Shown here piece after piece: positions 1 through 64,000 of a DNA stretch of 64,000 nt. Source of the DNA: a virus (Duplodnaviria; Heunggongvirae; Uroviricota; Caudoviricetes); the IMG/VR virus record IMGVR_UViG_3300037067_027626; one strand, written 5' to 3'. The position numbers were made by a program, and so were the translations under genes. The notes beneath the pieces are model-generated. The model was not told the DNA's origin. It saw only the letters and a list, made by a program, of their open reading frames with translations, and ran no database searches. Within the stretch, counting starts at the first letter, position 1. Every line of letters begins with the position of its first letter.

Positions 1-1011
1 CTAATACACAACTTGTTTAACTTCTTCTTTTGGTGTTTCTAGATTCATAACTGCTTTGTGATAATACATCCACTTGTTATTATATTCTCGGCATACATCA
101 AGACAGTTATTCTCGCATATTTTATCTAATTTGGTATCGTGAGTATTAAACCATATCTCTCTTTCTTTTCTCGTGTTCTCACCAATAACCCCTATCGGTT
201 TACCCATCTCTCGCATATAAATCACACAGGGATAATGGTACTTCCCACCAATGGCAATATCATCAAGAACCAACGGGCATCTATTCGTATCGGTTTCTCT
301 AATTCCTCTGACATGGATACCATTTTTAATATTCTGAATCCTATATTTTAATATCGGATGTTTATTAATTATTTCTTCAGGCAAACCAACAAGCATGTTT
401 AATGCTTTATTGTATTGTGCAGATGGAATTATTCTAATATCGGCTACACCTAAAGTATCTGCAAATATTACGGATTCAACACACTCATTAACATTTAGTT
501 CGGTGAATACCATACCAACCGTTACATAAGTTAATTGAGATAGGTATTTAATATTCTCAACTACTTTTTCCCAAAGCCCGTGTATTCCACCCGCCATAAT
601 ATTCCCCGTTGAGCAACAACCCCCATCAAGCGAAATAGAAAAATCATTAACACCACATGATATAAGATGTTTATAACAGTCTAAATCAGCCGTTCCGTTA
701 GTTGATAATGCAATTCGTTTAACCTTATTTTCTTTGCAGTAATATACTAACTCACCCAAAGAAGAATATAAAGTAGGTTCGCCACCAGTAAAACGAACAT
801 TTACCAAACCCTCATTAACCCATAATTTAAGTATCTTCATAGCAATAAAAGGGTTCATATCGCCTTTATGGATTGTTCCTCTACAATAAGGACACTTAAA
901 ATTACACCTGTCTGTAATGAGTAATTCACATCTTTGTAATGGGGATATAGTTGAAGATGTTCTTGCCCTAATTTCAGATAAAGTATAAAATCCTATATCT
1001 TCTAATTTCAT
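1..1011 (-). CDS. Radical SAM enzyme, MoaA/twitch-like (C-terminal extra Cys cluster)
   Basis: Has the CNFKCPYC (CX3CX2C) radical SAM motif near the N-terminus. A GGEPTL glycine-rich SAM-binding motif and an STNGT segment follow. Four to five C-terminal Cys suggest an auxiliary cluster. A stop codon sits at window positions 1-3. Confidence 0.6.
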   Translation of the reverse strand: MKLEDIGFYTLSEIRARTSSTISPLQRCELLITDRCNFKCPYCRGTIHKGDMNPFIAMKILKLWVNEGLVNVRFTGGEPTLYSSLGELVYYCKENKVKRIALSTNGTADLDCYKHLISCGVNDFSISLDGGCCSTGNIMAGGIHGLWEKVVENIKYLSQLTYVTVGMVFTELNVNECVESVIFADTLGVADIRIIPSAQYNKALNMLVGLPEEIINKHPILKYRIQNIKNGIHVRGIRETDTNRCPLVLDDIAIGGKYHYPCVIYMREMGKPIGVIGENTRKEREIWFNTHDTKLDKICENNCLDVCREYNNKWMYYHKAVMNLETPKEEVKQVVY

Positions 1012-1042
1012 TTTCTTATTCCTTAAAGATTCATCAGATTAT

Positions 1043-1414
1043 TTATATTCTCCCACCGCATGAAATACACATCTTTATGACCTTATCCTCTTTCCTCCAG
1101 ATTAAAGGACTCTCTAAATATTCTACGGGAAGTTTTTCTATATGAGGTTTTTTACATCTAGGGCAAAGGCATCGTGTGTTGTGAATTTCTCCCGAAAGTT
1201 GTACTTTCATTCTTGCCCTATTTCCATCTCCATACTCTGTCTTTTCTTTATCAGGGTCAGAACTAATATTCTTTGTTTGGGCAAATATCGTTCTGCCTGC
1301 TAGGTATTTAGCCGCCCACATCTTTCCTTTTCTGTGCGCTTTTTTCTGCGACATTATATGTTGAGCCAGAGTTTGATAATCAGGAAAGTCTTTATTACAA
1401 GAATGACAAAGCAT
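1043..1414 (-). CDS. Cys-rich zinc-ribbon protein, hypothetical
   Basis: Contains the pairs CHSC...CLCPRC...CISCGG. The ORF is compact and lies in the minus-strand operon. Confidence 0.4.
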   Translation of the reverse strand: MLCHSCNKDFPDYQTLAQHIMSQKKAHRKGKMWAAKYLAGRTIFAQTKNISSDPDKEKTEYGDGNRARMKVQLSGEIHNTRCLCPRCKKPHIEKLPVEYLESPLIWRKEDKVIKMCISCGGRI

Positions 1415-1428
1415 TTTTATCCTCTCTT

Positions 1429-1710
1429 TTAAGTATCTTGGTCTATCCAGACACCGATATTGTCTTCAGTATTCCACGCTTTTAGCCATTCATCTAAACA
1501 ATCCTCTATTTGCCATTTCTTTTTCATGGTATAAGCACCACTTATTTTATCTTTGGCTTTGCACATCATTGACCTTAAATATCTGAATATTGAAGCGTGA
1601 ACATCATCAGTAACTAATATTGCGTTGGTAGTTACGTATACAGGTATATATCCTGCATCTTTTTGATAACTTAATATAGGGAAAACTTTGCGTGATAACT
1701 TTAACTGCAT
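1429..1710 (-). CDS. hypothetical protein
   Basis: A 93-aa ORF packed in the minus-strand gene array. Confidence 0.35.
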   Translation of the reverse strand: MQLKLSRKVFPILSYQKDAGYIPVYVTTNAILVTDDVHASIFRYLRSMMCKAKDKISGAYTMKKKWQIEDCLDEWLKAWNTEDNIGVWIDQDT

Positions 1711-1884
1711 AGCCCCATTCCAAATTTGGCAAACACAAACCCCATTATCATCTTCGGCAAATGCGGGTTCAAGTGTATATTCAAACTCATATTAGCTTTC
1801 CTCACGCTTAGCACTTATCTGCCTTACTTTACCTAGAGGATAACCGCCATTGTCATTCATCGCTAAGTATAATTTAACAGTCAT

Positions 1885-2160
1885 TTAATATATCCTCATT
1901 CCTAATCTTCGCCTACGGTTTTCATCTTCCCGTTGCAATCTTTCGTGGCGAACTTGGGAAGCCGCCACTTCAGCATCATTCCTAGCACGTTGCACTTCTT
2001 GTTGGGCATAATATACTTTTTGGTGAGTTTGTTGCTCGATATATCTAATGTCATCGTTAACATCTTCAATTTGCTGTTGAAGTAATTCAATTACAGCGTC
2101 CTTTTCAGTATTAAGTTGGCGATAATATTTGAATCTCATTCTAATCTTTTCAACGTTCAT
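1885..2160 (-). CDS. hypothetical coiled-coil protein
   Basis: Charged, heptad-like sequence (QQQIEDVNDDIRYIEQQ). The overlapping 1902..2090 ORF is treated as spurious. Confidence 0.35.
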   Translation of the reverse strand: MNVEKIRMRFKYYRQLNTEKDAVIELLQQQIEDVNDDIRYIEQQTHQKVYYAQQEVQRARNDAEVAASQVRHERLQREDENRRRRLGMRIY

Positions 2161-2233
2161 TTAGCAACCTCCCTAAGTAATTCGGGGTTTTCTGTAATGT
2201 TACCAATAACCTCTACGAACATATCATTCTCAA

Positions 2234-2428
2234 TTATGTATTCTCCAATAGATTCTTATTGGCGATTATCTCTCCTTTGATAAGAGCAACACCTTCATAA
2301 AAACCATTGCCACTAGGCTTAACTTCTTTTAGGGTGATTTCATATTCCTTGCGTGCTTCTGATTCATTATCAAATTGATTTACCGATATACCATCGTAAC
2401 CCATATCTATAAGAACAAAGTATTTCAT
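2234..2428 (-). CDS. hypothetical protein
   Basis: A 64-aa ORF with an ATGA overlap to the upstream gene, suggesting translational coupling. Confidence 0.35.
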   Translation of the reverse strand: MKYFVLIDMGYDGISVNQFDNESEARKEYEITLKEVKPSGNGFYEGVALIKGEIIANKNLLENT

Positions 2429-2673
2429 TCTCTTTCAACCAAATGCCAAGTATTTTTATATTTTCCCCCAAATACAGATGGCTCTTTAAACTCTACATCT
2501 TGAGCAAAATAAACAGCATCATCTAAAAAGACTTGCCCATTAACTATCCCTTTTTGTTTATCTTTAACTCTAGTTATAATCATCGGGTATTCTTCTCCTT
2601 CTTGAATATTGTAATATTGGGCAATTTCCCCTACTACGTAATGTGCTATTCTGCCAGCGATTAAACCTTGCAT
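2425..2673 (-). CDS. hypothetical protein
   Basis: An 82-aa ORF that overlaps its neighbour by 4 nt. Confidence 0.35.
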   Translation of the reverse strand: MQGLIAGRIAHYVVGEIAQYYNIQEGEEYPMIITRVKDKQKGIVNGQVFLDDAVYFAQDVEFKEPSVFGGKYKNTWHLVERE

Positions 2674-2675
2674 AG

Positions 2676-2918
2676 TTATAAACCTCCAATACCGACTTTT
2701 CTATCGGGCATATAAGGTTCAAGGTGACTTTCGCACCGTTGCCCTTTTCTACACGGATGTAATTTACAGGAATGCCCCCAACCCTTACTTTCGTCTTCCC
2801 TAATTTCCTCATCAGTAAAGATATGCAAACATTCTTCACATACCCATATTCTATACTCATCTGGCGGTAAGTTTTCCACACCATGTGGATGTTTATGTTC
2901 TGGATAATTTATATTCAT
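2676..2918 (-). CDS. Cys/His-rich small protein
   Basis: Contains CEEC...HSC..HPC motifs. The alternative-frame ORF 2570..2884 is rejected. Confidence 0.4.
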   Translation of the reverse strand: MNINYPEHKHPHGVENLPPDEYRIWVCEECLHIFTDEEIREDESKGWGHSCKLHPCRKGQRCESHLEPYMPDRKVGIGGL

Positions 2919-3039
2919 TTTTAACCTCTTTAATAAAATCCTTAATAGACGGTAAACATTTCTTGCAATACAATTTCCAATTTGGGTTTTCTTCTCCTGT
3001 ATTTGGGATTTCTTTACCGCACTTACAACACTTAGCCAC

Positions 3040-3306
3040 TTAACTTCTATCCCATAACATCATACAATAATTAGCTACGTCTACTAATTCTTTTTTGACT
3101 GTTGCTTTATTTTTATCAATCCATTCTTGAGAATAATTATTGTGCCACGCAAAATATTCCCCCAGTTCTTCAATCAGGCGGTGCTCAAGAAAACTAATAG
3201 GGCAATCCTGCCACCCGCCTTTATGGTCATTCTTGCACAAAACTTCATCCATTGCTTTGGCGAACTCTATTACTTGGGGATGCTTTATACTATTTAATCC
3301 TTCCAT
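3040..3306 (-). CDS. MazG-like nucleotide pyrophosphohydrolase domain protein
   Basis: An 88-aa protein matching the pattern KHP..A....L.KN.KGG.W....L.RL.EELGE....ELVDVANY, which is typical of small phage MazG/DUF1599-like proteins. Confidence 0.4.
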   Translation of the reverse strand: MEGLNSIKHPQVIEFAKAMDEVLCKNDHKGGWQDCPISFLEHRLIEELGEYFAWHNNYSQEWIDKNKATVKKELVDVANYCMMLWDRS

Positions 3307-3319
3307 CGTTAATCTCCTT

Positions 3320-4087
3320 TTAATTTACCGCCATTTTACTTGACCCGAAGTATTTAAGGGCTTCTATAAGTTTTTCTTCTGTAGTTCCATTTGGTACTTT
3401 AGACTCTGCGATATTTGCCCCCTGCTTTGATTCTTTTGAATTATAACCAAGATTAGATAATGCCCCCACTACTTCGTTATAATTTGATTCCTCATCTATC
3501 GGAGATGAATCAGGATTGACCTTGTTGCCCAAATATGCTATGCTATCATTATAGCGATTCGGTAGGAGCACTCCCGTAGCGTCAAGGGACCTGCCAGCGT
3601 GGGTATCGCTACCCTTAAACGCTTTGGTGGCAGTCGCTAAGAATCCCTCGAAATTATTCGAGTGGAGTGTCAAGGGGTTTCTTACTTTGGGGATTTTTAA
3701 AGGCTTCTCTTTATACTCTTTAACTGTTTCAAACTCTATGCGGTCTGCAAGTGTCGGCTCATGTTTCCTTCTCCTGATTCTCCCCACATAATAGGCAACC
3801 ACTAAGACCAAGGCGAAGAACCCGCCCGTCTGCCAGAAGATATAGAACTGGTGCTTGAATATAGTTATCCTGCCCAAATAAAAGAGAACCACAAATAACA
3901 AGATAGCCCCGATTACATCCATAATAATCATGGCTTTCTGTTTTTTGAAGTTCTCTTTTATAGGTTTTGATGAACCAAGGAATTTCGCTAATCTGAATAT
4001 CGGGAATAATAAAGAGTCAAGAATAAAATAACCCTGTTTTTCTGTACTTGATTGTCTAGTAGACATCGTAGCACCCCCGTTAATCAT
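3320..4087 (-). CDS. membrane protein carrying the shared FLATATKAFKGSDTHAGRSLDATGV module
   Basis: The N-terminal half has two to three hydrophobic TM segments. The middle contains a 97-nt block identical to one in ORF 11348..12226. Confidence 0.4.
   Translation of the reverse strand: MINGGATMSTRQSSTEKQGYFILDSLLFPIFRLAKFLGSSKPIKENFKKQKAMIIMDVIGAILLFVVLFYLGRITIFKHQFYIFWQTGGFFALVLVVAYYVGRIRRRKHEPTLADRIEFETVKEYKEKPLKIPKVRNPLTLHSNNFEGFLATATKAFKGSDTHAGRSLDATGVLLPNRYNDSIAYLGNKVNPDSSPIDEESNYNEVVGALSNLGYNSKESKQGANIAESKVPNGTTEEKLIEALKYFGSSKMAVN
3550..3646. repeat. copy 1 of a 97-nt near-identical block (2 mismatches) shared with 12103-12199
   Basis: The block tatagcgattcggtagg[a/g]gcactcccgtagcgtcaag[g/a]gacctgccagcgtgggtatcgctacccttaaacgctttggtggcagtcgctaagaatcc occurs twice. 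Flanking DNA diverges, but the encoded peptides stay similar. Confidence 0.7.
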
Positions 4088-4304
4088 AATACTTTTTATG
4101 TTGCCAAGTTGGTAGAATAATAGTTTCCCTATGTATCTTCCTTTTCATATTAGCACTTAATTCACCGAATTGGTCAAATAAATCTTTCTGCAACACTGCG
4201 AAATTTCTTATGCCATTTTCGGGACAGTTCCCATTACATCCATTCGTATAATGGGAACAATGCCCCACATTGTCGAAGTCGATTATCCAGTGAGGAGTAC
4301 ACAA
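4080..4304 (-). CDS. hypothetical Cys-rich protein
   Basis: A 74-aa ORF containing CSHYTNGCNGNC. Confidence 0.3.
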   Translation of the reverse strand: MCTPHWIIDFDNVGHCSHYTNGCNGNCPENGIRNFAVLQKDLFDQFGELSANMKRKIHRETIILPTWQHKKYYD

Positions 4305-4306
4305 GG

Positions 4307-4732
4307 TTAGTCATCTCCTGTGTCCACCGCATTCCCATCTTCATCGACTAATTTTTCAGAGTCATCCCTAATAACTTTTTCCGCATCTACGGATTTGCCC
4401 GATAACCTTAACTGCTCATCTTTGGCCATGGGGCGTTTTTCTACGATTTCCCCATCATTGGGATTCGTGAAAATTATATCTTCTTTCTCATAAGTTATCA
4501 CGCAGTCTACTGGTCTCATCTCATATCCTGAACGAATCTTTTCTGCACAGGAATTAACCACTCCTTCTTTGGTGGCTATATCCGCTTTAATACTTGTCTG
4601 TGCGGATTTTAGTTGGTCGAGCTTCTCATTAATTTCCGCAGAGGCTCTTGCCATCTTCCTTGAAATGTCCAGTAACTCCTTGTCTGTAAACTCATGTTTT
4701 AAGAACCGTGTCTCCGTTAGAATGTTGTCCAT
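4307..4732 (-). CDS. hypothetical acidic protein
   Basis: A 141-aa ORF with a D/E-rich C-terminus. Confidence 0.4.
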   Translation of the reverse strand: MDNILTETRFLKHEFTDKELLDISRKMARASAEINEKLDQLKSAQTSIKADIATKEGVVNSCAEKIRSGYEMRPVDCVITYEKEDIIFTNPNDGEIVEKRPMAKDEQLRLSGKSVDAEKVIRDDSEKLVDEDGNAVDTGDD

Positions 4733-4756
4733 TACTTTTTTAAATCCTCTCCTTTT

Positions 4757-5116
4757 TTATTTATTATGCTTTGTGTGCATATGGCGTTCTACATTAACAA
4801 AGTGCCTATGACATTCAGGGCATACACCATTCATAATTCGCTTCTTTGTTTTAGATATTTGACTTAAAGCACCATTTAATTGTGTCTCTGTTTGAGTTAA
4901 TTTATTTTGTGTTTCTATTAATTGTTCCCTTAACTTTTCTGCTTCAGTCTTACTAATATAACTTTGAGGATGACCATTAGGGCAGTAGAATGTTCTATGG
5001 GTTTCCAATAATCCCTGCCTTAAAGAATTGGTTAATGCAAAAAGTACTCCACAATTACAACATTCCTCTGTTACAAAAGTAGTTTGTGTTTTTGTTGTTA
5101 TAGATTCTACTCCCAT
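4757..5116 (-). CDS. zinc-finger protein
   Basis: Contains the pairs CCNC...C.NGH and CPEC. Confidence 0.4.
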   Translation of the reverse strand: MGVESITTKTQTTFVTEECCNCGVLFALTNSLRQGLLETHRTFYCPNGHPQSYISKTEAEKLREQLIETQNKLTQTETQLNGALSQISKTKKRIMNGVCPECHRHFVNVERHMHTKHNK

Positions 5117-5242
5117 TTAATTTTCTCCTTTAAATTCTTTTCTTGCATTCAGGGCAGATATTTAGTTTTAATTTATTGTTGATTTCTGAGGGTACTACTT
5201 CTTTACCACAATTAGGACACATAATTTTTTTATTTAACATCT

Positions 5243-6343
5243 TTACCATCCATCATTATGACTTTCTATTTGAGGTTTATTATCTTTCTTTTGAAAGCCA
5301 GTATTATTGTTCTTGCGGTAACTCACACCCCCCATTTTTATAAAACCGTCTTTGCCACACATCTCTCTTAATCTGTCGGCACAAGCCCCACCTATATGTG
5401 CTTCCAGTTCATCGAGATTTAGATTAGTTGTTATAATAATAGGCAACCCATTTGTATACCGTGAATCTATTATGCGGAAATAAACACTCTGGACAAAACT
5501 CAAATCTTTAGGTTTAACCTTGCCTATATCGTCTATGATAAGTAGATTTACTTTTTCGTATTGTTGGTAAACCGATTCCTCATTCTCGCCACTTTGATTG
5601 AATGTTGCCCTAATCCTTGCAAATAATTGCGTTTCTGAAACATACAGAATGGGGCAACGGTAATAAATTATTCCACTGTTAGACACATATCCTATATCAC
5701 TCTTATTTATGATATTATTTATTACCGCACAGACTAAGTGCGTTTTGCCAATACCGTAAATATTAGGGGAATATAATAAGACGGATAAACTATCCTCATA
5801 CTTATATTGAGACAGATAATTATAGGCTTTTAACTGTAATTTACTTTCGTAGTTATCAAATGTTTTTTCTTTAAATAACGAGGGGATATTACTTGACTCA
5901 ATCCATTTCTTTTTCGTTTGCGGTGTTAAATATTGTAATTCTTTATCCCATCTTTCTTTATAGGATTTCTCTATCTCTTTTTGCTTTTCTTGTTCTTTTA
6001 ACTTTTCTGCCGCTATTTCTTTATCGAAATTACCTAACGCCAGTTTAACATCGCAATTTTGTTTGCCTAATAATTGATTAACTATCTTCACTGTGGCTTC
6101 TGTGTTCCCTTTTAATTTTTCTAAATGCAACGCATATCTAGCGGAAAGGACTACTTCTTTATCGTCTAAATAATCTAACCTAGTTCCTCTTAAACAAGCA
6201 ACTATCGGAGTAGTTTGTAATTCTTGAGAGGCATTATTCAAACATGTTTTCCAGTAAGATTGGAGATTATTGCTCGATGTCTGAGAATGCTCCATTTGGT
6301 CTTTGCCCTGCGATTTCTTTAGTATCTCGTTTATTGATTCCAT
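5243..6343 (-). CDS. DnaC/IstB-like AAA+ helicase loader
   Basis: Walker A motif GIGKTHL and Walker B motif LLIIDDIG are present. The start was moved from 6385 to the Met at 6343, which has AAAGGA 9 nt upstream. It still overlaps the upstream gene. Confidence 0.65.
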   Translation of the reverse strand: MESINEILKKSQGKDQMEHSQTSSNNLQSYWKTCLNNASQELQTTPIVACLRGTRLDYLDDKEVVLSARYALHLEKLKGNTEATVKIVNQLLGKQNCDVKLALGNFDKEIAAEKLKEQEKQKEIEKSYKERWDKELQYLTPQTKKKWIESSNIPSLFKEKTFDNYESKLQLKAYNYLSQYKYEDSLSVLLYSPNIYGIGKTHLVCAVINNIINKSDIGYVSNSGIIYYRCPILYVSETQLFARIRATFNQSGENEESVYQQYEKVNLLIIDDIGKVKPKDLSFVQSVYFRIIDSRYTNGLPIIITTNLNLDELEAHIGGACADRLREMCGKDGFIKMGGVSYRKNNNTGFQKKDNKPQIESHNDGW

Positions 6344-7118
6344 ATTTATCATTCCTTTGATTTTCTTCTTTAAATTTTTGTGCATTTTCTAGCCAATTTC
6401 GCCATGCTGTTTTAGGTAGTTTTAATATTTTTTTTGTTTTGTTTTCCCACCATTCTTTAAATAATATAAGTTCATTATTGCAATCTATTAATGGATACTT
6501 ATTTATTAAGTTATAAAAATAATTATAAAAATCATCATCTAATTTTAAGTGTTGTATGTATTCTATCTTTTGTATTCTATCTTTTGTAATATTTTCTTTA
6601 GTATCTTTTGTATCTGACATGGGTGTCACTATATTTACGCTTTGGGGAGTGACATTGGTGTCAGAGGGGGAGTGACAATCTTGGCACTGTTCTGTGTTAT
6701 TTTTGTCATTGATAGTAGTGTCATTGTCAATAGTATCACTGATAAGTGTGTCAATGTCATGTGTGTCAGTGTCAATAGTGTCATGGGGTAATTTATATTG
6801 GTAGCCAACCCATTGGGAATAATCTTTTTGTAATCCATATTCATTAATTCCACCGTTTTTATTTTTAGTGATGATATTGGCACTACATAGATTATTAAGA
6901 GAACGGCATATAACTCTTGGCGGTATCCCAGTTAATTGAGAAAATTGGGATATACTAATTTTGTCTGATTTTTTATGGTATCCATATGTTTTGCGAATTA
7001 GAACACACAATATAGGGAAGTCATATTTGGATGTTATTATATTCCATAATCTTCCAAATTGGTCTAATAATTCATTGGCTATAGATGTATAACCGTCTTC
7101 TAGTTGTGGGTTGGGCAT
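6267..7118 (-). CDS. phage replisome organizer / DnaD-like replication initiation protein
   Basis: The N-terminal winged-helix region (NGYTSIANELL...IRKTYGYHKKSDKISISQFSQLTGI..R.V.RSLNNL) matches the replisome organizer N-domain of Firmicutes phages. Confidence 0.55.
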   Translation of the reverse strand: MPNPQLEDGYTSIANELLDQFGRLWNIITSKYDFPILCVLIRKTYGYHKKSDKISISQFSQLTGIPPRVICRSLNNLCSANIITKNKNGGINEYGLQKDYSQWVGYQYKLPHDTIDTDTHDIDTLISDTIDNDTTINDKNNTEQCQDCHSPSDTNVTPQSVNIVTPMSDTKDTKENITKDRIQKIEYIQHLKLDDDFYNYFYNLINKYPLIDCNNELILFKEWWENKTKKILKLPKTAWRNWLENAQKFKEENQRNDKYGINKRDTKEIAGQRPNGAFSDIEQ

Positions 7119-7717
7119 ATCATATCCTCTGATAAGTAGTCTGTTACGTTATTTATGTGTTCTGTTGTTATTTTATAATGGCAATGCCGATGAGTTATTC
7201 TACAGTTGTTCATCGTGTTATTGTTGCGATTCCAGTCATTGTGGTGAGCATCTATTAAGGAGTTTGATATATGTTCGCTACAATATTCACAAGGTAGATA
7301 TTTATATTTAGCGAGGAGAGAACTGATACGCTGTTCTTTAATGAGACTCCATAATTTATTATTACTAATAGGGTAGGGGGTCTGTTTTATTTTTGGGTTA
7401 TAGTCTTTCCATTTTGTATAATCTTCTTGTAGCCCATAAATTGTTGTGTATGATTGTTTGTCTTTTGTGATTATATTACTTTCAAAGAGGTTATTGAGCG
7501 ACCTACAAACAAGGCGTTGATTAATACCTGTTATTTGAGCAAATTGCCCTAAACTAATTTTGTCTGATTTTTTATGATACCCATATGTTTTGCGAATTAA
7601 TGCTAATAAAACAGGCATATCATATATGGATTTAAGTATTGTCCATAGACGAGGGAATTGTTCCATTAATTCATTAGCGATAGAGGTGTAACCATCTTCT
7701 AGTTGTGGTTTTGGCAT
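7100..7717 (-). CDS. replisome-organizer N-domain paralog fused to an HNH-like C-terminal domain
   Basis: The first ~90 aa are about 65% identical to ORF 6267..7118. The C-terminus carries CEYC...DAHHNDWNRNNN...N...HRHCH, an HNH-type motif. Confidence 0.5.
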   Translation of the reverse strand: MPKPQLEDGYTSIANELMEQFPRLWTILKSIYDMPVLLALIRKTYGYHKKSDKISLGQFAQITGINQRLVCRSLNNLFESNIITKDKQSYTTIYGLQEDYTKWKDYNPKIKQTPYPISNNKLWSLIKEQRISSLLAKYKYLPCEYCSEHISNSLIDAHHNDWNRNNNTMNNCRITHRHCHYKITTEHINNVTDYLSEDMICPTHN

Positions 7718-7722
7718 GACAG

Positions 7723-7914
7723 TTATCCCTCTTTGTTTTTATTACTATTATGTAAGAGTAGTAGATATGCTTCCTCCTCAATCCTCACTACACCACCAAT
7801 TTTGAGGGCTTTTAGTTTACCCTCCTTTATCCAATCTCTTATACATTGGTCGGTTACTTTAAGTTTCTCGGCTATCTCGTTAATGGTAAATAATTCCCCC
7901 ATAAAATACCTCAC
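7723..7914 (-). CDS. excisionase-family (Xis/MerR-like) helix-turn-helix DNA-binding protein
   Basis: A 63-aa protein with FTINEIAEKLKVTDQCIRDWIKEGKLKALKIGGVVRI, which is the Xis HTH signature. Confidence 0.5.
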   Translation of the reverse strand: MRYFMGELFTINEIAEKLKVTDQCIRDWIKEGKLKALKIGGVVRIEEEAYLLLLHNSNKNKEG

Positions 7915-8016
7915 TAATCATAACTAATAACAACGTGTAGAAATATTTAACAATGATTCTATATAAAAGTATAGCACTAAATCAATCCTTGTCAATCCGT
8001 ATTTTCAAAAATATTT

Positions 8017-8850
8017 TTATTGTACTGAGGGAAATTCTTGACGTAGATTTCTCATTGGTTCGTTAGAATGTGGTTCAGGCGATGTTAATGAATGGTCGCC
8101 TGTAATAGCAAATTGTTTTCCTGCCCATTCAGGAAACGAATAAATATTATGGGTATTCTCTCTTAATAAAGTTGTTAAATTATTTTTGAGGAACACTGGT
8201 ACTTTTGCTTTATAGCAAGCGTCTACTATCTCTTTTATCCATTCATATCTTGGGGGATTTTTACCACTAGACCAACCACCAATTGCCACCCAATTAATCC
8301 CCATGCCTTTTAACGAAAAGACTAAGTCATCTTTGCTCATTCCCCAATTCGTTAAAGGTTCGATAGACAACCAAGCGTGTTTAGACCTTACATCTATCAT
8401 CGGTTTATAGGCTTCTGTTAACGCTACGTCATCACACACAGTTACGCCACAATAAGCATTGTCAGGGAATATTCCCCATTTCTGATAACCGTCAGGATTC
8501 TTTGTTAGAAAAAAGAATTGATGCCGATGGCAATCCTTAATAACATCGAAAACTTTTGTTTTTAAATCTTTACCATAAGGCGATTCTTTTGTAGCACACA
8601 TTGTTGTTGGTGAAACCCACTCTCCAAACAAATCCCCTGTAAAGCAAACACCTATTCGTGATGGTTTCTTTAGAGATAAAGGCTCTAATAACTTTTCAGG
8701 ATGTAAAGTTGGTTCAAAACTTTTCCCAAATCTATGAGCCATACTTCTCGCCCAACACTTATCAGCAACAGAGCAAACATCTAAGCCGTGACGGCATCCA
8801 CTGTAGAAATTCCAACAAGTGTCAAGATATTCGATTCCTGTTTTCTGCAT
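8017..8850 (-). CDS. phage Gp37/Gp68 family protein (DUF5131)
   Basis: The N-terminal WNFYSGCRHG..C..C.KCWA Cys motif and overall length match DUF5131. Confidence 0.55.
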   Translation of the reverse strand: MQKTGIEYLDTCWNFYSGCRHGLDVCSVADKCWARSMAHRFGKSFEPTLHPEKLLEPLSLKKPSRIGVCFTGDLFGEWVSPTTMCATKESPYGKDLKTKVFDVIKDCHRHQFFFLTKNPDGYQKWGIFPDNAYCGVTVCDDVALTEAYKPMIDVRSKHAWLSIEPLTNWGMSKDDLVFSLKGMGINWVAIGGWSSGKNPPRYEWIKEIVDACYKAKVPVFLKNNLTTLLRENTHNIYSFPEWAGKQFAITGDHSLTSPEPHSNEPMRNLRQEFPSVQ

Positions 8851-8851
8851 A

Positions 8852-9820
8852 CTATTTTCCTACATCACCAAGAGTAATATTCTGTCCTTGCGGAACTACC
8901 CATACCTTAACTTCATCACCCATTCTGTCTATAAAGATATACTGTAACACATTATCCGTTAATGTCTCCTCAATCTTTTTATTTGCGGAAACCTGTGCAT
9001 CGGTTACGATTTGAATAGACTGTGCTTCACCATTAGCTCTTGCAATTGCCGCATTAGCCTGTCCTACTGCCGCCGCTTCTACCTGTTGTGCCTCAATCTT
9101 AATCTGCTCTAGTTTGATTTGGGCTTGCAGCAAAGACTGTTGTTGTGAAACCTTTGCCTCAATAGCCTTGGTGAATTCATCAGAGAATTCAAAATTAGTA
9201 ATATTAACAACTTCCGTGATTATGCCACGTTCCAATAATCTTGATGATAGTGCGGTTGAAATTGCCTCTTTAACCTCAGCCCTGCGGGTTATCATATCCT
9301 CCGCATTAAACTTGGCGGTGATTTCTTTTACGATTTCCTGTATGGCAGGATGGGCAATAACTTCAATATAGTTCTTGCCAATTGTCCTGTATACCGTGAC
9401 CGATTCCGAAGGGCTTAATTTGTAGTTTATTGCTACCTTAGTCATTACATCTTGTAGGTCTTTACTGGCGGCGGTAGAGTCAGTTTCAAACTTCTGTGTT
9501 TGAATATTCATCAGGATTACTTTATCTATGGGGGATTTTGATTTTAACCCTTGCTCAAGATACGTTCCTGTAGTAGCACCAAAGCGAGTGACCACACCAA
9601 CATTACCCAGTGGCACGATGACTATAACGGTGAGCATTAGCCCGACAATACCGAGGGCTATTCCTCCGATACCTAATGATATTTTAACTCCCTTGCTTAT
9701 ACCGTCAGTTTCACTCACATTACCGTGTCTGTCCTCTTTAATTTTTTTAATGGGGATAAAAATACAACCTAATAATAAAATTAATCCTACTGTACCAATG
9801 AACCAACCTGTTAATGCCAT
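8852..9820 (-). CDS. SPFH/band-7 (prohibitin/HflC-like) membrane protein
   Basis: An N-terminal TM helix is followed by an SPFH core and a long Ala/Gln-rich coiled coil (EAKVSQQQSLLQAQIKLEQIKIEAQQVEAAA). Confidence 0.6.
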   Translation of the reverse strand: MALTGWFIGTVGLILLLGCIFIPIKKIKEDRHGNVSETDGISKGVKISLGIGGIALGIVGLMLTVIVIVPLGNVGVVTRFGATTGTYLEQGLKSKSPIDKVILMNIQTQKFETDSTAASKDLQDVMTKVAINYKLSPSESVTVYRTIGKNYIEVIAHPAIQEIVKEITAKFNAEDMITRRAEVKEAISTALSSRLLERGIITEVVNITNFEFSDEFTKAIEAKVSQQQSLLQAQIKLEQIKIEAQQVEAAAVGQANAAIARANGEAQSIQIVTDAQVSANKKIEETLTDNVLQYIFIDRMGDEVKVWVVPQGQNITLGDVGK

Positions 9821-9872
9821 TTTAATAAATCTCCTTTTGTTTATTTAACATTTAACTTTATTCCTTATTTGA

Positions 9873-10799
9873 TTAAGAATAACCGAGTCTTGCCTTTACT
9901 AATTTACGACATAATACATCAGCCTCTTTTCTATTCGGTGAATGTGGTAGTGACGACAGTATATCATTAAAGTTGGAATCTACATCTTCTCCTAACATAG
10001 TCATTAGTTCATCGTAGGAAAATTTGCCGTTGCGAATATCTCTTATAAATTGAGCGTCAGGTCTGGGGAAAGTTATTTTACCACAACTTAATAATTCCCG
10101 CCCTTCACTTATCAATCTGAATAAATGAGAGGCGTGTTTTGTATCATAACCATAATGAGCTTCTAAGTCTGCCCTGTCCTTATTGCGGTTTGTTTGCCAT
10201 TCCTTATATTTACCCCAATAAGTATTGGCGTTAATAAAAGCCTTTTCTTTGCGTAGTACTTCTAAAACAGGGACACTCAATTCGATATTTTCGCCGTGAG
10301 CCAACAACTCATCATAAGCACCTATTTGGTCTTTAGTAATGGTATTGGTATCAGGTAAACCAAACTCTTGCCGTGTGGGTTTATGTGTTGGCGGATGTAA
10401 TAGCCATTCTCTATGCTGTTTAATTCTATGAAGTTGTGAAACCGCATATCCTGAGAATGTATGCTTCGCTTTAGTAGATAAGAATAAGAAACGATTAGCG
10501 ATTATTTCCTCCCATTCAGGAGTAAAGATTTCTGTATAATCTGAATAGATAGGGATAAATAGCAACTCTAGTATATTGGGATTATTGTCCAAGCATAGTT
10601 GAAAGAATTTGGTAATTTCCCAAAATATTTCATCGGGCTTATAGGACTCTACCTGTTCTACCTTTTCTAAATAACCTAAGTAGAATTCCTCAGTAGGAAT
10701 AATAACTCCTCTAATATCTAAGTCAGACGATGGTGTGGCTGTCCCATATAAGTGAGAGCCAGTTATACATTTACAGATTACCTTAAAACGATTATCCAT
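9873..10799 (-). CDS. Pol-beta-superfamily nucleotidyltransferase
   Basis: Contains the GSHLYGTATPSSDLDIRGV motif (GS...D.D) near the N-terminus. Confidence 0.5.
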   Translation of the reverse strand: MDNRFKVICKCITGSHLYGTATPSSDLDIRGVIIPTEEFYLGYLEKVEQVESYKPDEIFWEITKFFQLCLDNNPNILELLFIPIYSDYTEIFTPEWEEIIANRFLFLSTKAKHTFSGYAVSQLHRIKQHREWLLHPPTHKPTRQEFGLPDTNTITKDQIGAYDELLAHGENIELSVPVLEVLRKEKAFINANTYWGKYKEWQTNRNKDRADLEAHYGYDTKHASHLFRLISEGRELLSCGKITFPRPDAQFIRDIRNGKFSYDELMTMLGEDVDSNFNDILSSLPHSPNRKEADVLCRKLVKARLGYS

Positions 10800-11417
10800 T
10801 TATTTAACTTCCTTATTCACTAACTGAAAGGAATTATCTCTACGTTTTCTTATTGGTATCCATTCTTTACCAACTATATGTGACCACCCTTCTCCCCTGG
10901 CGATACTTTCTATAGTGCTGTGATGTACTCCGAATACTTGTGAGGCATCTTTAGAATTCCATAAACCGCATGGTATTGATGCTCTTATAATACGGACAGC
11001 TTCATCAGTCAATTTAACTGAACCTTGTTTCTCGCCCATAGCAGTTCGTCCATGTTTTCTTTTATCCGCTTCATTGTCTGAGTAAGTCCCCCATAAAAGG
11101 TTATTAGGAATATTATTTAATTTGTTACCATCTAAATGACGAACTACGTATCCCTTTTGTGGTTTACTTCCATGAAAGTAATTACAAATTACTGAATGAA
11201 CTATCATACTAGTTCTTTTACTATCTATTATGAAACTAACAAAAGCATAACCATTACTACCAATACCTTCTTTTAGTCGAAAAGGCGATGGCTTTCTTGA
11301 CTGGTTCCTTGCGTTAGAATAACAATATATATGCCCATCGCTACCAGCTAAATATTTGTTGTTTGTGCCTTGTATAGGCAAAAGTTGTATATCCAAACCC
11401 ACGGATAATTCTTCCAT
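10800..11417 (-). CDS. HNH homing endonuclease (HNH_3/AP2-like)
   Basis: The motif HLDGNKLNNIPNNLLWGTYSDNEADKRKHG is present. The 5' end overlaps the upstream ORF. Confidence 0.55.
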   Translation of the reverse strand: MEELSVGLDIQLLPIQGTNNKYLAGSDGHIYCYSNARNQSRKPSPFRLKEGIGSNGYAFVSFIIDSKRTSMIVHSVICNYFHGSKPQKGYVVRHLDGNKLNNIPNNLLWGTYSDNEADKRKHGRTAMGEKQGSVKLTDEAVRIIRASIPCGLWNSKDASQVFGVHHSTIESIARGEGWSHIVGKEWIPIRKRRDNSFQLVNKEVK

Positions 11418-12226
11418 TGATAACCCTCTTTTTTATTAATATTATCCCAAAGTAATTTATATTCATTTAAGTTGTTACAACCCTCTTTATGGGCATCATC
11501 TTCTGTCATATTGTTCAAGTGTTGTACTTTTATATTTGTGATTTTAATGTGATAACGAGCTTCTTTCTCAAATATGAACATTGGGGAACGTAGATACCAG
11601 CCGCATTTTGTAGAATGTCCATTGATAACGATTAAGTCTTTTGGTTTGGTATCATTAAAATAAACAGGATATGCAGGTGTTTGTTGGTAACGGTGGAATG
11701 TCCATTCAGTTTTACCTGAATCGAAGTCCTTATAATTCCAAAAACCATAAGCATAATGAGGTTCTTTTATATATACAATTTCATTAAGGTGATAACGAGG
11801 CTTGATTAGAATTGGTTTATTATTTATATGGTCAAAAATAAAACTACCTAGATGTTCCCGTTGCTCAGATAAACAAGCAAAATGCCATTCATTAGGATTC
11901 TCATTTATTTCTTTTAATCCCGATAATCTACGAGTTTGAGTCTTCCTTTTCTCAACTATTGCTTTTATCATGTCGGGTTTAAATAAAATTCCGTTTATGC
12001 TTCTACCTTCCTTCCTTATAAAACATCCTGAGAAAACCTTATATTTTAATATTGGGGTTGAATCGGGATTGATTTTGCTATCCCAATATGCTACGCTATT
12101 AGTATAGCGATTCGGTAGGGGCACTCCCGTAGCGTCAAGAGACCTGCCAGCGTGGGTATCGCTACCCTTAAACGCTTTGGTGGCAGTCGCTAAGAATCCT
12201 CCTAATTCATTAGTGGGGAGTGTCAA
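11348..12226 (-). CDS. ASCH-domain protein with N-terminal shared module
   Basis: The internal MIKAIVEKRKTQTRR sequence is an ASCH signature. The N-terminal 60 aa are encoded by the second copy of the 97-nt block. The start is a TTG directly after the upstream stop codon. Confidence 0.45.
   Translation of the reverse strand: MTLPTNELGGFLATATKAFKGSDTHAGRSLDATGVPLPNRYTNSVAYWDSKINPDSTPILKYKVFSGCFIRKEGRSINGILFKPDMIKAIVEKRKTQTRRLSGLKEINENPNEWHFACLSEQREHLGSFIFDHINNKPILIKPRYHLNEIVYIKEPHYAYGFWNYKDFDSGKTEWTFHRYQQTPAYPVYFNDTKPKDLIVINGHSTKCGWYLRSPMFIFEKEARYHIKITNIKVQHLNNMTEDDAHKEGCNNLNEYKLLWDNINKKEGYQWKNYPWVWIYNFCLYKAQTTNI
12103..12199. repeat. copy 2 of 97-nt near-identical block
   Basis: Same block as at 3550-3646. 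Confidence 0.7.
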
Positions 12227-12502
12227 TTACTCTTTAAGGGATTGAACTAATTTATTAAAGAATCCCCATTGGCTATCGCCGATTACAACAACATCCCCAC
12301 TATCGGATGTACCTATATAACCCTCTCGTCTAGCCATATCTATGAGCTTTTGAATTTGAGCTTTGGCAGTATTGTGTGTCATACAAATAAGGCATTTTGT
12401 TGTTTGTGGATTATAAGCTGAACCATCAATACAATTCCCACCTTCGTTACACGGTAGTTTGATATTCTTTATTTCCTCATCTGTTAATAAATAATCACTC
12501 AT
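12227..12502 (-). CDS. hypothetical Cys-containing protein
   Basis: A 91-aa ORF. Confidence 0.4.
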   Translation of the reverse strand: MSDYLLTDEEIKNIKLPCNEGGNCIDGSAYNPQTTKCLICMTHNTAKAQIQKLIDMARREGYIGTSDSGDVVVIGDSQWGFFNKLVQSLKE

Positions 12503-12795
12503 AGAATTACTCTCCTGAATTTAGCTTTGAACATGTCTTTCTGAGCATTTCCCCATGCTTTACGAGGGTTTATATCTACCCAATCGGCAACGGGATTACT
12601 TGGTAAGCTCTGGTCTTTATCTAATTTCACATATCCAGATTCTTTAATGAGGGTGAGAATTTGGTTGGCTTTGCAGTCATCACAATCAACATATTTATTT
12701 ACACAGGTCACTATTTCTGCACCACCAACCATTTCAGTAGGACAAAAATTACCATAAACTATTTCTGCTATCTTTTCTTTTAATTCATCACTCAT
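12499..12795 (-). CDS. hypothetical protein
   Basis: A 98-aa ORF with a 4-nt overlap to its neighbour. Confidence 0.4.
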   Translation of the reverse strand: MSDELKEKIAEIVYGNFCPTEMVGGAEIVTCVNKYVDCDDCKANQILTLIKESGYVKLDKDQSLPSNPVADWVDINPRKAWGNAQKDMFKAKFRRVIL

Positions 12796-12971
12796 GTTTT
12801 ACCTCTATAAATACTTTATTTGCGGGGGTAATGCACCAGTAGATTGATTTAGGATAGTGGGGGGTAGCCCGTCAGGTATATAATGGTCTTCTTTTACATC
12901 TGGTCTATGAAGGCAGTTAGCACACATCACGCCTTCTGACTTACATCGCCCTGAATAAATACAATCTTTCA

Positions 12972-13967
12972 TTATTGTTTCACCTCATTGAGATATTTAG
13001 ATTTAAAGGCTTGCCACTCACCTTTTTCTACAAGGTATTGGCTATATTGCGTTTTATCTGAAATACCTTCATTATCTGGATTTAAAAGACTTTCGAATCT
13101 ATTAATCATCTCCCTAATCTTTTCTCGATAGAGAGAATCTATTTGCTTAGCTTTTACTAAATAGGTTTCTTTTCTAAATGGTGGTTCTAATTCCCAAGTT
13201 AGTTCATCTTGATTTCTGTATTTATTGAGATATATTATTTTTGCTACTTCTTTTTTAATATCCATTAGAGTCCTCACTTGGATTTGATAAACTTTAGGTT
13301 CAGGTATAAACATCCACTTCGCATTAGGATAAAATTCTTCGACAAACTGCTTAACTGGTATGGTTTCGCCTATTCTGTCGTATTGAATTTCTAAGCCTCT
13401 ATCGGGTCGTTGGTAGTCTATTACTGTTATAATGCGAGGATTTATATAATAGTTCTTATCGGCAATGAAGGCTGAAAGCCACCATTCTCCTCTTTTATCA
13501 GGTACATCAACCCATTTATTTTCCTCTAGTTGAGCTTTAAGATTAGAGATTTCAGTATTCTTTTTCTCAATTATGTCTAAACAAGAAGTAATTTCATTGA
13601 GTAGATTTTGTGAGTGTAGTCTGTGTTCCTTATCCTTTTCATCAATCTCAGAAACAAGTCTTACCTTGTCTATCTCTAATTGAAAGATATATTCGTTACG
13701 GTCAGTGAGAATTTTATCCTTTTCCTTAATAATTCTCTCTAATTTCAATTCCTGCCTGACTTCAGGTGCTTTAAAAGTCCCTCCGCATTCAGGTGGAGTA
13801 TTCTCGAATTCTACTTCTTCTATAGAAGTACCAACTGGTACTTTGCCTGTACCTTTACAATAAATACAATCTCTAGTCACCTTATTATCAAAAGCAGAGT
13901 GAGCAAAATACTCCTTACCCGTTCCACCACACTTTTTACAGATATTTTCTTGTGTCATTAATTCCAC
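12972..13967 (-). CDS. zinc-ribbon plus coiled-coil protein
   Basis: The N-terminus carries CKKCGGTG...CIYCKGTG, and the middle is a long coiled coil. Confidence 0.4.
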   Translation of the reverse strand: MELMTQENICKKCGGTGKEYFAHSAFDNKVTRDCIYCKGTGKVPVGTSIEEVEFENTPPECGGTFKAPEVRQELKLERIIKEKDKILTDRNEYIFQLEIDKVRLVSEIDEKDKEHRLHSQNLLNEITSCLDIIEKKNTEISNLKAQLEENKWVDVPDKRGEWWLSAFIADKNYYINPRIITVIDYQRPDRGLEIQYDRIGETIPVKQFVEEFYPNAKWMFIPEPKVYQIQVRTLMDIKKEVAKIIYLNKYRNQDELTWELEPPFRKETYLVKAKQIDSLYREKIREMINRFESLLNPDNEGISDKTQYSQYLVEKGEWQAFKSKYLNEVKQ

Positions 13968-14311
13968 CTCTCTATCTTTACTGGGAAAAACTTACATAGT
14001 ATCCAATACTTGAACCGATTAACAAGAGTACGCTTCACATTAAAAGGAAAGGTGAAATATACTCCTCCCTCTATATAAACGACTAAATTAGGTTGAGGTT
14101 GTTGTTCTTGTGTAACCTTCCAAGTAATTGCTTCTTGTTTATTTTCTGACATGTTATACCTCACTTAACTGAATAGGATACTTAACAACTGGATTCGCTT
14201 TATGTAGAAATCCATCTATCTCTAAGTAATACAGAACATAATACCAGTGAGTTCCATCAGTAGTATCATTTTCAACTTCGATTACCCAATACATTTTTCC
14301 ATCTCCATTTT

Positions 14312-15106
14312 TTATCCGAACATAGTGCATTGAGCATTATTTACTTTAGGTTCTCCTTTACGAGACAACCAAAATTGCCACATAGCCTCACCACTTTTAA
14401 ACTTATCCGTTCCTTCAGTGTGCTTATCCCAAAGCTTTAGAAATGCTCTATGCCAAGCCTCTGCGTATCGTGGGAATCTCTGTAATTCTATTTGAGTAAA
14501 ATCAGGTGTGTGCATTGGGCATAAGATACAACCTAATCGTCTGAATAACTTTTTACCGTTTGTTCCTTTTTCGTCATAAAGAGAGCAATATGGTACGTTA
14601 TATTTGCGGATAAATTCCCAAACTTCATATTCAGTCCAATCTATAATGGGATTAAGGAATCGTTTTGAATTATCATTTTCGCAAAGTTCAACCATCTTAC
14701 GGTTTTTACGTTGTGTAGATTCTTGCCATCTAATTCCAGTTACAATAGTATGCCCACTACCGTAAGATTCTTTCATCAATCGGCAACACCACCTAACTGT
14801 ACGAGTGGGAAAACCGTTGTGTTGGAACATATCCCAAAAGTTAGTTGATGGTCTATCCCAAATAACATCGGGATAAGATGTTTTAATCAATCTCATTAAC
14901 TCAGGAGGTTCTAATCCAGTGACATGAAAATGCCATTCAATCCGCATTTTAGATAATTTTCCTAAAGTATAAATAACTACACTATCTTTACCACCACTGA
15001 ATGTACCGTAATAAGGTAAAAAATCTAAAGGATGAAATTGTAGAAGCCTCATAATAGCGACTTCTACTTTATTCTTTCCATCAAAATTAAGTTTATTTAA
15101 TGACAT
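14312..15106 (-). CDS. PAPS-reductase family PP-loop protein
   Basis: Has the FSGGKDS PP-loop motif and C-terminal conserved Cys (RWCC...GCILCP) typical of phage PAPS reductase-like proteins. Confidence 0.65.
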   Translation of the reverse strand: MSLNKLNFDGKNKVEVAIMRLLQFHPLDFLPYYGTFSGGKDSVVIYTLGKLSKMRIEWHFHVTGLEPPELMRLIKTSYPDVIWDRPSTNFWDMFQHNGFPTRTVRWCCRLMKESYGSGHTIVTGIRWQESTQRKNRKMVELCENDNSKRFLNPIIDWTEYEVWEFIRKYNVPYCSLYDEKGTNGKKLFRRLGCILCPMHTPDFTQIELQRFPRYAEAWHRAFLKLWDKHTEGTDKFKSGEAMWQFWLSRKGEPKVNNAQCTMFG

Positions 15107-15109
15107 ATA

Positions 15110-15460
15110 TCTCCATTTTTATTAAGGGAGAAGGCTCGTTTTCACCACAGCTTCCTACTTTTATTCAGCAGACTAACGTCTCGTCAATGCTGTGTAACTT
15201 CTCCCACCCTTTGAGTAAGCCAGTAGACTGAGCGATTTCTACCATTGCACGTCCTTGATTAGTAAGGTCTTATCTCAACTATCTAACCATAACGCACTCT
15301 GCCCTTTTGGATGGCTTATCTCAAAGCTGCCTACTGTGAAGCTGAGGATTTGTTTTAATGTCACCTTAGATACGGATTTTGTTACTCTTTTCACCGCTTA
15401 CAAGTAACTATGTAAATGCGTCTACCTATTCCGCCACTTCACAGTAAGCTATTTAATTTG
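15110..15460 (-). ncRNA. candidate structured RNA (unclassified), about 340 nt ORF-free
   Basis: No ORF of 60 aa or more on either strand. Local GC is higher than surroundings. Several long-range complementary segments are present: cttactgtgaag/cttcacagtagg, gggagaag/cttctccc, gttact/agtaac. The strand is guessed from the flanking genes. Confidence 0.3.
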
Positions 15461-15655
15461 TTAAAGTCCTTTGATATTATTAATTTGCTCTTGGTTAACT
15501 TTTATATTAACATTTCTACAGGTTTTGGGATTTATAACTTTTGCTACATCCCATAAAGGAGAATGACAATGTGGGCATACCATTACGTCAGGTTTACGTG
15601 GGAACCAAATCCATCCACATCGTTTACAATTTAATTCCTTAATTTTTATCTTCAT
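15461..15655 (-). CDS. small zinc-ribbon protein
   Basis: Contains CKRCGW...CPHCHS. Confidence 0.35.
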   Translation of the reverse strand: MKIKIKELNCKRCGWIWFPRKPDVMVCPHCHSPLWDVAKVINPKTCRNVNIKVNQEQINNIKGL

Positions 15656-15706
15656 AATAATGATTATAAACTATAATATAGTCAATGTCAATACTATTTG
15701 CAATAT

Positions 15707-16066
15707 TTATTTAGTGCGTTTTTCTGGATGTTTTTCGTAAAGTTCATGGTCAGGGAAACATTCAAGAATACAATTTTCTCGGCAAGTTTTTCCGCCACGA
15801 CTTAAAGGAATTATATGTGAAAGTGTTATTCCCCTCCAATCCCTATTTTTATCTTTACATGTCATACAATGTTCACCGTGTTCTTTGATTAATTGTGCTT
15901 TTAATTCTGTGCGTTTTTGTAGTTCTGTTTTCTGTTTTGCGGATACTTTATTTATCGGCTTTTTTGCCAATCCATTGCCATAAGACAATAAATGTTTCTT
16001 ACTTCTTAGCGGAGTTTTTGTTCTGAGGGGCGTGTATTGGTTTAGGGTTGAATTAAAACGCCTCAT
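15707..16066 (-). CDS. small HNH-like nuclease
   Basis: Contains C..C...HIIPLSRGG..C..NC, an HNH-type motif. Confidence 0.4.
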   Translation of the reverse strand: MRRFNSTLNQYTPLRTKTPLRSKKHLLSYGNGLAKKPINKVSAKQKTELQKRTELKAQLIKEHGEHCMTCKDKNRDWRGITLSHIIPLSRGGKTCRENCILECFPDHELYEKHPEKRTK

Positions 16067-16285
16067 GCTTTTCTCTCATATCTTTTTAACATTATGGGTC
16101 TTAGTAATAAGTAAATGAACGCCAAAACCAACATTGAGGATAATAGCCATTCTCTTTTAGACATTAAATTACCACTCACCCAACCCATGAGTATATAAGG
16201 AAAATTCTCAATTATAGTTTTCATTTTTAACCCTCTCTTTAATTAACATATTCCATACCGAGATATTTATTTTGGGAATTATCCC

Positions 16286-16314
16286 TTGACATCGTGTATA
16301 AGGTGTGGTACAAT
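16286..16314 (+). promoter_or_regulatory. sigma70-type promoter TTGACA-N17-TACAAT for the transposase gene
   Basis: TTGACA lies at 16286-16291 and TACAAT at 16309-16314, with a 17-nt spacer. An AAGGGG ribosome-binding site follows before the ATG at 16338. Confidence 0.5.
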
Positions 16315-16337
16315 ACATGATGTAAGGGGTGAGAAAT

Positions 16338-17198
16338 ATGAACAAATACACAGTTAAAACTTTTGATAAAGAATTTCCGAATGATGATTCTTGTCTTGAG
16401 TGGATTAAGAATCATCGCTATCCTAACGGAATTGAATGCCCTATCTGTAAGAAAGTAACTAAACATCATAAGATGACTGGTCGTCCTGTTTATGAATGCG
16501 ATTATTGTGGGCATCAAATATCGCCAATGGCTAATACTATTTTTCACAAATCGCCTACTTCTTTGAGGACTTGGTTTCACGCTATCTTTTTGATGTCCAA
16601 TACAAGGTGTGGAATCTCTGCTAAACAACTTCAACGTGAGACTGGTGTTACTTATAAAACGGCTTGGAGAATGTTTAAACAGATTCGCACACTTCTCAAT
16701 GAAAGATATGGTATGTTTTCGGGAATGGTCGAAGTTGATGAAACATACGTTGGTGGTGCTAGGCAAGGCAAGCGTGGTCGTGGTGCAAGCGGTAAGACCA
16801 TCGTAGCGGGCATTGTAGAACGACAAGGCAAAGTTTCCGCTAGTGTCGTTTCTGATGTTAAATCTCACACCCTTATTCCCATGATTCAAGAAAAGGTTGC
16901 TCAAAATACCACTGTATTTACCGATGAAATGCCTAGTTATAATAGACTTGAGCAAGTTGGTTTTAACCATGAAGTCATTAACCATGCGAATAAGGTCTAT
17001 GTTGATGGTGAAATCCACACCAACACAATTGACGGCTTTTGGGCATTGGTTAAAGGTGGTATCAAGGGTGTTTATCATCATGTTAGTCCTGAATATTTAG
17101 ATTCCTATGTTAATGAATACGAATTTCGTTATAACCATCGCAAAGACGAAACACCTATGTTTCAGTCTTTTCTGAATCGGATTGAGCCTCACGCTTGA
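16338..17198 (+). CDS. IS1595-family (ISXO2-like) DDE transposase
   Basis: The N-terminus has the zinc ribbon CPICK...CDYCGH. Further motifs follow in the order expected for IS1595 transposases: SAKQLQRETGVTYKTAWRM, EVDETYVGG, HTNTIDGFWALVKGGIKGVYHHVS, and YVNEYEFRYNHR. An alternative GTG start lies at 16329. The antisense ORF 16239..17081 is rejected. Confidence 0.75.
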   Translation: MNKYTVKTFDKEFPNDDSCLEWIKNHRYPNGIECPICKKVTKHHKMTGRPVYECDYCGHQISPMANTIFHKSPTSLRTWFHAIFLMSNTRCGISAKQLQRETGVTYKTAWRMFKQIRTLLNERYGMFSGMVEVDETYVGGARQGKRGRGASGKTIVAGIVERQGKVSASVVSDVKSHTLIPMIQEKVAQNTTVFTDEMPSYNRLEQVGFNHEVINHANKVYVDGEIHTNTIDGFWALVKGGIKGVYHHVSPEYLDSYVNEYEFRYNHRKDETPMFQSFLNRIEPHA

Positions 17199-17215
17199 TA
17201 GGCTGTGAGGCTTTG
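17186..17215 (+). terminator. hairpin terminator after the transposase gene
   Basis: The stem gcctcac...gtgaggc is followed by tttg and overlaps the stop codon. Confidence 0.35.
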
Positions 17216-17257
17216 TCTAGTATGGCGTGAAAGTCTTTTTTGGTTATTCCAACATCT

Positions 17258-18142
17258 CTATTCCTTCTTTTTATTTTCTGCTTCGGGAATTGACTTAGAT
17301 TTTCCTTTTTTTGTTCCATATTTTTCACCTTTCGGTTCAACAATATCTCGCCAAGTTTTTATTTCTTTTTTTAAAGTGTCTAAATCTTCCATGAAGTGTA
17401 ATGAAAGTGGTGTATCATCTATAGCATATCGTTCTGCTTTTGTAAGTTCTATAATCTTTTTTGGAGAATCACTTTTTATGGCATAAACATCTAGACCTTC
17501 TACATCGTTATCAACTTCCCCTATCTTATGTATCAAACTAGCAATCATTAATCTTGCTTCGTAAATACTCATATTAGCATCATAGACATCATTGAGAACA
17601 AATTCAGCGTATGGGGCAGCAATACCAGTAGTAAAATATCGTTCAGTTCCTAATTCAGTTCCACCAGTGGTTGTTACATGACCTACAGTTGGTGTACTAT
17701 CTGCATCGATGGTTGCAAAAAGGATGGTAGTATCGAATTCTAAACCTTTACCAGTTATCTTGTCCGATAGTTTGCAAACATTAGTTTCAATAATATCTCT
17801 CCAATCATCACAACCCAAAGGAGACTCTATAATTTCAGGGTTTATTTCAACTAAAATTCTGTTTGCAAAATCATAATTCCCTGCGTAACAACATAATACT
17901 ATTCTCCCGTCTTTAAATTGGCTTGATACAATTTTTGTTTCAAGCGATTTTACGTGAGTACCTCTGTATCTAGTTACTTTCCTATCCGCTCCAATGACAA
18001 TACCATCTTTACAGGTCATGGCTATTCCGACAGTCACTCTTTTTAACCCCCTTTCTAGTTCGGTATCAGTTACTAATATGGGGCTTTGTTTATTTCTTGT
18101 CAATAATTTAGAATTATCGACAGCTTCATTGTAAGGTATCAT
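17258..18142 (-). CDS. proteasome beta-subunit-like / HslV-like Ntn-hydrolase with N-terminal propeptide
   Basis: The sequence TVGIAMTCKDGIVIGADRKVT places Thr1, Asp17 and about Lys33/34 at the catalytic-triad spacing of 20S beta subunits. Later motifs GNYDFANRIL and GIAAPYAEFVLND match the GxxADxxxxxxxL and GSGxxYAxGVLD signatures. Confidence 0.5.
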   Translation of the reverse strand: MIPYNEAVDNSKLLTRNKQSPILVTDTELERGLKRVTVGIAMTCKDGIVIGADRKVTRYRGTHVKSLETKIVSSQFKDGRIVLCCYAGNYDFANRILVEINPEIIESPLGCDDWRDIIETNVCKLSDKITGKGLEFDTTILFATIDADSTPTVGHVTTTGGTELGTERYFTTGIAAPYAEFVLNDVYDANMSIYEARLMIASLIHKIGEVDNDVEGLDVYAIKSDSPKKIIELTKAERYAIDDTPLSLHFMEDLDTLKKEIKTWRDIVEPKGEKYGTKKGKSKSIPEAENKKKE

Positions 18143-18477
18143 TTAGTTACCCCCTTTGAAGCTATACATGATATTAAGGGATAATTCCCTTTATTTTTAT
18201 TATATCCCAAAATTCTTGCAATGCTATTCGAAGGGATTGCGTCTTTATAATGGAATTTATAATATCCGCCCAATATTAACTCCGAATTGCCAGATAGAGT
18301 AACCATAGAACTGTTATCTAAATATACTTTTGTGGAAGTTGAGGTATGTTCAAATGCTATAACTTTGCCCTCTATAGTGTTATTAACATAGGTATAATCA
18401 GCAAAAGGATATAAGTATAATGGCGAGAAGAATAATAATAAACAACATGTGATGATTATATATTTAACCATTTTCAA
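18139..18477 (-). CDS. small secreted protein
   Basis: Has an N-terminal hydrophobic signal-like segment. Confidence 0.4.
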   Translation of the reverse strand: MKMVKYIIITCCLLLFFSPLYLYPFADYTYVNNTIEGKVIAFEHTSTSTKVYLDNSSMVTLSGNSELILGGYYKFHYKDAIPSNSIARILGYNKNKGNYPLISCIASKGVTK

Positions 18478-18625
18478 ACCTCACTTAATTCAAGTAGACT
18501 TTAATATTATCTTTTAAGTGTTGCCAACCTAGTATGAGGAAAAAGTATTCCTTAAATTCCTCATTTGAAAAAGGCTTTATTACTTTATATGGCTGTTTTA
18601 ATTGACGCTTAAATTTAAACATACT

Positions 18626-19006
18626 TTACTCCTTTAAAAGTTCTGGCGATTCGTAGATATTCCCGATAACTTCACCAGTAAATTTAATAAAGTAGTAAAT
18701 GTTACCCACATCTAACCTAAAACTGTGGTCGCCATAAAAGATTATCTTGCCTCTTACTAATTCACCATCTTGATATTGTTGATATATATTACCCTCATAA
18801 ACATCATTTTTGTTCTTATCCTTCCCCCCTATGTATTGTAATAATTCAATTTCATCGAAACTAAATAAATCGGGGGCAAACGAACTACCCCTTTCGACCC
18901 AAACCTCTCTAGTTGTAAAATTAATAGCTTTTACATCGTACATTCCAGAGTAATACTGTTTGCTATTCTCCTTTTTTACAAATGCTTTAAATTTAATTTC
19001 TCTCAT
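18626..19006 (-). CDS. YopX-family protein
   Basis: The MREIKFKAFVK...YYSGMYD start is the YopX N-terminal signature. The start is taken at the Met at 19006. Confidence 0.55.
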   Translation of the reverse strand: MREIKFKAFVKKENSKQYYSGMYDVKAINFTTREVWVERGSSFAPDLFSFDEIELLQYIGGKDKNKNDVYEGNIYQQYQDGELVRGKIIFYGDHSFRLDVGNIYYFIKFTGEVIGNIYESPELLKE

Positions 19007-19391
19007 TATTCTTTTCTCCTTCTTTAATGATTTCATAGATAGCCCAAAATAATGCTAGGGCAGGGTCTTTTGATTCACCTGCTCCAATAACATTATTTCC
19101 AAATATTACTTGAACCGTTTTAATTTCAGGACATGTCCTATCAAAACCGAAAACAATATTGTGGTATCTATTTTCTCGTTCTAACTTTGACACAGCATAC
19201 TTAAACAACTTATTGAGGTTTATTGGAGGTAACTCCATATATAATTCCTCTGTAAGGGAGTACCAAAAAGGTTTAAAATATTCCACTCCATTATCAGCAC
19301 CATGCGTTCCAGTTATTCCATCGTTATGAAATCCGCACCACTCCCAGAATTTCTTTATTTCTTCCTGTGTAGGCTGTTTAGTTTCTATCAT
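18993..19391 (-). CDS. hypothetical protein (paralog of 25894..26253)
   Basis: Shares PTQEEIKKFWEWCGF, LNKLFKYAV and DPALALFWAIYEI blocks with 25894..26253. Confidence 0.4.
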   Translation of the reverse strand: MIETKQPTQEEIKKFWEWCGFHNDGITGTHGADNGVEYFKPFWYSLTEELYMELPPINLNKLFKYAVSKLERENRYHNIVFGFDRTCPEIKTVQVIFGNNVIGAGESKDPALALFWAIYEIIKEGEKNNERN

Positions 19392-19396
19392 ATTCT

Positions 19397-19798
19397 TTAC
19401 TCCTCTTTAGGTAAGTATTTATCCGCTTGAGTATTTAATTCGGTATATATCTTTTCTGTAAATGAGAAAATTTCCTCCAATTTAACTTTATCTGCAATTA
19501 CTAAATCTTTAGCATAACTAAAAAAGACTGAGAGATTTTTTACTACATCATTCCTATTCGATACTTCTTTGAGGGCTTTTTGCTGAAAGATATTAACTAA
19601 TGGTGTTATCTTATGTATATCAGGAAATCCCTTTTCATTTGTAGTGTAAGTAAACAGGTAACTTTTGCCCACTAAGAATGTAACATCACTTCGGAAGATT
19701 GACCAAGCCTGATTATCCTGATCAGTGAGCTTTGTGTATTGCTTACCATTACGGTCTAGTGGTGTTTCTAGTGTTTTAGCATAAACAAACTTATCCAT
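19397..19798 (-). CDS. hypothetical protein
   Basis: A 133-aa ORF. Confidence 0.4.
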   Translation of the reverse strand: MDKFVYAKTLETPLDRNGKQYTKLTDQDNQAWSIFRSDVTFLVGKSYLFTYTTNEKGFPDIHKITPLVNIFQQKALKEVSNRNDVVKNLSVFFSYAKDLVIADKVKLEEIFSFTEKIYTELNTQADKYLPKEE

Positions 19799-20098
19799 TT
19801 TTGATTTCCTTTCCTAATATTGCTTTATACACTTTATCTATTGAGGGTGTTAAATTGGTGCTTCCACATGAAATACATTTTACTGCGTTTTTCCAGTTCC
19901 ATTTACCGCAATCTAAACATTGTATTACACTGCTACCCATTATTGTTCTCCTTACTTATCAAAGAATTTTACGTCTTTCAAACTAAAGTTCCAATCAAGG
20001 TAATGTAGTTTCTGCGGTTCTTTCTTTGGTGTTTTTACCTTGTTGTTTTTGTTTGTCTTTTTCATTTTAAATTCTCCTTCTTGCGACATTCCTTAATA

Positions 20099-20479
20099 TT
20101 ATGCTTTCGGGTCTACGTAAATATATTCATCTTCACGGTAACAATCCAAAACTTTAATAGGTGATTGCATCCAAGGTGGTTCTTGGTTAATAGATACCTT
20201 CTTTTTTATGACGAGTTTGGCTTTATCTAATGACCAACATCTTTTAATATTCAAATCGTTATTGCCGTTATAAAAATTACAATGACAGCCCACGCAATAT
20301 TTTAACTTTTCGGATTCAGTTGGTTTAGTTGTTTTTACCCGTTTGTAGTAACCAGATTTTTCAGTTGCCTTTAATAGTTGGTTAGTAATGTCCGCAACAT
20401 TAAATAACCCACCTGAATTCGGTAGCAGTATTTCTACGATATTTTTAAATAGTTCTTTGTCTTGTGTTGGTAACATCAT
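20099..20479 (-). CDS. hypothetical protein
   Basis: A 126-aa ORF with a Cys cluster CVGCHC. Confidence 0.35.
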   Translation of the reverse strand: MMLPTQDKELFKNIVEILLPNSGGLFNVADITNQLLKATEKSGYYKRVKTTKPTESEKLKYCVGCHCNFYNGNNDLNIKRCWSLDKAKLVIKKKVSINQEPPWMQSPIKVLDCYREDEYIYVDPKA

Positions 20480-20481
20480 AA

Positions 20482-20676
20482 TTATTTTCTCCTATATCTT
20501 ATTTGGTATAAACACGGTAGATAAGCTGTTTGGTTGGATATTAAATCTCCTAAAACATTAGTCACGTAAGTTACGTGATGGCAGTAGTAGTGATAAGAAT
20601 TATCAGGTCTTGCGTGAGGACATTTAGTGCCATTTTTGAAACTCTTTGTTGCCCCACATCTAAAAGGATATGGCAT
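20482..20676 (-). CDS. hypothetical small Cys/His protein
   Basis: A 64-aa ORF. Confidence 0.3.
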   Translation of the reverse strand: MPYPFRCGATKSFKNGTKCPHARPDNSYHYYCHHVTYVTNVLGDLISNQTAYLPCLYQIRYRRK

Positions 20677-20692
20677 TTTTAATCCCCCTTAT

Positions 20693-21070
20693 TCATCGGC
20701 TTATTTTTATTGTGGCTTCGGGATATTTTTTGCAGGCTTCTAAATAATTTTCCACGAAAGATACAAGTCCATCATAATCTCCCCAACCATTTGCAGGATT
20801 ATATCTCATAAAATGTTCAGGTCGGGATTTTAAATTAATCAGCCCTCCTTCAAGAGGCACTATCAATTCTTTGGCTTTAGTAATATTAAGTTCTTCAGGT
20901 CGCCATAAGTGCTTATATATTCCAGCCTCTTTAGCCATCGTGTTTAGGTTATGGGTAATATTTGCTTGATAGTAAGTTTCATGTTCTTCTTTGGTATGCG
21001 AGTTAGAACAAATTGGACATACGCAATTTACTTCTTTATTATCACTGATTAAATAAACATCTAAAGACAT
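20693..21070 (-). CDS. hypothetical protein
   Basis: A 125-aa ORF containing CVCPIC. Confidence 0.35.
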   Translation of the reverse strand: MSLDVYLISDNKEVNCVCPICSNSHTKEEHETYYQANITHNLNTMAKEAGIYKHLWRPEELNITKAKELIVPLEGGLINLKSRPEHFMRYNPANGWGDYDGLVSFVENYLEACKKYPEATIKISR

Positions 21071-21082
21071 TTTTAATTTCCT

Positions 21083-21499
21083 TTATTTAAGACTCCTACT
21101 TATATTCTGGCGTTTTCTTTCCGCATCAACTATTGCCTCTTTAGGTAGTCTTATGCGGTCTACTTCACTAGAAAGATACCTTACTGCTCTTGTAATATTA
21201 TCAGGTGGTATAAACCTATCTGTCTGCATCCAATCAGCCAGTTTCTCAATATATTCCTGTGGAATTACTTGGTTTAATCCGTTGTCTTTCCAGACCTCAA
21301 TTATGATTTGATTGTAGATTTGCTTCATTGTTTTCCCGTTGATTAGTTCGGGGTTATGACTCACTAAATCAAGAATATGATTACAGACTTTTTCCAAAGT
21401 TACATTACCGCTTATGTGTACTCTTTCAGGTTCGCCAAACAAATCATCCATAATATTCTCCTTACTTTTTAGAATGGACATTCCAATTCTGGATGACAT
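21083..21499 (-). CDS. hypothetical protein
   Basis: A 138-aa ORF. Confidence 0.35.
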   Translation of the reverse strand: MSSRIGMSILKSKENIMDDLFGEPERVHISGNVTLEKVCNHILDLVSHNPELINGKTMKQIYNQIIIEVWKDNGLNQVIPQEYIEKLADWMQTDRFIPPDNITRAVRYLSSEVDRIRLPKEAIVDAERKRQNISRSLK

Positions 21500-21756
21500 A
21501 GTTCACATAAATCTTCTTTAAAGTGTTCTATATTATGTGTGGGGCAAATTACTGTTTCAATAGGTTCATATAAAGGACATTCAGAATTTTCCTCACAAGT
21601 ATCGGGTATTTCTTTATCACCATCATACGAACATTCAAAGCATGGCATAGAACAGTTACCACTACCAAAGGGCATTGGTACTGACTCGTACCAGTGGTCT
21701 GCGAATTTACAGCCTATGTGTTGCTTGGGTATTCGGTAGCCTTTATCTTTACTCAT
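21469..21756 (-). CDS. hypothetical Cys-rich protein
   Basis: A 95-aa ORF with many Cys residues. Confidence 0.35.
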   Translation of the reverse strand: MSKDKGYRIPKQHIGCKFADHWYESVPMPFGSGNCSMPCFECSYDGDKEIPDTCEENSECPLYEPIETVICPTHNIEHFKEDLCELCHPELECPF

Positions 21757-21759
21757 ATA

Positions 21760-21951
21760 TCAAACTCCGTAATTATTAATATTAGAAGCAACTTCAGTAA
21801 TTTTGTTTTCTTTAACACCAATCATAACATCCATGCCAATTGGAGTAAGCCATTCATGTCGACTGTTTTGCTTAGTGTAATTATAAGTATCGCCCTTTAC
21901 TTCAAGCCATTCATGTTTTATAGCCCAATCAACAAAGTCTTTATATTCCAT
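21760..21951 (-). CDS. hypothetical protein
   Basis: A 63-aa ORF. Confidence 0.3.
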   Translation of the reverse strand: MEYKDFVDWAIKHEWLEVKGDTYNYTKQNSRHEWLTPIGMDVMIGVKENKITEVASNINNYGV

Positions 21952-21953
21952 TT

Positions 21954-22646
21954 CTATTCTCCTTTACCATTTTGGATTTGTTTAATCTCTGTTACTTCAG
22001 TTAGTTGTGGAGCTTGCTTTCTAATGGCTTCAATGCCATAACTATGTACCATGTGATTAACAAACGCTTCAACTTCTCCTTTTGCCTCTTTTACGGTATG
22101 TTCCATCTGTTCTGAAAATTGCTCATTTACAAATGGGATATTATTTACAAAGTGCATTTTAAGCATTTCGATTTCTTTGATAAGGCGTTTTTGGGCGTGT
22201 GTTTCATTAGCCATTTGAAGTACTGAATCAAAGCGTTTTCCTAGATTTTTAATATCTCTCTCAAATTCCTTATTGAATTGCTCTACTTTATTTTGATAAG
22301 GAGGGTCTACATGAGAGAGGTCTTCCCCTTTAGACGGGCTTATCATCCTTATTGTTACTGGTGTTCCACTACCAACATTAAGGCTTGTAATCGCATCAGC
22401 AAATTGAGTAGGAGACATATCTACTTCGACAATACTGTTTCTTTCAAAAATACTATCCCTGTTTAAGCCACGACATAATTCTGCGTGGCTTATAGTTAAA
22501 CGGATTGTGTTGTTATGTATAATACTACTACCGAATAAAGGTATACCAGTACCTTGAGTACGTGCAAAACTCATTATTCCAAATGTAGGGTGTTGGTAAT
22601 AATCACCTAAACAATCATCGTGTTTATAAGGTTTAAATTCTTCCAT
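21954..22646 (-). CDS. hypothetical protein
   Basis: A 230-aa ORF. Confidence 0.4.
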   Translation of the reverse strand: MEEFKPYKHDDCLGDYYQHPTFGIMSFARTQGTGIPLFGSSIIHNNTIRLTISHAELCRGLNRDSIFERNSIVEVDMSPTQFADAITSLNVGSGTPVTIRMISPSKGEDLSHVDPPYQNKVEQFNKEFERDIKNLGKRFDSVLQMANETHAQKRLIKEIEMLKMHFVNNIPFVNEQFSEQMEHTVKEAKGEVEAFVNHMVHSYGIEAIRKQAPQLTEVTEIKQIQNGKGE

Positions 22647-22651
22647 CTTAT

Positions 22652-23119
22652 TTATTCTCCTGTTAATTCGGTTAGGGTATAAGCATCGGCTAACCTGTTC
22701 GCTAGTGTGTTGTTTGTGTTAGCAATATCTTGTACTAGTTGACTATTATTTTTATATTCTTTCATGATTAAGATATTCGCTTCGGTAGGTTTATAAAATC
22801 CAACAGCTCCAACCTTTTCCCTTTTCAGTTTTCCATCTGAATCGGCAAACGAAAACCATACATCCCCGTTTTCTGCTACGCTGGTAATTTTGCCCATGAT
22901 GGGTATTGAGAATCCATAAGCCTTATAGATTGCTTCAATAGGAAAATTTCTTTTTGCATCTGCCTTTTCTTTACGTTTAATTGTGGCATCAATACGCTCT
23001 TGTAATTTGGGTAATGAATAATCGCTCATAGAATTTTCACCGTTATCAGCATTGAATAAACCATATCCCTCATTGTCTAATGTGATTGTGTACCCTTTAT
23101 ATATTTTTACTTGCAACAT
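22652..23119 (-). CDS. hypothetical protein
   Basis: A 155-aa ORF. Confidence 0.4.
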   Translation of the reverse strand: MLQVKIYKGYTITLDNEGYGLFNADNGENSMSDYSLPKLQERIDATIKRKEKADAKRNFPIEAIYKAYGFSIPIMGKITSVAENGDVWFSFADSDGKLKREKVGAVGFYKPTEANILIMKEYKNNSQLVQDIANTNNTLANRLADAYTLTELTGE

Positions 23120-23133
23120 ATTACTTTTTCTCC

Positions 23134-23370
23134 TTATACTTCTTTACCAGTTTCAGAACAGATAGCTCTTAATTTTTTCGTTGGTGTTTTAGTCTCAGGT
23201 GTTTCTTCGTATTCTTCGATTATACATTGTGGCGGTTTTGGCGGATGCCCACCTGAGAATTCATAATGCTTTTCGTCAATTTCTAATATACCGTTATGCC
23301 ACATCCATTTATCAGGTTCGCAGAGATACCCACCAACAAAACAGGTCTTAAAACCTTGTATGCCAAGCAT
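23134..23370 (-). CDS. hypothetical protein
   Basis: A 78-aa ORF. Confidence 0.3.
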   Translation of the reverse strand: MLGIQGFKTCFVGGYLCEPDKWMWHNGILEIDEKHYEFSGGHPPKPPQCIIEEYEETPETKTPTKKLRAICSETGKEV

Positions 23371-23372
23371 CT

Positions 23373-23594
23373 TTAATTTGGCAATTGATTCATCTGATTC
23401 AAAGTGAATAGATAGGCTTTGTAGTTACTAGAGGGCGATACATAACCATAAGCATAATTACAATCATTTAGGGATTTTATCTCATCAGGCAGTTCTTCGC
23501 ACATCTCTATTCCTTGATTCAATACATTAACTTTTTCTTGGTATTCCTTTGTTAACCGATTAATACGTTCTTGCAATTGTTCTTTGATATTCAT
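23373..23594 (-). CDS. hypothetical protein
   Basis: A 73-aa ORF. Confidence 0.3.
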   Translation of the reverse strand: MNIKEQLQERINRLTKEYQEKVNVLNQGIEMCEELPDEIKSLNDCNYAYGYVSPSSNYKAYLFTLNQMNQLPN

Positions 23595-23888
23595 TTATTC
23601 TTCTCCTTTATGTGGCTCAATTACTACGTAGAATTTAGTTACTCCTGAATTCCTTGCAAATAAACTATTGAGGGCTTTTACCCTAGAGGAATGTCTACTC
23701 ATAGATAAAGAGGGAATTGAAGTGCTTCCTGCTTTTAATTCTACACGCCATTTTAATTCGCCAGTATTTTGCTTAGTAACTTGGTAGATGATAAAATGTG
23801 TGCCAAATTCTTTATCTTCGGGATAGATGCTTCTTAATATACTATCTATCTGGTCTATTGCGTTTTGATTTAATTCATTACTTGTCAT
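23595..23888 (-). CDS. hypothetical protein
   Basis: A 97-aa ORF. Confidence 0.35.
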   Translation of the reverse strand: MTSNELNQNAIDQIDSILRSIYPEDKEFGTHFIIYQVTKQNTGELKWRVELKAGSTSIPSLSMSRHSSRVKALNSLFARNSGVTKFYVVIEPHKGEE

Positions 23889-24313
23889 TAAGATTTCTCC
23901 TCTACTTTAGCAATTGTCTGTCTTGCTATACGGTCTACCTCATCAATATTATAGATCTCACGTATTGGTTTACTGGATTGCAATAAACAGCGTGTTCCTT
24001 CATCAACTATCTTTTTAAGTGCCTCATATAACATCATAGAAGTAGCCGATAACCGTTTTTGCTTTTTAGTAATGGGCTTTAATTTGAGAAGATTTTCAAA
24101 CACATAACTCGATAATTCACGCCTTAACTCCTTGCGTTTTCCTTTGTGTTCGTGCGACCAAAATACTATCCCATGACCACTATCCGAGAATTGTATTTTG
24201 GGGATTTTATTAAATAAATCCGCCCTTGTTTTGCTTGTAGTATATTCTCGATAGCGAATATCATTGGGGTATCTTGAATCAGTGTTGTACGCTTCTAATA
24301 CATAAACTGTCAT
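23888..24313 (-). CDS. hypothetical protein
   Basis: A 141-aa ORF. Confidence 0.4.
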   Translation of the reverse strand: MTVYVLEAYNTDSRYPNDIRYREYTTSKTRADLFNKIPKIQFSDSGHGIVFWSHEHKGKRKELRRELSSYVFENLLKLKPITKKQKRLSATSMMLYEALKKIVDEGTRCLLQSSKPIREIYNIDEVDRIARQTIAKVEEKS

Positions 24314-24574
24314 TTAATTTTTCTCCTTCCCTTCTGCTTTATTGAGTGCTTTTTGTATTGTGTCTATGATACCATCACCCCAAGATTTGTCTTTGATTCC
24401 TAATACAGTTAAAGAGCCTAACGCAGAAAGAAGTGCTTCGTACATATTCTCAGAAGCAACAAACTTTAAAGCGAGTTGCTTATCAAATGCCATGCCTACA
24501 TCATTACCTTGCTCATCACGGATGTAATACTGTATTTGCCCACCGATTCTTACTTCTTTAATTGTGTAATTCAT
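24314..24574 (-). CDS. hypothetical protein
   Basis: An 86-aa ORF. Confidence 0.35.
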   Translation of the reverse strand: MNYTIKEVRIGGQIQYYIRDEQGNDVGMAFDKQLALKFVASENMYEALLSALGSLTVLGIKDKSWGDGIIDTIQKALNKAEGKEKN

Positions 24575-24595
24575 TTTCTCTTATCTCCTATAAAA

Positions 24596-24901
24596 TTATT
24601 TAATTGGTTTACGATTATTATATTCCTGCGCACATTCCTCACATAGTTCATATCCAGCCCAATCAGGGTTAGTACTGTGAGTAGTTGCGGGAGTTTTAAT
24701 ACTAGCTACCAGGCATGATTCACATAGGGATTCAATCCAAATAATTTTATATGGATTGTTATCATCTTCGCCTTGTATCCAGGCATCGAGCATCGTGCCA
24801 GTATTTTTTAACTCAAGTAATTTTTTATCTCGCTCAATACCTGTAATGATATTACCCTCGCAATCCACTAAGATGATGTCGTTTGAATTAATTGTTTTCA
24901 T
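24596..24901 (-). CDS. hypothetical protein
   Basis: A 101-aa ORF. Confidence 0.35.
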   Translation of the reverse strand: MKTINSNDIILVDCEGNIITGIERDKKLLELKNTGTMLDAWIQGEDDNNPYKIIWIESLCESCLVASIKTPATTHSTNPDWAGYELCEECAQEYNNRKPIK

Positions 24902-25134
24902 TTCTTATCTCCTATAATTTATTTTACTTAGTATATCCGCAATCATCCGCTTATCACCGTTTTTTATTTTCATTTTCTCTTATCCCCTTTACTCTTACAT
25001 AGAATTTACATCTAGTCCTATTATCACTAGGATAGAATTCCATTATACAGAACCTTATTGACGGGCTTACCATAGTACAATGCTTACAGGAATCACATAA
25101 TGAGGTTTTGTTTTTTATATCCGTACTACCCATA

Positions 25135-25320
25135 TTAATTCATTCCTTTTTCCGCTTGGTATCTTTGTTCCATGTCATCTACATTACTAAAGACTAATTT
25201 GTATAACCGTACTGGTATGTGTGGAGTCCTTTCCCGATTGAATGTATAATTGCGATACATAAGTTCATCTACTATCATCTTCTCATGTTCTTTGGTGAGG
25301 TTTTTTGCGTCTATTTCCAT
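25135..25320 (-). CDS. hypothetical protein
   Basis: A 61-aa ORF. Confidence 0.3.
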   Translation of the reverse strand: MEIDAKNLTKEHEKMIVDELMYRNYTFNRERTPHIPVRLYKLVFSNVDDMEQRYQAEKGMN

Positions 25321-25442
25321 TTTAATTTTCTCCTTTATTTTAATATTAGTATTACACTCTTATAACAACAACACTGCTTACATAAGTTTATGGGCATTTA
25401 TCTTATTGCTTTACTCTTGTGAACTTTCAATATCTCACGCTT

Positions 25443-25643
25443 TCACATCTTTTCTATTTCCTTTATTTTGTGTTTTGCCCATTTTATAAAATGTTTCCAT
25501 TCTTGTCCATAGAATCCTTTTTCTTGACCTAATGCCAATTCATATTGTGCAAATTCTATACAATCTTTCAAATCACCGATGTCATATCCGTGTAAATCCT
25601 CATTGAATATAAATGATAATATTGCCAATTTACATACTACCAT
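25443..25643 (-). CDS. hypothetical protein
   Basis: A 66-aa ORF. Confidence 0.3.
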   Translation of the reverse strand: MVVCKLAILSFIFNEDLHGYDIGDLKDCIEFAQYELALGQEKGFYGQEWKHFIKWAKHKIKEIEKM

Positions 25644-25907
25644 TTAATTTTTCCTCATATATTCTTTGGCGAATTTGTCTGCTTCATTTCCATAGCCACC
25701 GCCAATAAGATTCACATTACCTGTTTTGGGATTTTGTAGGTACACATTAATATAACCTTCGTCTTCATCTTCATCGGGTTCAATCACGATTTCCCAATCA
25801 CCACGCTTCCACACTTCAATATATCCCCGATAGCCTAATTGGTTTTCCCATCCGTTAATACTCGGTTCGGCAATGTCAAACAAGAGCATACCTTTATAGA
25901 CTGTCAT
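25644..25907 (-). CDS. hypothetical protein
   Basis: An 87-aa ORF. Confidence 0.35.
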   Translation of the reverse strand: MTVYKGMLLFDIAEPSINGWENQLGYRGYIEVWKRGDWEIVIEPDEDEDEGYINVYLQNPKTGNVNLIGGGYGNEADKFAKEYMRKN

Positions 25908-26253
25908 ATTTTAACTCCTCTAAACATATAAGTTCATTGATAGCCCAAAATAAAGCTAAGGCTAAATCAGATTCACAGGTATTGATAGCTTTATGGATTG
26001 TATTATCTGTGCACTCAATTAAAGTTACATCATAGAGTGATATGCCGAAATCTATATATAATTGATACCTATTCATGAGTCTTGGCACAGCGTATTTGAA
26101 GATATTATTTAGGTCTAAAATGGGTGTTCCGTAGAACCAATCACCTTTAAGTTTATGGCTTAAACCTTCACCTTGAATATATCTATGTTCTATTCCACAC
26201 CATCCCCAAAACCTTTGTATTTGTTCTTGTGTTGGATGTTTTATTATTATCAT
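25894..26253 (-). CDS. hypothetical protein (paralog of 18993..19391)
   Basis: Carries PTQEQIQRFWGWCGI, LNNIFKYAV and DLALALFWAINELI. Confidence 0.4.
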   Translation of the reverse strand: MIIIKHPTQEQIQRFWGWCGIEHRYIQGEGLSHKLKGDWFYGTPILDLNNIFKYAVPRLMNRYQLYIDFGISLYDVTLIECTDNTIHKAINTCESDLALALFWAINELICLEELKYDSL

Positions 26254-26555
26254 TCTAATTCCTCCTCTGTTCCTTGATTGAATAAGTCGTGTTTTGCCTG
26301 TTCCATAAGAAAGATAAAGTTTGCGTCTGTTACATCATCAGTAGCGATTGTTCCCCATGTACCATCCTTATTAACGTGCAACACTATGAGACTTTTAATA
26401 TGCGTTTTTCTTTGACAGAGTATATTGATTGCATCGTTCACATCACTACTGGTCAATAAGTCATCTACTGTTACCTTTTTCTTTTTAGTAATTAATGATG
26501 ATGGTGGTAGTCCATATTTTTTCTCAAAATTGGTTATACGTTTTTGTCTAGTCAT
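26250..26555 (-). CDS. hypothetical protein
   Basis: A 101-aa ORF. Confidence 0.35.
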   Translation of the reverse strand: MTRQKRITNFEKKYGLPPSSLITKKKKVTVDDLLTSSDVNDAINILCQRKTHIKSLIVLHVNKDGTWGTIATDDVTDANFIFLMEQAKHDLFNQGTEEELE

Positions 26556-26802
26556 CGTTATAATTTTACCTCCTCATATTCCTGTGTGCTTAATACTGTT
26601 ATCTTCTTGTGAAGTTTTAGGAAGTCATTCGGTAGATGGTATTATTCCATTATGCGTTTTAGATATTCGCCATTTTTGAAAACGAGTTTATCCACATAGA
26701 AAGCACAAATATCCTCAATGGATTTATCCTTTAGTGTTTCAGTCAGGTATTTAAAAACATAGTGGTCAAAGCATCCTACTTTTTGTTTCGTTGCTGTCGG
26801 CA

Positions 26803-27024
26803 TTATTTAATTACCTTCCTGCATAATGGGCAACAATCACATTCTTTACTGTGTTTATAATGCTTGTCAGAATCGAATGGATACTCAGGTATAGATTCAC
26901 GGAAATAATGTTGTAAACCATAAACTACCTCTTGTAAATTTCTTGCGTGGAATATTTTACCCACTCCAAGACTAATATCATATCCTTCTGGTATGTGTGG
27001 TGTTATTTGAAATATTGTTCTCAT
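26803..27024 (-). CDS. hypothetical Cys-containing protein
   Basis: A 73-aa ORF with C-terminal CDCCPLC. Confidence 0.3.
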   Translation of the reverse strand: MRTIFQITPHIPEGYDISLGVGKIFHARNLQEVVYGLQHYFRESIPEYPFDSDKHYKHSKECDCCPLCRKVIK

Positions 27025-27026
27025 TT

Positions 27027-27476
27027 TTAATCCTCCTTTTTAGTGGCATATAGTTTTCTTAAATAGCACCACAAATGGGAACGAGCATCTTTAGTAAGGG
27101 GTATTTTATATTTATCGAGTTGCCTAAGACACATATCAAAAAGACCATGTACTTTTAATACTTTTAAATCAATAGCATTATCAAAGTTTGATATAGCCTT
27201 AGATAGTATATTAACATCTAGTCGTTTACTTATGCTTTTATAAACAAATACCTCAGCCTCTACCTCAAAAGAAAATATATCATAATAGGTTGTATTGGCG
27301 GTATGTATATGATTATTTAAAGCGTGACCTAATTCGTGTAAGCGTACTTTTGTGTTAGAGTGATAAGGTAAGTCTATAACATGAATACCATTTGACGTGT
27401 AGTGCATTCCTATTGCATCTTTTACGTCTAAATGTTTAATACGGAATTGCTTATGTGTTAGATAGTTAATAATCAA
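27027..27476 (-). CDS. putative HEXXH zinc metallopeptidase (ImmA/IrrE-like)
   Basis: Contains the LHELGHALNNH motif. Confidence 0.4.
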   Translation of the reverse strand: MIINYLTHKQFRIKHLDVKDAIGMHYTSNGIHVIDLPYHSNTKVRLHELGHALNNHIHTANTTYYDIFSFEVEAEVFVYKSISKRLDVNILSKAISNFDNAIDLKVLKVHGLFDMCLRQLDKYKIPLTKDARSHLWCYLRKLYATKKED

Positions 27477-27690
27477 TTCTGCCCTCCTTACTTTTTATTA
27501 TTGGTAATGGTGAATTCCTCAATTATCTTTTCATTGGGTTCTTGCGGTGTCACAGTACCATATAGAGATTGGGTAATTTCTTCACCACAGGGTAAGCGGA
27601 TTCGTAAAAAATCCGTTTCAGCCAAGAGCCACAAGAAAAAAATCGCCACGATAATGAGCATAATGAACATCGTTAATTCCTCCTATACTT

Positions 27691-27984
27691 TTATTTGCAA
27701 TGAGGACAATTTTTACTTGGGTTGCAATGTGATATATAGCCCATCCCATCAACGGGGTTTTCGGATTTTGAATCAACGCAAACATGGAGAACATAATCAG
27801 TTTTCCTCTTAGTATTTTCTTTAAACATATTATTGATGGCTTCCTGTTGTGTCTTTCCTTTGCCCCATACATACTCTCCGATAGCTACGATAACATGATT
27901 ATCAGGTGCATTTTCTGGAATCTGTAGTTCAGGATTTAGTCGATTCATTGTACGTCTTTTTGCCACAATAACTCTCCTTTTCAT
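27691..27984 (-). CDS. hypothetical protein
   Basis: A 97-aa ORF with C-terminal CNPSKNCPHC. Confidence 0.35.
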   Translation of the reverse strand: MKRRVIVAKRRTMNRLNPELQIPENAPDNHVIVAIGEYVWGKGKTQQEAINNMFKENTKRKTDYVLHVCVDSKSENPVDGMGYISHCNPSKNCPHCK

Positions 27985-29046
27985 TTAATCCTTATCATTA
28001 TAGTTATGGACATAAACCCGATATGTGCCAGAGGGTAATTCGACTTTTTGGTGTGTTGGATGTTCAATAACTATCGGATTAACAGAACGGAAATAATCAT
28101 CATCATGTTCTAAACCTTGTGATTCTACACAATGCTGTGGTCGGATTTGCCAATCACCATCAGATATCATTTTCACGGATTCAGGTATTGGTTCTGAGTG
28201 AAATAAAATCTCACCTTGCCTTTGTGATTCTGAAATTAGTTTTAAATCTACATCCCAAACGATAGCCATTGCTTCTTCAACTGTAGAGTCGTAATCCCAA
28301 TTCGGTCTTTGATTATAATAACTATCTCTTGGTTGCTGAACTCTAAATCCCCATTGTTCACCATTATTATCAATCCCACAGAGATAAGCTCGGTCTGTTG
28401 GGCGGATTTCCTTATAATTGCCTTCGCCCGACCAATCTGTAACGCACTCAACAAATAAAGCGGCTCTATGTTGTTCAGATACCGATACTAGTTTCCTTTT
28501 ATCGAAAGGCACACTGAAAAATCGTTTGAGTGTATCTTCAGAACATTTCCAAAACTCACCTTCAGTGAGGGCTTTCTGTTCTGCCTCACGTTTCATTGTA
28601 GCGTTCTTCTTTTGTTTTAATAAACAGGATGCGTTCCACCTTCTAAGAGAAAGAATAAATTTCTGCTGTTCTTTCTGCAATAGTCTAATCATACTGAGAT
28701 TATGTTTTTTATTAACGTTAAATTCCTTTGTCATTTTATTGCAGATTATCAGTTGTTCTTTTAACCAAGTCTGTCTTTTCGTTTGACTCGTAGAGTTGAA
28801 ACGAGCAGTAAATAGACGTTCTTGTGTAGTTGATTCGCCAGTGTGTACACGGATTGTTTCTTGTAGAGATAGCCACATTTTGTGGTCTGGTTCACCCTCT
28901 CCGTGTTCTACGTAATTTTGCAAGTGCAAGTGGTCAATTTCGAGAGTGGGGACATACTCGATTGATATGTATGATTTTCTTTCTGTAATAGTTGGCTTAT
29001 TCATTTTACATTCCTTTTTTCTTCCCGCATGGCTGGACTCGCTCAT
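27985..29046 (-). CDS. hypothetical protein
   Basis: A 353-aa ORF. The true start may be the internal Met near 29004. Confidence 0.4.
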   Translation of the reverse strand: MSESSHAGRKKECKMNKPTITERKSYISIEYVPTLEIDHLHLQNYVEHGEGEPDHKMWLSLQETIRVHTGESTTQERLFTARFNSTSQTKRQTWLKEQLIICNKMTKEFNVNKKHNLSMIRLLQKEQQKFILSLRRWNASCLLKQKKNATMKREAEQKALTEGEFWKCSEDTLKRFFSVPFDKRKLVSVSEQHRAALFVECVTDWSGEGNYKEIRPTDRAYLCGIDNNGEQWGFRVQQPRDSYYNQRPNWDYDSTVEEAMAIVWDVDLKLISESQRQGEILFHSEPIPESVKMISDGDWQIRPQHCVESQGLEHDDDYFRSVNPIVIEHPTHQKVELPSGTYRVYVHNYNDKD

Positions 29047-29074
29047 GGCTTACGGATAGATTGCTCTTTACTTT

Positions 29075-29428
29075 TTACTTATTGAAGTGTTCCATCCATA
29101 GACTTTCGTTATTAATGATTCGGGAATTATAACCTCTGCGTTCTTTTGTAAATTCAGCCAGTGTTGTTTTGGGTAATAAATAAAGTTCAAGTTCGGATAA
29201 GGTTAGAGTGATTTGTTTGTTAGAAATACACTCAATAGAAAATCCACTATTTGCTTGTTTGGTCTTTTTATATAGGCGGAGTATTACTTCTTTTTTGACA
29301 TCACTACCAATAAATTCCTCATCCAGTATTGATTGTTTTGGCGACTTTACTAAAGCGTATTCTCTCAGGAATTCATAAGATACATTTTGGGGTGAATCAG
29401 TGTTGGCAAGTTTATGAAGTTTCGCCAC
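29075..29428 (-). CDS. hypothetical protein
   Basis: A 117-aa ORF. Confidence 0.35.
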   Translation of the reverse strand: MAKLHKLANTDSPQNVSYEFLREYALVKSPKQSILDEEFIGSDVKKEVILRLYKKTKQANSGFSIECISNKQITLTLSELELYLLPKTTLAEFTKERRGYNSRIINNESLWMEHFNK

Positions 29429-29817
29429 TTATCGAATGATGTGCCAGTTGTATGACTTCTACTGATTGATAGAGAGGCATAATATCCGTATCGCTTGCGG
29501 ATATTATCAGGGGTATCGTCATCTGAGCGATATTGGGATTTTGTATTGCCATCTATCTTTTCTATTAGTTCTCGGTCTATTTTGTTCAAAATCTCCTCTG
29601 GTTTACTACTGAGTTTCCCATCGGTGTAGTAACTCATATTAAACCAGTTGCGTTCTCGCCTACCTGTTCCCCCATTCCTTCCTATTTCGTAGCAATTATT
29701 AGAGCCAGCTAATACCATTGGCATTACTTCTTCAGTTTGATTTAACTTAACAAATTGCTTTCCATAAAATATTTCGTAACTCATTATTTTCTCTCCTTTA
29801 TGTGTTCTTTGCCACAT
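29365..29817 (-). CDS. hypothetical protein
   Basis: A 150-aa ORF. Confidence 0.35.
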   Translation of the reverse strand: MWQRTHKGEKIMSYEIFYGKQFVKLNQTEEVMPMVLAGSNNCYEIGRNGGTGRRERNWFNMSYYTDGKLSSKPEEILNKIDRELIEKIDGNTKSQYRSDDDTPDNIRKRYGYYASLSISRSHTTGTSFDKWRNFINLPTLIHPKMYLMNS

Positions 29818-30161
29818 TCATTACAGACATAAGTATAATTTTCTAATTCCGAAATTCCTCCTAGTTCATTAATTAATCTTTCAGTATCAGCACACGTTTG
29901 GCATTTTGGTTTTTCCCATTCCTCATATTCTTGTGTCGTTTCAAAGCCATCACTTCCTATGCAATCCGAACATCGCAAGTATCCCGACTTAGATGGATAA
30001 GCATTGTACGCTCCAATAGTAGCTCCGCAATATTCACAACCGCCCATAATAGGTAGCCCAAGACGATTAAATTCATCACCGCTTATCCGCCCATCAACTT
30101 CTTTCGCTCCTCTACTTAGTGCCAAGTCCAGAATTGTAATGTAGTTTAGTTCATCCGACAT
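29784..30161 (-). CDS. Cys-rich zinc-finger protein
   Basis: Contains CEYC...CSDC...CQTC...CNEC. Confidence 0.4.
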   Translation of the reverse strand: MSDELNYITILDLALSRGAKEVDGRISGDEFNRLGLPIMGGCEYCGATIGAYNAYPSKSGYLRCSDCIGSDGFETTQEYEEWEKPKCQTCADTERLINELGGISELENYTYVCNECGKEHIKERK

Positions 30162-30175
30162 TGTATTTCACCTCC

Positions 30176-30523
30176 TTATTTAATTTGTCTTACACTGAAA
30201 GTATCTTGCCAGTCATAAGCGTAATTGATACCAACGAATTTCATGTTACGCCAAGTGAACCATACATATTGCCTGCGGTTATTAATCCAATTTGAATCAA
30301 ACACTTGTCCAAAATAAGCCTCTACTTTTACCGAGCCATCCCATGTACCAACCTTGCCTTCTTTTTGATAGCCATATACGATTCCCTCATACTTGTTTGT
30401 CTGGATATTCTTGGCTATGAATGAGCCACCACTTGTGAATGATTTACCGTCTATTGTGATTGTTGAGGTTTCGATACATTGATTATTACTGTCTCTTACG
30501 AATTCGCTTTTAGCTTCAAACAT
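30176..30523 (-). CDS. hypothetical protein
   Basis: A 115-aa ORF. Confidence 0.35.
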   Translation of the reverse strand: MFEAKSEFVRDSNNQCIETSTITIDGKSFTSGGSFIAKNIQTNKYEGIVYGYQKEGKVGTWDGSVKVEAYFGQVFDSNWINNRRQYVWFTWRNMKFVGINYAYDWQDTFSVRQIK

Positions 30524-30524
30524 T

Positions 30525-31130
30525 TTATTTTGCCTCCTTATGAAACAATGTTACGTATCCCTCAAGTCCTCCGATTGCCATACTCTCATAACCGATGATT
30601 ACTTTTTGCCCATTATCTATATAGTCCAATGCGATTTTACATACTTCTTTCCCATCAACTACACGTTTGTTATGTACTCTCTCATCAACTACATAGCCAG
30701 CCTCTAACGGTTCGGGATTGCCACTATTAAAGAACATTCCTTCAAGGTGTCCTTCTTCAAAGCCTTCTCTACCGACACCGTTCTCCAATATTTCTTCCCT
30801 ATAACATTTGAGGCAAAATTGTTTACCGCCAATTGTCCTATATTGAACTTGCCAACCATTGCTAGGATTTTGCTCACAAACAATTCTTTCACATCCAGTA
30901 CAAACAAAGTAATTAAAATCACCACGTTCATAGATTAATTCATCACATGACTCATGCCATTTATAAGGCGATTCACCCTTGAGTTTTGCAGGAATTTTCT
31001 TGTGGAAATATGCAATACGTGGACTTTCATCAAATGGTCTATCCCATAATTCCACCTTATACATATTCCCGATTGCTCCCTCCTCATCACATTCATCGCA
31101 CCTTACTTTTTCCTGTGTTTTAATTGCCAT
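30525..31130 (-). CDS. Cys-rich zinc-finger protein
   Basis: Contains CDECDEE...CTGC...CLKC. Confidence 0.4.
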   Translation of the reverse strand: MAIKTQEKVRCDECDEEGAIGNMYKVELWDRPFDESPRIAYFHKKIPAKLKGESPYKWHESCDELIYERGDFNYFVCTGCERIVCEQNPSNGWQVQYRTIGGKQFCLKCYREEILENGVGREGFEEGHLEGMFFNSGNPEPLEAGYVVDERVHNKRVVDGKEVCKIALDYIDNGQKVIIGYESMAIGGLEGYVTLFHKEAK

Positions 31131-31131
31131 T

Positions 31132-31653
31132 TTAACCCTCCTTATAGTTCTGTAATTGCTTAGGTAATGAACTTCCGTATATAAATGACTGTTTAATTTC
31201 AGGTAATTTCACCAAGTCATAAAAATTATTATTTTCATCCTGTTCTTTTATTTGTATTAAACCCATGTGGCTAATCATAACGGAAATTAATTCTTCGATA
31301 GTTAACGATTCCTCCTTTAAATGATAAGCAAGAATTGGCGAATAAATACTTTTAAATACGCTTGCTATCATATGTTTGTTGTCGCAACTTTCCACAAATG
31401 AATCCACTACAATGTTATAAATTTCTCTAGGTGTAAAGTAACATTTTGGTGTCCAACTCCATCGCCACATGAAGTCAACTAATCTTTCATAGACGCTTAC
31501 ATTTTCGGGTTGCCCATAATGTCCTTTAGCAAAGAGAATCAAGTGTCCTGTTAAATCATACTCACCATAAACTACGGTATCTTTCATTTGTTTTCCTCCT
31601 TTAATTCTCTTGTCATTACATCTATATATTGTTCCATTACATCTATATACCAT
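31132..31653 (-). CDS. hypothetical protein
   Basis: A 173-aa ORF. Confidence 0.35.
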   Translation of the reverse strand: MVYRCNGTIYRCNDKRIKGGKQMKDTVVYGEYDLTGHLILFAKGHYGQPENVSVYERLVDFMWRWSWTPKCYFTPREIYNIVVDSFVESCDNKHMIASVFKSIYSPILAYHLKEESLTIEELISVMISHMGLIQIKEQDENNNFYDLVKLPEIKQSFIYGSSLPKQLQNYKEG

Positions 31654-32078
31654 TGATTAGCGGTCTTTATTAAGGCTTTAAAATCGTCAGGTCTAATGCC
31701 CTTGTCTACAATCGCATATTTTACGAAGTAAGGAATAACATTATCTTCACACATATTCCCTTGAATAAATTCCGCCTTGCAATCACAATCGTTATCTGTG
31801 AAAATTCCGCCAAATACTTTGGCTATATCCTTGAATATCTTGTGGCTTTGGTCGTCTGCACCCATTGATAATAAAGTGGCTGTACCGATTGGTGTGTGTA
31901 TATTAGAAAATACGTGTATCATTCTACCTAGTTTCTCTAATATGAAATTGAAGTAGCCGATAGAAGTATCGTGGTTTGATATTACTGTTACCTTTATGCC
32001 TTGTGTTCGCTCGATAACCTTTTTAATTTCATTCAATTTCCATTTACTGTTGAGATATAATTGTGTATCTACGCCCAT
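31584..32078 (-). CDS. hypothetical protein
   Basis: A 164-aa ORF. Confidence 0.35.
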   Translation of the reverse strand: MGVDTQLYLNSKWKLNEIKKVIERTQGIKVTVISNHDTSIGYFNFILEKLGRMIHVFSNIHTPIGTATLLSMGADDQSHKIFKDIAKVFGGIFTDNDCDCKAEFIQGNMCEDNVIPYFVKYAIVDKGIRPDDFKALIKTANQWYIDVMEQYIDVMTRELKEENK

Positions 32079-32092
32079 TTTTAATTCCTCCT

Positions 32093-32536
32093 TTAATTAT
32101 TTTCTGCGGTTTCTATTCGTGAAATTAAATCATGTATCGCTGTTTTAACTATGCCACTGTGTATCATCTGCTCTGATAGTGCTAAAGAGTTAAGTATAAT
32201 TGCCACTTCTTGCGAATTTAAGTTTATGTTTAAATTGCTTAATTGTTTTGCGTCATTGATTAAATTGTTGGTTTCATAATTGATTTGTTGTCTCTTGCGG
32301 TTGATTAAATGATTCTTTACGCTATCAAGATACCAAACGTACCATACAGAGCCTTCAGTATGTAATTTCTCTTTAATGGATTTCCAAGATTCGTTACCCC
32401 ATAATTTGCGGAGATAGGCTCTTGCGGATGTTCCCTTGAATTTCATTGCCTCACCGATTATAAGTCCTAAATCCTCACTAGCCCATTCCTCATCGCCAGT
32501 TTCCAGTGTCCAGACATCACTCATTTGTTGTGCCAT
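32093..32536 (-). CDS. hypothetical protein
   Basis: A 147-aa ORF. Confidence 0.35.
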   Translation of the reverse strand: MAQQMSDVWTLETGDEEWASEDLGLIIGEAMKFKGTSARAYLRKLWGNESWKSIKEKLHTEGSVWYVWYLDSVKNHLINRKRQQINYETNNLINDAKQLSNLNINLNSQEVAIILNSLALSEQMIHSGIVKTAIHDLISRIETAENN

Positions 32537-32747
32537 TTCTTTTAGCCTCCTTTGTTTTTAATTCAGTTAATTCATACCGAGCAATACGTTCTAATTGTTG
32601 TGAAACTTTTAGTTGTTCTTTTAGGTCTTTGAATCCCGAAATTAATTCGGTATAAGCATCACGGTATGATTCATAAAAGAAGTGGTCAGCCTTGAGAGTT
32701 TCATATTGTTTTCTATTTATAATTACGAATGGCAATTTAATTTTCAT
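32517..32747 (-). CDS. hypothetical protein
   Basis: A 76-aa ORF. Confidence 0.3.
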   Translation of the reverse strand: MKIKLPFVIINRKQYETLKADHFFYESYRDAYTELISGFKDLKEQLKVSQQLERIARYELTELKTKEAKRNGTTNE

Positions 32748-32854
32748 ATATCATACCTCATTTGTTTTAATGTGATAGTTCGTCTACTTCGGCTATGGCT
32801 TCACAATTAGTATTGTCATTAAAGATTGAAATGCGAGAGATATAGTAAATTTTT

Positions 32855-33010
32855 TCAGTCATTAAACGCCTTCTCACATACTATATAATTATGTTCAGTT
32901 ATAGACGGCGAAAACATACAAGTGCCGATTGATTCCCTCCATCCTTTAGGGATGTAATTTTTAATAAATTCCTGAAGTTCTATCGCTTTTTGGTATTTTT
33001 TATCATTCAT
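32855..33010 (-). CDS. small protein (51 aa)
   Basis: GGAGGCAAAAATAAT lies immediately upstream of the ATG. Hand-translated, so coordinates are approximate. Confidence 0.3.
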   Translation of the reverse strand: MNDKKYQKAIELQEFIKNYIPKGWRESIGTCMFSPSITEHNYIVCEKAFND

Positions 33011-33171
33011 ATTATTTTTGCCTCCTAGATTTCTTATTTTTACCTTTTACAATGATTCTTACTTCGGAATTCTTATTGGTGTTTTTATCATGGTGTCTAG
33101 TATAGGGTGTCAAAGATGGTGGCAACATTGTTAAACTTGATTTCATAAAACGCATAATTCAAAATCTCCTG

Positions 33172-33285
33172 TTAATTTTTATTAGCTCTTATCCAATCCG
33201 CCCAATCCCAAAAACTGATATTATAGAGTATACAGGATTGTAATATGAAATTGAGGAATTCCGCTTGAGTCTTAAATGCTATCAT
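33172..33285 (-). CDS. tiny hydrophobic peptide (37 aa)
   Basis: AGGAGGCAAAAATG ribosome-binding site. Translates to MIAFKTQAEFLNFILQSCILYNISFWDWADWIRANKN. Confidence 0.3.
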   Translation of the reverse strand: MIAFKTQAEFLNFILQSCILYNISFWDWADWIRANKN

Positions 33286-33295
33286 TTTTGCCTCC

Positions 33296-33388
33296 TTATA
33301 TTAATGAATTAATTAAAAATCCGAGTCCAATTAAAACTAAAGTAAAAATAGACCATGCTGTAAATTCAGTTAAAATCACTTTTACCAT
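33296..33388 (-). CDS. tiny TM peptide (30 aa)
   Basis: AGGAGGCGTAAATG ribosome-binding site. Translates to MVKVILTEFTAWSIFTLVLIGLGFLINSLI. Confidence 0.3.
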   Translation of the reverse strand: MVKVILTEFTAWSIFTLVLIGLGFLINSLI

Positions 33389-33397
33389 TTACGCCTC

Positions 33398-33481
33398 CTA
33401 TATAGGCTTATAATTATGGCAGTCATACCAAGTCATAAAGATAACTAGAAAAAAGATGATGCCAATGGTAAATAGAATCAT
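33398..33481 (-). CDS. tiny TM peptide (27 aa)
   Basis: AGGAGGCTCTATG ribosome-binding site. Translates to MILFTIGIIFFLVIFMTWYDCHNYKPI. Confidence 0.3.
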   Translation of the reverse strand: MILFTIGIIFFLVIFMTWYDCHNYKPI

Positions 33482-33500
33482 AGAGCCTCCTATTAGTAGA

Positions 33501-33839
33501 TTAATTTATGGGTAGCATTTGATTAATGCGGATAGATTGCACTAATCTGCTTTGATATAATTTTGCCTCATTATCCGAGATAACCACAGCTAAAAGTAGT
33601 GGCTCTATATTGTGTTTTTCCGCAAATTCCAATTTTCTCCTGAAACTGGAGTCCGAGATGTGTATTTTTTTATCTTTACTATTAGCAGATATGGCTTTTA
33701 CCTCAAAGCCATAATTATCCGTAATTACATCAAACGGAGACTTGAAACTTTGCCTTTGTTTAGCCTTGAGGAGAGTTAGAGCCTTACGGACTCCGACTCT
33801 CTCTAATTTGCACTTTGTACTTTGCCGACAACAGACCAT
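33501..33839 (-). CDS. PD-(D/E)xK-fold nuclease, possible Holliday-junction resolvase-like
   Basis: DVITDNYGFEVKAI is a D...ExK motif. The protein is basic and 112 aa long. Confidence 0.35.
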   Translation of the reverse strand: MVCCRQSTKCKLERVGVRKALTLLKAKQRQSFKSPFDVITDNYGFEVKAISANSKDKKIHISDSSFRRKLEFAEKHNIEPLLLAVVISDNEAKLYQSRLVQSIRINQMLPIN

Positions 33840-33876
33840 AGGCTATTTACTCCGATTCAGATTTGCCATTAGGGGA

Positions 33877-34038
33877 CTATTTAGCCTTGAGTAGTTTCGA
33901 GATTCGCTTTGAGGCTTCGGACTTTGAGATTTTTTCGCCATAGTTAGTTCTGTGTTCAAGTCGAGCTAATAAAGCTCGTTGTGAATCGGTAGCCTTGCCA
34001 GTTAGAACTTTGCCATTGAATTTAACTACTCTTACCAC
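33877..34038 (-). CDS. small basic protein (53 aa)
   Basis: AAGGAG lies 8 nt upstream of a GTG start. Hand-translated to VRVVKFNGKVLTGKATDSQRALLARLEHRTNYGEKISKSEASKRISKLLKAK. Confidence 0.3.
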   Translation of the reverse strand: MVRVVKFNGKVLTGKATDSQRALLARLEHRTNYGEKISKSEASKRISKLLKAK

Positions 34039-34084
34039 TTTTTTCTCCTTTTTTCTGCTATTAGCAGTGTTTATTAGAGCTTTC

Positions 34085-34220
34085 TACGCTCTCATTAGCA
34101 CAGGAAACCTCTTATTAGTAGTTAGGGATTTCCCTTTTAAACTTCTTAATAGGAGAATATCGAGCGCCTAAATTTTGTAAAAATAGGCGCATTTGTTCCT
34201 ATGCTAATGAGAGCGCACAA
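34085..34220. repeat. large inverted repeat (gctctcattagca / tgctaatgagagc) enclosing a gcgccta...taggcgc hairpin
   Basis: Perfect 13-bp inverted arms lie about 105 bp apart, and an inner 7-bp stem has an AT-rich loop. Confidence 0.5.
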
Positions 34221-35093
34221 GTTCATAATTCTTGTACGCTCTCAAATGGATTATGTTAAATTCTTCTGAACTTATCTATCAATTACCTTGCATGGTTAAA
34301 TAAAAGCATTTTAACCATAATCTATCATTCAATATAATCAGTATTGAACAATACCATGATTAATTTTAGTTGATAAGATTTCAACGTTAACATCATCAAG
34401 ACGTTTAAAACGTATTACTGCGATAATTTAACTACATAGATTAGTTGATTAGACTAACGTCTGAAATAATTCAATTCGGTAAAGCTGGTATAATGTTAAC
34501 CTTAAGTACAATATTTATTTTGGCGCATTATAAAATATTCGAGTGCTAAATATATATTGTCGTCATGGCTGTGACTATACTTAAAAGCATAATCAACGCA
34601 TAGCTATTTTCTTATATATTAGTGATGCGTAATTTTATAGCGCATAAATTGTACGATTTATTCAACGAATAATTTACAAACAAACGTTTAATAACTAACC
34701 TTAATAGAATCAAGTTTAGTAGCTTTTATTCGTTTGTCTGTAGCACTAACCACTCTAGGGAATTTATCCGTAGGTTGAGGTATCTCACAATTTAGTCTCA
34801 ACTATTCCGTGTTTCGTAATCATCCCTATTACATTGGTTTATCAACCCCGTCTGTGGTATCCTATTACGGTCTTGGTCTGGTATTGATTTGCTTTGAATA
34901 GTTAATATTCAGTGACTTGTTTCACTTTCGGTATCTAGTGCTATTCACTTGGAGAATTTGAGGGAGTGCGGGAAGGATTTCAACCTAGTTGAATCTATAT
35001 TCAATTACACTCAATATATAGTAGTAATTATTTTCTGTAAATATTCATGCCACATTTAAACTGTTATGGAATTATTACGGAATTTAGATACAA

Positions 35094-35196
35094 AATTCCA
35101 CATCTTAAAAATTCCACATCTTAAATTCTATAAAAATTTGCTTCAAAATAGGCTCAATTTAAAAATATTGGACTTTTTATATCAATTCCACATCTT
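35094..35196. repeat. 3 direct copies of aattccacatctt
   Basis: Copies at about 35094, 35110 and 35184. Confidence 0.5.
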
Positions 35197-35542
35197 TAGA
35201 ATTATGGCATTAGAATTTTGAGGTTATTTTGTGGCACATTCAACGATTTTATATCGGATAGTGTAAAGCATTACGCAATAATGAAAATAGTCTAAAATCG
35301 CAAAATAATGCCATTACAAACGATTTAAGATAATAGTTTTACTGGATTAATTGAGGGAATAATAACGGATTAAAATAATGAATAATGTTACCATCTTAAA
35401 ATTACTGGATAGTTTAACGGATATATTACGGATGATATAACGCAATTTTTAAAAATCTCATATATTCATAAATGAAGTAATACTACCCTATTTTAACAAA
35501 AAGCGAAAATCGGTATTTTAGCCTATATTTTCAATATGGCAT

Positions 35543-35700
35543 AAATACGCCTAATACGACTAGGCGTATCTAATACGACTAGGCGTATTAGGCGTATACT
35601 AGGCGTATCTTGTCTTATTCCCTATTCCCTCAAATATCGCAATTCCCTATTATCTCAATTTGTATCAATTCCCTATTGTTAAAATTCCCTATTCCCTATC
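35543..35700. repeat. iteron cluster: 2 copies of taatacgactaggcgtat, 4-5 copies of aggcgtat, then 6 copies of attccctat
   Basis: Dense short direct repeats in the pattern typical of iteron-type origins. Confidence 0.55.
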
Positions 35701-35790
35701 CGTTATATTAATGATGATATACCGCATCAGCCCGACTATCATTTTAGTTTGCTTCAATAAAAAATTATTTTCCGTAAATTTTTTGGAAGT

Positions 35791-35907
35791 CGCAAAAAGC
35801 ATCGTGCCTCCTATTTAGAGGTCGCCGTATGTTTTTGAACACTTTTTGAAGAAGATTTTAAGGAATTTTTAGAGACATCGCAAAGGCATCGTGTCTGCTA
35901 TTAAGAG
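35791..35907. repeat. two copies of a ~29-bp repeat cgcaaa[a/g]gcatcgtg[c/t]ct[c/g]ctatt[t/a]agag
   Basis: Copies at 35791-35820 and 35879-35907. Confidence 0.5.
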
Positions 35908-36136
35908 ATTTTTAAATAAATAATAAAATGATGAACATATAACTTATAATACTGGAATATTAAATATAAACCGCCATAGAGTTGTATAATATATGAATAA
36001 CAGCCATCGGATTGGATGGGTGATGATATATGAATACTTTACTTTTCTCCTATTAAGAAATACTTGACATTACCCATAATATAGTGCTACGTATTAATTA
36101 ATAGTTCTGTTAATAAGAGAATTATAGGGGAATAAT

Positions 36137-36307
36137 ATGACTGCAAAACAAAAGAAGCCTTGGATTCTAACAAGGGCACGTTCCGAAGCATTAAAAAAGG
36201 CACAGCTCACCCATGTAATTTTGATAAATATCGGCAAGAAGTATCGCAATAAAGAAATCAATAAGTTCCAATTCTTGAAGAAGAATAGACCTAATAAATC
36301 AAAATAA
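36137..36307 (+). CDS. tiny basic protein (56 aa)
   Basis: ATAGGGGAATAAT lies upstream of the ATG. The protein is Lys/Arg-rich. Confidence 0.4.
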   Translation: MTAKQKKPWILTRARSEALKKAQLTHVILINIGKKYRNKEINKFQFLKKNRPNKSK

Positions 36308-36321
36308 GGAGGATTGCTAAT

Positions 36322-36414
36322 ATGGCTTATACTAAAGCAGAGCGTAAAAAGGCGGCAAAGAAAGCCGTTGCCACTAAGCGTAAGAGATACGGCAAGAACT
36401 TAAAGAAGGGATAA
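36322..36414 (+). CDS. tiny basic protein (30 aa)
   Basis: AAGGAGG ribosome-binding site. Translates to MAYTKAERKKAAKKAVATKRKRYGKNLKKG. Confidence 0.4.
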   Translation: MAYTKAERKKAAKKAVATKRKRYGKNLKKG

Positions 36415-36452
36415 ATAAGTATTTCGGATAAATTATTAAAAAGGGAGAATGA

Positions 36453-36548
36453 ATGCCGAAAAGAAAACCAAACAATATGTCAAAGGAACAATGGGCAAAG
36501 GAAAAGACTCAGTGGTATACAGGGAAAGATAAAAAGAAGAAAAAATAA
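36453..36548 (+). CDS. tiny basic protein (31 aa)
   Basis: AAGGGAG ribosome-binding site. Translates to MPKRKPNNMSKEQWAKEKTQWYTGKDKKKKK. Confidence 0.4.
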   Translation: MPKRKPNNMSKEQWAKEKTQWYTGKDKKKKK

Positions 36549-36623
36549 CTTACTGAGCGTCATCAAATAAAATAAGCAAGATTCCTACGAAGCCCAAGGG
36601 CGACAGGAATATAGGGAGAATGA

Positions 36624-36761
36624 ATGCAAGCGTATTGTGTAAAATGTAAACACAAGAGGGAAATGAAAGCCCCAAAAGCCGTTAAAATGAAAAATGGAAG
36701 AAAGGCTACAAAGGGTAAGTGCCCTGTATGCGGAACGGGTATGTACCGTATAGGCGGATAA
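36624..36761 (+). CDS. small basic zinc-ribbon protein (45 aa, DUF5679-like)
   Basis: AGGGAGA ribosome-binding site. Has CVKC...CPVCG pairs separated by a K-rich linker. Confidence 0.45.
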   Translation: MQAYCVKCKHKREMKAPKAVKMKNGRKATKGKCPVCGTGMYRIGG

Positions 36762-36793
36762 TTCTGAGGGAAAATTTGTTCATTTATAAATAA

Positions 36794-36830
36794 GCCCCAT
36801 GATAATTAGTCGTGGGGTTTGTTTATTTTA
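36794..36830 (+). terminator. rho-independent terminator
   Basis: The stem gcccca...tgggg is followed by tttgtttatttta. Confidence 0.45.
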
Positions 36831-37254
36831 GTTGGATTTTTTAGTGAGACTGTCTAGTAAAATCATTCTGCAATAGGTGGTTAACTGCATACCCTTCTTC
36901 TCGGCTTCTACCTTCAATAACCCCTTTTCTCTCAAGGGCATACGTATGAAAACTACGGGCATGTCTTTCTTTCTATAGACCAATATAACACACCTCTATA
37001 TTTATACTGTGAAAAAACTAGCACATATTTAGCGTGTTGTCAAGTGGTCGTGCGTAAATATTTTTGCCCCAAAATACAATACTATATCACTTTGCTATTG
37101 TATTATTATTTTACTGTGTTATCCTACTACTTAAAAGGTACTACACTTGAATCTAAAGTTGGAGGTCTATTATTTTAAGAATATATGAAGGCTATTTTTG
37201 CATTAATCCTTGCGGCAATCGGACTTTACATAAATAAAATTGTGTCTTTGGGTA

Positions 37255-38566
37255 GTAATATCCATCGAATAACCACCCTAACTCTGGAAAAGCTAAACTC
37301 AATATTGAGCAAGCTAATCACAGAACTAAACACGAAAATGAATCGTGAAATGCGTGGAGGTCATATAGGTGGAATCCTTAAATGGGATTATGAGATGACC
37401 CGATACTCCAATAAAAATTGGAGATTAACAGATGAGGAGTCAACTTACTGCCAGGTCTTAATACAACTATAGCTACAATCACTACCCCCACGTGCATAAG
37501 TGCGTCTTTATAGAGTAATCTATATCGAAATTGCCCTAATTCGGTGAAGCCTAAAACGAGAGTCATGGTAATGCCGAGCCAAGCAGAATAGAAATATTCG
37601 GGCGTGTGTAGAGAACATAGAGGCAACCCCTAGTAATAGGGTGAAAACATGTTCCGTCACTCCGTGAAAGCGGAGATTACAGATAGATTCCACAGGGGTA
37701 AGATAATTTGCCCACTCATATAGTAATATGTGAGTTAAATTGCTCCAAATAGGGGGAAGCTAAAAACCGTAAGGTTCATGCTAATCGCCTAACTAAACTA
37801 GAGAATGAATCTAGGAAACTGATGACAGACTAGACGGAGCAAGTCCTGAATAGGACTAAGGTATAGTCGGACACTCCGAATAAATTCGGAGACTAACAAG
37901 TGAAGTGGCATGGTGGGTGTTACGTAATGAAAGATTTGCGTCTTTATAGAGTAATCTATATTGAAAAGAACCACAAATTCGGGGAAAGCTAAAACGAAAG
38001 TCATGCTAACCGCCGAACTAAACTGCTGAATGAAGGCAGGATAAGCGTAGAGAGTAGATGTGGTTGCCCTTTAATTAGGGATAAGGTGTACTCCGACACT
38101 CTAAAGAAATTTGGAGATTAACAAGTGTAATCGTATAATAAGCGAATGCGACCTTTAATAGTGATATTAATTGAATAACCGCCCTAACTCTGGGAAAGCT
38201 AAAATGAAAGTCATGCTAACCGCAGAACTAAATTACCGAATGAAGGTATAAATGCGTAGAGAACATATAGGCGGGGTCTTACGAAAGACCGTGAGATGTT
38301 CCGATACTCATACGAAAGTAAGAGATTAACAAAAAATTCGCAGCCATGTTGGTAGTCCTGAGAACAATCGGGACTTTGAACAGTAATGTTCATCGAATAA
38401 CGCATCAAATTCGGGGAAGCCTAAACTCAATAATGAGCATGGTAATCGCCGAGCTAAACCAAGGAATGAACTTGGGAAACTGTGGACAGACTAGATGGTG
38501 CGAATCCCTATAAATGGGATTGTGGTATAGTCGGGCACTTAACGAAAGTTAAGATTACAGAATCGG
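37255..38566 (+). ncRNA. array of 6 tandem ~180-245-nt structured RNA-like units (unclassified)
   Basis: Unit spans are approximately 37261-37430, 37501-37683, 37722-37900, 37935-38125, 38152-38335 and 38375-38566. Conserved blocks are ggRaagcYuaaa, RgYCAUGSUAAYCGCCGARCUAAA, a hairpin with loop GAAUGAA, and a 3' GAGAUUAACA. Hairpin stems covary between units: ctgc/gcag, tacc/ggta, ccaag/cttgg, ctaga/tctag, cacg/cgtg. A second hairpin covaries as ctcaa-tat-ttgag, aacc-gtaa-ggtt and ctca-ataa-tgag. Two subtypes exist (units 3 and 6 versus units 2, 4 and 5). Confidence 0.55.
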
Positions 38567-38627
38567 ATTGTAGCCGCCATGAGAGAGTCATTCTCCATGT
38601 AAAGTTGTATCCATTTGTGGTGGTAAA

Positions 38628-38665
38628 AGAGAGCGAGTAGAAATATTCGCTCTCTTTTTATTTAT
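38628..38665 (+). terminator. rho-independent terminator closing the RNA array
   Basis: The stem agagagcga-gtagaaatat-tcgctctct is followed by ttttatttat. Confidence 0.55.
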
Positions 38666-39020
38666 AGAAGTATTCCTTAATTCTATTGGCTATTTCTGAT
38701 ATTGGGTGTTTTTTAACTTCGTGTTCCCATAATATCAATGTTTTATAACCACGCTCTAATAAGAATTTCATTCTACCATTATATTTTTGATGTTCTTTTA
38801 GGCGAGGGTTATTATCGTTGTGATGATAATCTCCAAAATGTTCTATGAGCCAATTATGTTGTTTATGTTTGAAATCGGGTAATTTACCATCTATATCTTC
38901 TTCTGGGTTATAACCAATAAATTCCCACTCATTAGGGAAGTATGCGCCATTGATAACCACAATTATCACAGAGATATGCTTGGAGATATTGTTTTTTACC
39001 TTTACTCCATTTTGTTCTTT
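38658..39020 (-). CDS. DUF559/Vsr-like endonuclease domain protein
   Basis: DFKHKQHNWLIEHFGDYHH...RMKFLLERGYKTLILWEHEV matches the DUF559 C-terminal signature. The start is taken at the internal Met. This ORF overlaps 38932..39681 in another frame. Confidence 0.4.
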   Translation of the reverse strand, partial: KEQNGVKVKNNISKHISVIIVVINGAYFPNEWEFIGYNPEEDIDGKLPDFKHKQHNWLIEHFGDYHHNDNNPRLKEHQKYNGRMKFLLERGYKTLILWEHEVKKHPISEIANRIKEYFYK

Positions 39021-39681
39021 TCCCATATTTATAGATTTTATCGCTTGTTTGGCATTTAGGACATATTTTTGTAGGCAATTCTTCTGATAGGCTTTCATAT
39101 TCGTCTTTTGGAATATACGTATCGCCATCCAATTTAACGTGTTCCATGGGATATAGTTTATCGGTTTCATAGTTATATTCAGACACATTTTTATATTTGC
39201 CACGTTTATAATCCGACGGCATATAGAATGTTTTACCAGTCGATGTGTCCATATAGCGCTGAACTTTACCACCCCTGCGGGGAATTTCTCCGACTTTACG
39301 ATACCGTTTCAGTTCTGTATTTATTGGTTCGGTTATTTCTACTTTTGGATTTTTTTTAAAAGCATTCGGGTTATATTGTGGTTTCATTGGTAATTCTGGA
39401 ACATTATTAACTATCGAATTATTTTGTGTAAATAGATTAGAATTAATCAAACTTCGGTTAGAAAGTTGCCATTTTATAGCCTCCTCAATTGTTTTATGGC
39501 GTGGTTTAGATAGATTGCATTTATGGTGCATGACTGCTAAATTATTAGCTTCAAACTCGCCCCCGTTGCATCTATCTATAATATGCCCTAAATCATAAGA
39601 ATCATAATCCACTTCTGCGTTACACACCCAACAGATTCCTTTATCACGTCTGTAAATACCTATCCTTAAATTATCACTCAT
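38932..39681 (-). CDS. HNH endonuclease with C-terminal InsA/IS1595-like zinc ribbon
   Basis: The N-terminus has CWVC...DLGHIIDRCNGG...NL.VMHHKCN. The C-terminus has CPKCQTSDKIYKYGKRTKWSKGKKQYLQAYLCDNCGYQW. Confidence 0.45.
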   Translation of the reverse strand: MSDNLRIGIYRRDKGICWVCNAEVDYDSYDLGHIIDRCNGGEFEANNLAVMHHKCNLSKPRHKTIEEAIKWQLSNRSLINSNLFTQNNSIVNNVPELPMKPQYNPNAFKKNPKVEITEPINTELKRYRKVGEIPRRGGKVQRYMDTSTGKTFYMPSDYKRGKYKNVSEYNYETDKLYPMEHVKLDGDTYIPKDEYESLSEELPTKICPKCQTSDKIYKYGKRTKWSKGKKQYLQAYLCDNCGYQWRILP

Positions 39682-39993
39682 TTTTATTTATCACCACTAT
39701 CATCTTTTATTGATTTTTCTATTGCTTTAGTAATTAAATATTTTAGATATTCTAATTCAGTTAAATTTAATTTTTTGGCTAACATAGAAAGATTTTCATA
39801 CATTTTTTCGGATATGGTTAGAATGATTCTTTTGCTCATAATTTATTACCTCCTGATATATTAATAGTATATACTAGGTTACTAAATATGTCAATAGGGT
39901 GACTTATTATATATTTGACAAGACTCATTACCTGTGCTTTAGTGTAATTAAATACATAAATAAATAAATGAAATTAAGTATGTGGAAGATACA

Positions 39994-40128
39994 ATGTTAA
40001 TATGTCCGAAGTGCGGTAGTTCAAGAGTAGTCAAACTAGGTTTTATCCCTACTATTCATGGGGAAAAACAGAGATATAGATGTCATAAAGGGCATACATT
40101 TTATGCGAAAAAAGACTATAAAAGATAA
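39994..40128 (+). CDS. small InsA/IS1595-like zinc-ribbon protein (44 aa)
   Basis: Translates to MLICPKCGSSRVVKLGFIPTIHGEKQRYRCHKGHTFYAKKDYKR. Confidence 0.35.
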   Translation: MLICPKCGSSRVVKLGFIPTIHGEKQRYRCHKGHTFYAKKDYKR

Positions 40129-40143
40129 TGAGGAATTTTATAA

Positions 40144-40446
40144 TTGTTTAAGATAGTTAAGAAATACTATAAGAAACCAAGACGGGGCGAACCTATTATA
40201 AGATATAAAGCTAAGGATTCTAATGAGAATTTCAGATTAGATAAGGGCGATAAAATAATAATAAGAATAGACCCTGCATTAAAAAAGAGACGGGATATTG
40301 AGCGTTCCTTAATGAAGCATGAGAAAACCGAATTAATGCTCAGGGCAAAGGGGGTAAAACTGAATAAAGCCCACAGGATTGCTAGAAGCAAAGAACCTAA
40401 ACTTACCCGTAATAAAAGTTTAAATGACATCTGGAAAATGCTCTAA
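40144..40446 (+). CDS. small basic protein (100 aa)
   Basis: K/R-rich sequence with a TTG start per the ORF track. Confidence 0.4.
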   Translation: MFKIVKKYYKKPRRGEPIIRYKAKDSNENFRLDKGDKIIIRIDPALKKRRDIERSLMKHEKTELMLRAKGVKLNKAHRIARSKEPKLTRNKSLNDIWKML

Positions 40447-40466
40447 TAAATTAGGAGGCAAATTTT

Positions 40467-40652
40467 ATGCCGATAACCGATGAACTGGACATAGACAACA
40501 TATTCAGTGGGAAAAAGAAAGTTCCTTTAGAGGGAGAAATTAACAGTACCGATAACTACCCTAGATTAGACATAATGGGCTTGGCGAGAAAAAAGAGAAA
40601 GAAAACCACTGTAAGACGCAGGACTGTAAAAAGACACTGCAAACGAAAATAA
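40467..40652 (+). CDS. small basic protein (61 aa)
   Basis: TAGGAGGCAAATTTTATG start context. The C-terminus reads KKRKKTTVRRRTVKRHCKRK. Confidence 0.45.
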   Translation: MPITDELDIDNIFSGKKKVPLEGEINSTDNYPRLDIMGLARKKRKKTTVRRRTVKRHCKRK

Positions 40653-40673
40653 AAATAATTAGGAGGAATTTCA

Positions 40674-40823
40674 ATGGCTAAAAAGAAACAAAAGGCAACT
40701 AAACAAAAGGCAATTTTTGCGGATTCAATATTTGCAAAACTGGATGCAAAAGACAAGCAGATGACAGCATCTATAGGTAAAATGGATAATGCCTTTAAAA
40801 TGCACAAGAAAAAGGGGGATTAA
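40674..40823 (+). CDS. tiny basic protein (49 aa)
   Basis: TTAGGAGGAATTTCAATG start context. Begins MAKKKQKATKQK. Confidence 0.4.
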   Translation: MAKKKQKATKQKAIFADSIFAKLDAKDKQMTASIGKMDNAFKMHKKKGD

Positions 40824-40825
40824 TA

Positions 40826-40939
40826 ATGGCGAACAAAAAGAACAGTTATTTCGGCAATTTTCTCAAGTCCATAGAGAAAAAAGAAAAGAGAATCAACACT
40901 AAACTTAATGCAACTACCAAGAAACTCTTGAGGAAATAA
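40826..40939 (+). CDS. tiny basic protein (37 aa)
   Basis: AAGGGGGATTAATAATG start context. Confidence 0.4.
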   Translation: MANKKNSYFGNFLKSIEKKEKRINTKLNATTKKLLRK

Positions 40940-40956
40940 TTTTAAGAAGGTGCTGT

Positions 40957-41160
40957 ATGAGTATATACGCTTTACCGAGAAAGAAGAAATTTCCTTTAGG
41001 GAGCAAAAAACAGGCGATTTCTGCTGTAGCCTATGCGGTTAAATTAGCTAGACCTGAATATAAGAAAATTACACCGCAAGAACGAGATATTGTGTTACGG
41101 AAGGTTCATTCTCGCTATCCTAGTATAAATATTAGTCCAATAAGAAGAAGGAAAAAATAA
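40957..41160 (+). CDS. small basic protein (67 aa)
   Basis: K/R-rich and ends RRRKK. Confidence 0.4.
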   Translation: MSIYALPRKKKFPLGSKKQAISAVAYAVKLARPEYKKITPQERDIVLRKVHSRYPSINISPIRRRKK

Positions 41161-41748
41161 TTGAAGTGCGGTAGGTGTTCGTCAGTTAATATAGGTAAAG
41201 GGGGGGAAGACCGTTTTCATCGGCAGTTATGGTTATGCAGGGATTGTGGTTTTAGGTCAACTAATGTTGAAAATTATAACCATGTAAATTCAGTTATTGC
41301 TAAGATGCCACCATTAAAGAAGTTGTGGTCAAGAATAACGATAGATGAAAATAAGGGGTGTTGGAATTGGCAAGGTAAGCCTGATACGGAAGGATATGGA
41401 GAAGTAAGGATTTCTAGTCAACTTTATAAAGCCCATGTTTATTATTACCAAATATTTGAAGGAGTTATTCCAGAGGGTTTGGAGTTAGACCATCTATGCC
41501 GAAATCGTATTTGTGTAAATCCGAAACATTTAGAACCCGTGACGCATCAAGTGAATGTTTTACGAGGGAAAAGTCCTCAATCAATTAATGCTCTTAAAAC
41601 GCATTGTATTCATGGGCATATATTATCAGTAGAAAATACATATGAATCTAGTAGAAATAATTTCAAGTATAGGCAATGTAAAATATGTACTAGGGAAAGG
41701 GCTAAAAGATATTTGTTGGATAAAAAGCAATTAATACTAACAGTTTAA
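41161..41748 (+). CDS. HNH endonuclease with N-terminal zinc ribbon
   Basis: Contains GCWNWQGKPDTEGYGEVRI...LELDHLCRNRICVNPKHLEPVTHQVN, the classic HNH motif. The N-terminus has CGRC...CRDCG. Confidence 0.6.
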   Translation: MKCGRCSSVNIGKGGEDRFHRQLWLCRDCGFRSTNVENYNHVNSVIAKMPPLKKLWSRITIDENKGCWNWQGKPDTEGYGEVRISSQLYKAHVYYYQIFEGVIPEGLELDHLCRNRICVNPKHLEPVTHQVNVLRGKSPQSINALKTHCIHGHILSVENTYESSRNNFKYRQCKICTRERAKRYLLDKKQLILTV

Positions 41749-41777
41749 TAATAACGAGCAAAATAGTTGGAGGCAAA

Positions 41778-41885
41778 ATGAAAAGGGCTGGTGGCAGTTC
41801 ATACAAGAATACTAAAGAAAGAAAATGGTTGGCGGAATACGATAAAAAACACCCCAAAGATAAAGAGATAAGAGGGAAGAAATAA
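41778..41885 (+). CDS. tiny basic protein (35 aa)
   Basis: TTGGAGGCAAAATG start context. Confidence 0.35.
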   Translation: MKRAGGSSYKNTKERKWLAEYDKKHPKDKEIRGKK

Positions 41886-41888
41886 TAA

Positions 41889-42296
41889 ATGCCAACAATG
41901 ATACCTAAATATACTGTTAGAGAATCTTATTATAAGCGTTCTCGACCTGACGAGTCGCCAATGAAGAATAGTGTAGAGGTGAGATGGTATACGCAAAAAC
42001 CCTCTCGGTCTAATAAACTATCTAAACCTAAAAAGGTGTGGTTGCCCCAAGTAAAGATGACTGTCAAGAAAGACCCTATATTAAAGAAATATCCTAAGAT
42101 AGAAAAAGAGGGCATGAAGCACGAACTTAGAGAAATGAAGGCGATATGGAAATATCGCCATCTGAATAAAACTGAGAGGGGCGATAAGGCTCATAAAGAA
42201 GCTAAGGCAAAAAATCCTTCATGGTTAAGTCCTGCTATCAATAAAATGAGGGAAGAACAGAAGAACCCTAATTGGCGTAAAAGTAGGTGGGGATAA
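41889..42296 (+). CDS. basic protein (135 aa)
   Basis: K/R-rich throughout. Confidence 0.4.
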   Translation: MPTMIPKYTVRESYYKRSRPDESPMKNSVEVRWYTQKPSRSNKLSKPKKVWLPQVKMTVKKDPILKKYPKIEKEGMKHELREMKAIWKYRHLNKTERGDKAHKEAKAKNPSWLSPAINKMREEQKNPNWRKSRWG

Positions 42297-42313
42297 AAAT
42301 AAGGAGCAAATAA

Positions 42314-42487
42314 ATGGGCAATAAAAAGAAAACAGGCAAGAGGAAAATAGATGTAAAGAACCTTCATTTGGGTGAGCAGTGGTCGCCTAAAAGCAAAGAC
42401 CCGATATACAGACAACTATCTAATAAGGATAAGAAGATGAAAAGCTCCTTAACAAAATTAGATAGAATTGGAAGAATTAAAAAATAG
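42314..42487 (+). CDS. tiny basic protein (57 aa)
   Basis: AAGGAGCAAATAAATG start context. Confidence 0.4.
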   Translation: MGNKKKTGKRKIDVKNLHLGEQWSPKSKDPIYRQLSNKDKKMKSSLTKLDRIGRIKK

Positions 42488-42497
42488 GAGCAAAATT

Positions 42498-42614
42498 ATG
42501 GGATTCAAGGAAAATTTAGAAGCGAGTTTTAAGGGAGCAGACAAACTTGGTAGTGACCTTATTAAGGATGGTAAAAATCTAGGCAAAAAGAAGAACAAAC
42601 GTAAGGGGAAATAA
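42498..42614 (+). CDS. tiny basic protein (38 aa)
   Basis: ATAGGAGCAAAATTATG start context. Confidence 0.4.
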   Translation: MGFKENLEASFKGADKLGSDLIKDGKNLGKKKNKRKGK

Positions 42615-42615
42615 A

Positions 42616-42723
42616 ATGGCTAAAGGGAAGTATAAAGACTATGGGCGTTCTAGGGTATATGAGCCGAAACGTAAGAAAGAAAGAACACTCAGTAGTAAGG
42701 TAAAAACTTATAAATCAAAATAA
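42616..42723 (+). CDS. tiny basic protein (35 aa)
   Basis: TAAGGGGAAATAAAATG start context. Confidence 0.4.
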   Translation: MAKGKYKDYGRSRVYEPKRKKERTLSSKVKTYKSK

Positions 42724-42735
42724 GGAAGCAAAATT

Positions 42736-43221
42736 ATGGCAAAGAGATTATCTGATACTATGAAACGCCAACGGGCTGAAGCAAAAAGAATGAAGGCTGA
42801 AATGCGTCAGCGTGAGAAAGCAAGAAAACAAGATGCGGTTAAGCGTCAGAGAGCCGAAGATAGATTAATAAAGTTACAGGAAAAGATTAGAATAAAGAGG
42901 GAAAAGGATAGATTACGACAGGCTGAGAGAGAAGCAAAAAATAGACAGAAACAGATTGAAAGAGAAGCAAAAAAACGACAAAAGCAAGAAGAAGAAGGGC
43001 GGAGAAAAGCCCTTACAGCCTTTACTAAACAACAGGAAGCAAATAGAAAACGTGCAAGACAAGAAGCCGAGAGAAAAAAGTTAAACGAAAGACACAGTAA
43101 GGCAACCTCAGTGTTATGGGGTTCTCCACGTTCTGAAAAGGAACGTAGGACTAATATCACAAAGAATAAAGCAGTAGTAAGAAAAGTAATGCACAAACTA
43201 AAGAGGAAATTAATCTGGTAG
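42736..43221 (+). CDS. highly basic K/R/E coiled-coil protein (161 aa)
   Basis: TAAGGAAGCAAAATTATG start context. Contains an RQRAEAKRMKAEMRQREKARK-type repeat. Confidence 0.5.
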   Translation: MAKRLSDTMKRQRAEAKRMKAEMRQREKARKQDAVKRQRAEDRLIKLQEKIRIKREKDRLRQAEREAKNRQKQIEREAKKRQKQEEEGRRKALTAFTKQQEANRKRARQEAERKKLNERHSKATSVLWGSPRSEKERRTNITKNKAVVRKVMHKLKRKLIW

Positions 43222-43225
43222 GTAT

Positions 43226-46200
43226 ATGATAAAAAAACTCCATTACAATAAATATTTGAGGATTTTACTAACCGCCTTTATATTGGCGGTTTTATGTATT
43301 CCCTCTTTACCTTTATTCCATATAAATCTGTTTGATGTGCCAGTTGGTGCGGCTACAAGGGATTTATATTGGATTGGCGGTAGTGGTGATTGGAGCGATA
43401 CGGCAAATTGGTCATTAACATCAGGAAATTCTGATAATAGTTCACCTCAAGTTGTACCAGATTCAGATGATAATGTGTATTTTGACGCTAATTCAGGGTT
43501 TACGGGGATTAGTAGGACAGTAACAATGAATAGTTCTCCTGGTTATTGTCTTGATATGGACTGGACAGGTGCGCCGAATAATCCAATATTTAATAGACAA
43601 AATAATGCGGATTTATATATTTATGGCTCGCTGACCTTGATTGCGAGTATGACATTTGATGCTGTAGCGGCTAATGGTCGAATTGGTTTTCTGTCTACCT
43701 CTGCGGGCGAAACAGTAACCACCGCAGGAGTAAATCTCAACAATGTGTTATACGGTATGGAATTTGCTGGTAATGGTGGTGAGTGGACATTACAGGATGA
43801 GCTGACTGTTTCTAGTATCACACATACTAAAGGCATTTTAGATACCAATGACCAAACAATCAACTGCAAGGGTTTTTTTACTACTGGCAGTAATGCTAGA
43901 GAGTTAATACTAGGTAATTCCACAATAAATATATCGAATACTGGGTACTTTCAATATACTGGTTCTAATTTAACATTGGGTGAGGGAACTTCAAGTATTA
44001 TAACAGATGGTACGTCTGGAACTTGTAAGTTTTATGGTAATGGCGAAACTTATTATGATGTTCAATTAATCAATGTCCACTCATTATCAACTACCGACAA
44101 TAGTCTCATCAGTGGGGCAAATACTTTTACAACTCTAAGTATTAGCGGGGATGCTTCCACTGGATATACTACTAACATAGATGCAAATCAAATCATCACA
44201 GGTACTCTAACTATTGCAGGTGATTCTGCTGTAAACCGTTTATTAATTCGTTCAGATACCATCGGAACGGCACGTACTTTAACAGCCGCAACCGTAACGG
44301 TATCTAATGCGGATTTTCAGGATATAACGGGTGCTGGTACTGCTTCTTGGAATTTATCTGCAATAACGGGGAAATCAGGCGACTGCGGAGGTAATTCAGG
44401 AATTACCTTTACTACTGCCGATAATATGTATTGGAGCAAAAATAACGGGGCATGGACAGACCCCGCTAATTGGTTCTTAGCGACTAACGGCGGCGGTGGT
44501 GCTGGCAGAGTTCCATTACCTCAAGATACTGCAATATTTGACGCAAATTCCTTTGATGACACGGGTAAAATAGTTACCATAGTTGATAATTATAGAGTTG
44601 GAGATATTGACGCTTCGGGTGCTACGTTTGCACCTACATTCGGTAGTGGCGATTTTAATGTATTAGTCTATGGTTCGATAACATGGGGTGCTATGGATAT
44701 TCACGCCAGTATAGATTGGTTCTTTTATAGCAGGTATAGTGAAACATTAACCTCAGCGAGTAAGACTTTCCCTGATATTACAATCGGTAGCACAAGCGGT
44801 GATGGTATAAGCGGTACATTAACCTTGCAAGATGCCCTTACGTCAAGCGGTATCGTAACTTTGAATAGAGGCACACTAGATTTCAACGACCAGAATGTAA
44901 CTATGGCAACATTCGATTCATCTACTAATACCTATACACGTACTTTATCAATGGGTGATGGCGAAATTACAGTAAACTCAACTGCCGCAGTAAATAAATG
45001 GAATATAGCAACAGGGAGTTTCACGCTTAATAAAGATAACTCGACTTTAATCCTAACTAACTCAGGGACTAACGCACAATCAATTACAGGCGGTGGCAAA
45101 ACATATGATGGTTTAACAATCAAAGGTGCTGGTGTTTATACACTAACATTCAATGATGCGAATACATGGAATACAATGTTAATTGACCGTTCTGAAGCAG
45201 CAAAGACAATCGCTGGCAATGTTATTCAAACTGTTACAAATTTAACAATACCAGTTTCAGGAACAACACAAGTAACTATTACTAATGTTGATTTTGTTAA
45301 ATCTTCTGGAACTGTTGCTTTGGGTTATGTGACAATATCAGGTTCAGTTGTCGATGGTGTCGGTAGTGGTGCAGCGTTTTATGCAGGTGCAACTCCACCA
45401 TCGGTTAATGGTGGTTCTAACTCAGGTTGGAACTTTACAGAACCTTCTGACCCTATCTTAACTACTTTAGGGGCAAGTGAAGTATCATTTTACACTGCAA
45501 AATTAAATGGTGTTCTGGATAGTATGGCAGGACAACCTAATGGTTATATTTCTTTTCAATATAGTACAGACCCCGCATATCCTAGTGATTCTACAGTAGT
45601 ATCAAGCGGAGAATATACAACACTCCCAGGTGAGTTCTTTTATAATATTACATCAGGACTTTCCGCAGGAACTACATATTACTTTCGCATAAGATTCTAC
45701 TATGGTACTACTTATGCTTATGGTTCTACGGTGTTTTTTACGACAGCAGGCGGTACTGGTGTACCTACTGTAATAACGGGTTCAGCCACTAATCCCACAT
45801 CAAGCACAATAACTTTACAAGGTGTAGTAACGGATATGGGTGGCTATACTACCGTGAATCTGTACTTTGATTATGGGGTTACTGCTTCTTATGGCGATAA
45901 TATTACTGCTACCGTACCTACGGCAACTGACATAGGTGCTTTCTCTGTTAAATTAACGAATTTACAAATGAAAACCACTTATCATTTCAGGGCAAAAATC
46001 GGTTATATTGTATCAGGTGTAGAAATATTCGCTTATGGTGCTGATGGTACTTTTACAACTACCATAACAAGCGGAACGGATAGTGGTGGTCAGCCTTTAC
46101 CTAATCTTATATCACAGATATTCAATGGAGGAGTATTTAGTTCCTTTCTTGAAAGTAATGATTTATTATTTATAGCGGAAATTGCTAATACTTATGCAGA

Positions 46201-47011
46201 TAACACTACTAATAAATATTATCCTAACGGCAACATTTCTAAATTATTTGTATTACAGTTAGTCAATACCGATGGCAGTACGGTTTTAGCCCAAGTACCC
46301 TTGAGAGATTGGGGCTTAAAACCCATTTCTATATACATGAATGCCTCAACATCAAGTAATATGACTTTGGGCGAAAATTATATATTAAGACTACACGCTT
46401 TATTCACTGCCTCACCACCTACCGATGTAGATTATACACTTCAGGATGACGATTGGTATGGTAATGATATGAACTCCCTTGATTTCTGGTGTGTATCAGT
46501 AGCAGGAGAGATGAATACCTACTATAGTTTATGGGGCAAAACGGGTTCAATGCTCACTAATACCATAGATAAAGGGGCAATCATCAGTCAGGATGGTACG
46601 GGATACTTCGTTGAGGGAATTCCCGAAATAGATTATGTCAGACCCGATTTATTCTATGCGGTTTCCTCTAAACCTATCTTTACTACAGGAACAGGCACAA
46701 ACGCTTTTGCGGCAAACCATATCTGGACTTCACAGGTAGGTACAAAAATTGCCGCAGACTTTACAACATTCGGGGGATTGTTTGATGTAAACGGCTCAGA
46801 AATGATGGGATGGCTAATTGGTCTGATTATCATATTTATCGTGATATTCTGTGTATCGCAGGGAAGCGGTGCTTTGGGCGGTCTTGTGCTGTGCGTTCCT
46901 TTCCTGATTGCGGGCAATCTATTGGGTGCTATAGGTATACAGATAACGGTAGTCGGCTGTATTCTTTGCTCATTTTTCTTTATAAGGCAGTTTATAATTA
47001 AAACGCTATGA
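43226..47011 (+). CDS. giant surface protein (1261 aa) with N-terminal signal/anchor, beta-helix-like G/T/S-rich repeats and C-terminal TM helices
   Basis: WSDTANW and WTDPANW motifs are typical of right-handed beta-helix (PbH1) repeats. The C-terminal ~70 aa form two hydrophobic helices. Confidence 0.45.
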   Translation: MIKKLHYNKYLRILLTAFILAVLCIPSLPLFHINLFDVPVGAATRDLYWIGGSGDWSDTANWSLTSGNSDNSSPQVVPDSDDNVYFDANSGFTGISRTVTMNSSPGYCLDMDWTGAPNNPIFNRQNNADLYIYGSLTLIASMTFDAVAANGRIGFLSTSAGETVTTAGVNLNNVLYGMEFAGNGGEWTLQDELTVSSITHTKGILDTNDQTINCKGFFTTGSNARELILGNSTINISNTGYFQYTGSNLTLGEGTSSIITDGTSGTCKFYGNGETYYDVQLINVHSLSTTDNSLISGANTFTTLSISGDASTGYTTNIDANQIITGTLTIAGDSAVNRLLIRSDTIGTARTLTAATVTVSNADFQDITGAGTASWNLSAITGKSGDCGGNSGITFTTADNMYWSKNNGAWTDPANWFLATNGGGGAGRVPLPQDTAIFDANSFDDTGKIVTIVDNYRVGDIDASGATFAPTFGSGDFNVLVYGSITWGAMDIHASIDWFFYSRYSETLTSASKTFPDITIGSTSGDGISGTLTLQDALTSSGIVTLNRGTLDFNDQNVTMATFDSSTNTYTRTLSMGDGEITVNSTAAVNKWNIATGSFTLNKDNSTLILTNSGTNAQSITGGGKTYDGLTIKGAGVYTLTFNDANTWNTMLIDRSEAAKTIAGNVIQTVTNLTIPVSGTTQVTITNVDFVKSSGTVALGYVTISGSVVDGVGSGAAFYAGATPPSVNGGSNSGWNFTEPSDPILTTLGASEVSFYTAKLNGVLDSMAGQPNGYISFQYSTDPAYPSDSTVVSSGEYTTLPGEFFYNITSGLSAGTTYYFRIRFYYGTTYAYGSTVFFTTAGGTGVPTVITGSATNPTSSTITLQGVVTDMGGYTTVNLYFDYGVTASYGDNITATVPTATDIGAFSVKLTNLQMKTTYHFRAKIGYIVSGVEIFAYGADGTFTTTITSGTDSGGQPLPNLISQIFNGGVFSSFLESNDLLFIAEIANTYADNTTNKYYPNGNISKLFVLQLVNTDGSTVLAQVPLRDWGLKPISIYMNASTSSNMTLGENYILRLHALFTASPPTDVDYTLQDDDWYGNDMNSLDFWCVSVAGEMNTYYSLWGKTGSMLTNTIDKGAIISQDGTGYFVEGIPEIDYVRPDLFYAVSSKPIFTTGTGTNAFAANHIWTSQVGTKIAADFTTFGGLFDVNGSEMMGWLIGLIIIFIVIFCVSQGSGALGGLVLCVPFLIAGNLLGAIGIQITVVGCILCSFFFIRQFIIKTL

Positions 47012-47727
47012 AAAGATTTATACGTGGTTTTGTATTATTACTCATAATCTTGATTGCCTCTGTACCTGTTTTAGCCGCACCAGGGGATGTATCGGGTGTT
47101 ACCGCTATACCTACGGATGATGAAGTTTCCTTAACATGGATTCGTGGCTCATCGTCAAATACTACAATAATAAGATATCTAAAGACAAACTATCCCACAG
47201 ACCCAACAGGTGCTACCGATGCCAGTGTTTCCGCTTATTCAGGTGTCTTGTTCTTTCATACCGAAACAGGACTGACAGGCGGTACGACCTACTTCTTTAC
47301 ATTATGGGCTTATGACGGAACAGACTATAGTGCCAATGCCACTGCCGCACATATGATGGTCACAACTTACGGTACGGTAAGCGAGGGCGATTCTTTCCCC
47401 TCACCAACTTTCCCTGCTTCTTTTAATCAGACCGCCGATTCTTCAGGATGGTTTAATAAGTTACAGCCTTTTACAGGTGCGATAGATTATTTTGCTACCG
47501 ATTGGGCAATGAATAAAGATATTGCAATGAGCTTGGCGGTATGCGTGGTTATCGTGGTGCTCTCCGTTATCTTATATGTAAGATGGAAGAACATTTTTGC
47601 CGCCTATGGCTTGTCTTTTATCTTAGTATTAGGGGCAACCCAGTTGACTTTACTGCCTTTTTGGGCGATATTTGTTATGCTTGGTTTCGGCTTGGGAATA
47701 TGGGGCATAGAACGAGCATATCAATAA
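47008..47727 (+). CDS. signal peptide + FN3-like domain + C-terminal multi-TM protein
   Basis: Has a cleavable-looking signal (VLAAPGD). PGDVSGVTAIPTDDEVSLTW...GTTYFFTLWAYDG is FN3-like. Three C-terminal TM helices follow. Confidence 0.45.
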   Translation: MKRFIRGFVLLLIILIASVPVLAAPGDVSGVTAIPTDDEVSLTWIRGSSSNTTIIRYLKTNYPTDPTGATDASVSAYSGVLFFHTETGLTGGTTYFFTLWAYDGTDYSANATAAHMMVTTYGTVSEGDSFPSPTFPASFNQTADSSGWFNKLQPFTGAIDYFATDWAMNKDIAMSLAVCVVIVVLSVILYVRWKNIFAAYGLSFILVLGATQLTLLPFWAIFVMLGFGLGIWGIERAYQ

Positions 47728-47747
47728 AATGGAGTATATTTAATTAA

Positions 47748-48089
47748 ATGAAAACTTCATGGATTATCGGTGTTATGATGCTCTACATATCTATTTTCTT
47801 CTATGGCAGTATAATGACAAATGCAAATACTTTAAGTGGCGAAATGGGGCATATATTTAATTTAGCACAACCTACTGGTCTTGACTTGAGCAATCTCATA
47901 ACTGCGGCGTATTCAGTTTCGACTGAGGTTTGGTACTATATGGTAATATTTATTGAAGCTATATTTTTGTGGTTTCCAGGGCTATGGACAGGCAACTGGT
48001 TCTTTGTATGGCTATTTTTATGTGTACCTATTTGCATAGGTATGATATTTGGTATTATTACTATGTTAAGGGGGTCAAGTAGCGTGTAG
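47748..48089 (+). CDS. small multi-TM membrane protein
   Basis: A 113-aa protein with three to four hydrophobic helices. Confidence 0.4.
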   Translation: MKTSWIIGVMMLYISIFFYGSIMTNANTLSGEMGHIFNLAQPTGLDLSNLITAAYSVSTEVWYYMVIFIEAIFLWFPGLWTGNWFFVWLFLCVPICIGMIFGIITMLRGSSSV

Positions 48090-48305
48090 ATGCCTCAACT
48101 ATTAATGGCTCTTATAATTGCTCTCGTATTTGCGATGTTCGGCTTGTTATTTTTCCCTAGCCTGCATACGATGTTGCTTGGAATTGATACTACGGGCATG
48201 GGATATTTATTAACGGCAGGGATTACCTCTATGCCTTATGTCGTGGTATTCGCTATCGTATATGGTGTAATCCTGATAATCAGCAACCGTAATAATAAAA
48301 TCTAG
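48090..48305 (+). CDS. small 2-TM membrane protein
   Basis: A 71-aa protein. Confidence 0.4.
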   Translation: MPQLLMALIIALVFAMFGLLFFPSLHTMLLGIDTTGMGYLLTAGITSMPYVVVFAIVYGVILIISNRNNKI

Positions 48306-48317
48306 GTGTGAAAATAT

Positions 48318-51300
48318 TTGGATGCGTTAGAATATTTTAAATCTCAAGAATTGAAATCGCCCGATGCTCCGAAGCCTTTGGTCTATACGGGTGCTCCCAA
48401 TGTCAGCACACCCATAGGTTATTCTCAACCTATGATGGGCGACCAAACACTAGAGCAGTTTCAACAAGATAATGTGCAACTTCAAGACGGTTCGTGGGTT
48501 ACAAAGGAAGAATACGATAAACTATCCGAGGAAGACAAGGCTTATATTCTGGCGAATGGTATAGAAGCCTATAATAAATACAAACAGGAACAACTTGAGA
48601 TATTTGAGGCGGCTCACGTTAAACTCAATGATGAGTCATGGGTATCGAAAGAAGAATATGATAAATTAAGCGAAGAAGATAAAGCCTACTTAATGCAAAA
48701 CGGTATTGAGGCGTTCAATACCTATAAGAATACACAACTTACGGAATTCAAAACTACTCACATTCAACTTGGTGATGAATCATGGGTTTCTAAAGAAGAA
48801 TTCGATAAACTTTCCGAGGAAGATAAAGCCTATTTAACCGCTAATGGGATTGAGGCTTTCAACATCTACAGACAGGCACAATTACAAGAGTTTGAATCTA
48901 CTCATGTGAAATTAAATGACGGTACATGGGTAACGAAAACAGAATACGACAAACTCTCTGAAGAAGATAAGTTATATCTGATAAATAATGGCGTTACCTC
49001 TTACACCGCTATGGTAACGGAACGGTATAATACCGCTAAATCAACACTACAGAATTTTATCAATCCAGACGGAACTCTTAGATTGAATGAAGCGGTTAAT
49101 GCAGGGATAACGGATTTAAGCGTATATAAGAATGCGGGCTATAACGTAACACAGATAGATGTTGATAATATTAAAAATATACCGCAATATGAAGAACCGA
49201 CACCATTACCAACTCCGATTGAACCTCATCCATTTGACCCGACATACGGGAATTACGTATTAACCAAGCCTGATGAAAATGACCCTACTACTTGGATATT
49301 TACCGACCCGATGACAGGCGAGCAGTATGATTATAACGGGAATTACATTGGGAGTATTCCGCCACCAACCCCACCAGCAAATCAGCCGACTGTTGTATCG
49401 CCAACGGAAGTCGCACCTATTCCAGAGACAGAAGCACATCCGTTTGACCCGACATTCGGTAATTATGATTATGACTCTGAAACTGGAATTTATACCGACC
49501 CGATTACAGGGGAACAGTATGATACTAACGGGAAATATCTAGGTAATGTTGCCCCACAAACACTGCCGAATTATACTCCGCAGTTAGTTAATATTTCACC
49601 GACAGCACCTAATGTAGTAGAGGCTTATAATCCCGATAATAATATGGGGCTTACTACCGCACCGTCTTACGGGGCAATAGACATATCTTCGGGAATGATT
49701 TGGGATGGCACAAAATGGATAACCTCTGCCGAAGCAAAAGAGAGAGGGATAGAGTCAAGGGGATATTATGACCCGATGCAACGCAGTGAAGGTGGTCAAT
49801 TAACGGGCGGAAATTACATAATCTCAAACGGTATTTTAATCCCGACTACTTTCGACCCGACTAAAATTGCCCCAAGCAATATTACGATAGAAGGCGATTT
49901 AGGAACAGGTTATGTCATAAAAATAGACGGGAATGTTTTGAGTACCCAAGGTATGACACCCGACCAGGTTACCAGATGGATAGCAGACATGGGCGGAAAT
50001 CAAATGGCAATTATGCAGTGGGTAATGACCGATGTAGGTATGAGAGGCGGTATGGCGGGTGCGGATAATCTTGCTTTAAAGGCTTCGGAAACTTATCAGT
50101 ATCTAACAAATACCTATAATAACTCAACAGGGCAATTACAATATCAGACTGGCGTTACTCTAGGACTGTTTAAAGATACCGATATACCGATATTTAATGA
50201 CGAAGGGAAAATATCAGGGATAATTACATCGGAAATGCAGAAAGATATGTCCTCAGAAATACTAGACATATTAAGGTCGGCAGACAGAAACAGTATTGAC
50301 TCAGTCAATAAAGCCATAGAAATCGCCAATAACTTATATAAAGGCAACGAAATCAACATGGATGATATGTCTTTCCTTGTTGATGTTTTAGGGCAAGAAA
50401 AAGCCGACCAGTGGGTTGCCAATATTAGGGCGAAACTTGCAGAACAACAGGCTATCGCAGATTATAACAACGATTTAGTTACCACTCTTTCAACGAGTAT
50501 ATATAATGATATTTCTAACGGCAGAGAGCCTAACTTCCAATATGTAGCACTCTTAAAGACTCTCTTAGGTGAAGAAGGGGAAAAGATTGTCAATGAGTGG
50601 ATAGATAAAATTACCACTCAGGGCATTAAAATAAAGGCATTATCGAGTAGTATATTAAACGCTATAGAAAACAGTGGTAAGGCAAATCCCGATGATGTGG
50701 CGGAATTAGAGAAATTATTAGACCCACAGGCGGTTGCGGAATGGATAGATAATTTAAAATCCGATAAATTTACTAAGGGATTAAAAGGCACTACACTACA
50801 GCAAGCCTCACAAAATATTTCACAGGTACTTGCCGAAAATCCTGATGCAGAACTGGATGCCAATGATGTTTCGGGTCTTATATGGGGAATGGGGCAAGAT
50901 GAGGCTAATGATTGGATAGAAAAAGTAAGGCAACAGAACAGGGATATAAATATACTATCCGAGAAAATACAGAACGATATTTGGAACGGTAAAGCACCTA
51001 ATCCCGAAGATGTTGCTCAATTGTCTGATTTAGTTACACCTCAAACCGCACAGGCTTGGATAACTACATTATCAGATAAACAAAAAGGTTTTGCAGATAG
51101 TCTAAAAGCCTTACCTCAAGAATTACAGGATGCCTATGCTATGGGCGGAATGGAAGGGTATCTACAGGCGGTAGATGCTTACAATAAAAATCTTGAGGAA
51201 AATTTCACCATAGTAGGGCGAGATGGAAACGGGAATCCTTTATATCTATCCAATACTGAACATGTCGCATTAATGGATAGGTTATCCAAAGACCCTGATG

Positions 51301-54300
51301 GGTTTAATATTTATCAAGAAAGAGGGCTTCAGGGATATTATCAATATGTAGTAGATAGAGAGAAATTACTTGGGGAATACGGAATAATACAAGATGGTAA
51401 AATCAATATAAATAATCTCACTAATAGTGTCAAAGGTGGGCTTGTAACTGCGAGTTTTGTGGCAGGTGGTACAGGATTATCGGTAGATGATATTAATAAA
51501 ACAGTTAATGCTGTAGATAAACTTAGACTTGATGGCTATATGTCTATGGATGGTAGTTCCATAAATGTCTATAAAATTATTATGGATGGTGGCAAAGATA
51601 TAAATTACGCCAAGGCATTACTTGGTGAGGATATAATTAATCAATACGAAGCTGACATTCAAAACCAATATTCTGCACAAAGAAGCCTAACTTATAGCCT
51701 ATTACCCTTTGCGACTAACAATATTGAATTGAGTTCTTTGGGTGTTGAACCAAAACTTACCGATTTAAAACTTACTAATCAAGGCTTAACTAATTTCCTT
51801 GTGGCAAATAATAACTCTCAAGAAGCACGACAAAAGTTAAAAGATGCAGGATTTACCGAAGAAGACATAAAAGATGTCTCTATAAAAGCCCAAACAACTA
51901 TTGATTCTTTAAATAATATTCAAACAAAATTAAATAATAAAACATTGGCTCGCACAGAACATGAAGCATTAACAAATGCTATGAAACTCAATGGTGCGGA
52001 GTTAGAGTTTAAAGGTGGTATTTATTACGCAAACGGTCAGGAATTACCGCAGAATGTTTATGACTATTTAGACCGCACAATTCAAATATGGAATACCTTA
52101 TCGGATGAACAAAAGGCTTTAGTATCGCAGACATACGATGCTGATGAATTTAAGGGTAATCCATTTGCTGAGTTTATTAATACTACTAATATAGCGTCTG
52201 CAAATAATATTCCTTTACAGTTAATCACATCACCTATATCAATAATTGGTACTCCCATAGCTAAAGTTACAACAGGGCAAAATACTACACCTTTGGAATG
52301 GGCTGAAGCGGGTGCTATGGCAGTTATTATCGCCTTGAGTTTGGGTGGCGGTGTTGTACTGGGAACTGCCAGAGGTGCGGTAGTAGCCAGTGGGGATATT
52401 ATAGGTGGATTAGGTAGTAAAGTCGGGTTAGGAACAGCAGGGAAAGTAATAACTTACGGATTAGAAACTGGTGCAACTAGCATATTTGTTGCACCTACTA
52501 TTCCTGTAATACTAGACCCGAAAACATCGGCGTTAGATAGAAATGTGGCGATTGCCTTTGATGTATTAATGATAGGCGGTTTATTGTTAGGGGGTCATAG
52601 CCTTGCTAAATCCATTACCGAAAGTGTTAAAAAAGGAAAGGCTATCCCTGTTAATATCGCTAAAGAAGCAGAAACACAAAACAAAATATTAAATACTGTT
52701 ATTCAGGCAAATAAGGATTTCATTAGTAAGGAATTAATTAAAGACCCTATACAGGCACAAAAACTAGAGATTGCCTATAATAACATGGCAAAAGCCATAG
52801 ATGATTATTCTAAAACTTCACTAGAGTTAAAGCAAACACAAAAAGCTATAAGTGATATAGAGTTTGCTAAAAATCCAGCAGAATTAGACCTGCTTAATAA
52901 ATTAAAAGCGAAAGCAGATGATTTAACCATAAAGTTAAATGGGTTACAAAAACCCTTGGATAGTTCAGTAAAATATTATAATGATTTGTTGGGCAAAAAT
53001 TTAATCGGTGCACCACCAGAAGTAATTTCCGCATTAGATGAAATGCCTAAAACAATCAGGACACAAGTAGATGCCGTAACAACTGAAATAGTAGCACCAA
53101 GAAATATGGAATCTATAGCTAGAGATATTACTGATGTATCAAATCAAAAGGATTATATCAGTGATTATCTAAAGAATAATAAAGTTACCACACAAGAACT
53201 GATGGATTACAATAGAATATTAGACGACTTACAATCGCAACTTGCTTCGTTAGAGAAAGAGTCAAGATTAAAATTCTTGGAAACTGGTGAAATAATAAAA
53301 ACCACAGAAGGCGGATATGAGATAGAAGCCAAATCATTACAACAAAGATTGCTTGATATAAATAAAGATATTGAAACATTAAAGAAAACATCAACCTCTA
53401 CATTAAATCCACCGTTAGAAATGGCAATCGGTAAGGTTACTATAGAAAGGGATATATTTGAGGGGATTCAACGGACTACCGAGACAGTAGATAAAACTGG
53501 TAGAAAAAGTTATGGTTATATCCTAGAACAGTTAAATCAAAATCTTAATGATTTAATAAAAATATTAGATGATTCGGGGTTGCCTAAAGAAAGGTATGTC
53601 GATGTTATCTTGGATTTCTCTAAAGGTATAAGACTGAAAGACGTAAAACTCTTGAATTCAGCTATTGCTAAATTACAACTAGAGGCAGGGAAATTACCAC
53701 CGCAAGCAAAATTACTTACAGACGCTAAAATAAAATTATTAGGTACTTACGCTGATGATGTTTTGAGCCGTTTTAAGGGTGTTGATACTTTTACAAATCC
53801 CATAAAAAGTAGTACGGGTGATATATTCAGGGCTGTTAAAGATGTTGACTACGACAGAATAATTAATGAAAACATTAAAGCACAAGCCGAGAGAATAGTT
53901 TACGATAGGATTAGTAAATTAGTTGAAAGATTACCGTCTAATATAGGTAGGCGGAAGATGGCAGAGATATTGGATTATCTTAAAAAAACAACTTATGATG
54001 ATAAATATTTTACGGAAAATTATGGTGGGAAATATAAGAATTTAGACGAATTCTTGGATATAGAGAAAATAGAGGCTGAACTGAGGGAAGAATTAAAAAG
54101 ACGCAAAGAAATAGAGGAAATGAAAGCGGATATAGCTTCGCATGAGGCAGAAAAGGCTAACGCTGATAGATTTAAGGATAGTGTTAGTAATCCTGATTTG
54201 AAAAAGAAGTTGGAAGATTACTCCAATAACTTTAAAAAAATAATAGAAGAAAAGAAGAAACAAGTACAAACAGCCGAAGCCAATAAGACAATACAAACAA

Positions 54301-56759
54301 TTAGGGTTATTACACCTGAAGAAGAAGCAAATTTACCTAAACCAACCGTTATGGAAAAGGCTGGAGAATTATCTAAAGTAGAAGAAAAAGAGAAAACATT
54401 ACAAGAAAAATTAGATGAGGCTAAGGCTAAAGAAGAAGCAGAAAGAAAAGTAAAGGAAGCCAAGAGAAAATTAGAAGAAGAAAAAGCCGCTACGGAAAAC
54501 CATGAGGATATAAGAAAGAAATATGGTCTATCATCTAGTTATATTCCGAGAAGATGGGAAGAAACTCCTGTTACAGTACAGCCAAAGACGACCTTTACAC
54601 CTAGTGAAACTCCGTCTACTGAACCGAGTATAACTCCATTAATAATACCTGAACCAGAAGTAGAACCTACGGAAGTTCCTTCTACTGAACCCGTACCTAC
54701 CAGAGAACCTAATCCATTTGAAATTCCCGATAACCCCTTTGATTTTCCAGAGGTTATACCTACGACTACACCTGTTACTACCCCTGAAACAGAGCCAGTA
54801 GAAATACCCGCCGAAAAACCATCACCCAAAGAAACTCCCGTAGAAATTCCTACGGTAACACCAATTAAAACACCAGAGGGGATACCTGCTGAATCTCCAG
54901 TAGTAACTCCAGTAGAAACACCAATAGAGTTACCCGCAGAAACGCCGATTGAAACCCCAGTAGTTACTCCTATAGAGTCTCCTGTAGAAACACCTATTGT
55001 AACTCCTGAGATTACACCAATAGAAGTAACCGCAGAAGTACCGCTAGAGATTCCTGTTGTCAGTGAGGAAATAGAAACAAAAACTCCTACTGAAGTTATT
55101 ACAGAGACTACTACTGAGAATAAAGTAATTGAAGAAACAGTTAAAAAACTACCGAAACCGCCTTTTATTATGCCTACTATTGAGGAAGGCGGCTTACCCA
55201 AGGATAAACAAGGACTAAAAGGCACTTTCCAGTGGCGGCAAGGAATTTACTATGAAGTCATTCCGCCACCATATGATAAAATATACCATTTAACACGACC
55301 TCTACCTGGGACTACGAAATTTGCAACTGGTCGTGGGAGTGCATATAAAACACTTGAATGTCTCTATGGCAAGCCCGAAAAAGATGTTGATTTGGATTTA
55401 GGATGGGCAAAAGTTTCTATAAAAACTAAAGGCGGTCAATTACATATGTCCTTTGGCGGTGGTAAGGAAGCTATAGAATCAAGATGGGCAGGAGAAAAAG
55501 CCAGAGATATAGAACGTAATATAGATAAAGGCATAGAACCTTATGAGGAATTAAAAGAAAGAGTTGAAGCACTAGAAAGTGGCGGTGCTCCACCTGTTCC
55601 ACCCGAAGAACCACCTATTACTGCGGTTAGCCCTGAAGAACCCGAAGAAATAGCGTCTAGCATAGAACCGCAAGAAGAAGTTAAAGAAGGATATGTACGT
55701 CTTTATAGAGTAGAAAGAAAAGGTGAACATAGAACTAATTTACCTTTTGGGACACCTGAAGAACTAAGCGGGCGTTGGTTTACTGATGACCCCGAATTAG
55801 CCAGTTGGTATTATGAAAGATTACCTGCTGGTAGAAATTTGATGTTTGTAGATGTTCCAATCGAAGTAGCAGAAAAAAATAAAATAGTTAATTTACCTGC
55901 TACTCACAAAGCACAGATTTCTAAATCGCCAAATAAGGAATATATATTACCGCAAGAGTTAGTTGATAAATCCAAAAAGATGAGTGCTTACAATTTACCG
56001 ATAGAAACACCTGAAGAAGAAATTACCGAAGAATCAGAAATTGATAATCTATTTAAAGGGCAAGAAAACTTGTGGGAAGGAACAGCAAGATATAAAAATC
56101 TATCAGACCACGAAAAAGACTCTTATGATTTTAGTGAAATTCCAGAGGGAGAAATTAGTGAGAAAATTCCAAGAGGTTTAAGTAAGAAACAAGAACCCCC
56201 AAGAGGCTTACAGAAAATGGAATTGCCCCAATATAAAAGTGGTAGAATAAAGGTCTATTTAGTAAATGGGGATTATGTAAGAAGCGTAATGAGCAAAGAA
56301 AATCCAGAGGCGATTGATTTTACCCAAGGGAACAATTTCATGGTGGGAAGCTACGTTCCTAATTTGGAGATATGGATTGATAAGGCTAACTCATTAACAG
56401 ATAGAAAAGCAACCTTATTACATGAATTTAGGGAAGTCCGTGATATGCAGGAAGGTACGGAATATGAGGATGCTCACAGTGATGCCGCTAACCCACTAGA
56501 ATTGGAAGCAAGACATAATGTAAGTAAATTAGATGAGATGCTTAAAGATGAGATAAGCCGAGCCTATGTTTCGCCCAAGAAAAAACAGAGAATCAAGATA
56601 CCTGATGAAAACGGTAATGAGGAAGAATATATTCCAGTATCTTATTTAAGAAGGGTGGGCGGAAAACCCAAGATAGTAGAAGATAATAAAGATAGAATCG
56701 CCACACGGTATTATTTAGGGAAACCGATTAAACCTGTAATTGAGGATGTAAATTTATAA
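48318..56759 (+). CDS. giant 2813-aa protein, tape-measure-like
   Basis: The N-terminus carries four 43-aa repeats (WVTKEEYDKLSEEDKAYL.NGIEA.N.Y). The centre has glycine-zipper TM segments and long coiled coils. A proline-rich TP[IV]ETP repeat region lies near the C-terminus. The C-terminal globular part contains HEFRE. Confidence 0.4.
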   Translation: MDALEYFKSQELKSPDAPKPLVYTGAPNVSTPIGYSQPMMGDQTLEQFQQDNVQLQDGSWVTKEEYDKLSEEDKAYILANGIEAYNKYKQEQLEIFEAAHVKLNDESWVSKEEYDKLSEEDKAYLMQNGIEAFNTYKNTQLTEFKTTHIQLGDESWVSKEEFDKLSEEDKAYLTANGIEAFNIYRQAQLQEFESTHVKLNDGTWVTKTEYDKLSEEDKLYLINNGVTSYTAMVTERYNTAKSTLQNFINPDGTLRLNEAVNAGITDLSVYKNAGYNVTQIDVDNIKNIPQYEEPTPLPTPIEPHPFDPTYGNYVLTKPDENDPTTWIFTDPMTGEQYDYNGNYIGSIPPPTPPANQPTVVSPTEVAPIPETEAHPFDPTFGNYDYDSETGIYTDPITGEQYDTNGKYLGNVAPQTLPNYTPQLVNISPTAPNVVEAYNPDNNMGLTTAPSYGAIDISSGMIWDGTKWITSAEAKERGIESRGYYDPMQRSEGGQLTGGNYIISNGILIPTTFDPTKIAPSNITIEGDLGTGYVIKIDGNVLSTQGMTPDQVTRWIADMGGNQMAIMQWVMTDVGMRGGMAGADNLALKASETYQYLTNTYNNSTGQLQYQTGVTLGLFKDTDIPIFNDEGKISGIITSEMQKDMSSEILDILRSADRNSIDSVNKAIEIANNLYKGNEINMDDMSFLVDVLGQEKADQWVANIRAKLAEQQAIADYNNDLVTTLSTSIYNDISNGREPNFQYVALLKTLLGEEGEKIVNEWIDKITTQGIKIKALSSSILNAIENSGKANPDDVAELEKLLDPQAVAEWIDNLKSDKFTKGLKGTTLQQASQNISQVLAENPDAELDANDVSGLIWGMGQDEANDWIEKVRQQNRDINILSEKIQNDIWNGKAPNPEDVAQLSDLVTPQTAQAWITTLSDKQKGFADSLKALPQELQDAYAMGGMEGYLQAVDAYNKNLEENFTIVGRDGNGNPLYLSNTEHVALMDRLSKDPDGFNIYQERGLQGYYQYVVDREKLLGEYGIIQDGKININNLTNSVKGGLVTASFVAGGTGLSVDDINKTVNAVDKLRLDGYMSMDGSSINVYKIIMDGGKDINYAKALLGEDIINQYEADIQNQYSAQRSLTYSLLPFATNNIELSSLGVEPKLTDLKLTNQGLTNFLVANNNSQEARQKLKDAGFTEEDIKDVSIKAQTTIDSLNNIQTKLNNKTLARTEHEALTNAMKLNGAELEFKGGIYYANGQELPQNVYDYLDRTIQIWNTLSDEQKALVSQTYDADEFKGNPFAEFINTTNIASANNIPLQLITSPISIIGTPIAKVTTGQNTTPLEWAEAGAMAVIIALSLGGGVVLGTARGAVVASGDIIGGLGSKVGLGTAGKVITYGLETGATSIFVAPTIPVILDPKTSALDRNVAIAFDVLMIGGLLLGGHSLAKSITESVKKGKAIPVNIAKEAETQNKILNTVIQANKDFISKELIKDPIQAQKLEIAYNNMAKAIDDYSKTSLELKQTQKAISDIEFAKNPAELDLLNKLKAKADDLTIKLNGLQKPLDSSVKYYNDLLGKNLIGAPPEVISALDEMPKTIRTQVDAVTTEIVAPRNMESIARDITDVSNQKDYISDYLKNNKVTTQELMDYNRILDDLQSQLASLEKESRLKFLETGEIIKTTEGGYEIEAKSLQQRLLDINKDIETLKKTSTSTLNPPLEMAIGKVTIERDIFEGIQRTTETVDKTGRKSYGYILEQLNQNLNDLIKILDDSGLPKERYVDVILDFSKGIRLKDVKLLNSAIAKLQLEAGKLPPQAKLLTDAKIKLLGTYADDVLSRFKGVDTFTNPIKSSTGDIFRAVKDVDYDRIINENIKAQAERIVYDRISKLVERLPSNIGRRKMAEILDYLKKTTYDDKYFTENYGGKYKNLDEFLDIEKIEAELREELKRRKEIEEMKADIASHEAEKANADRFKDSVSNPDLKKKLEDYSNNFKKIIEEKKKQVQTAEANKTIQTIRVITPEEEANLPKPTVMEKAGELSKVEEKEKTLQEKLDEAKAKEEAERKVKEAKRKLEEEKAATENHEDIRKKYGLSSSYIPRRWEETPVTVQPKTTFTPSETPSTEPSITPLIIPEPEVEPTEVPSTEPVPTREPNPFEIPDNPFDFPEVIPTTTPVTTPETEPVEIPAEKPSPKETPVEIPTVTPIKTPEGIPAESPVVTPVETPIELPAETPIETPVVTPIESPVETPIVTPEITPIEVTAEVPLEIPVVSEEIETKTPTEVITETTTENKVIEETVKKLPKPPFIMPTIEEGGLPKDKQGLKGTFQWRQGIYYEVIPPPYDKIYHLTRPLPGTTKFATGRGSAYKTLECLYGKPEKDVDLDLGWAKVSIKTKGGQLHMSFGGGKEAIESRWAGEKARDIERNIDKGIEPYEELKERVEALESGGAPPVPPEEPPITAVSPEEPEEIASSIEPQEEVKEGYVRLYRVERKGEHRTNLPFGTPEELSGRWFTDDPELASWYYERLPAGRNLMFVDVPIEVAEKNKIVNLPATHKAQISKSPNKEYILPQELVDKSKKMSAYNLPIETPEEEITEESEIDNLFKGQENLWEGTARYKNLSDHEKDSYDFSEIPEGEISEKIPRGLSKKQEPPRGLQKMELPQYKSGRIKVYLVNGDYVRSVMSKENPEAIDFTQGNNFMVGSYVPNLEIWIDKANSLTDRKATLLHEFREVRDMQEGTEYEDAHSDAANPLELEARHNVSKLDEMLKDEISRAYVSPKKKQRIKIPDENGNEEEYIPVSYLRRVGGKPKIVEDNKDRIATRYYLGKPIKPVIEDVNL

Positions 56760-56968
56760 AAAGGCTATTGACAAAGAGGTGAAAATGTAGTAGTTTAATC
56801 AAAATACAATATATATTAATATACTATGAAATCTATATTATTGACCCTAGATGATGATGTGAAGCAAGCCCTGAAAGCGGAAGCTGATAAATTGGGCATG
56901 AAACTTGTGACTTATATACGTATGATACTTATTAAAAGTCTTAAAACCAAACAAGGGGGATATTAAAG

Positions 56969-57508
56969 TTGAGTGCGGAAAATGTAATTTTAGTATTTGC
57001 TGTGTTATTTGTCTGTTTTATATGGTACTCCATTAATAATCTCAAGAATAAAGTATTGGTGATTTATACCCGTAATACAGGACAGGAAATATCCAAGTTA
57101 GTAAGGCTTCAAGACCGCTACGTAGATTTCGATAATAAACAGTTTACCTTAGTACCCGACAGACATAGATTACATTGGAAATCAGTTTTAGGATTATTCG
57201 GTACATGGATAATTTGCTATCATATTTACTGGTATTCACGTTATCCGTCAGACCCACGCAGATTTGAAGTAACAGTGGATAGTCCCTCCGCCGCACATTA
57301 TATGAATGAGGAGCAATCCTATACCGCTTATAATAAATCAGAAGCCGCCAGAGATACATTAAAGAAACGTGGCGGATTTATGCAGTATCTACCTTATATT
57401 ATAATAGGTATAGTTTTAGTGGTCATTATATATATAGTGTGGACTCAGGGTAAAGATATGACCATTATTAAAGGTGCTTTACAAGATATAATAAACGGAA
57501 CGACTTAA
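56969..57508 (+). CDS. membrane protein with N- and C-terminal TM helices
   Basis: A 179-aa protein. Confidence 0.4.
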   Translation: MSAENVILVFAVLFVCFIWYSINNLKNKVLVIYTRNTGQEISKLVRLQDRYVDFDNKQFTLVPDRHRLHWKSVLGLFGTWIICYHIYWYSRYPSDPRRFEVTVDSPSAAHYMNEEQSYTAYNKSEAARDTLKKRGGFMQYLPYIIIGIVLVVIIYIVWTQGKDMTIIKGALQDIINGTT

Positions 57509-57521
57509 AGGATAAGATAAA

Positions 57522-58001
57522 ATGGAAGATGAATTAGAACAAGAAAAACGTGATTTAGAAGAAGCTACAGAGATATTTAATGCAAGTTCTGTGGGGAAGC
57601 CCCATTTGAAAGTGGATATGCCCGCAGGTATAAGTAGCGGTAAATCATATTCAGAGAGGGAAGAAGAAACAGGGCAAGCCTCTGATTTAGTGGTGACAAT
57701 GAGGAAACTTTTCCCTAAATTCCCGTACAGGAAATTAGAGGAAGTTTGTTCTGCAATTATGGTAGGTAGGATTCTCCACGATTCTATGTTGCCTAGAGTT
57801 AGATTAACCGTGAATTCCATTGTAAGGGGATGGGATGATAAAGAAGACGGAAGAATGCCGCCCTTCTCTACTATATTAAATCTTGTGACTACGGCTTATG
57901 AGATAGGATTAGGCTCAAAAGGTAGGGAAGATGCGATAGTTTTACATGGTAGTCAAGCTGAAGAAGACCGATTAGAGAAATTAGCTAATACCATGATTTA
58001 A
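57522..58001 (+). CDS. hypothetical acidic protein
   Basis: A 159-aa protein with an AAGGATAAGATAAAATG start context. Confidence 0.4.
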   Translation: MEDELEQEKRDLEEATEIFNASSVGKPHLKVDMPAGISSGKSYSEREEETGQASDLVVTMRKLFPKFPYRKLEEVCSAIMVGRILHDSMLPRVRLTVNSIVRGWDDKEDGRMPPFSTILNLVTTAYEIGLGSKGREDAIVLHGSQAEEDRLEKLANTMI

Positions 58002-58017
58002 AGTTTGAGGGATTTTC

Positions 58018-58839
58018 ATGTCAGAGATAGATGTTGAAGAAAGATTAGAAGAAATAGAAGAACTGCAAGAGCACGAACCGATAGAGAATGCAAAGCAACC
58101 ATTTACAAGTGCCAAGTTGACTATGATTGTCGGTGAGCAGGGTTCGGGTAAATCAACTATTCTGGCGGCAAAGGCAGTAGACGCTACTTATAAAGGTCTG
58201 ACAAGAATTAGGGTATTTTTACCCGATAGGGGTGATGGTCAAGAGCATTACTACGATGTGAAAGCCTCACCTGCTTTAAACGAAGAAGGGAAACCGATAA
58301 TAGGCTATGCCACAATCTATCTACCTAATAAAGAACCTTTTATTGCTCAAGTTCCTGTAAATGCTTATGCTATAGCTGATGGAGTGAGGATTTTTTATAA
58401 CGGGCATTATTACGGAATAAGATATATGCACGTAGAAACCGCCGATATAATTCAGTATATAAATACCGCATTATTCATGGATGGCATCATCAACTATGAT
58501 GAAGGCTATATAGGGGCGAGCAACAGAAGCAGTATGAGTTCGTTGGGGCAGACTATAACGGATTCTATGAACCAAATACGCAAGAGAAGGATACATTTTA
58601 ATATTGCTTCACCGCAAGACGGTCAATTAGACAGAAGATTCAGATTAACCAGAACAGAACGTATTATATGTTCTTATGATGAAGTTAAGGGTGAAGTCAC
58701 CGCAAAAATACAGAAGGCTAAAAAAAGAGAGAAAATAATTTCTTTTGATGCCACATTATATAGACCGTATTTTAATACTAATGAAAGATATAAACTATTG
58801 GAAAGTAAAGTAAGTAAGGCTTACCAAGAAGCTATGTAA
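58018..58839 (+). CDS. P-loop NTPase (FtsK-HerA/Zot-like small ATPase)
   Basis: Walker A GEQGSGKST is at residues ~39-47. A candidate Walker B is GIINYDEGY. At 273 aa it lacks any nuclease domain. Confidence 0.5.
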   Translation: MSEIDVEERLEEIEELQEHEPIENAKQPFTSAKLTMIVGEQGSGKSTILAAKAVDATYKGLTRIRVFLPDRGDGQEHYYDVKASPALNEEGKPIIGYATIYLPNKEPFIAQVPVNAYAIADGVRIFYNGHYYGIRYMHVETADIIQYINTALFMDGIINYDEGYIGASNRSSMSSLGQTITDSMNQIRKRRIHFNIASPQDGQLDRRFRLTRTERIICSYDEVKGEVTAKIQKAKKREKIISFDATLYRPYFNTNERYKLLESKVSKAYQEAM

Positions 58840-58840
58840 G

Positions 58841-61800
58841 ATGAGATTTTTTAAGAATAATAAAAAGATAGTCTGCTCAGGCTTAGTTGCTTTATTAATA
58901 GCCGTTACAGTTTTTGTGTCCTCTGCTTCTGTAGGCGTTTCTATTACTTCAAAGGGCGAATATATCTCTTTTTCTGTTAGTCAATTAGCGGTTCAAGCCG
59001 AAATTAAGAATGAATTACCTGCTAAAACTCCAGAACAAATAAAAGCAGCCGCTCTTGATGAATATAAAGGTTCAACATTAACAACTAAATCTACGAATCA
59101 ATACGAAATATCCTATTCTGGAACTGGCTCTAAAATAGAAATAGGCGATTCTGCGAAATCTGCTGATTTTAGACCAGACTTAACTATATCACAGTGGAAT
59201 GGCGAGGCGAGTTTTAAATTAATTGCTCCTATTGATATTGAGGGAAAATCTCAATTATCAGCATCATTTAATTCAATTAATAAATCCATTTCTGCCTCAA
59301 ATGGCGAATGGATATTCGAATATAAAGCCACTGAACCAAAAGAAGGATTTAACGATTATGGCGGACTTGATATATTCATTACCGCTAAATCTAAACCACC
59401 TTCAAACAAAATTTACTTTACATATGATTCCAGTACGGTTACGCCTTATTTACAACCGTCATTAACTCAAGAATATAAAAATGGCTATTCTGAGGAATTT
59501 CAAACAGATATCAAAGTTACTGATACCGAAGTGACTAACTCAAAAACTGGAGATGTTTTAACTTCTCGCCCTGATTATGTGGTTAATTCAATCGCTTTTT
59601 ACGCTGATGGAAAATCCAATTACGTAATAGGCGGAATTAATTATCAGACAGGAAAAGTCGGGCATTTGTATAGAATGCAGATTAATGGGGAATGGTGCGA
59701 TTGGAGTATTGTAGGAAATTACATTGTACTAAACATACCTCAAAAAATACTTGATACAACTACATATCCTATCACCATACAACCGCTAGGAGATACGTTT
59801 GGATATACCAGTGCGGGGGGGACTGCTTTAGAAAAATATACAAATAACTTTATAGGGGGGTTATTTACATCCCCAGCAGATATTTCTACTGCTACAGTTA
59901 ATTCTATTACTGCATGGGTAAAGGAAGGTTATTCGGAAACAGCCTACTTTAAGGGTATGATGGTACTCCAGTCAAATCTTAATATAGTTAGTAACGGGAC
60001 TGGGAGTGCCTCATCCGCCATAACTGGAGTTATGGGTAGTCCAGCCGAAAGAACCAGTGATTTTGCAACTCCACCTACACTCTCTAATTCTACTGCATAT
60101 GTTATAGGGGCAGTATGTACTGCACCAACTGGTGTTAATTTCTATGGTGATACTGTAACTGGGCAAACAAGATACCAACAAATAACAAATAGTTATTCTT
60201 CACCTTCAAACCCAACAACAGCAACTACAACGTCTAACAGGCGAGTTTCCATCTACTGTACCTATACGTCAAGTGCAAGTGTAACAGTAACCTCAATTTC
60301 TCCTGATTATGGTTCAACGTCAGGGGGGGCTTCAGTTAATATTACTGGTACTGGTTTTACTGATGCGACAGGGGCAACCATAGGGGGAGGTGCAGTAACC
60401 AGTTTTTCTGTAGTTAGTGATACTGCTATTACAGGGGTGTCACCATCTGGAACGGCTGGGGCTAAAGATGTTGTTGTTAATGCAACATCAGGTAATGGGA
60501 CTCTAGTAAATGGATTCTATTACGTGCAAGCAGTTACTAATGTTTCAACGGTTGCTGAATGGAAGACTAATAGTTCTGTTCAGTCGGTACGTATTCCATT
60601 TCAAAGTAAAATATTTACAGCCTCTGGAAGAACATGGGTATTCCATTGCGTAGATAATTCGATGTATTTCACATCGTCAACAGACGGGGTAATTTGGAAC
60701 GCAGCCACGTTAATTGCCTCAACTTATTTTGATTATGAATTTGCTTCGCATTGGGATGGTACTCACGTAACAATAGTTTACGCCAAACAGACTGCCAACG
60801 CTCATATGTTTTTTCGCAGAGGATCTCCGCAATCTGATGGAACAATAACATGGGATACCGTAGCTACGGATATTTACACTCCTACAAGTGGATATAGTTG
60901 TGCTGACCCTACGTTGTGTGTAAATTCCAATGGATATGCCTTTATCGGTTTCTGTATGTACGATGGTTCTAAGGGTAATCCTCGTGTTCTGAAAAATGCA
61001 GATAATGATGGTACATGGACTCAGGATACTGATACGGAATTAGATACTAGAGGTATAACAGCATCAAAACCCGAAATGGTTTCTCTCGTGGCGCTCACTT
61101 CGGGTAAAGTTTATGGCATATATGCAATAATATATGCCAGTTCCAACCAAAGAATATATGGTAAACTTTGGGATTCTGGATGGGGTGCTGAGGAAACAAC
61201 CACCACTTCCTATCTCGACCAAGCATATTATGATATGTGGACAGCAATATCTATCGGTGATGATGTCCACCTAGTTTTTAATGAGGATACGACCTCAGAT
61301 TTAATTTATGCAAAAAGGACTTATGGAGCTGGCACGCCCTGGGGAAACGAAGTCACAATTCAGTCAGCGACAACAGACCATACTTGTCCTGCAATTTCAA
61401 CTAACGGCTCTAACTTAACAGTATTCTGGCTAAGTATCTCAACCGATATAGTATATGTAAAAAATTGTATCTCTGATTCTTGGGATGCTGACCCGATAAC
61501 AGTTGCCGATGAATCGACTAACGGAATATTGGGTGCAAGCATTATAAATGTTACCCAAAATGCAACAAATGATATCTTTGGAATTGTTTATGATATTTGT
61601 GTTGCATCTCCGTATTTTACCAGGTATGCAAAGTATGGACTAAGTATTTCAAATACACCGTCTTCAAAAGACCTTGGTGTAGTTGCTGAAAACACAACCT
61701 ATTATGCTTATGGTACTGCCCCCCACAATCCTGTAGTTGATGGGGATTGTACTTTTAGTATATCAAATAACGGGACTACATCTATAGATATTGATATTCA

Positions 61801-62026
61801 TGGTCATTCATGTACTGGTGGAGTAGGTTGGACATTAAATAGTACGCCAGGGTCGGATAATATTACGATTACAACCTATACTACAGGGGATAATCCTACT
61901 ACAGATGGCGTTATAGTAACTACAAGCGACCAAGAGTTTATTTCTAATTTGGCATCAGAAAACCATACTCATTGGGATTTTAAATTTCAGACGGGGCAAT
62001 TTACTGATGCGGCAACTAAAACTTGA
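58841..62026 (+). CDS. giant secreted/anchored protein (1061 aa) with IPT/TIG and BNR/sialidase-like repeats
   Basis: Has an N-terminal TM/signal. The IPT/TIG-like segment reads VTVTSISPDYGSTSGGASVNITGTGF. BNR-like S.DGV.W motifs are present. The C-terminal IHGH domain is shared with 62098..62679. Confidence 0.45.
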   Translation: MRFFKNNKKIVCSGLVALLIAVTVFVSSASVGVSITSKGEYISFSVSQLAVQAEIKNELPAKTPEQIKAAALDEYKGSTLTTKSTNQYEISYSGTGSKIEIGDSAKSADFRPDLTISQWNGEASFKLIAPIDIEGKSQLSASFNSINKSISASNGEWIFEYKATEPKEGFNDYGGLDIFITAKSKPPSNKIYFTYDSSTVTPYLQPSLTQEYKNGYSEEFQTDIKVTDTEVTNSKTGDVLTSRPDYVVNSIAFYADGKSNYVIGGINYQTGKVGHLYRMQINGEWCDWSIVGNYIVLNIPQKILDTTTYPITIQPLGDTFGYTSAGGTALEKYTNNFIGGLFTSPADISTATVNSITAWVKEGYSETAYFKGMMVLQSNLNIVSNGTGSASSAITGVMGSPAERTSDFATPPTLSNSTAYVIGAVCTAPTGVNFYGDTVTGQTRYQQITNSYSSPSNPTTATTTSNRRVSIYCTYTSSASVTVTSISPDYGSTSGGASVNITGTGFTDATGATIGGGAVTSFSVVSDTAITGVSPSGTAGAKDVVVNATSGNGTLVNGFYYVQAVTNVSTVAEWKTNSSVQSVRIPFQSKIFTASGRTWVFHCVDNSMYFTSSTDGVIWNAATLIASTYFDYEFASHWDGTHVTIVYAKQTANAHMFFRRGSPQSDGTITWDTVATDIYTPTSGYSCADPTLCVNSNGYAFIGFCMYDGSKGNPRVLKNADNDGTWTQDTDTELDTRGITASKPEMVSLVALTSGKVYGIYAIIYASSNQRIYGKLWDSGWGAEETTTTSYLDQAYYDMWTAISIGDDVHLVFNEDTTSDLIYAKRTYGAGTPWGNEVTIQSATTDHTCPAISTNGSNLTVFWLSISTDIVYVKNCISDSWDADPITVADESTNGILGASIINVTQNATNDIFGIVYDICVASPYFTRYAKYGLSISNTPSSKDLGVVAENTTYYAYGTAPHNPVVDGDCTFSISNNGTTSIDIDIHGHSCTGGVGWTLNSTPGSDNITITTYTTGDNPTTDGVIVTTSDQEFISNLASENHTHWDFKFQTGQFTDAATKT

Positions 62027-62097
62027 GTTATTACACTGACTGCGAGGGCTGTCACGTAAAGGTCGAAATCTTGAATACAAAAGGAGGTGAGAAAAAC

Positions 62098-62679
62098 ATG
62101 AAGCATAAAAAAAGATTAAATATTAAAGTATTAAGCGTATTAATAGCATTAACGATGGCAATTTCTCTTACCTTTGGGTTGGGTGTACCCGCAATGGCTT
62201 CGACCAATGCGGAAGTAACAATCACGGCAACGCCAGAATATCTTGCCATGACAAATAGCGAGGATAACTGGACATTGGGTATGGTAGCGGCATCCACTAC
62301 ATATTGGTGGACACCTACTGGTGTCGCACCTGCTGGTGCAATAGATGATGCTGAGTGTAATAGTACTCTTACTAATACAGGAACGGTTACATCGGATATA
62401 AAGATTCATGGGCATAACTTTGCCGCAGCAGCAGGGGCTTGGGCATTAGATGTTAATGGTTCACCTGCGGCAGATAACGTAACTATAAAGTATGGCTGGT
62501 CTGGACTGGGTGATGTCGGTTCTATGCAATTCCTGACTTTATCCGATACTTTTGTTACTACGTTAGCACCATCATCAGCCAATACAAGCAAATGGTTAAT
62601 GAGCCTTGAAACAGGTACATTTACTGCGGGCGATGATGAAACTGGTATTGTAACATTAACTGTATTTAAGCATGTTTAA
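62098..62679 (+). CDS. secreted protein with IHGH domain
   Basis: AAAGGAGGTGAGAAAAACATG start context. Signal peptide ...GVPAMA/STN. Carries an IKIHGHNF motif paralogous to the C-terminus of the upstream gene. Confidence 0.45.
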   Translation: MKHKKRLNIKVLSVLIALTMAISLTFGLGVPAMASTNAEVTITATPEYLAMTNSEDNWTLGMVAASTTYWWTPTGVAPAGAIDDAECNSTLTNTGTVTSDIKIHGHNFAAAAGAWALDVNGSPAADNVTIKYGWSGLGDVGSMQFLTLSDTFVTTLAPSSANTSKWLMSLETGTFTAGDDETGIVTLTVFKHV

Positions 62680-62753
62680 AATAGATAGAAGCGGTGCGAA
62701 GCCGTCATGAGACTGAAAGATATTAACTAGACCTCAAATTGGAGAATTTTAAC

Positions 62754-63551
62754 GTGAGATTAAAGGTAATAAACTTAATGGCAATAGGAGTGATATTGTT
62801 GAGTAGTTGTGCTTCAGTAGCAAATACGGAAACTGATGTTATCGAAACTGTAATTGCTACTGAAACCACAACAGAAATGGTAGTGGAAACTATAACAGGA
62901 AATGTACCTACAGAAACAACAACTACCACTATACCTACTGCTACAACCACTAAAATAACTCCGATTAACGAAACAAGTATAACAACAACGTCTACGACAA
63001 CCACTACCACGATGATTACTACTACTAAAAGTACACCAAATCCCGATATACCGATTAAAATAGATTTCTATGAGGAAATTAACGAATACGGGGCAGGGTC
63101 AATAGATGGGACAAAATGGTTTGCCCAAATATTTACTGCTCAAATAGATTATGTATTAACGAGTGTCAATTTATACGGTTGGTGTACTGGCTCACCGAAT
63201 ACGGTAAGTGTTCGTATACGGGCAATTAACGGGAACATACCTATGGGGAATGACTTGGCAGTAGGAGTAGCCGATGCTAAATTATGGGGAATTGGTGAAA
63301 GTGCAAGGGATTGGTACGAAGTAGCATTTCTCCAGTCTTTCAGATTAAATAAAAATACTCAGTACGCTTTGATAAGTAGTGCTGAAGGCGATATTAATAG
63401 TAATTTTAATTGGGTTTACATAAATTCTGGTAAGTATGAAGGCGGTAACGCCAGTATTTCTACGAATGGGGGAAAAACATTCGGTGATGGCGGAACTTTT
63501 GAGAGGGATTTTGCATTTCAGATATTTGGTAAACCCGTAGGGGTTAGTTAG
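62754..63551 (+). CDS. lipoprotein with Thr-rich linker
   Basis: GTG start with GGAGA 8 nt upstream. The lipobox is LLSSC. A long T-rich linker is followed by a globular domain. Confidence 0.4.
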   Translation: MRLKVINLMAIGVILLSSCASVANTETDVIETVIATETTTEMVVETITGNVPTETTTTTIPTATTTKITPINETSITTTSTTTTTTMITTTKSTPNPDIPIKIDFYEEINEYGAGSIDGTKWFAQIFTAQIDYVLTSVNLYGWCTGSPNTVSVRIRAINGNIPMGNDLAVGVADAKLWGIGESARDWYEVAFLQSFRLNKNTQYALISSAEGDINSNFNWVYINSGKYEGGNASISTNGGKTFGDGGTFERDFAFQIFGKPVGVS

Positions 63552-64000
63552 GTGTTTAAACGATTAACGATAGTAAATCTGATTATAGTGAGTATATTAA
63601 TGGTAGGATGTAGCCCTTCGATAGCAATAACAACACCAAAGAAATTGACTACGATTACATCGAAGGTTACGGAAACGTCTAAATCTACAACCTATATACC
63701 CGCAGTTACTTCTACCTCAGAAATAGAGGCAAGACTGATGAATGATACTTGGGTATCACCTGCCGAAGTCAATATCTCTAAGTTTTATGCGGGAGCAAGG
63801 GCGGAATGGACAATAAAAATACACAACGGCAATGATTTGCTTACACGTACCGAGAAGTATTCGGTTACAACCGAGCCGTTGGAAACTAAAGTTCCCATAA
63901 AAATCAAGAAACCACTGGCTAATGGGGATTTTAGCGGTGTTATAGTAACAAGTGATAGTTCTAAGGATAATTTAAAAGCGGTTGCGTATAATATTGCGAC
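63552..64000 (+). CDS. lipoprotein (3' partial at window end)
   Basis: GTG start with lipobox LMVGC. The ORF runs off the window. Confidence 0.35.
   Translation, partial: MFKRLTIVNLIIVSILMVGCSPSIAITTPKKLTTITSKVTETSKSTTYIPAVTSTSEIEARLMNDTWVSPAEVNISKFYAGARAEWTIKIHNGNDLLTRTEKYSVTTEPLETKVPIKIKKPLANGDFSGVIVTSDSSKDNLKAVAYNIA

Follow-up and report, generated by a model that had tools for sequence, protein, structure and literature searches.

A linked module of small basic proteins with two predicted mini-zincins in a rare phage-like bacterial element, possibly acting on nucleic acid

Wss1 and Spartan, described as proteases of the minigluzincin family, are regulated by DNA binding (PMC4559962). Two other protein families that bear on the locus described here have no known function. 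In the literature searched, DUF5679 is described only as a domain of unknown function, and no mention of DUF6582 was found. Genes for two predicted minigluzincin-like proteins, a DUF5679 zinc ribbon and a divergent DUF6582 relative were identified among small basic ORFs in a 64,000-nucleotide stretch of phage-like DNA (hereafter, the window).

A preliminary description had placed at least 15 tiny, extremely Lys/Arg-rich ORFs in two clusters at 36137-43221. All 15 were found, four in cluster 1 and eleven in cluster 2 (40144-43221), and the peptides quoted there were correct:

36137..36307, plus strand: 56-aa basic protein, pI 11.3; opens the module, conserved lineage-specific family
36322..36414, plus strand: 30-aa polybasic ORF, K+R 0.43; Shine-Dalgarno (SD) AAGGAGG, no homologue
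36453..36548, plus strand: 31-aa polybasic ORF, K+R 0.39; no homologue detected
36624..36761, plus strand: 45-aa CxxC...CxxC zinc ribbon, Pfam DUF5679
40144..40446, plus strand: predicted mini-zincin paralogue 1, 100 aa, pI 10.6; TTG start, minigluzincin/SprT-like fold
40467..40652, plus strand: 61-aa ORF with polybasic C-terminal tail KKRKKTTVRRRTVKRHCKRK; SD AGGAGG, no homologue
40674..40823, plus strand: 49-aa basic ORF; SD AGGAGG, no homologue
40826..40939, plus strand: 37-aa basic ORF, 2 nt past the preceding stop; SD core of only 4 nt
40957..41160, plus strand: 67-aa basic protein, divergent DUF6582 relative; homologues in L005/L010 and L016
41778..41885, plus strand: 35-aa basic ORF; SD GGAGG, no homologue
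41889..42296, plus strand: predicted mini-zincin paralogue 2, 135 aa, pI 10.3; family of 40144-40446, with an insertion
42314..42487, plus strand: 57-aa basic ORF; SD AAGGAG, no homologue
42498..42614, plus strand: 38-aa basic ORF; SD AGGAG, no homologue
42616..42723, plus strand: 35-aa basic ORF, K+R 0.40, 1 nt past the preceding stop; no homologue
42736..43221, plus strand: 161-aa K/R/E/Q-rich protein, net charge +36, pI 11.5; ends 4 nt before a giant gene

The strong Lys/Arg richness was borne out: K+R of the 15 ORFs is 0.27-0.43, compared with 0.126 ± 0.04 in the 53 long genes of the window. Their pI values range from 10.1 to 11.5 and their net charges from +7 to +36.

The two paralogous mini-zincins belong to a rare family (45 clusters in 1.84 billion) for which there is no Pfam model. 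The invariant residues of paralogue 1 are D43, P44, H59, E60, E63 and H77 (an HExxE...H motif), and this D, P, H, E, E, H set is invariant in 55 sequences. In the AF2 model (pLDDT 82.7), H59, E60 and E63 share a helix and H77 is on the following one, and the structural neighbours of the fold include IrrE/ImmA-type and CapP zincins. Paralogue 2 is 41-43% identical to proteins of relatives L002 and L012, with pN 0.31 vs pS 0.70. A 99%-identical zincin is encoded on a 124,964-bp contig, and the fused relatives P0063 and P0070 carry an additional canonical HExxH region. As judged from the motif and the model, the two paralogues are predicted to be miniature protease-like proteins of a new type.

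Altogether, six of the 15 ORFs represent five families that purifying selection has conserved in divergent relatives: the 56-aa helix, the DUF5679 zinc ribbon, the DUF6582-like 67-aa protein and the two paralogous ~100-aa basic mini-zincins. Since they are conserved as proteins (pN 0.16-0.37 vs saturated synonymous sites, pS 0.69-0.97), these six are not untranslated leaders. The 56-aa protein has homologues in L002, L008, L010/L005 and L017 (35-51% identity, E 1e-5 to 3e-13; pN 0.31-0.37 vs pS 0.69-0.94) and no match in Pfam, PHROG or NCBIfam; single-sequence AF2 predicts one long alpha-helix, residues 9-49, with pLDDT 87. The zinc ribbon noted previously was identified as Pfam DUF5679 (E = 1e-16, 61.2 bits, cutoff 27). 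Its homologues in L008, L016, L017 and L002 are 62-81% identical, and comparison with L008 gave pN 0.16 and pS 0.73. The 67-aa protein (pN 0.22 vs pS 0.94) is 69% identical to its L005/L010 homologue and shares 39% identity (E = 1e-7) with L016 10316-10516, a protein that passes the Pfam DUF6582 model on its own (28.5 bits, cutoff 27.3).

Comparison with related elements, as the preliminary description had proposed, revealed that arrays of small basic proteins recur. The 718-bp L002 carries the 56-aa homologue, the zincin and DUF5679 in a row. In L010/L005 an XRE gene is followed by proteins of 55, 54 and 112 aa, the zincin and the 67-aa homologue. In L008 a promoter precedes ORFs of 57, 36 and 27 aa and DUF5679, after which comes a GC-rich inverted repeat, read by eye; a second set of four basic ORFs lies directly before a 1403-aa giant gene. 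L016 and L017 have 10 and 6 small basic ORFs, respectively, around the zincin. Genes of both clusters are thus adjacent in relatives, and what had been presented as two separate batteries is instead one linked module, split in the window by selfish insertions, shown here with neighbouring features:

36828..36983, minus strand: 51-aa ribbon-helix-helix (RHH)-like gene; weak NikA-like and DUF6290 matches
37222..38560, plus strand: six tandem group I intron-like ribozymes, ~200 nt each (Rfam RF00028, unit alignment)
38625-38658, plus strand: terminator after the ribozyme array (terminator scan)
38658..39839, minus strand: endonuclease cassette, 249-aa HNH-like ORF overlapping a 204-aa ORF, plus a 51-aa RHH gene
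39994..40128, plus strand: 44-aa zinc-ribbon ORF (InsA/Brz-like); weak Pfam zinc-ribbon matches
41161..41748, plus strand: 195-aa HNH_3 homing-type endonuclease with N-terminal zinc ribbon, inside cluster 2

The structured-RNA array reported between the clusters is present, as group I intron-like ribozymes; RF00028 scores of the six units are 66.6 and 54.4, both exceeding the gathering score of 50, followed by 39.7, 34.4, 20.9 and 19.4 bits. The endonuclease cassette, whose N-terminal HNH motif is also found in an L008-encoded protein, is driven by TTGACA-17-TATACT (39894-39866), the closest match to a promoter in the region. The 36828..36983 gene is part of the inserted selfish region, outside the battery; an RHH protein similar to its product adjoins an HNH gene in L008. 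The 39994..40128 ORF, missing from the previous count and called as a 44-aa gene on an independently assembled Logan contig, is possibly a remnant of the N-terminal domain of an endonuclease or transposase. The 41161..41748 gene matches Pfam HNH_3 with E = 1.2e-9 and 38.1 bits (cutoff 24.8); it too had gone uncounted.

The element is one of a rare, uncharacterised group of phage-like bacterial elements that are large (at least 125 kb). It encodes two Phage_rep_O proteins, a DnaC/IstB-like loader, DUF5131, YopX and HNH_3, and its replication module is of the lambda O/DnaC type. Giant acidic secreted proteins and glycosylation genes are found downstream, with sugar and glycosylation enzymes beyond the window. 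No capsid, portal or terminase genes were recognised in the window or in 8 kb past its right end, and PHROGs gave nothing except four weak matches to one left-arm protein. Taken together with the glycosylation genes, this leaves a virion context unsupported.

We tentatively propose that the locus is a linked, lineage-specific module of nucleic-acid-binding, charge-neutralising proteins with DNA-tethered mini-proteases. The module would comprise the conserved small proteins, the 161-aa K/R/E-rich helical protein and nine fast-evolving tiny polybasic proteins, here split and peppered by group I intron-like ribozymes and HNH and RHH genes. Action on nucleic acid is suggested by the positive net charges, pI above 10, lack of hydrophobic segments, the zinc ribbon and the 56-aa helix. 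The many largely unstructured polycationic peptides, together with the zinc ribbon and the long basic helix, would bind DNA and neutralise its charge. The likeliest target would be the element's own large genome, on which they may form an element-encoded nucleoid or chromatin set, or serve as condensing proteins, either inside a particle (core) or in the cell.

A role early in infection was also considered, in which the small proteins would be host-takeover or regulatory factors, expressed shortly after entry from strong promoters of host type and acting on the host nucleoid, RNA polymerase, RNA or defence instead of organising the DNA of the element itself, with mini-zincins degrading host proteins. 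This is somewhat unlikely, though several features fit it. Cluster 1 appears to be an autonomous unit with the following signals:

36053..36092, plus strand: candidate sigma-70-type promoter region, TTAAGA-16-CATAAT (9/12)
36786..36826, plus strand: intrinsic terminator closing the transcription unit, 18-pair stem then T-run

An overlapping TTGACA with a weak -10 element is present at 36064. As the consensus promoter scan overall showed no enrichment over shuffles, the putative promoter is suggestive only. The equivalents of cluster 1 in L008 and L017 lie behind consensus-type promoters (TTGACA then TATACT, and TTGACA-17-TATAGT, respectively), so early or regulatory genes fit as well as structural ones. 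The L010 module begins directly after its XRE-family HTH gene, the module of the window lies at a divergent junction beside the replication arm, and IrrE/ImmA-type and CapP zincins are among the neighbours of the mini-zincins. On the other hand, cluster 2 has no convincing terminator before the giant secreted-protein genes, and its position before giants is kept in L008, L016 and L017. In addition, known anti-defence proteins are more often acidic.

It is improbable that only the conserved genes are real and that the nine homologue-less ORFs (30-61 aa) are chance frames in a purine-rich leader or intergenic sequence, A/G-rich DNA being bound to encode Lys, Arg and Glu. The region is indeed strongly purine-skewed, no homologues of the nine were detected, and their codon-frame likelihood is no better than in shuffles (78% of shuffled ORFs pass, as do antisense ORFs). 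The 37-aa ORF at 40826..40939 is the weakest candidate gene of the set: gene calling on the Logan contig missed it but predicted the other 10 of the 11 cluster 2 ORFs. Against chance frames, 96% of the plus strand of cluster 2 is taken up by ORFs of 30 aa or more, compared with a mean of 26% and a maximum of 57% in 500 dinucleotide shuffles (cluster 1, 80% vs mean 26% and maximum 83%). Exactly these starts are preceded by an SD core of 4 nt or more in 14 of 15 cases vs 30% background (binomial P = 5e-7), and by one of 5 nt or more in 8 of 15 vs 9% (P = 1.5e-5). On the plus strand, the 8.9 kb around the clusters contain 19 small net-basic ORFs led by an SD site and the remaining 55 kb none; the whole minus strand has 6. 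Near-consensus SD sites are frequent across the window, so they support translation without making these genes exceptional. Gaps of 1-20 nt had been claimed; in cluster 1 they measure 14, 38 and 75 nt, whereas those of cluster 2 range from 0 to 29 nt and leave almost no non-coding DNA. Finally, equivalent arrays occur in relatives, and L008 and L017 share one conserved tiny polybasic gene. We conclude that the 15 genes are real and most probably translated and selected as proteins.

Cluster 2 lies, as described before, directly upstream of giant genes, the co-directional SD-led ORFs leading to the first of them:

43226..47011, plus strand: first giant gene, 1261 aa, pI 4.3, K+R 0.04

Hydrophobic regions of this protein comprise an anchor or signal at the N terminus and segments at the C terminus; over 523 aa it shares 28% identity with the L008 giant, which also lies downstream of small basic ORFs. 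The small proteins, especially the 161-aa helix, could be electrostatic partners or escorts of the giants during synthesis, export or assembly, a quite improbable reading. The charges are extremely complementary (pI 10-11.5 vs 4.3-4.8 in the giants, whose K+R is 0.04-0.06), and zincins in relatives stay beside large secreted or membrane proteins. The 161-aa protein probably forms a long charged helix or coiled coil. L008 and L017 encode proteins of similar composition (132 and 126 aa) in like position, in L008 immediately before the giant gene as in the window; all three end in Trp, and the similarity is significant only without composition correction. However, the giants carry signal or anchor sequences and act outside the cytoplasm, whereas signal peptides are absent from the small proteins; cluster 1 forms a transcription unit of its own, and no precedent family was identified.

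Very unlikely is a function as ribosome- or RNA-binding modulators, as ribosomal-protein mimics or RNA chaperones that redirect translation or help to express the very long mRNAs downstream. In size, charge and possession of a zinc ribbon the set recalls small ribosomal proteins, and its surroundings include group I ribozymes here and a group I-like match and a tRNA in relatives. Yet Pfam and NCBIfam yielded neither a ribosomal-protein family nor another known one, with matches of E as high as 0.1 admitted, and PDB sequence searches were empty. Membrane-active cationic peptides, suggested by small size and positive charge alone, are extremely improbable: GRAVY is -0.7 to -2.4, none of the 15 ORFs has a hydrophobic stretch (Kyte-Doolittle values of 15-residue windows reach 0.93 at most), and there are no signal peptides.

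Under the proposed nucleic-acid-binding module, the basic mini-zincins would act like SprT/Wss1-type DNA-tethered proteases, processing or removing DNA-bound proteins. They differ from canonical zincins in having Glu as the second zinc ligand, and the family might therefore be a pseudo-protease or use another metal. The set as a whole does not form the uniform protamine- or histone-tail-like battery first envisaged, since two are zincin-like and folded, one is a DUF6582 relative and one a predicted single helix. True protamines are Arg-rich, whereas the small proteins of the window contain Lys and Arg at a ratio of about 2:1.

Two runs of small basic ORFs on the forward strand, of four and eleven members, were confirmed from the ORF list and the raw sequence at the places where the preliminary description had put them. 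An additional zinc-ribbon ORF lies just upstream of the second run.

36137-36761, forward strand: cluster 1, ORFs of 56, 30, 31 and 45 aa
39994-40128: zinc-ribbon ORF of 44 aa, just upstream of cluster 2
40144-43221, forward strand: cluster 2, ORFs of 100, 61, 49, 37, 67, 35, 135, 57, 38, 35 and 161 aa

The forward strand of this region is purine-rich, which alone gives frames rich in Lys, Arg and Glu; a chance origin therefore had to be tested, the rival explanation being that the ORFs are partly spurious. When 500 dinucleotide-preserving shuffles were used as the null and 30 aa as the ORF minimum, ORFs were found to cover 96% of the forward strand of cluster 2 (shuffles: mean 26%, maximum 57%) and 80% of cluster 1, compared to 26% in shuffles. 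Of the 15 starts, 14 have a Shine-Dalgarno core of 4 nt or more, whereas such a core occurs at 30% of positions overall in this DNA (P = 5e-7); a core of 5 nt or more is present at eight of the 15, with a background of 9% (P = 1.5e-5). Around the clusters, 8.9 kb hold 19 net-basic ORFs of 25-170 aa led by a Shine-Dalgarno site; the other 55 kb of the forward strand hold none and the whole reverse strand six. Coverage and Shine-Dalgarno sites thus exceed chance, and the original observation is sound. In a likelihood test of reading frame by codon usage, with the window's 53 long genes as training set, 17/17 small ORFs scored best in their own frame, yet the test was discarded as non-discriminating, because 78% of shuffled-sequence ORFs and most antisense ORFs also pass. 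A concatenated query of nine tiny proteins returned nothing from a set of 5.8 billion proteins, the queries themselves included; such short products are evidently not indexed there. Shine-Dalgarno-led basic ORFs also overlap annotated small genes in alternative frames (40789-40902, 36314-36403 and 41791-41871, all on the forward strand); the purine richness of the sequence most probably accounts for them, and they illustrate the ease with which such DNA yields basic ORFs.

Cluster 1 forms a unit running from a putative promoter to a terminator, and cluster 2 continues into giant genes, with no convincing forward-strand terminator found between 40144 and 43226. Translational coupling, proposed earlier for the whole set, fits cluster 2, where genes on the same strand are separated by 0-29 nt (five gaps of 4 nt or less), and is weaker for cluster 1, with gaps of 14, 38 and 75 nt. 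High expression had been proposed from the near-consensus Shine-Dalgarno sites; strong sites are frequent throughout the window, and therefore are evidence for translation and not for exceptional expression.

The fraction of Lys plus Arg in the small proteins is 0.27-0.43, versus 0.126 +/- 0.04 in the long genes of the window (n = 53); their pI is 10.1-11.5 and their net charge +7 to +36. The description of their composition as protamine-like thus stands as regards basic content and pI, but not as regards the residues used, since Lys exceeds Arg about 2:1. Nor is the set a uniform protamine- or histone-tail-like battery: some of its members are small folded proteins and others tiny polycations.

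A search with the 135-aa protein of cluster 2 identified a 718-bp contig (L002), and further relatives were found by metagenome scan and profile search. The 100-aa (40144-40446) and 135-aa (41889-42296) proteins are paralogues within one family of ~100 aa, hereafter referred to as mini-zincins. The 56-aa protein of cluster 1, the 135-aa protein and the zinc-ribbon protein (DUF5679) of cluster 1 have homologues encoded consecutively in L002. The order in contigs L010 and L005 is an XRE-HTH gene, a 55-aa member of the 56-aa family, basic proteins of 54 and 112 aa, a mini-zincin and a homologue of the cluster 2 67-aa protein. Contig L008 contains a TTGACA/TATACT promoter followed by ORFs of 57, 36 and 27 aa, DUF5679 and a GC-rich inverted repeat. 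This promoter-to-DUF5679 unit is divergent from a mini-zincin gene, which is followed by a gene for a 1042-aa protein; a second run of basic ORFs (51, 131, 28 and 132 aa) stands directly before a 1403-aa gene homologous to the 1261-aa gene of the window. In contig L016 a 7-kb stretch contains ten small basic ORFs, among them DUF5679, a mini-zincin and a DUF6582 protein, and a secreted protein follows. In contig L017 a promoter, a 43-aa member of the 56-aa family, DUF5679, a second promoter and a 32-aa polybasic ORF are followed by a group I-like RNA, an endonuclease gene, a 126-aa basic protein, a mini-zincin, proteins of 111 and 46 aa and a 1719-aa protein.

Five families, corresponding to six window genes, are conserved, with non-synonymous divergence of 0.16-0.37 and saturated synonymous divergence of 0.69-0.97. 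Synteny of microprotein arrays in these related elements, for which comparative genomics had been proposed as a check, supports the module, and we consider it very probable that the small genes are a real, conserved module in two units. The recurrence of such arrays among large phage-like elements that form a rare, unclassified clade is new, and the locus shows that usually ignored runs of 30-60-aa microproteins can be bona fide conserved features. A putative further tiny basic family, compared by eye only, is present in L008 (2547-2702, reverse strand) and L017 (16174-16305, forward strand), where it adjoins giant or secreted-protein genes; its pattern is MP[IV]..RK[IL].NK..W.V....V.AKGTS..KAE.Q.RLL, and no member was seen in the window.

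Database searches assigned two of the conserved members to known domains, one directly and one through a relative. By profile match, the 45-aa protein (36624-36761) is a full-length DUF5679 zinc ribbon (PF18930; 61.2 bits, cutoff 27, positions 1-40 of the 40-position model), and its CVKC...CPVC arrangement of two CxxC pairs is kept in the homologues of L002, L008, L016 and L017. In the literature searched DUF5679 appears only as a frequent domain of unknown function in polintoviruses and mavirus-like elements; unlike in those reports, in the window it closes a four-gene unit. The 67-aa protein (40957-41160) has no direct match to DUF6582 (PF20223) at E up to 0.1. It matches, however, the product of L016 10316-10516 (blastp E = 1e-7, 39% identity), which does match DUF6582 (28.5 bits, cutoff 27.3) and has the characteristic motif LPxSAFA...RKYPIHDxxHARNALAR. 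The window protein keeps YALPRKKKFP...ITPQERDIVLRKV...YP and has lost the HxRNAxxR signature. Through this intermediate, sequence comparison identifies it as a divergent DUF6582 relative. No mention of DUF6582 was found in the literature searched.

The 56-aa protein represents a new family, and a single-sequence model predicts one long helix. The 161-aa protein, rich in Lys, Arg, Glu and Gln, is probably helical; its positional counterparts in L008 and L017 likewise have a terminal Trp, and its similarity to them is lost once composition is corrected for. PHROGs and NCBIfam gave no match for the small proteins, and a sequence search of PDB gave none for DUF5679 or the 56-aa and 67-aa families. 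That DUF5679 and DUF6582-like proteins are constantly associated with a mini-zincin is new; whatever the function, two widespread domains gain a fixed genomic partnership and become experimentally approachable.

The mini-zincin family is rare (45 clusters at 50% identity in a set of 1.84 billion representative proteins), and no match to it was obtained in Pfam, PHROG, NCBIfam or PDB sequences, a profile search of PDB included. All 55 sequences compared keep D43, P44, H59, E60, E63 and H77 unchanged. An AlphaFold model (pLDDT 82.7) predicts three strands, a helix with H59, E60 and E63, and a next helix with H77, i.e. the beta-sheet, active-site helix and ligand-bearing second helix of a zincin; invariant H77, on the helix after the motif, is the candidate third metal ligand. 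In place of the HExxH zinc-binding motif, HExxE is invariant across all 55 sequences. The model thus supports assignment of the mini-zincins to the zincin fold with the defining motif absent and any peptidase activity putative. A viral fold library returned SprT/IrrE-like matches only, none of them significant. The closest known systems are the minigluzincins proabylysin (4JIU), projannalysin (4JIX) and selecase (4QHF), together with the DNA-dependent metalloproteases SprT, Wss1 and Spartan, all of which have HExxH where the window family has HExxE...H. PMC4559962 describes Wss1 and Spartan as proteases of the minigluzincin family that are regulated through DNA binding. Two protein relatives of 335 aa (P0063) and 303 aa (P0070) fuse the HExxE domain to a C-terminal region with canonical HExxH, and in L016 a 218-aa protein with HExxH and a polybasic tail is encoded on its own (10788-11444), two genes downstream of the mini-zincin, which by sequence suggests that variant and canonical zincins are paired. 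The HExxE...H family is new. Whatever its function, it adds to the smallest metalloprotease scaffold known a branch that is rare and a sequence orphan.

The clusters are separated, and cluster 2 interrupted, by the following features.

36786-36826: terminator, between the clusters
36828-36983, reverse strand: lone RHH gene, between the clusters
37222-38560, forward strand: six tandem ~200-nt group I intron-like ribozymes (Rfam RF00028), spaced by 18-70 nt
38625-38658, forward strand: terminator after the ribozyme array
38658-39681 and 39684-39839, reverse strand: endonuclease-plus-RHH cassette, behind the best promoter match of the region
41161-41748: 195-aa HNH_3 homing endonuclease gene in cluster 2 (Pfam HNH_3, 38.1 bits, cutoff 24.8)

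The ribozymes were found with permissive filters, a whole-window gathering scan having missed them. Two units score 66.6 and 54.4 bits, above the RF00028 gathering score of 50, and four fall below it (39.7, 34.4, 20.9 and 19.4) and are clearly homologous to the two that pass. A plausible P1 with U.G is present in every unit, as is a P9 hairpin, which precedes a conserved AUUAACAG-like motif. Interruption of a tRNA or tmRNA gene by the ribozymes was rejected, since 9072 exon-joining combinations gave no ARAGORN match; for interruption of a protein gene starting from 37185, at least 1000 stop-free splice paths make the test powerless.

Since genes belonging to the two clusters are adjacent in L002 and L016, the split in the window is best read as selfish insertion into one linked module, with the HNH_3 gene within cluster 2 as a further insertion of this kind. 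In L017 a sub-threshold group I-like match (7918-8127, 27 bits), followed by a NUMOD3-repeat/Vsr-like endonuclease gene (8284-9003), lies a few hundred bases downstream of DUF5679, past the 32-aa polybasic gene, and a tRNA gene is located inside the microprotein array of L016 (10680-10751). The module seems to be a hotspot for selfish or RNA elements, and the tandem ribozyme array may be more unusual than the small-protein module itself. The group I-like site of L017 is comparable to the place of the array in the window. An RHH gene adjoins an HNH endonuclease gene both in the window (38.9-39.8 kb) and in L008 (13555-14548). In the window, a 249-aa HNH-like ORF overlaps in another frame a 204-aa ORF whose C-terminus resembles Vsr/PD-(D/E)xK-type nucleases; the two may be a frameshifted fusion.

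The Logan contig SRR18595300_15481 matches the window at 100% over the 14.7 kb compared and continues for about 31 kb past it, and two other assemblies (L003 and L004) carry near-identical copies, with 1 mismatch in 4145 nt. A 99%-identical copy of the 100-aa protein is encoded on a 124,964-bp JGI contig, which puts the size of the element at 125 kb or more. No DNA match to the window was obtained from GenBank phages, which also gave none to the mini-zincin and a single weak one to DUF5679; two scans of GTDB representative genomes gave no match, and neither did the viral_contigs collection for the giant gene or the 135-aa protein. The two ends of the window differ in content, the principal genes being as follows.

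5243-7717, reverse strand: two adjacent, overlapping Phage_rep_O paralogues of 283 and 205 aa, beside a DnaC/IstB-like AAA+ loader
43226-62026, forward strand: giant proteins of 1261, 2813 and 1061 aa, pI 4.3-4.7, poor in Lys and Arg

Besides the two Phage_rep_O genes and the loader, the left arm encodes DUF5131, YopX, HNH_3, radical SAM, PAPS reductase and SPFH proteins; judged by these domain matches, it is a bacterial lambdoid-type replication module. The lambdoid initiator is thus duplicated in an element of at least 125 kb. In the right arm, which also encodes a P-loop protein, none of nine proteins scanned had a PHROG match, and the giant proteins had no PHROG or Pfam match apart from one TIG domain. 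The 1261-aa protein has an anchor or signal at the N-terminus and hydrophobic segments at the C-terminus. Genes for GlmS-like, phosphomannomutase (PMM), acetyltransferase, cytidylyltransferase and GT4 proteins lie beyond the right end of the window, and relatives encode GtrA, GT2, PMT/TMEM260-like and capsule-synthesis genes. Taken over 43226-62026 of the window and 13258-23185 of contig L018, the giant-protein region resembles an apparatus for glycosylated surface proteins rather than the structural module of a tailed phage, and no capsid or terminase genes were recognized near the clusters.

The extreme positive charge of the small proteins without hydrophobic cores, the zinc ribbon and the long basic helix suggest nucleic-acid binding, as does the occurrence of two basic members of a protease scaffold, the best-known small representatives of which act on DNA-bound proteins. 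We hold association of the module proteins with nucleic acids as a tentative reading, a little short of an even chance. In the most economical model, the element-encoded proteins would coat and charge-neutralize the DNA of a genome of at least 125 kb, and the mini-zincins would process or clear them. If so, the locus would encode a multi-component DNA-coating or -condensing system coupled to a minimal DNA-associated protease, a combination known from eukaryotic large DNA viruses and, to our knowledge, undescribed for bacterial mobile elements.

Several other roles compete with DNA coating. Early host-takeover or regulatory proteins would fit the consensus sigma-70 promoters present in relatives. 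The small proteins could also be electrostatic partners of the giant acidic proteins. Action as modulators of ribosomes or RNA is a further rival, for which a likeness to ribosomal proteins (bL32-bL36, bS21, bTHX etc.) would speak; in searches allowing E up to 0.1, no such Pfam or NCBIfam model passed its curated cutoff, and only chance-level matches were obtained, for the zinc-ribbon ORF and mini-zincin members. The suggestion that the small proteins form a packaged virion core is unlikely, as no capsid-type gene was seen. Membrane-active peptides, also proposed earlier, are disfavored, since none of the small proteins, all of which were scanned, has a hydrophobic segment.

If the DNA-coating reading is extended, the elements would represent a hitherto unrecognized type of large virus of bacteria, or of virus-like element, with its own 'chromatin' to organize a genome of at least 125 kb. 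By analogy with adenovirus and baculovirus cores, protamine-like microproteins would be matured or recycled by DNA-tethered HExxE mini-zincins, and giant glycosylated membrane-anchored acidic proteins, borne on the surface of the particle or cell, would replace a recognizable HK97 or double-jelly-roll capsid module. Taken jointly, we regard these propositions as very improbable.

Large plasmids and phages encode nucleoid-associated proteins, and HupB/Hlp and Hc1 have histone H1-like Lys/Ala tails. The window proteins share with this group as a whole a small size, Lys-richness, AKKAAKKA-like stretches (for example in the 30-aa ORF) and the setting of a large mobile element. Pfam and NCBIfam revealed no HU, H-NS, Lsr2 or other nucleoid-associated protein domain in them, and they are encoded by many separate cistrons, in contrast to the one or two genes of plasmid and phage nucleoid-associated proteins. 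Adenovirus combines core proteins VII and mu with a DNA-dependent adenoviral protease. Baculovirus P6.9 is termed 'protamine-like' in titles cited in PMC6669607. The likeness of the window set to P6.9, VII/mu and the adenoviral protease is one of functional analogy only: the window proteins are Lys-rich rather than Arg-rich and without sequence relationship to the viral condensing proteins, the protease is of another class, and no capsid genes were recognized near the set. What it would have in common with these cores is that several very small, highly cationic proteins are encoded together with a protease able to reach DNA-bound substrates.

Follow-up and report, generated by a model that had tools for sequence, protein, structure and literature searches.

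Conserved block encoding anchored spike-like proteins and a Zot/pI-like ATPase: a possible membrane-assembly module of a large, probably archaeal, non-tailed virus lineage

Gene content of the block

The window analysed is a 64,000-nucleotide stretch of the IMG/VR viral record IMGVR_UViG_3300037067_027626, and over 15,983 shared bases it is 100% identical to a Logan contig. The open reading frames that a preliminary description had placed in 43226-64000 were confirmed at their coordinates. Their products include proteins that combine a signal peptide with a C-terminal membrane anchor, small ones consisting of membrane segments only, a giant of 2813 aa and a P-loop ATPase of 273 aa. The plus-strand genes, including those immediately upstream, are as follows.

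40957..41160, +, basic protein of 67 aa, with which the conserved part of the plus-strand block begins
41889..42296, +, 135-aa very basic protein (103-aa protein in contig L004, blastp E 7e-6)
43226..47011, +, 1261-aa spike-like protein: signal, ectodomain rich in repeats and weakly fn3-like, C-terminal stalk and transmembrane (TM) cluster
47008..47727, +, 239-aa protein: signal, FN3-like domain, three C-terminal TM segments (166-234)
47748..48089, +, 113-aa membrane protein, essentially all TM (Kyte-Doolittle; relatives)
48090..48305, +, 71-aa protein: two hydrophobic helices, basic C-terminus; second candidate for a coat protein
48318..56759, +, 2813-aa giant: fourfold N-terminal peptide repeat, central TM pair, Pro/Thr/Glu-rich linker, conserved C-terminal domains
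56826..56966, +, 46-aa ORF called on the Logan and ENA contigs, ribbon-helix-helix-like by eye only
56969..57508, +, 179-aa protein, core gene with homologs in all relatives with DNA read
57522..58001, +, 159-aa soluble acidic protein, core gene always adjacent to the ATPase gene
58018..58839, +, 273-aa Zot/pI-like P-loop ATPase, no TM, beta-rich insert at about residues 63-127
58841..62026, +, 1061-aa secreted protein: N-terminal signal, TIG domain
62098..62679, +, 193-aa secreted protein with N-terminal signal
62754..63551, +, 265-aa lipoprotein-like protein: N-terminal signal, lipobox (LSSC), Thr-rich linker
63600..64000, +, start of a conserved gene running past the window end: 246 aa (Logan call) or 262 aa (upstream GTG)

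Membrane segments and signals were located by Kyte-Doolittle scan. The 1261-aa protein has a hydrophobic N-terminal signal and a TM cluster at 1188-1261, as first described, whereas the beta-helix proposed for it was not recovered by Pfam; its C-terminal 370 residues are retained in contigs L012, L014, L005 and L025. Homologs of the 239-aa protein occur in L014 (E 3e-27) and L012. Its C-terminal TM segments likewise agree with the earlier reading, and the Pfam matches of both proteins to fn3 or Pur_ac_phosph_N are weak (E ~3-5e-3). The 71- and 113-aa proteins are essentially all TM, as had been noted, and the latter is present in every related module readable at that point (contig L020 starts inside the module). 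The 179-aa protein had also been taken as TM-only, but one N-terminal and one C-terminal TM segment flank a soluble middle of ~110 residues. A 63-aa ORF of an IMG/VR relative (L023, 9815-10006), which precedes giant and spike genes, is clearly similar to the 67-aa protein when the translations are compared by eye, unscored.

The giant contains two Gly-rich hydrophobic segments (1329-1352 and 1410-1430), in line with the preliminary description, and shares domains with the giants of L012, L004 and L025. It matches no Pfam or PHROG family, and the tape-measure likeness drawn earlier is thus unsupported. In L014 no giant lies at the corresponding place, between the genes of the 71-aa and 179-aa families, and the position of the giant is therefore not fixed. 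The TIG domain expected in the 1061-aa protein was recovered (Pfam E 2.5e-8) and the BNR-like repeats were not; the C-terminal domain of this protein is a paralog of the 193-aa protein. As to the secreted lipoproteins originally listed, the 193- and 265-aa proteins both carry signals and the lipobox is that of the latter. The gene at 63600 has a lipobox only in its longer, 262-aa form. Next, beyond the window, come a gene for a 286-aa FN3/TM protein, further small genes and a glycosylation island encoding GlmS, PMM, an acetyltransferase, a nucleotidyltransferase, GT-C and GT4 transferases and AglB.

About 96 window proteins were scanned against Pfam or PHROG, not each one against both libraries, and among them there were zero matches to terminase, portal, capsid or tail families, in agreement with what the preliminary description had reported for the block, and none to HUH Rep. 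TerL, portal and HK97 capsid genes, whose presence downstream the preliminary description had proposed checking, are also missing from the next 9.5 kb, so that no head or tail gene was found in 73.5 kb of the 124,964-bp contig. On the replication side the genes are two Phage_rep_O, an IstB/DnaC-like ATPase, YopX, DUF5131 and HNH_3, a set typical of tailed phages, bacterial ones included, and the window outside the module is phage-like in gene content. The apparent gaps between genes hold many small CxxC ORFs.

A small upstream gene split by six group I introns

Heading the late block, and forming its own terminator-closed unit with homing-type HNH genes nearby, is a gene for a two-helix hydrophobic protein.

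37185..38640, +, gene of an 80-aa two-helix hydrophobic protein, seven exons and six group I introns, candidate coat protein
37185-37231, 37435-37493, 37687-37699, 37903-37925, 38128-38134, 38341-38359, 38566-38640, +, exons
37232..37434, +, intron 1, most degenerate (RF00028 20.8 bits, E 0.06; aligned with the other five)
37494..37686, +, intron 2 (RF00028 34.4 bits, E 1.3e-6)
37700..37902, +, intron 3 (RF00028 54.4 bits, above the gathering score of 50, E 1.3e-12)
37926..38127, +, intron 4 (RF00028 39.7 bits, E 3e-8)
38135..38340, +, intron 5, least certain 3' splice site (RF00028 19.4 bits, E 0.04)
38360..38565, +, intron 6 (RF00028 66.6 bits, above the gathering score, E 2.7e-16)
38625..38658, +, 15-bp terminator-like hairpin closing the gene

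Splice sites were set by the P1 U.G pair and the first G past the conserved post-P9 motif. The joined exons give a single ORF whose stop codon lies within the terminator hairpin, and when the splice sites were jittered by ±6 nt, an ORF of at least 80 codons resulted from only 0.56% of the sets. In an IMG/VR relative, residues 7-50 are encoded without interruption (70% identity), which confirms the first four or five exon junctions as predicted from sequence; junctions 5 and 6 are less certain. The relative's own gene has one homologous intron (71.7 bits) near the position of intron 6, and its spliced 77-aa product aligns with the 80-aa product end to end. All six introns are paralogous (~60-78% identical) and lie within 243 nt of coding sequence, leaving exons as short as 7, 13, 19 and 23 nt. 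Staphylococcus phage Twort has three group I introns in one gene. Like such multi-intron phage genes, the present one is a viral protein-coding gene interrupted by several group I introns, with homing-type HNH genes in its vicinity; it differs in its six paralogous introns, its 243-nt coding sequence, its 7-23-nt exons and its probably archaeal host.

The product consists of a pair of hydrophobic helices, joined by a loop that contains an NxT sequon, together with a charged tail, an architecture that makes it a candidate coat protein. The 71-aa protein shows weak similarity to its N-terminal half (hhalign E 5e-4, probability 32%) and no detectable homology to His1-like capsid proteins. Apart from the ATPase, homology of the module proteins to virion proteins of His1, WyrdV1, Muninn, SSV1 and HRPV-1 was undetectable; for the small proteins hhalign probabilities were at most ~3%, with profiles of 3-5 sequences only. 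The coat-protein assignment is therefore drawn from architecture alone.

The ATPase belongs to the Zot/pI superfamily

Pfam matches of the 273-aa ATPase are confined to the Walker-A region and include no nuclease domain, as originally described. A profile of 20 homologs retrieves 786 representatives, and of the distant members 64/86 match Pfam Zot, 61/86 the PHROG 'Zot-like toxin' and 52/86 'M13 protein I'. By sequence profile the protein is thus a member of the Zot/pI superfamily of filamentous-phage assembly ATPases. Its family aligns with the WyrdV1 ATPase at 98% hhalign probability (E 1.5e-13) over 131 columns reaching beyond the P-loop, and the distant member P0075 gives tblastn matches to the ATPases of WyrdV1 (E 2e-14) and Muninn virus (E 3e-11). 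These comparisons indicate that it is specifically homologous to the TM-less ATPase of the Asgard-archaeal spindle-shaped wyrdviruses. A homologous ATPase is also found in a 20-kb Moorella (bacterial) 'phage', and thus the ATPase alone cannot fix the host domain.

Of the two affinities proposed initially for this protein, the Zot-like one was therefore upheld; identity as an FtsK-HerA/A32 packaging ATPase was rejected, since sequence profiles place it with the Zot/pI and wyrdvirus proteins. The same placement bears on a PRD1/Bam35-like virus, in which an icosahedral capsid of double-jelly-roll protein would enclose an internal membrane and an A32/FtsK-type ATPase would package the DNA, an arrangement that the small ATPase and many small membrane proteins had suggested. 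Apart from the ATPase, all module proteins longer than 200 aa are secreted or bound to the membrane, which leaves no soluble protein of capsid size, and Pfam and PHROG gave no capsid match. The sole conserved soluble partner, the 159-aa protein, is predicted to be all-helical in an AF2 model of low confidence (pLDDT 46). We consider this architecture highly improbable; the general thrust of the preliminary description towards a non-tailed virus agrees with the Zot-like ATPase, whereas its PRD1/Bam35 form lacks a double-jelly-roll candidate.

The module is conserved in diverged contigs

About 15 genes are syntenic in L004, L005/6, L012, L014, L020, a JGI contig and an 80.5-kb IMG/VR viral contig (IMGVR_UViG_3300029288_004207). 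Since the gene order recurs in at least seven other independent, diverged metagenomic contigs, the arrangement is not due to chance. The triad of 179-aa, 159-aa and ATPase genes is invariant. Wherever the sequence downstream of the module was read in a relative, it carried glycosylation genes, among which the 480-aa GT-C is also conserved.

These contigs also bear on whether the element is a tailed virus (Caudoviricetes) with head and tail-tube genes elsewhere on the contig, of which ~51 kb lie outside the part read, with the giant as tape measure and the secreted proteins as accessory factors for surface modification or receptor binding. Replication and accessory genes are of the kind typical of tailed phages, the Gly-rich hydrophobic segments of the giant recall some tape measures, and one protein of the 80.5-kb relative, probably its 3275-aa giant, matches the PHROG 'tail length tape measure' (phrog_167, E 6e-13). 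However, that 3275-aa giant had zero tblastn matches in 50,697 phage genomes, the giant of the window itself has no tape-measure match, and L014 lacks one at the usual position. Neither annotation nor sequence revealed tube, sheath, baseplate, portal, TerL or capsid genes adjoining the module in at least eight contigs, and 58 kb of the 80.5-kb relative contain no head or tail genes (22 kb lie beyond the part read). Putative fibres that bear signal peptides and C-terminal TM anchors are, moreover, incompatible with cytoplasmic tail assembly. The tail, tape-measure and receptor-binding interpretation offered initially is thus disfavoured, and we regard a tailed virus as improbable.

Host and glycosylation

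Against A. fulgidus AglB the AglB fragment scores E 1.2e-30, and neither PglB nor STT3 is matched at E≤1. Because AglB is of archaeal type and the viral relatives of the element infect archaea, because the 80.5-kb relative encodes DUF2206 and TFIIS zinc-ribbon proteins, and because of the small CxxC ORFs between genes, the host is probably an archaeon, and the bacterial host implicit in the preliminary description is probably wrong.

Comparison with known systems

In wyrdviruses the genes for a two-helix capsid protein of ~80 aa and for an adhesin are accompanied by a block of genes of unknown function and by one for a TM-less pI-like ATPase (10.1101/2021.07.29.453957). The element shares with Wyrdviridae (Lokiarchaeota virus WyrdV1) and Muninn virus the homologous ATPase and the same module logic of two-helix hydrophobic protein(s), a large adhesin, small, partly membrane, unknown genes and an ATPase; WyrdV1 also has a nearby carbohydrate-modifying gene, an O-methyltransferase annotated '(carbohydrate)'. 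However, the wyrdvirus capsid protein, adhesin and intervening genes have no detectable homology to those of the element, which adds a giant protein of 2-3 thousand residues, multiple anchored spikes and a full glycosylation island with AglB. It has Rep_O/IstB-type replication genes, in contrast to the DNA polymerase or rolling-circle endonuclease of some wyrdviruses. The spindle-shaped viruses compared are 12.7-15.6 kb, several-fold smaller than the at least 80-125 kb here, and no particle of the element has been seen.

Halspiviridae and Fuselloviridae (His1, SSV1) likewise have a ~70-80-aa capsid protein with two hydrophobic helices, spike proteins with a signal peptide and C-terminal anchor, and a late block that includes a glycosyltransferase, and His1 ORF23 resembles the 179-aa protein in its N- and C-terminal TM segments. 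Their structural proteins, however, lack sequence or profile similarity to those of the element, whose genome is ~6-8 times larger; the His1 ORF16 ATPase is unrelated at the sensitivity used (probability 1%) and SSV1 B251 is at best marginal (26%). With the inoviruses (Tubulavirales) the element shares the pI/Zot ATPase superfamily (Pfam PF05707, PHROG 1675/197, PDB 2r2a), small hydrophobic coat-like proteins encoded near the ATPase and an implied non-lytic, membrane-associated assembly. Inovirus genomes are small and single-stranded, whereas that of the element is large, phage-like and presumably dsDNA and encodes large glycoprotein spikes, and the element's ATPase lacks a TM or periplasmic domain.

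A proposed membrane-assembly module

On balance we lean towards reading the block as a morphogenesis and egress module. It would belong to an uncultivated lineage, most likely of Archaea, of non-tailed dsDNA viruses or virus-like elements with large genomes of at least 80-125 kb. The ATPase homology, the conserved module, the signals and anchors, the glycosylation linkage and the coat candidate argue for this reading, as does the lack of head and tail genes in the window, the downstream 9.5 kb and the part read of the relative. With moderate confidence, assembly and exit would occur at the membrane, resembling spindle-shaped or filamentous viruses and not PRD1. Observations that run against it include the undetectable homology of the module proteins other than the ATPase to virion proteins, the tailed-phage-type replication genes, the relative's tape-measure match, the genome size and the Moorella ATPase homolog.

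Alternatively, the element could be plasmid-like or extrachromosomal, with no true capsid, and the module a surface or vesicle apparatus of glycosylated adhesins and a membrane ATPase for cell-cell contact or vesicle-mediated DNA transfer, as in haloarchaeal plasmid vesicles. A capsid homolog is unproven, every large protein is a surface protein, no integrase was seen, the element is large with an extensive glycosylation island and transposases, and ATPase searches of IMG/VR find the family virtually absent. Yet the only characterised relatives found for the ATPase are viral virion-morphogenesis ATPases, the 80.5-kb relative is filed in IMG/VR as viral, the remaining window is phage-like, and it is typical of viruses to carry HNH and homing endonucleases and to have self-splicing group I introns in a small gene of structural appearance that is presumably expressed at a high level. 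We consider a plasmid-like element possible, though unlikely.

In the favoured membrane-assembly reading, the spike-like proteins (1261, 239, 1061, 193 and 265 aa) would be exported by the Sec pathway and, given their signals and anchors, held on the outer face of the cytoplasmic membrane by C-terminal helices or lipid anchors. Enzymes encoded by the conserved, linked glycosylation genes (sugar-nucleotide synthesis, GT2/GtrA-type lipid-sugar carriers, GT-C transferases and the AglB oligosaccharyltransferase) may then glycosylate them. The 71-aa and intron-split 80-aa two-helix proteins, judged by size, architecture and position, could accumulate in the membrane as coat subunits. We propose that the TM-bracketed 179-aa and soluble 159-aa proteins recruit the TM-less ATPase, with which they form the invariant gene triad, and that the ATPase, by homology, may drive non-lytic assembly or extrusion of a particle containing DNA, either through the membrane or from it, a mechanism also proposed for filamentous phages and for spindle-shaped viruses of archaea. 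Such a particle would be spindle-shaped, pleomorphic or filamentous, as opposed to an icosahedral head with a tail. More speculatively, the giant membrane-spanning protein, variable in size and position, may be a virion or entry component.

Layout of the element

The window is divided between two gene blocks of opposite polarity, separated by a stretch almost devoid of ORFs. Its GC content is 32–40% throughout, and tetranucleotide usage is uniform between segments, the DNA past the window end included (r 0.89–0.97).

Main features of the window
1–33.8 kb (−), block of ~70 mostly small genes
5243–7717 (−), two neighbouring Phage_rep_O paralogs (283 and 205 aa), then an IstB/DnaC-like AAA+ protein
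8852–9820 (−), SPFH/Band 7 protein
9873–10799 (−), RlaP nucleotidyltransferase
14312–15106 (−), PAPS reductase
17258–18142 (−), proteasome-subunit-like protein (E 6e-7)
33.9–38.9 kb, stretch almost without ORFs
37185–38640 (+), intron-split gene
~40.9 kb to window end (+), gene block
48318–56759 (+), giant protein (2813 aa)
58018–58839 (+), ATPase (273 aa)

Besides the listed genes, the minus-strand block has matches to DUF5131, radical SAM, YopX and several HNH endonuclease families. The Rep_O/IstB set appears to be a replication module of bacterial-phage style in an otherwise archaeal-looking element. The first rep gene holds internal short tandem repeats (6557–6783), possibly an iteron-type origin. 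CxxC...CxxC zinc-ribbon peptides are encoded by unannotated minus-strand ORFs of <60 aa in gaps at ~2920–3040, 5117–5242 and 19800–20098; the annotations of His1 and WyrdV1 likewise show arrays of small Zn-finger proteins.

Between the divergent blocks lies an ORF-free region of ~3.3 kb with 30% GC (33900–37180), within which the cumulative GC skew reaches its minimum. It contains short iterons (AATTCCACATCTTA three times at 35094–35203 and ATTCCCTATT three to four times at 35615–35697), a perfect 19-nt tandem duplication that makes a 25-nt palindrome (35545–35597) and a strong hairpin (36786–36826), and may be an origin of replication or a control region.

A conserved module of membrane and secreted proteins

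The ORFs, sizes, signals and TM segments of the plus-strand block from 43226 to 64000 were confirmed with minor corrections to the preliminary description, although the 179-aa protein, which had been grouped with the TM-only small proteins, is instead TM-bracketed. Among the domains proposed earlier, TIG was recovered (E 2.5e-8) and FN3 only as weak fn3-like matches, while BNR and beta-helix had no Pfam match. Searches of every block protein against Pfam, PHROGs and NCBIfam otherwise returned almost nothing. A common gene order is evident in metagenomic contigs bearing homologs of the ATPase, and pairwise BLAST identifies ~15 module genes as homologous between contigs. The GC content of the relatives carrying the module is 35–45%, which suggests that the lineage spans different hosts.

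Gene order of the conserved module
1, anchored spike(s)
2, 113-aa family
3, two-helix protein of 66–71 aa
4, giant (its place varies)
5, TM-bracketed protein of 175–196 aa
6, soluble protein of 145–178 aa
7, ATPase
8, large secreted protein
9, smaller secreted, lipoprotein-like and TM proteins
10, small wHTH protein
11, glycosylation genes: GtrA, GT2, a conserved 380–480-aa GT-C-like protein and a TMEM260/PMT_2-type GT-C

The giant has four ~45-aa peptide repeats (…DESWVSKEEYDKLSEEDKAYL…) at its N terminus, especially in residues 40–230, and a long (T/E/I/V)P-rich linker, the DNA of which is made up of imperfect tandem repeats of 24/48 nt (54890–55040). Its last ~20 residues (…RYYLGKPIKP…) and a ~130-aa domain (…GSAYKT…DVDLG…) are kept in the giants of three other contigs, and that of syntenic contig L004 has two HExxH motifs. 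Profiles of the conserved domain and of the 159-aa family gave no signal against PDB sequences. An AF2 model of the 159-aa protein from three sequences is all-helical with low confidence (pLDDT 46). Sequons are no denser in the spikes than expected from composition.

An 80,562-bp IMG/VR contig (IMGVR_UViG_3300029288_004207) is a syntenic relative of the window element, and its sequence was followed from 15.5 to 73.3 kb.

Gene order of the 80,562-bp relative
first, a small hydrophobic gene, a 63-aa conserved protein and a 3275-aa giant
next, spikes, the 113-, 179- and 159-aa families, the ATPase and secreted proteins
next, a ~20-kb glycosylation island, transposases and membrane proteins, and a 932-aa anchored surface protein

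A pI-type ATPase links the module to known viruses

A word-index protein search yielded 20 relatives of the ATPase, all metagenomic, and its profile matched 786 of 1.84 billion representative proteins, 51 of them at E<1e-30. Among 86 distant members of the family, 64 match Pfam Zot (PF05707), 72 match phrog_20922 ('head morphogenesis'), 61 match the PHROG 'Zot-like toxin' and 52 match 'morphogenesis protein I of M13'. A family member matched the ATPases of the Lokiarchaeota virus WyrdV1 (E 2e-14) and Muninn virus (3e-11), as well as a protein of Moorella phage MCACPph1 (2e-4).

Alignment of viral proteins with the profile of the window ATPase subfamily (hhalign)
WyrdV1 ATPase, 98%, E 1.5e-13, 131 columns reaching the common C-terminal Y..YF.T.E motif
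Moorella phage protein, 93%, E 4.7e-7
SSV1 B251, 26%, E 7.4e-4
HRPV-1 VP8, 5% (4.7%), E 0.0086
His1 ORF16, 1%, E 0.045

The window ATPase, which has no TM segment and is homologous both to pI and to the ATPase of WyrdV1, has this trait in common with spindle-shaped archaeal viruses of the wyrdvirus type. The wyrdvirus authors characterise their ATPase as pI-like with the TM domain missing, and infer extrusion-like assembly (10.1101/2021.07.29.453957). Judged by sequence comparison, this pI/wyrdvirus-type ATPase would be the lineage's only link to known viruses. The ATPase gave no tblastn match in phage genomes. When IMG/VR and 185,579 GTDB species genomes were scanned with it or with its profile, each yielded a single weak match, so the module is not a common prophage.

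Moorella phage MCACPph1 (OR602863.1), an element of 20 kb from a bacterial Firmicute, carries an integrase and, at 17147–17785, its ATPase homolog. Its automatic annotation includes no recognisable head or tail genes, and it may represent this assembly strategy in bacteria.

Class of the virus

We favour, by a modest margin of confidence, the reading that the block serves membrane-based morphogenesis in a new lineage of large, non-tailed and probably archaeal viruses. If so, a conserved 15-gene morphogenesis module has been defined in which nearly all proteins lack known relatives.

The lack of terminase, portal, capsid and tail tube or sheath signatures that had been noted by inspection was borne out among ~96 window proteins, each searched against Pfam and/or PHROGs: none matched TerL, portal, HK97-fold capsid, tube, sheath or baseplate families. 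TerL, portal and HK97 capsid, whose discovery immediately downstream would have spoken for a tailed virus, are also absent from precomputed Pfam matches in the next 9.5 kb. The search for head genes thus covered the window plus 9.5 kb of the 124,964-bp source contig, ~51 kb of which is unread. The relative likewise shows no head or tail hallmarks in 58 kb, the last 8.5 kb having been assessed by reading translations only. A tailed virus with its head genes in unseen sequence would accommodate the match of one protein of the relative's set, probably the 3275-aa giant, to phrog_167 'tail length tape measure' (E 6e-13). However, the relative's giant found nothing by tblastn in 50,697 phage genomes, the window giant, previously described as tape-measure-like, matches no tape-measure family in Pfam or PHROGs, and no tail tube, sheath or baseplate genes adjoin it. 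We consider a tailed virus decidedly unlikely.

The anchored spikes and small membrane proteins could also belong to a non-viral surface or vesicle system, a reading that we hold to be rather unlikely, and the gene content of the minus-strand block looks virus-like. A Borg-like element of Methanoperedens was considered on account of the low GC, strand-polarised blocks and glycosylation genes; no tested feature links the two, and the gene content is virus-like.

A PRD1/Bam35-like architecture had been raised as the alternative to a tailed virus on the strength of the small ATPase and the membrane proteins, but neither of its hallmarks was found. The block offers no double jelly-roll major capsid protein, either as a soluble candidate of fitting size or as a family match, its proteins of >200 aa other than the ATPase being secreted or TM-containing, and the window ATPase does not show the FtsK-HerA (A32-like) genome-packaging trait. 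A PRD1-like virus is therefore highly improbable.

The pI protein of Inoviridae/Tubulavirales has a TM segment and a periplasmic domain, in contrast to the TM-less window ATPase, and Inoviridae have a small ssDNA genome and an HUH Rep, whereas here there is no HUH Rep match, the replication genes are of Rep_O/IstB type and the contig is at least 125 kb. For Pleolipoviridae, four small-protein families of the module scored no more than 10% against HRPV-1 VP3 and ORF2, 5, 6, 7 and 9, beside the low score of VP8. The module has large secreted, C-terminally anchored proteins, which are candidates for the receptor-binding adhesin of the morphogenetic module of spindle-shaped archaeal viruses. The 71-, 113-, 179- and 159-aa families gave no hhalign signal against the products of genes next to the capsid and ATPase genes in His1, WyrdV1, Muninn, SSV1 and HRPV-1, and none of the module's small or structural proteins has detectable homology to proteins of these viruses. 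Coat assignment and particle shape are thus predicted from architecture, gene order and the ATPase.

A candidate coat gene split by six group I introns

Upstream of the block, six tandem ~200-nt copies of a diverged element lie within the ORF-poor stretch, at 37185–38640. All six match the full Rfam group I intron model RF00028 (66.6, 54.4, 39.7, 34.4, 20.8 and 19.4 bits); two pass the gathering score of 50 bits and the other four are clear paralogs. RNAalifold on the six copies predicted 38 pairs, 21 with compensatory changes. The P1 U.G pair was taken to mark each 5′ splice site, and the first G past the conserved post-P9 motif each 3′ site; the 5′ site of intron 1 was shifted by 4 nt after the frame was known, which brought it into P1 register with the other five introns. 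The resulting exons of 47, 59, 13, 23, 7, 19 and 75 nt ligate into one 80-codon ORF with an ATG start and a stop within a strong terminator hairpin, an outcome matched by only 0.56% of splice-site sets after random jittering. The predicted product, MKAIFALILAAIGLYIGVNLLPGLNTTIATITTPTYSTGVSGMVGVTLIVSHVGSPDCSRHERVILHVKLYPFVVVKESE, consists of a pair of hydrophobic helices, with an NxT sequon in the loop between them, and a charged tail.

The relative encodes residues 7–50 uninterrupted, with 70% identity, followed by a single group I intron (71.7 bits), and after splicing, its 77-aa product aligns with the 80-aa product over the full length. This confirms junctions 1–4 and, approximately, junction 5. 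Exon ligation thus appears to restore one coding sequence by predicted splicing, with junction 6 a prediction and the position of junction 5 approximate. Six paralogous group I introns in a 243-nt coding sequence represent extreme intron colonisation, whatever the virion type, and the array, together with the one-intron allele of the relative, offers a system for studying the exon-length tolerance of group I ribozymes and the spread of introns within a gene. Interruption of tRNA genes by the introns was rejected, as ARAGORN found no tRNA in the spliced exons; nor were tRNA genes found in the window.

A whole-window Rfam scan at the gathering score reported no introns, whereas a 7-kb scan at an E-value threshold recovered all six, two above that score, and a 31-kb scan likewise missed the 71.7-bit intron in L023, a piece of the relative. 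Large-window scans with default filters therefore lose these AT-rich introns, and further introns may be present elsewhere in the window. HNH-type endonuclease genes are unusually numerous, at least 4–5 (10800–11417, 27985–29046, 38932–39681 and 41161–41748, with small ORFs in segment A3), one of which directly adjoins the array. As the introns have no ORF of their own, these enzymes are possibly homing endonucleases acting in trans.

The ~80-aa two-hydrophobic-helix architecture of spindle-virus capsid proteins (His1 VP21, SSV1 VP1) fits both the 71-aa protein and the spliced 80-aa protein, the N-terminal half of which has weak similarity to the 71-aa family (E 5e-4, probability 32%). By analogy with fuselloviruses and wyrdviruses, the two may be paralogous coat proteins. 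Neither showed homology to the capsid proteins of His1, WyrdV1 or Muninn (probability ~2% or less, with very shallow profiles).

A glycosylation island and the host domain

Past the window end, a Logan contig (L019) identical to that end encodes a lipoprotein-like protein, then a 286-aa FN3/TM protein and small genes, and then a glycosylation island (L019 13420–20798, equivalent to window 66.2–73.5 kb) comprising GlmS, a PMM-type phosphomutase, an acetyltransferase, a nucleotidyltransferase, a 480-aa GT-C-like protein, GT4 and an archaeal-type AglB; an HTH protein lies between GT4 and the last gene. This 735-aa product has precomputed Pfam STT3 and AglB_core-like matches, and its first 420 residues match A. 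fulgidus AglB (3waj/5gmy) over residues 9–407 (phmmer E 1.2e-30), with no match to bacterial PglB or eukaryotic STT3 at E≤1. It is predicted to be an archaeal-type AglB enzyme from this homology to an AglB of solved structure, which extends across the TM domain. The fragment has no tblastn homolog in 50,697 phage and archaeal-virus genomes.

The AglB, the Asgard-virus relatives of the ATPase, DUF2206 and a TFIIS ribbon in a relative and the many small CxxC ORFs make an archaeal host likely, while Rep_O, IstB, YopX and the Moorella relative of the ATPase argue against it. Scans for sigma-70 promoters and intrinsic terminators showed no enrichment able to decide the host domain.

More tentatively, the element could be a first glimpse of 80–125-kb, membrane-extruded, spindle-shaped or pleomorphic archaeal viruses with their own N-/O-glycosylation, AglB included, for their spikes and a tiny major coat gene with up to six group I introns and exons down to 7 nt. 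To our knowledge, membrane-assembling non-tailed archaeal viruses are small, roughly 10–90 kb at most; viruses of 80–125 kb would exceed known non-tailed archaeal viruses several-fold in size. If true, the pI-type extrusion or budding strategy scales past 100-kb genomes, and such viruses can carry a complete glycosylation pathway, oligosaccharyltransferase included.

In the relative, reading of translations indicates two IS1595-like transposases and a TnpB/OrfB-like protein in the surroundings of the glycosylation island and the coat-like gene; its protein set as a whole included matches to PHROG transposase families.

Transposase-like genes of the relative (on its pieces L023 and L029)
L023 1973–2917 (−)
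L023 7514–8578 (+)
L029 13396–14319 (−)

Follow-up and report, generated by a model that had tools for sequence, protein, structure and literature searches.

A giant modular protein encoded among coat-like, adhesin-like and small membrane proteins and a pI/Zot-like ATPase in a large virus genome

We analysed a window of 64,000 nucleotides from a virus genome (IMG/VR record IMGVR_UViG_3300037067_027626), in which a giant gene, here called A, occupies positions 48318..56759. The features of A and the neighbouring genes given below, from the coat-like gene to protein K, all lie on the + strand. A opens with a TTG start, has an AGGTG Shine-Dalgarno sequence ~10 nt 5′ of it, and encodes 2813 aa. 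An earlier note on this DNA had proposed the same reading frame, and we confirmed it: the identical protein (P0001) is on record for the 124,964-bp JGI contig, and 2813 open codons in DNA of 36-40% GC do not arise by chance.

The N-terminus of A is hydrophilic and carries no signal peptide. It contains four repeats (48432..49022, aa ~39-235; HVKLxDxSWVSKEEYDKLSEEDKAYLxxNGIEAFN) that start at aa 60, 108, 156, and 204, with a period of 48 aa and identities of 49-72% at the protein and 57-71% at the DNA level. The earlier note had counted the same four repeats, although it described them as near-perfect and 43 aa long. Up to ~17 copies of this repeat type were found in the homologues P0002, P0004, P0005, and L010. 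Further along lies a Pro-rich region (49185..49607, aa ~290-430) with a 64-aa duplication (HPFDPTxGNY..DPxTGEQYDxNG, aa ~300-430) that the first description did not include. Hydrophobic segments are confined to aa 1328-1430 (52299..52607; AVIIALSLGGGVVLG ... MIGGLLLGG), the central segment with GGLLLGG that had already been recognised. It is Gly-rich, displays small-xxx-small spacing and probably forms two to four membrane helices; the sequence flanking it is kept in L001 (TPLEWGEAGAVAVVSALPG).

Behind the hydrophobic segment we found a charged, Pro- and Gly-poor helical stalk with heptad stretches (52608..54557, aa 1431-2080), which aligns with P0003 at 30% identity over 44% of the query. A coiled coil of about 1000 aa had been suggested here; the part is indeed helical, but it spans ~650 aa, and a crude register test finds clear heptads in ~266 of these residues. 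The TP[IV]ETP region that follows was also confirmed, with other dimensions than the ~130 aa first given: the Pro/Thr/Glu-rich spacer (54558..55187, aa 2081-2290; TPxETP; 47 P, 39 T, and 40 E) covers ~210 aa and its strictly periodic core ~100 aa (2137-2236). In the Pro-rich regions of A, the P+G content is 18.8 and 22.9%.

The C-terminus had been read as one globular domain of ~500 aa. It consists instead of three modules plus a conserved tail, split by acidic or Pro-rich linkers, with the previously noted HEFRE motif at aa 2702-2706. The first module, the "W domain" (55200..55577, aa ~2295-2420; FQWRQG..PPPY..PLPGTTKFATGRGSAYKTLE..DLGWA), was modelled by AF2 with a pLDDT of ~90 and had no Pfam, PDB, or fold match; relatives of A carry a comparable spacer N-terminal to it. 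The second is a 125-aa insert (55650..56027, aa ~2445-2570) present only here and in P0125, with low AF2 confidence, whose best PDB profile match, a CBM20 starch-binding domain, is not significant (E=0.12). An ADP-ribosyltransferase (ART) assignment for this insert was rejected, with no Pfam or PDB match and few strands in the low-confidence model. The third is the HExxE...H domain (56205..56627, aa ~2630-2770; DFTxG..EIWID..LLHEFRE..M..G..Y..AH), with a pLDDT of ~97. The tail (56700..56756; ATRYYLGKPIKPVIEDVNL) presents RYYLGK at residue 2797, where the family consensus is RYYLGRKLRPxxLG. Searched one by one against PDB sequences (phmmer and profile searches), the C-terminal modules gave nothing significant, and no convincing structural neighbour was found for the folds of the W and HExxE...H domains.

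Within the HExxE...H domain, H2702, E2703, E2706, and H2720 are nearly invariant. We regard it as a putative zincin-like metallopeptidase and as a new candidate enzyme family. Weak hints pointed to M78, phrog_87, and CapP. However, the zincin-like peptidases IrrE/ImmA (M78) and CapP have the canonical HExxH instead of HExxE, no comparison of sequence or fold reached significance, and no solved structure matches the domain in its small size and strand order. Elsewhere the domain occurs in small stand-alone proteins and in fusions to an XkdF-type protease and to GNAT.

For the whole protein A, no Pfam match was found below E=0.04 and no PHROG match at E<=0.01; nor did it match any PDB entry or any TMP, tail, chaperone, or DNA-binding domain. 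A HMMER scan of 1.84e9 representatives with the C-terminal 524 aa (aa 2290-2813) retrieved 833 matches (E<=1e-3). Many of these are themselves giant proteins (0.9-3 kaa) with a W domain (signature WRQG..PPPY..GKGSAxKTLQ), often followed by HExxE...H, and then the RYYLGRKLRP tail. A word-indexed search gave only five full-length relatives, and giant-protein length ranges from 907 to 2813 aa across the family. At the sequence level, A defines a widespread, previously unannotated family, which no database names, built from variable N-terminal repeats, a Gly-rich hydrophobic segment in the middle, a helical stalk, a spacer rich in Pro and Thr, the conserved W domain, and the conserved basic tail, with the HExxE...H domain as an optional part.

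The source metagenomes of the family were landfill, sediment, salt marsh, and digester. No homologue of A was found in 50,697 phage and archaeal-virus records, known spindle-shaped and filamentous viruses included. Phages and plasmids likewise had no tblastn match to its C-terminus or to a W-domain relative, and IMG/VR scans found no relatives. The only match in the GTDB genome scan was a 2.7-kb MAG fragment, so that a host cannot be inferred from it.

The structural arm on the + strand is headed by a coat-like gene (37185..38600) for a protein of ~66 aa with two hydrophobic helices. This gene is interrupted by six group I introns, with six predicted splice junctions (37232/37434 ... 38360/38565). 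Downstream are protein B (43226..47011, 1261 aa), an adhesin-like protein with a signal peptide, an ectodomain of fn3-like repeats, and a C-terminal multi-TM anchor; its paralogue C (47008..47727, 239 aa), with a signal peptide, one fn3-like domain, and a C-terminal TM bundle; the multi-TM protein D (47748..48089, 113 aa); and protein E (48090..48305, 71 aa), with two hydrophobic helices. Beyond A come protein F (56969..57508, 179 aa), with TM helices at both termini; the soluble protein G (57522..58001, 159 aa); and protein H (58018..58839, 273 aa), a Zot/pI-like P-loop ATPase without a TM domain. D, E, and G are conserved in the module. Protein I (58841..62026, 1061 aa) has a signal peptide and a TIG/IPT domain, and the secreted protein J (62023..62679, 218 aa) is related to its C-terminus. 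Protein K (62739..63551, 270 aa) has a lipobox and a Thr-rich, mucin-like linker, followed by a domain that clusters with the B/C family (single-linkage BLASTP clustering). For B, C, D, E, F, I, J, and K, we assigned signal peptides and TM segments from Kyte-Doolittle hydrophobicity windows and from inspection of the N-termini.

The giant gene is always embedded in this one gene cluster, which we found in 11 loci (the window plus L001, L002, L003, L006, L010, L011, L015, L018, L023, and L024). The cluster comprises two-helix small proteins, the giant protein, adhesin-like proteins with signal peptide and TM bundle, small membrane proteins, and the TM-less ATPase. In the relatives the order is one to three fam5 genes, a Zn ribbon, and then A, B, C, D, E, F, G, and H. 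The fam5 coat-like proteins have 57-68 aa and two hydrophobic helices and occur in one to three tandem copies upstream of the giant gene. The position of A with respect to B-E varies: the giant gene lies between the coat gene and the genes for small membrane proteins and ATPase in L002, L006, L010, L011, L015, L018, and L024, whereas in the window B-E stand between the coat gene and A. Downstream of the module, L001, L021, L023, and L024 carry glycosylation genes (GtrA, GT2, GT4, a TMEM260-like GT-C, and GlmS), which fit with glycosylated Pro/Thr-rich surface proteins.

ATPase H has no hydrophobic segment. Its AF2 model (pLDDT 85.5) matched the N-terminal domain of Zot (2r2a) best in a Foldseek search of the PDB (E=7.9e-9; next fold 1.7e-5), and a profile of 35 homologues searched against PDB sequences also placed 2r2a first (E=0.011). 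Pfam Zot matches two of the six family members. With hhalign, H aligned to the WyrdV1 "AAA+ ATPase related to pI" (Prob 97%, E=1e-10), and WyrdV1 was also the best tblastn match among all phage records (6e-3); against one sequence of M13 pI, the H profile gave only a marginal alignment (Prob 25%, E=7.8e-4). These comparisons identify H as a homologue of the pI/Zot-like ATPase of wyrdviruses.

At the genome level, the batch PHROG scans reported no capsid, portal, terminase, or tail-tube family among the best 25 families listed, either for the 56 ORFs of the window or for a set of 60 ORFs taken from flanks and related loci; one ORF of the latter set matched a PHROG "tail protein" family (E=6.7e-6). 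Pfam and PHROG scans of A and its neighbours gave nothing useful. Our coverage extends over the window, ~8 kb to its right (L021), and ~7 kb to its left (L026), and the ~46 kb of the 125-kb contig outside it could encode a capsid and tail. The left arm holds phage-type replication genes: two RepO genes, a DnaC-like protein, DUF5131, and HNH endonucleases. A conserved protein at 16329-17198 was considered as replication initiator and rejected, since it is an IS1595 transposase.

RepO, the DnaC/IstB-like protein, HNH_3, and the six group I introns suggest a bacterial host. The matches of DUF5131 include archaeal viruses. A GGAGGT Shine-Dalgarno sequence is common to the regions upstream of the coat-like genes and does not tell bacteria from archaea, and a scan for sigma-70 promoters and terminators displayed no enrichment and was uninformative on the host.

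Considering gene context and protein architecture, we lean towards A being a lineage-specific structural or entry component, encoded in the morphogenetic module of a dsDNA virus that has no tail and assembles at a membrane. On balance, this module seems to be of the type found in the spindle-shaped wyrd/fusello-like viruses and, more distantly, in the filamentous inoviruses. Assembly would take place at the cell membrane, driven by the pI-like ATPase, with the central hydrophobic hairpin as the anchor of A. Docking to conserved virion partners would fall to the invariant W domain and the tail, while the long stalk and the Pro/Thr spacer, probably glycosylated, would hold the variable modules outward. 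These modules (the N-terminal repeats, the putative metallopeptidase, and the 125-aa insert) may act on the host envelope during entry, by binding or cutting it. A would then be a functional analogue of inovirus pIII or fusellovirus VP4 rather than a ruler of tail length. The topology, the virion location, and the enzymatic activity of A are what we infer here. The earlier note had offered a membrane-anchored virion or host-surface protein as its second choice, and this is close to what the gene context points to.

Some features do not favour a head on the outside of the particle. A has no signal peptide, and a Lys-rich flank (KSITESVKKGK) follows its last hydrophobic helix; by the positive-inside rule, the C-terminal half would then be cytoplasmic or internal, which conflicts with an externally projected head. 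The fam5 coat-like proteins resemble the WyrdV1/His1 MCP in architecture and position but not significantly in sequence (hhalign E=0.12), and B has no sequence similarity to the WyrdV1 adhesin, so that homology of the two modules is carried by the ATPase, the architecture, and the gene order. The W and HExxE...H folds, for their part, contribute no convincing structural neighbour to this reading. The lack of a signal peptide, the Lys-rich C-terminal flank, and a possibly even number of hydrophobic helices would suit an internal virion protein or ejection device, with both halves cytoplasmic or lumenal and a hydrophobic hairpin as anchor, that organises or measures the large genome within the virion and, at infection, inserts its Gly-rich helices into the host membrane and delivers the peptidase and the insert as cargo. 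The conserved basic tail would fit as well, and so would the fusions of HExxE...H to an XkdF-type protease and GNAT, as in the "polyvalent" cargo proteins of phages. The longest giant proteins are on the longest contigs, but this trend is weak and confounded by assembly, the contigs being incomplete. Since A matches no DNA-binding domain, and a Pro/Thr/Glu spacer together with lipid-linked glycosylation genes is more typical of extracytoplasmic proteins, we consider such an internal device unlikely. The neighbours are secreted or membrane proteins that contain mucin-like, fn3, and TIG regions, and sugar-biosynthesis genes come next; this could also indicate a giant membrane-anchored fibril on the host-cell surface, outside the virion, that remodels the infected envelope for adhesion, superinfection exclusion, or cell-cell contact. 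However, every locus keeps A in strict synteny with coat-like genes and the assembly ATPase, at the start of the structural operon, and the strong conservation of its W domain and tail speaks for a fixed partner in assembly, so that a surface fibril appears distinctly improbable.

The earlier note preferred to see A as a very long tape measure that carries an effector domain. The tape-measure protein pb2 of phage T5 joins a coiled coil to helices that insert into membranes and to a C-terminal metallopeptidase, and A is similar in its great length, its coiled-coil stretch, its Gly-rich hydrophobic helices, and its putative peptidase motif; the phage-type replication genes of the left arm would also agree with a tailed phage. 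Nevertheless, neither the window nor the flanks nor the 10 related loci gave, among the families listed and apart from the one "tail protein" match above, a match to TMP, tail, chaperone, baseplate, capsid, portal, or terminase families in support of this, and the neighbours of A are integral-membrane proteins and a pI-like ATPase. The relatives place A differently with respect to B-E than the window does. More than half of A is non-helical, Pro-rich, or globular, and about a quarter is coiled-coil-like. Sequence, gene context, and helical extent are all against a tape measure, and we rejected this identity as highly implausible.

Returning to A as part of a membrane-assembly module, we tentatively raise the possibility that its family is the marker of a so far unrecognised clade of non-tailed dsDNA viruses with large genomes (up to at least 125 kb), maybe infecting bacteria and not archaea; the group I introns, the RepO/DnaC-type replication genes, and the many HNH homing endonucleases are the reason for considering a bacterial host. 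With similar doubt, such viruses might use the pI-like ATPase to build particles of spindle or filament type at the membrane, and A might be their signature device for entry or for setting size. If true, a virion type regarded as specific to archaea would be moved into bacteria, with a genome size far above that of known members. If A is a virion-end or entry device, it provides a handle for finding a dark-matter virus group, for understanding how a membrane-extruded particle scales to large genomes, and for asking if bacteria, too, have such viruses.

The known genomes of spindle-shaped and filamentous viruses are small, with up to ~20 kb in inoviruses and wyrdviruses and 72.6 kb in the largest spindle-virus contig (10.1101/2022.07.04.498658). 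In the present contig, of 125 kb or more, the assembly ATPase and gene order of these viruses recur, with a widely distributed giant protein in addition.

Among the closest described systems is the morphogenetic module of the wyrdviruses (Medvedeva et al., bioRxiv 10.1101/2021.07.29.453957) and of other spindle-shaped viruses (Fuselloviridae and Halspiviridae). In the Lokiarchaeota virus WyrdV1 (MZ666939), two MCP genes are followed by a small ORF, the adhesin, small TM proteins, a B277-like protein, a small ORF, and the ATPase. The TM-less pI-like ATPase is homologous in both systems, and the order runs parallel: tandem small coat proteins with two helices, adhesin, small membrane proteins, and ATPase, with carbohydrate-modifying genes nearby. 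Proteins B and C have the same build as the WyrdV1 adhesin (signal peptide, ectodomain, and C-terminal TM bundle), with D, E, F, and G in the block before the ATPase, but BLASTP found no similarity, and the likeness of adhesin as well as coat is architectural only; protein F aligned weakly to the "fusellovirus B277-like" protein (E=0.0027, Prob 11%). Wyrdviruses (15-20 kb) lack the giant protein, the W domain, and the HExxE...H domain. The replication genes (RepO and DnaC-like) and the six group I introns described here look bacterial, not archaeal.

In the inovirus M13 (NC_003287), the attachment and termination protein pIII likewise follows the coat gene(s) and precedes small membrane proteins and the Zot/pI ATPase, as A does in the relatives of the window. 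Both proteins are modular with low-complexity linkers, and both, in our reading of A, would combine membrane anchoring with membrane assembly by a pI-type ATPase. They have no sequence similarity: pIII has 424 aa, an N-terminal signal peptide, and a C-terminal anchor, whereas A has 2813 aa, no signal peptide, and a central hydrophobic segment. In addition, H lacks the TM and periplasmic part of pI, and the genome is a large dsDNA one.

Finally, the IME1 elements of Dehalococcoidia have no tailed-phage hallmarks and were proposed as budding or filamentous viruses of bacteria (Nesbo et al., bioRxiv 10.64898/2026.09.15.751708). They measure 21-28 kb, use a tyrosine recombinase for integration, and have no described giant protein. 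By description, IME1 and the module reported here have in common dsDNA, a pI-like ATPase, small hydrophobic proteins (SSV1 VP1-like), and adhesin-like proteins with signal peptide and TM segments.

The open reading frame at 48318-56759 (+) was borne out as the gene of the giant protein A: it spans 2813 codons and begins with TTG, preceded at about 10 nt by AGGTG. An identical protein is recorded on a 124,964-bp JGI contig. At the N-terminus, four repeat copies (aa ~39-235; 49-72% identity) have a measured period of 48 residues instead of the 43 given in the earlier note. A stretch rich in Pro that includes a 64-aa duplication (aa ~290-430), a mixed, mostly helical region (aa ~640-1320) and a Gly-rich hydrophobic segment that probably forms two to four helices (aa 1328-1430) come next. 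The remainder comprises a charged stalk that is poor in Pro and Gly and includes heptad stretches (aa 1431-2080; about 266 of 650 residues detected by a crude heptad register test), a Pro/Thr/Glu-rich spacer (aa 2081-2290) and a C-terminus that is composite, not the single globular domain described before.

A had no match in Pfam or PHROGs, and a word-indexed search retrieved only four relatives, all partial. When aa 2290-2813 were scanned exhaustively with HMMER, 833 representatives matched (E<=1e-3), and sorting them revealed a family whose giant proteins are 0.9-3 kaa long. Its constant part is a ~100-aa domain, here called the W domain (WRQG..PPPY..PLPGTYKFAxGKGSAxKTLQV..DxGWA), and ends in a C-terminal tail, RYYLGRKLRPxxLG; about half of the family also carries a ~130-aa domain with DFTxGGH, EIWID and LLHExxE...AH motifs (the HExxE...H domain). 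The N-terminal halves are variable, and some members share the 48-aa repeat, of which the relative P0002 has as many as ~17 copies. The HExxE...H domain is known also as stand-alone proteins of 210-250 aa and, elsewhere, in fusions with XkdF-type protease or GNAT domains.

In an AF2 model of the C-terminus built from a 32-sequence alignment, the W domain (pLDDT ~90) is a small beta-rich domain followed by helices, and the HExxE...H domain (pLDDT ~97) consists of strands and then three helices. H2702, E2703, E2706, M2710 and H2720 are near-invariant, and the order of beta-sheet, helix with HExxE and helix with His is the layout expected of a minimal zincin-like peptidase. This assignment is putative: Peptidase_M78 matched two of 30 members (E=0.003), and the match to phrog_87 'metallo-protease' was also weak. 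Between the two domains lies a 125-aa insert peculiar to A, with one other homologue (P0125); the gap measures 210 aa here against 10-130 aa typically. The insert was poorly modelled; a first idea, an ADP-ribosyltransferase, found no support, and the best PDB profile match, a CBM20 starch-binding domain, was not significant (E=0.12).

BLASTP among the ORFs of ten loci (L001-L003, L006, L010, L011, L015, L018, L023 and L024), which were reached through the W domain, the ATPase and direct look-ups, defined one conserved cluster. It is headed by one to three tandem copies of fam5, a coat-like protein of 57-68 aa with two hydrophobic helices, followed by a small zinc-ribbon protein and A. Then come B (0.8-1.6 kaa; signal peptide, ectodomain and C-terminal multi-TM anchor), its short paralogue C, the small multi-TM proteins D and E, F with TM helices at both termini, the soluble G, the P-loop ATPase H (190-330 aa), and the secreted I and J with a TIG domain. 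The window differs in its order: B, C, D, E, A, F to J. Directly upstream of B, a 161-aa, extremely Lys/Arg/Glu-rich helical protein (42736-43221, +) had no family match and may be a DNA-condensing or nucleoprotein candidate.

H is linked to pI/Zot-type ATPases by several lines of evidence. Its AF2 model (pLDDT 85.5) best matched the Zot N-terminal domain 2r2a in the PDB (E=7.9e-9), with RecA/RadA folds three orders of magnitude behind; a 35-sequence profile again placed 2r2a first among PDB sequences, and Pfam Zot matched two of six members. The best tblastn match in a phage and archaeal-virus collection was the ATPase of the spindle-shaped Lokiarchaeota virus WyrdV1 (hhalign Prob 97%, E=1e-10), annotated as 'AAA+ ATPase related to morphogenesis (pI) proteins of filamentous phages'. 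In the WyrdV1 annotation, two His1-like MCPs (81 and 86 aa, each containing a pair of hydrophobic helices) and a small ORF precede a 973-aa adhesin that has a signal peptide and a TM bundle at its C-terminus; behind it lie three small TM proteins, a B277-like protein, another small ORF and the ATPase. This order agrees with that of the cluster, save for the giant protein, which wyrdviruses lack. Medvedeva et al. (bioRxiv 10.1101/2021.07.29.453957) describe this gene set as the wyrdvirus morphogenetic module, and from the analogy with inovirus pI they infer an extrusion or budding mechanism. Since fam5 did not significantly match the WyrdV1 MCP (E=0.12), B showed no similarity to the adhesin and F resembled the B277-like protein only weakly, it is the ATPase that carries the homology of the module; the other resemblances are ones of architecture and synteny.

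In the window, the coat-like gene lies in an ORF-poor upstream stretch, where six tandem group I introns of ~200 nt (37185-38600, +; Rfam RF00028) split ~66 codons into seven mini-exons. Two introns exceeded the gathering threshold and four were related but weaker (E 3e-8 to 0.04); the six copies are alignable (mean column identity 64%), and a whole-window Rfam scan at the gathering cut-off missed them. An in-silico splice model that demands U ahead of the 5' site and ends each intron in G joined the mini-exons; the product is colinear with the L024 fam5 protein, with approximate junctions on either side of introns 4 and 5. Thus, the window holds a coat-like gene, heavily intron-split, heading the structural arm.

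Between the divergent arms, a region that has few ORFs and 30% GC contains iteron-like short direct repeats at 35060-35730 (AATTCCACATCTT, three times, and a TTCCCTATT motif, three times) and a near-perfect 25-nt palindrome (35545-35597), and may be a replication origin or regulatory region. A paralogous pair of 46-51-aa ribbon-helix-helix regulator-like proteins (..KxGMxLxTYxRMILL..) is encoded at its edge (36828-36983, -) and directly 3' of the A gene (56826-56966, +); L010 and L015 have homologues ahead of the module. HNH/NUMOD-type homing-endonuclease genes are scattered over both arms (10800-11417, 38658-39681 and 41161-41748) and occur in related loci (L011 14979-16040, L001 919-1713, L018 2932-3684); one family has different insertion points within the relatives' morphogenetic module.

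The left arm, on the minus strand, encodes DUF5131, PAPS reductase, radical SAM, SPFH, RlaP and HNH endonucleases, besides two adjacent Phage_rep_O (RepO) paralogues and a DnaC/IstB-like AAA+ ATPase (5243-7717, -). The latter are a replication initiation set of bacterial-phage type, yet the structural module resembles those of archaeal viruses. The same arm carries a 294-aa protein with a proteasome-subunit-like domain (17258-18142, -; Pfam Proteasome E=6e-7) and, inserted on the opposite strand, an IS1595-family transposase (16329-17198, +; DDE_Tnp_IS1595 E=7e-43, plus zinc ribbon), of which L015 has a 53%-identical copy. Downstream of the module, several loci encode sugar activation and lipid-linked glycosylation, including GlmS, PMM-like, GNAT, cytidylyltransferase, GT4, GtrA, GT2 and TMEM260-like GT-C proteins (L021, the same element right of the window, 17333-23185; L001 17406-21194; L023 14639-19083; L024 14732-16853), which suggests that the element itself glycosylates its Thr/Pro-rich secreted proteins.

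In the operon, the A gene keeps a fixed place: the coat-like genes lie on one side of it, and the adhesin-like, membrane and ATPase genes on the other. The W domain and tail of A are invariant while the rest varies, and these features are consistent with a structural component. The reading that we therefore favour, with somewhat better than even confidence, is that A belongs to a budding or extruded virus and serves, anchored in the membrane, as a virion-end or entry protein. Its conserved end would dock to the particle and its variable modules would handle the host envelope; this member would combine a long stalk with a spacer that is probably glycosylated and a putative peptidase head. In this role, A would compare in function with inovirus pIII or fusellovirus VP4.

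Topology is the main internal objection to a virion-end or entry role: A lacks a signal peptide and has a Lys-rich flank after the last hydrophobic helix, which makes an internal scaffold or ejection component the strongest rival, though an unlikely one. A cell-surface protein outside the virion is less probable still. The earlier note had favoured a tape-measure protein with an effector domain. No capsid, portal, terminase or tail-tube PHROG appeared among the top 25 families listed for 56 further window ORFs, or among those listed for 60 ORFs of the flanks and related loci, where one ORF matched a 'tail protein' family (E=6.7e-6); the tape-measure reading, now very improbable, owes its survival solely to the ~46 kb of the contig outside the sequence covered here.

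Some features speak for a bacterial host (RepO, the DnaC-like protein, the numerous HNH endonucleases and the group I introns), others for an archaeal one (the WyrdV1 link and some DUF5131 matches). The largest spindle-virus contig that we found reported is 72.6 kb, and large ANME-1 spindle viruses combine a structural arm with an enzymatic arm encoding PAPS reductase and radical SAM proteins (bioRxiv 10.1101/2022.07.04.498658). Among bacteria, IME1 elements of Dehalococcoidia (21-28 kb), with a pI-like ATPase and SSV1-VP1-like small proteins, were proposed to be dsDNA budding or filamentous viruses (September 2026 preprint, 10.64898/2026.09.15.751708). The element studied here shares this logic, is five times as large and adds the giant-protein family.
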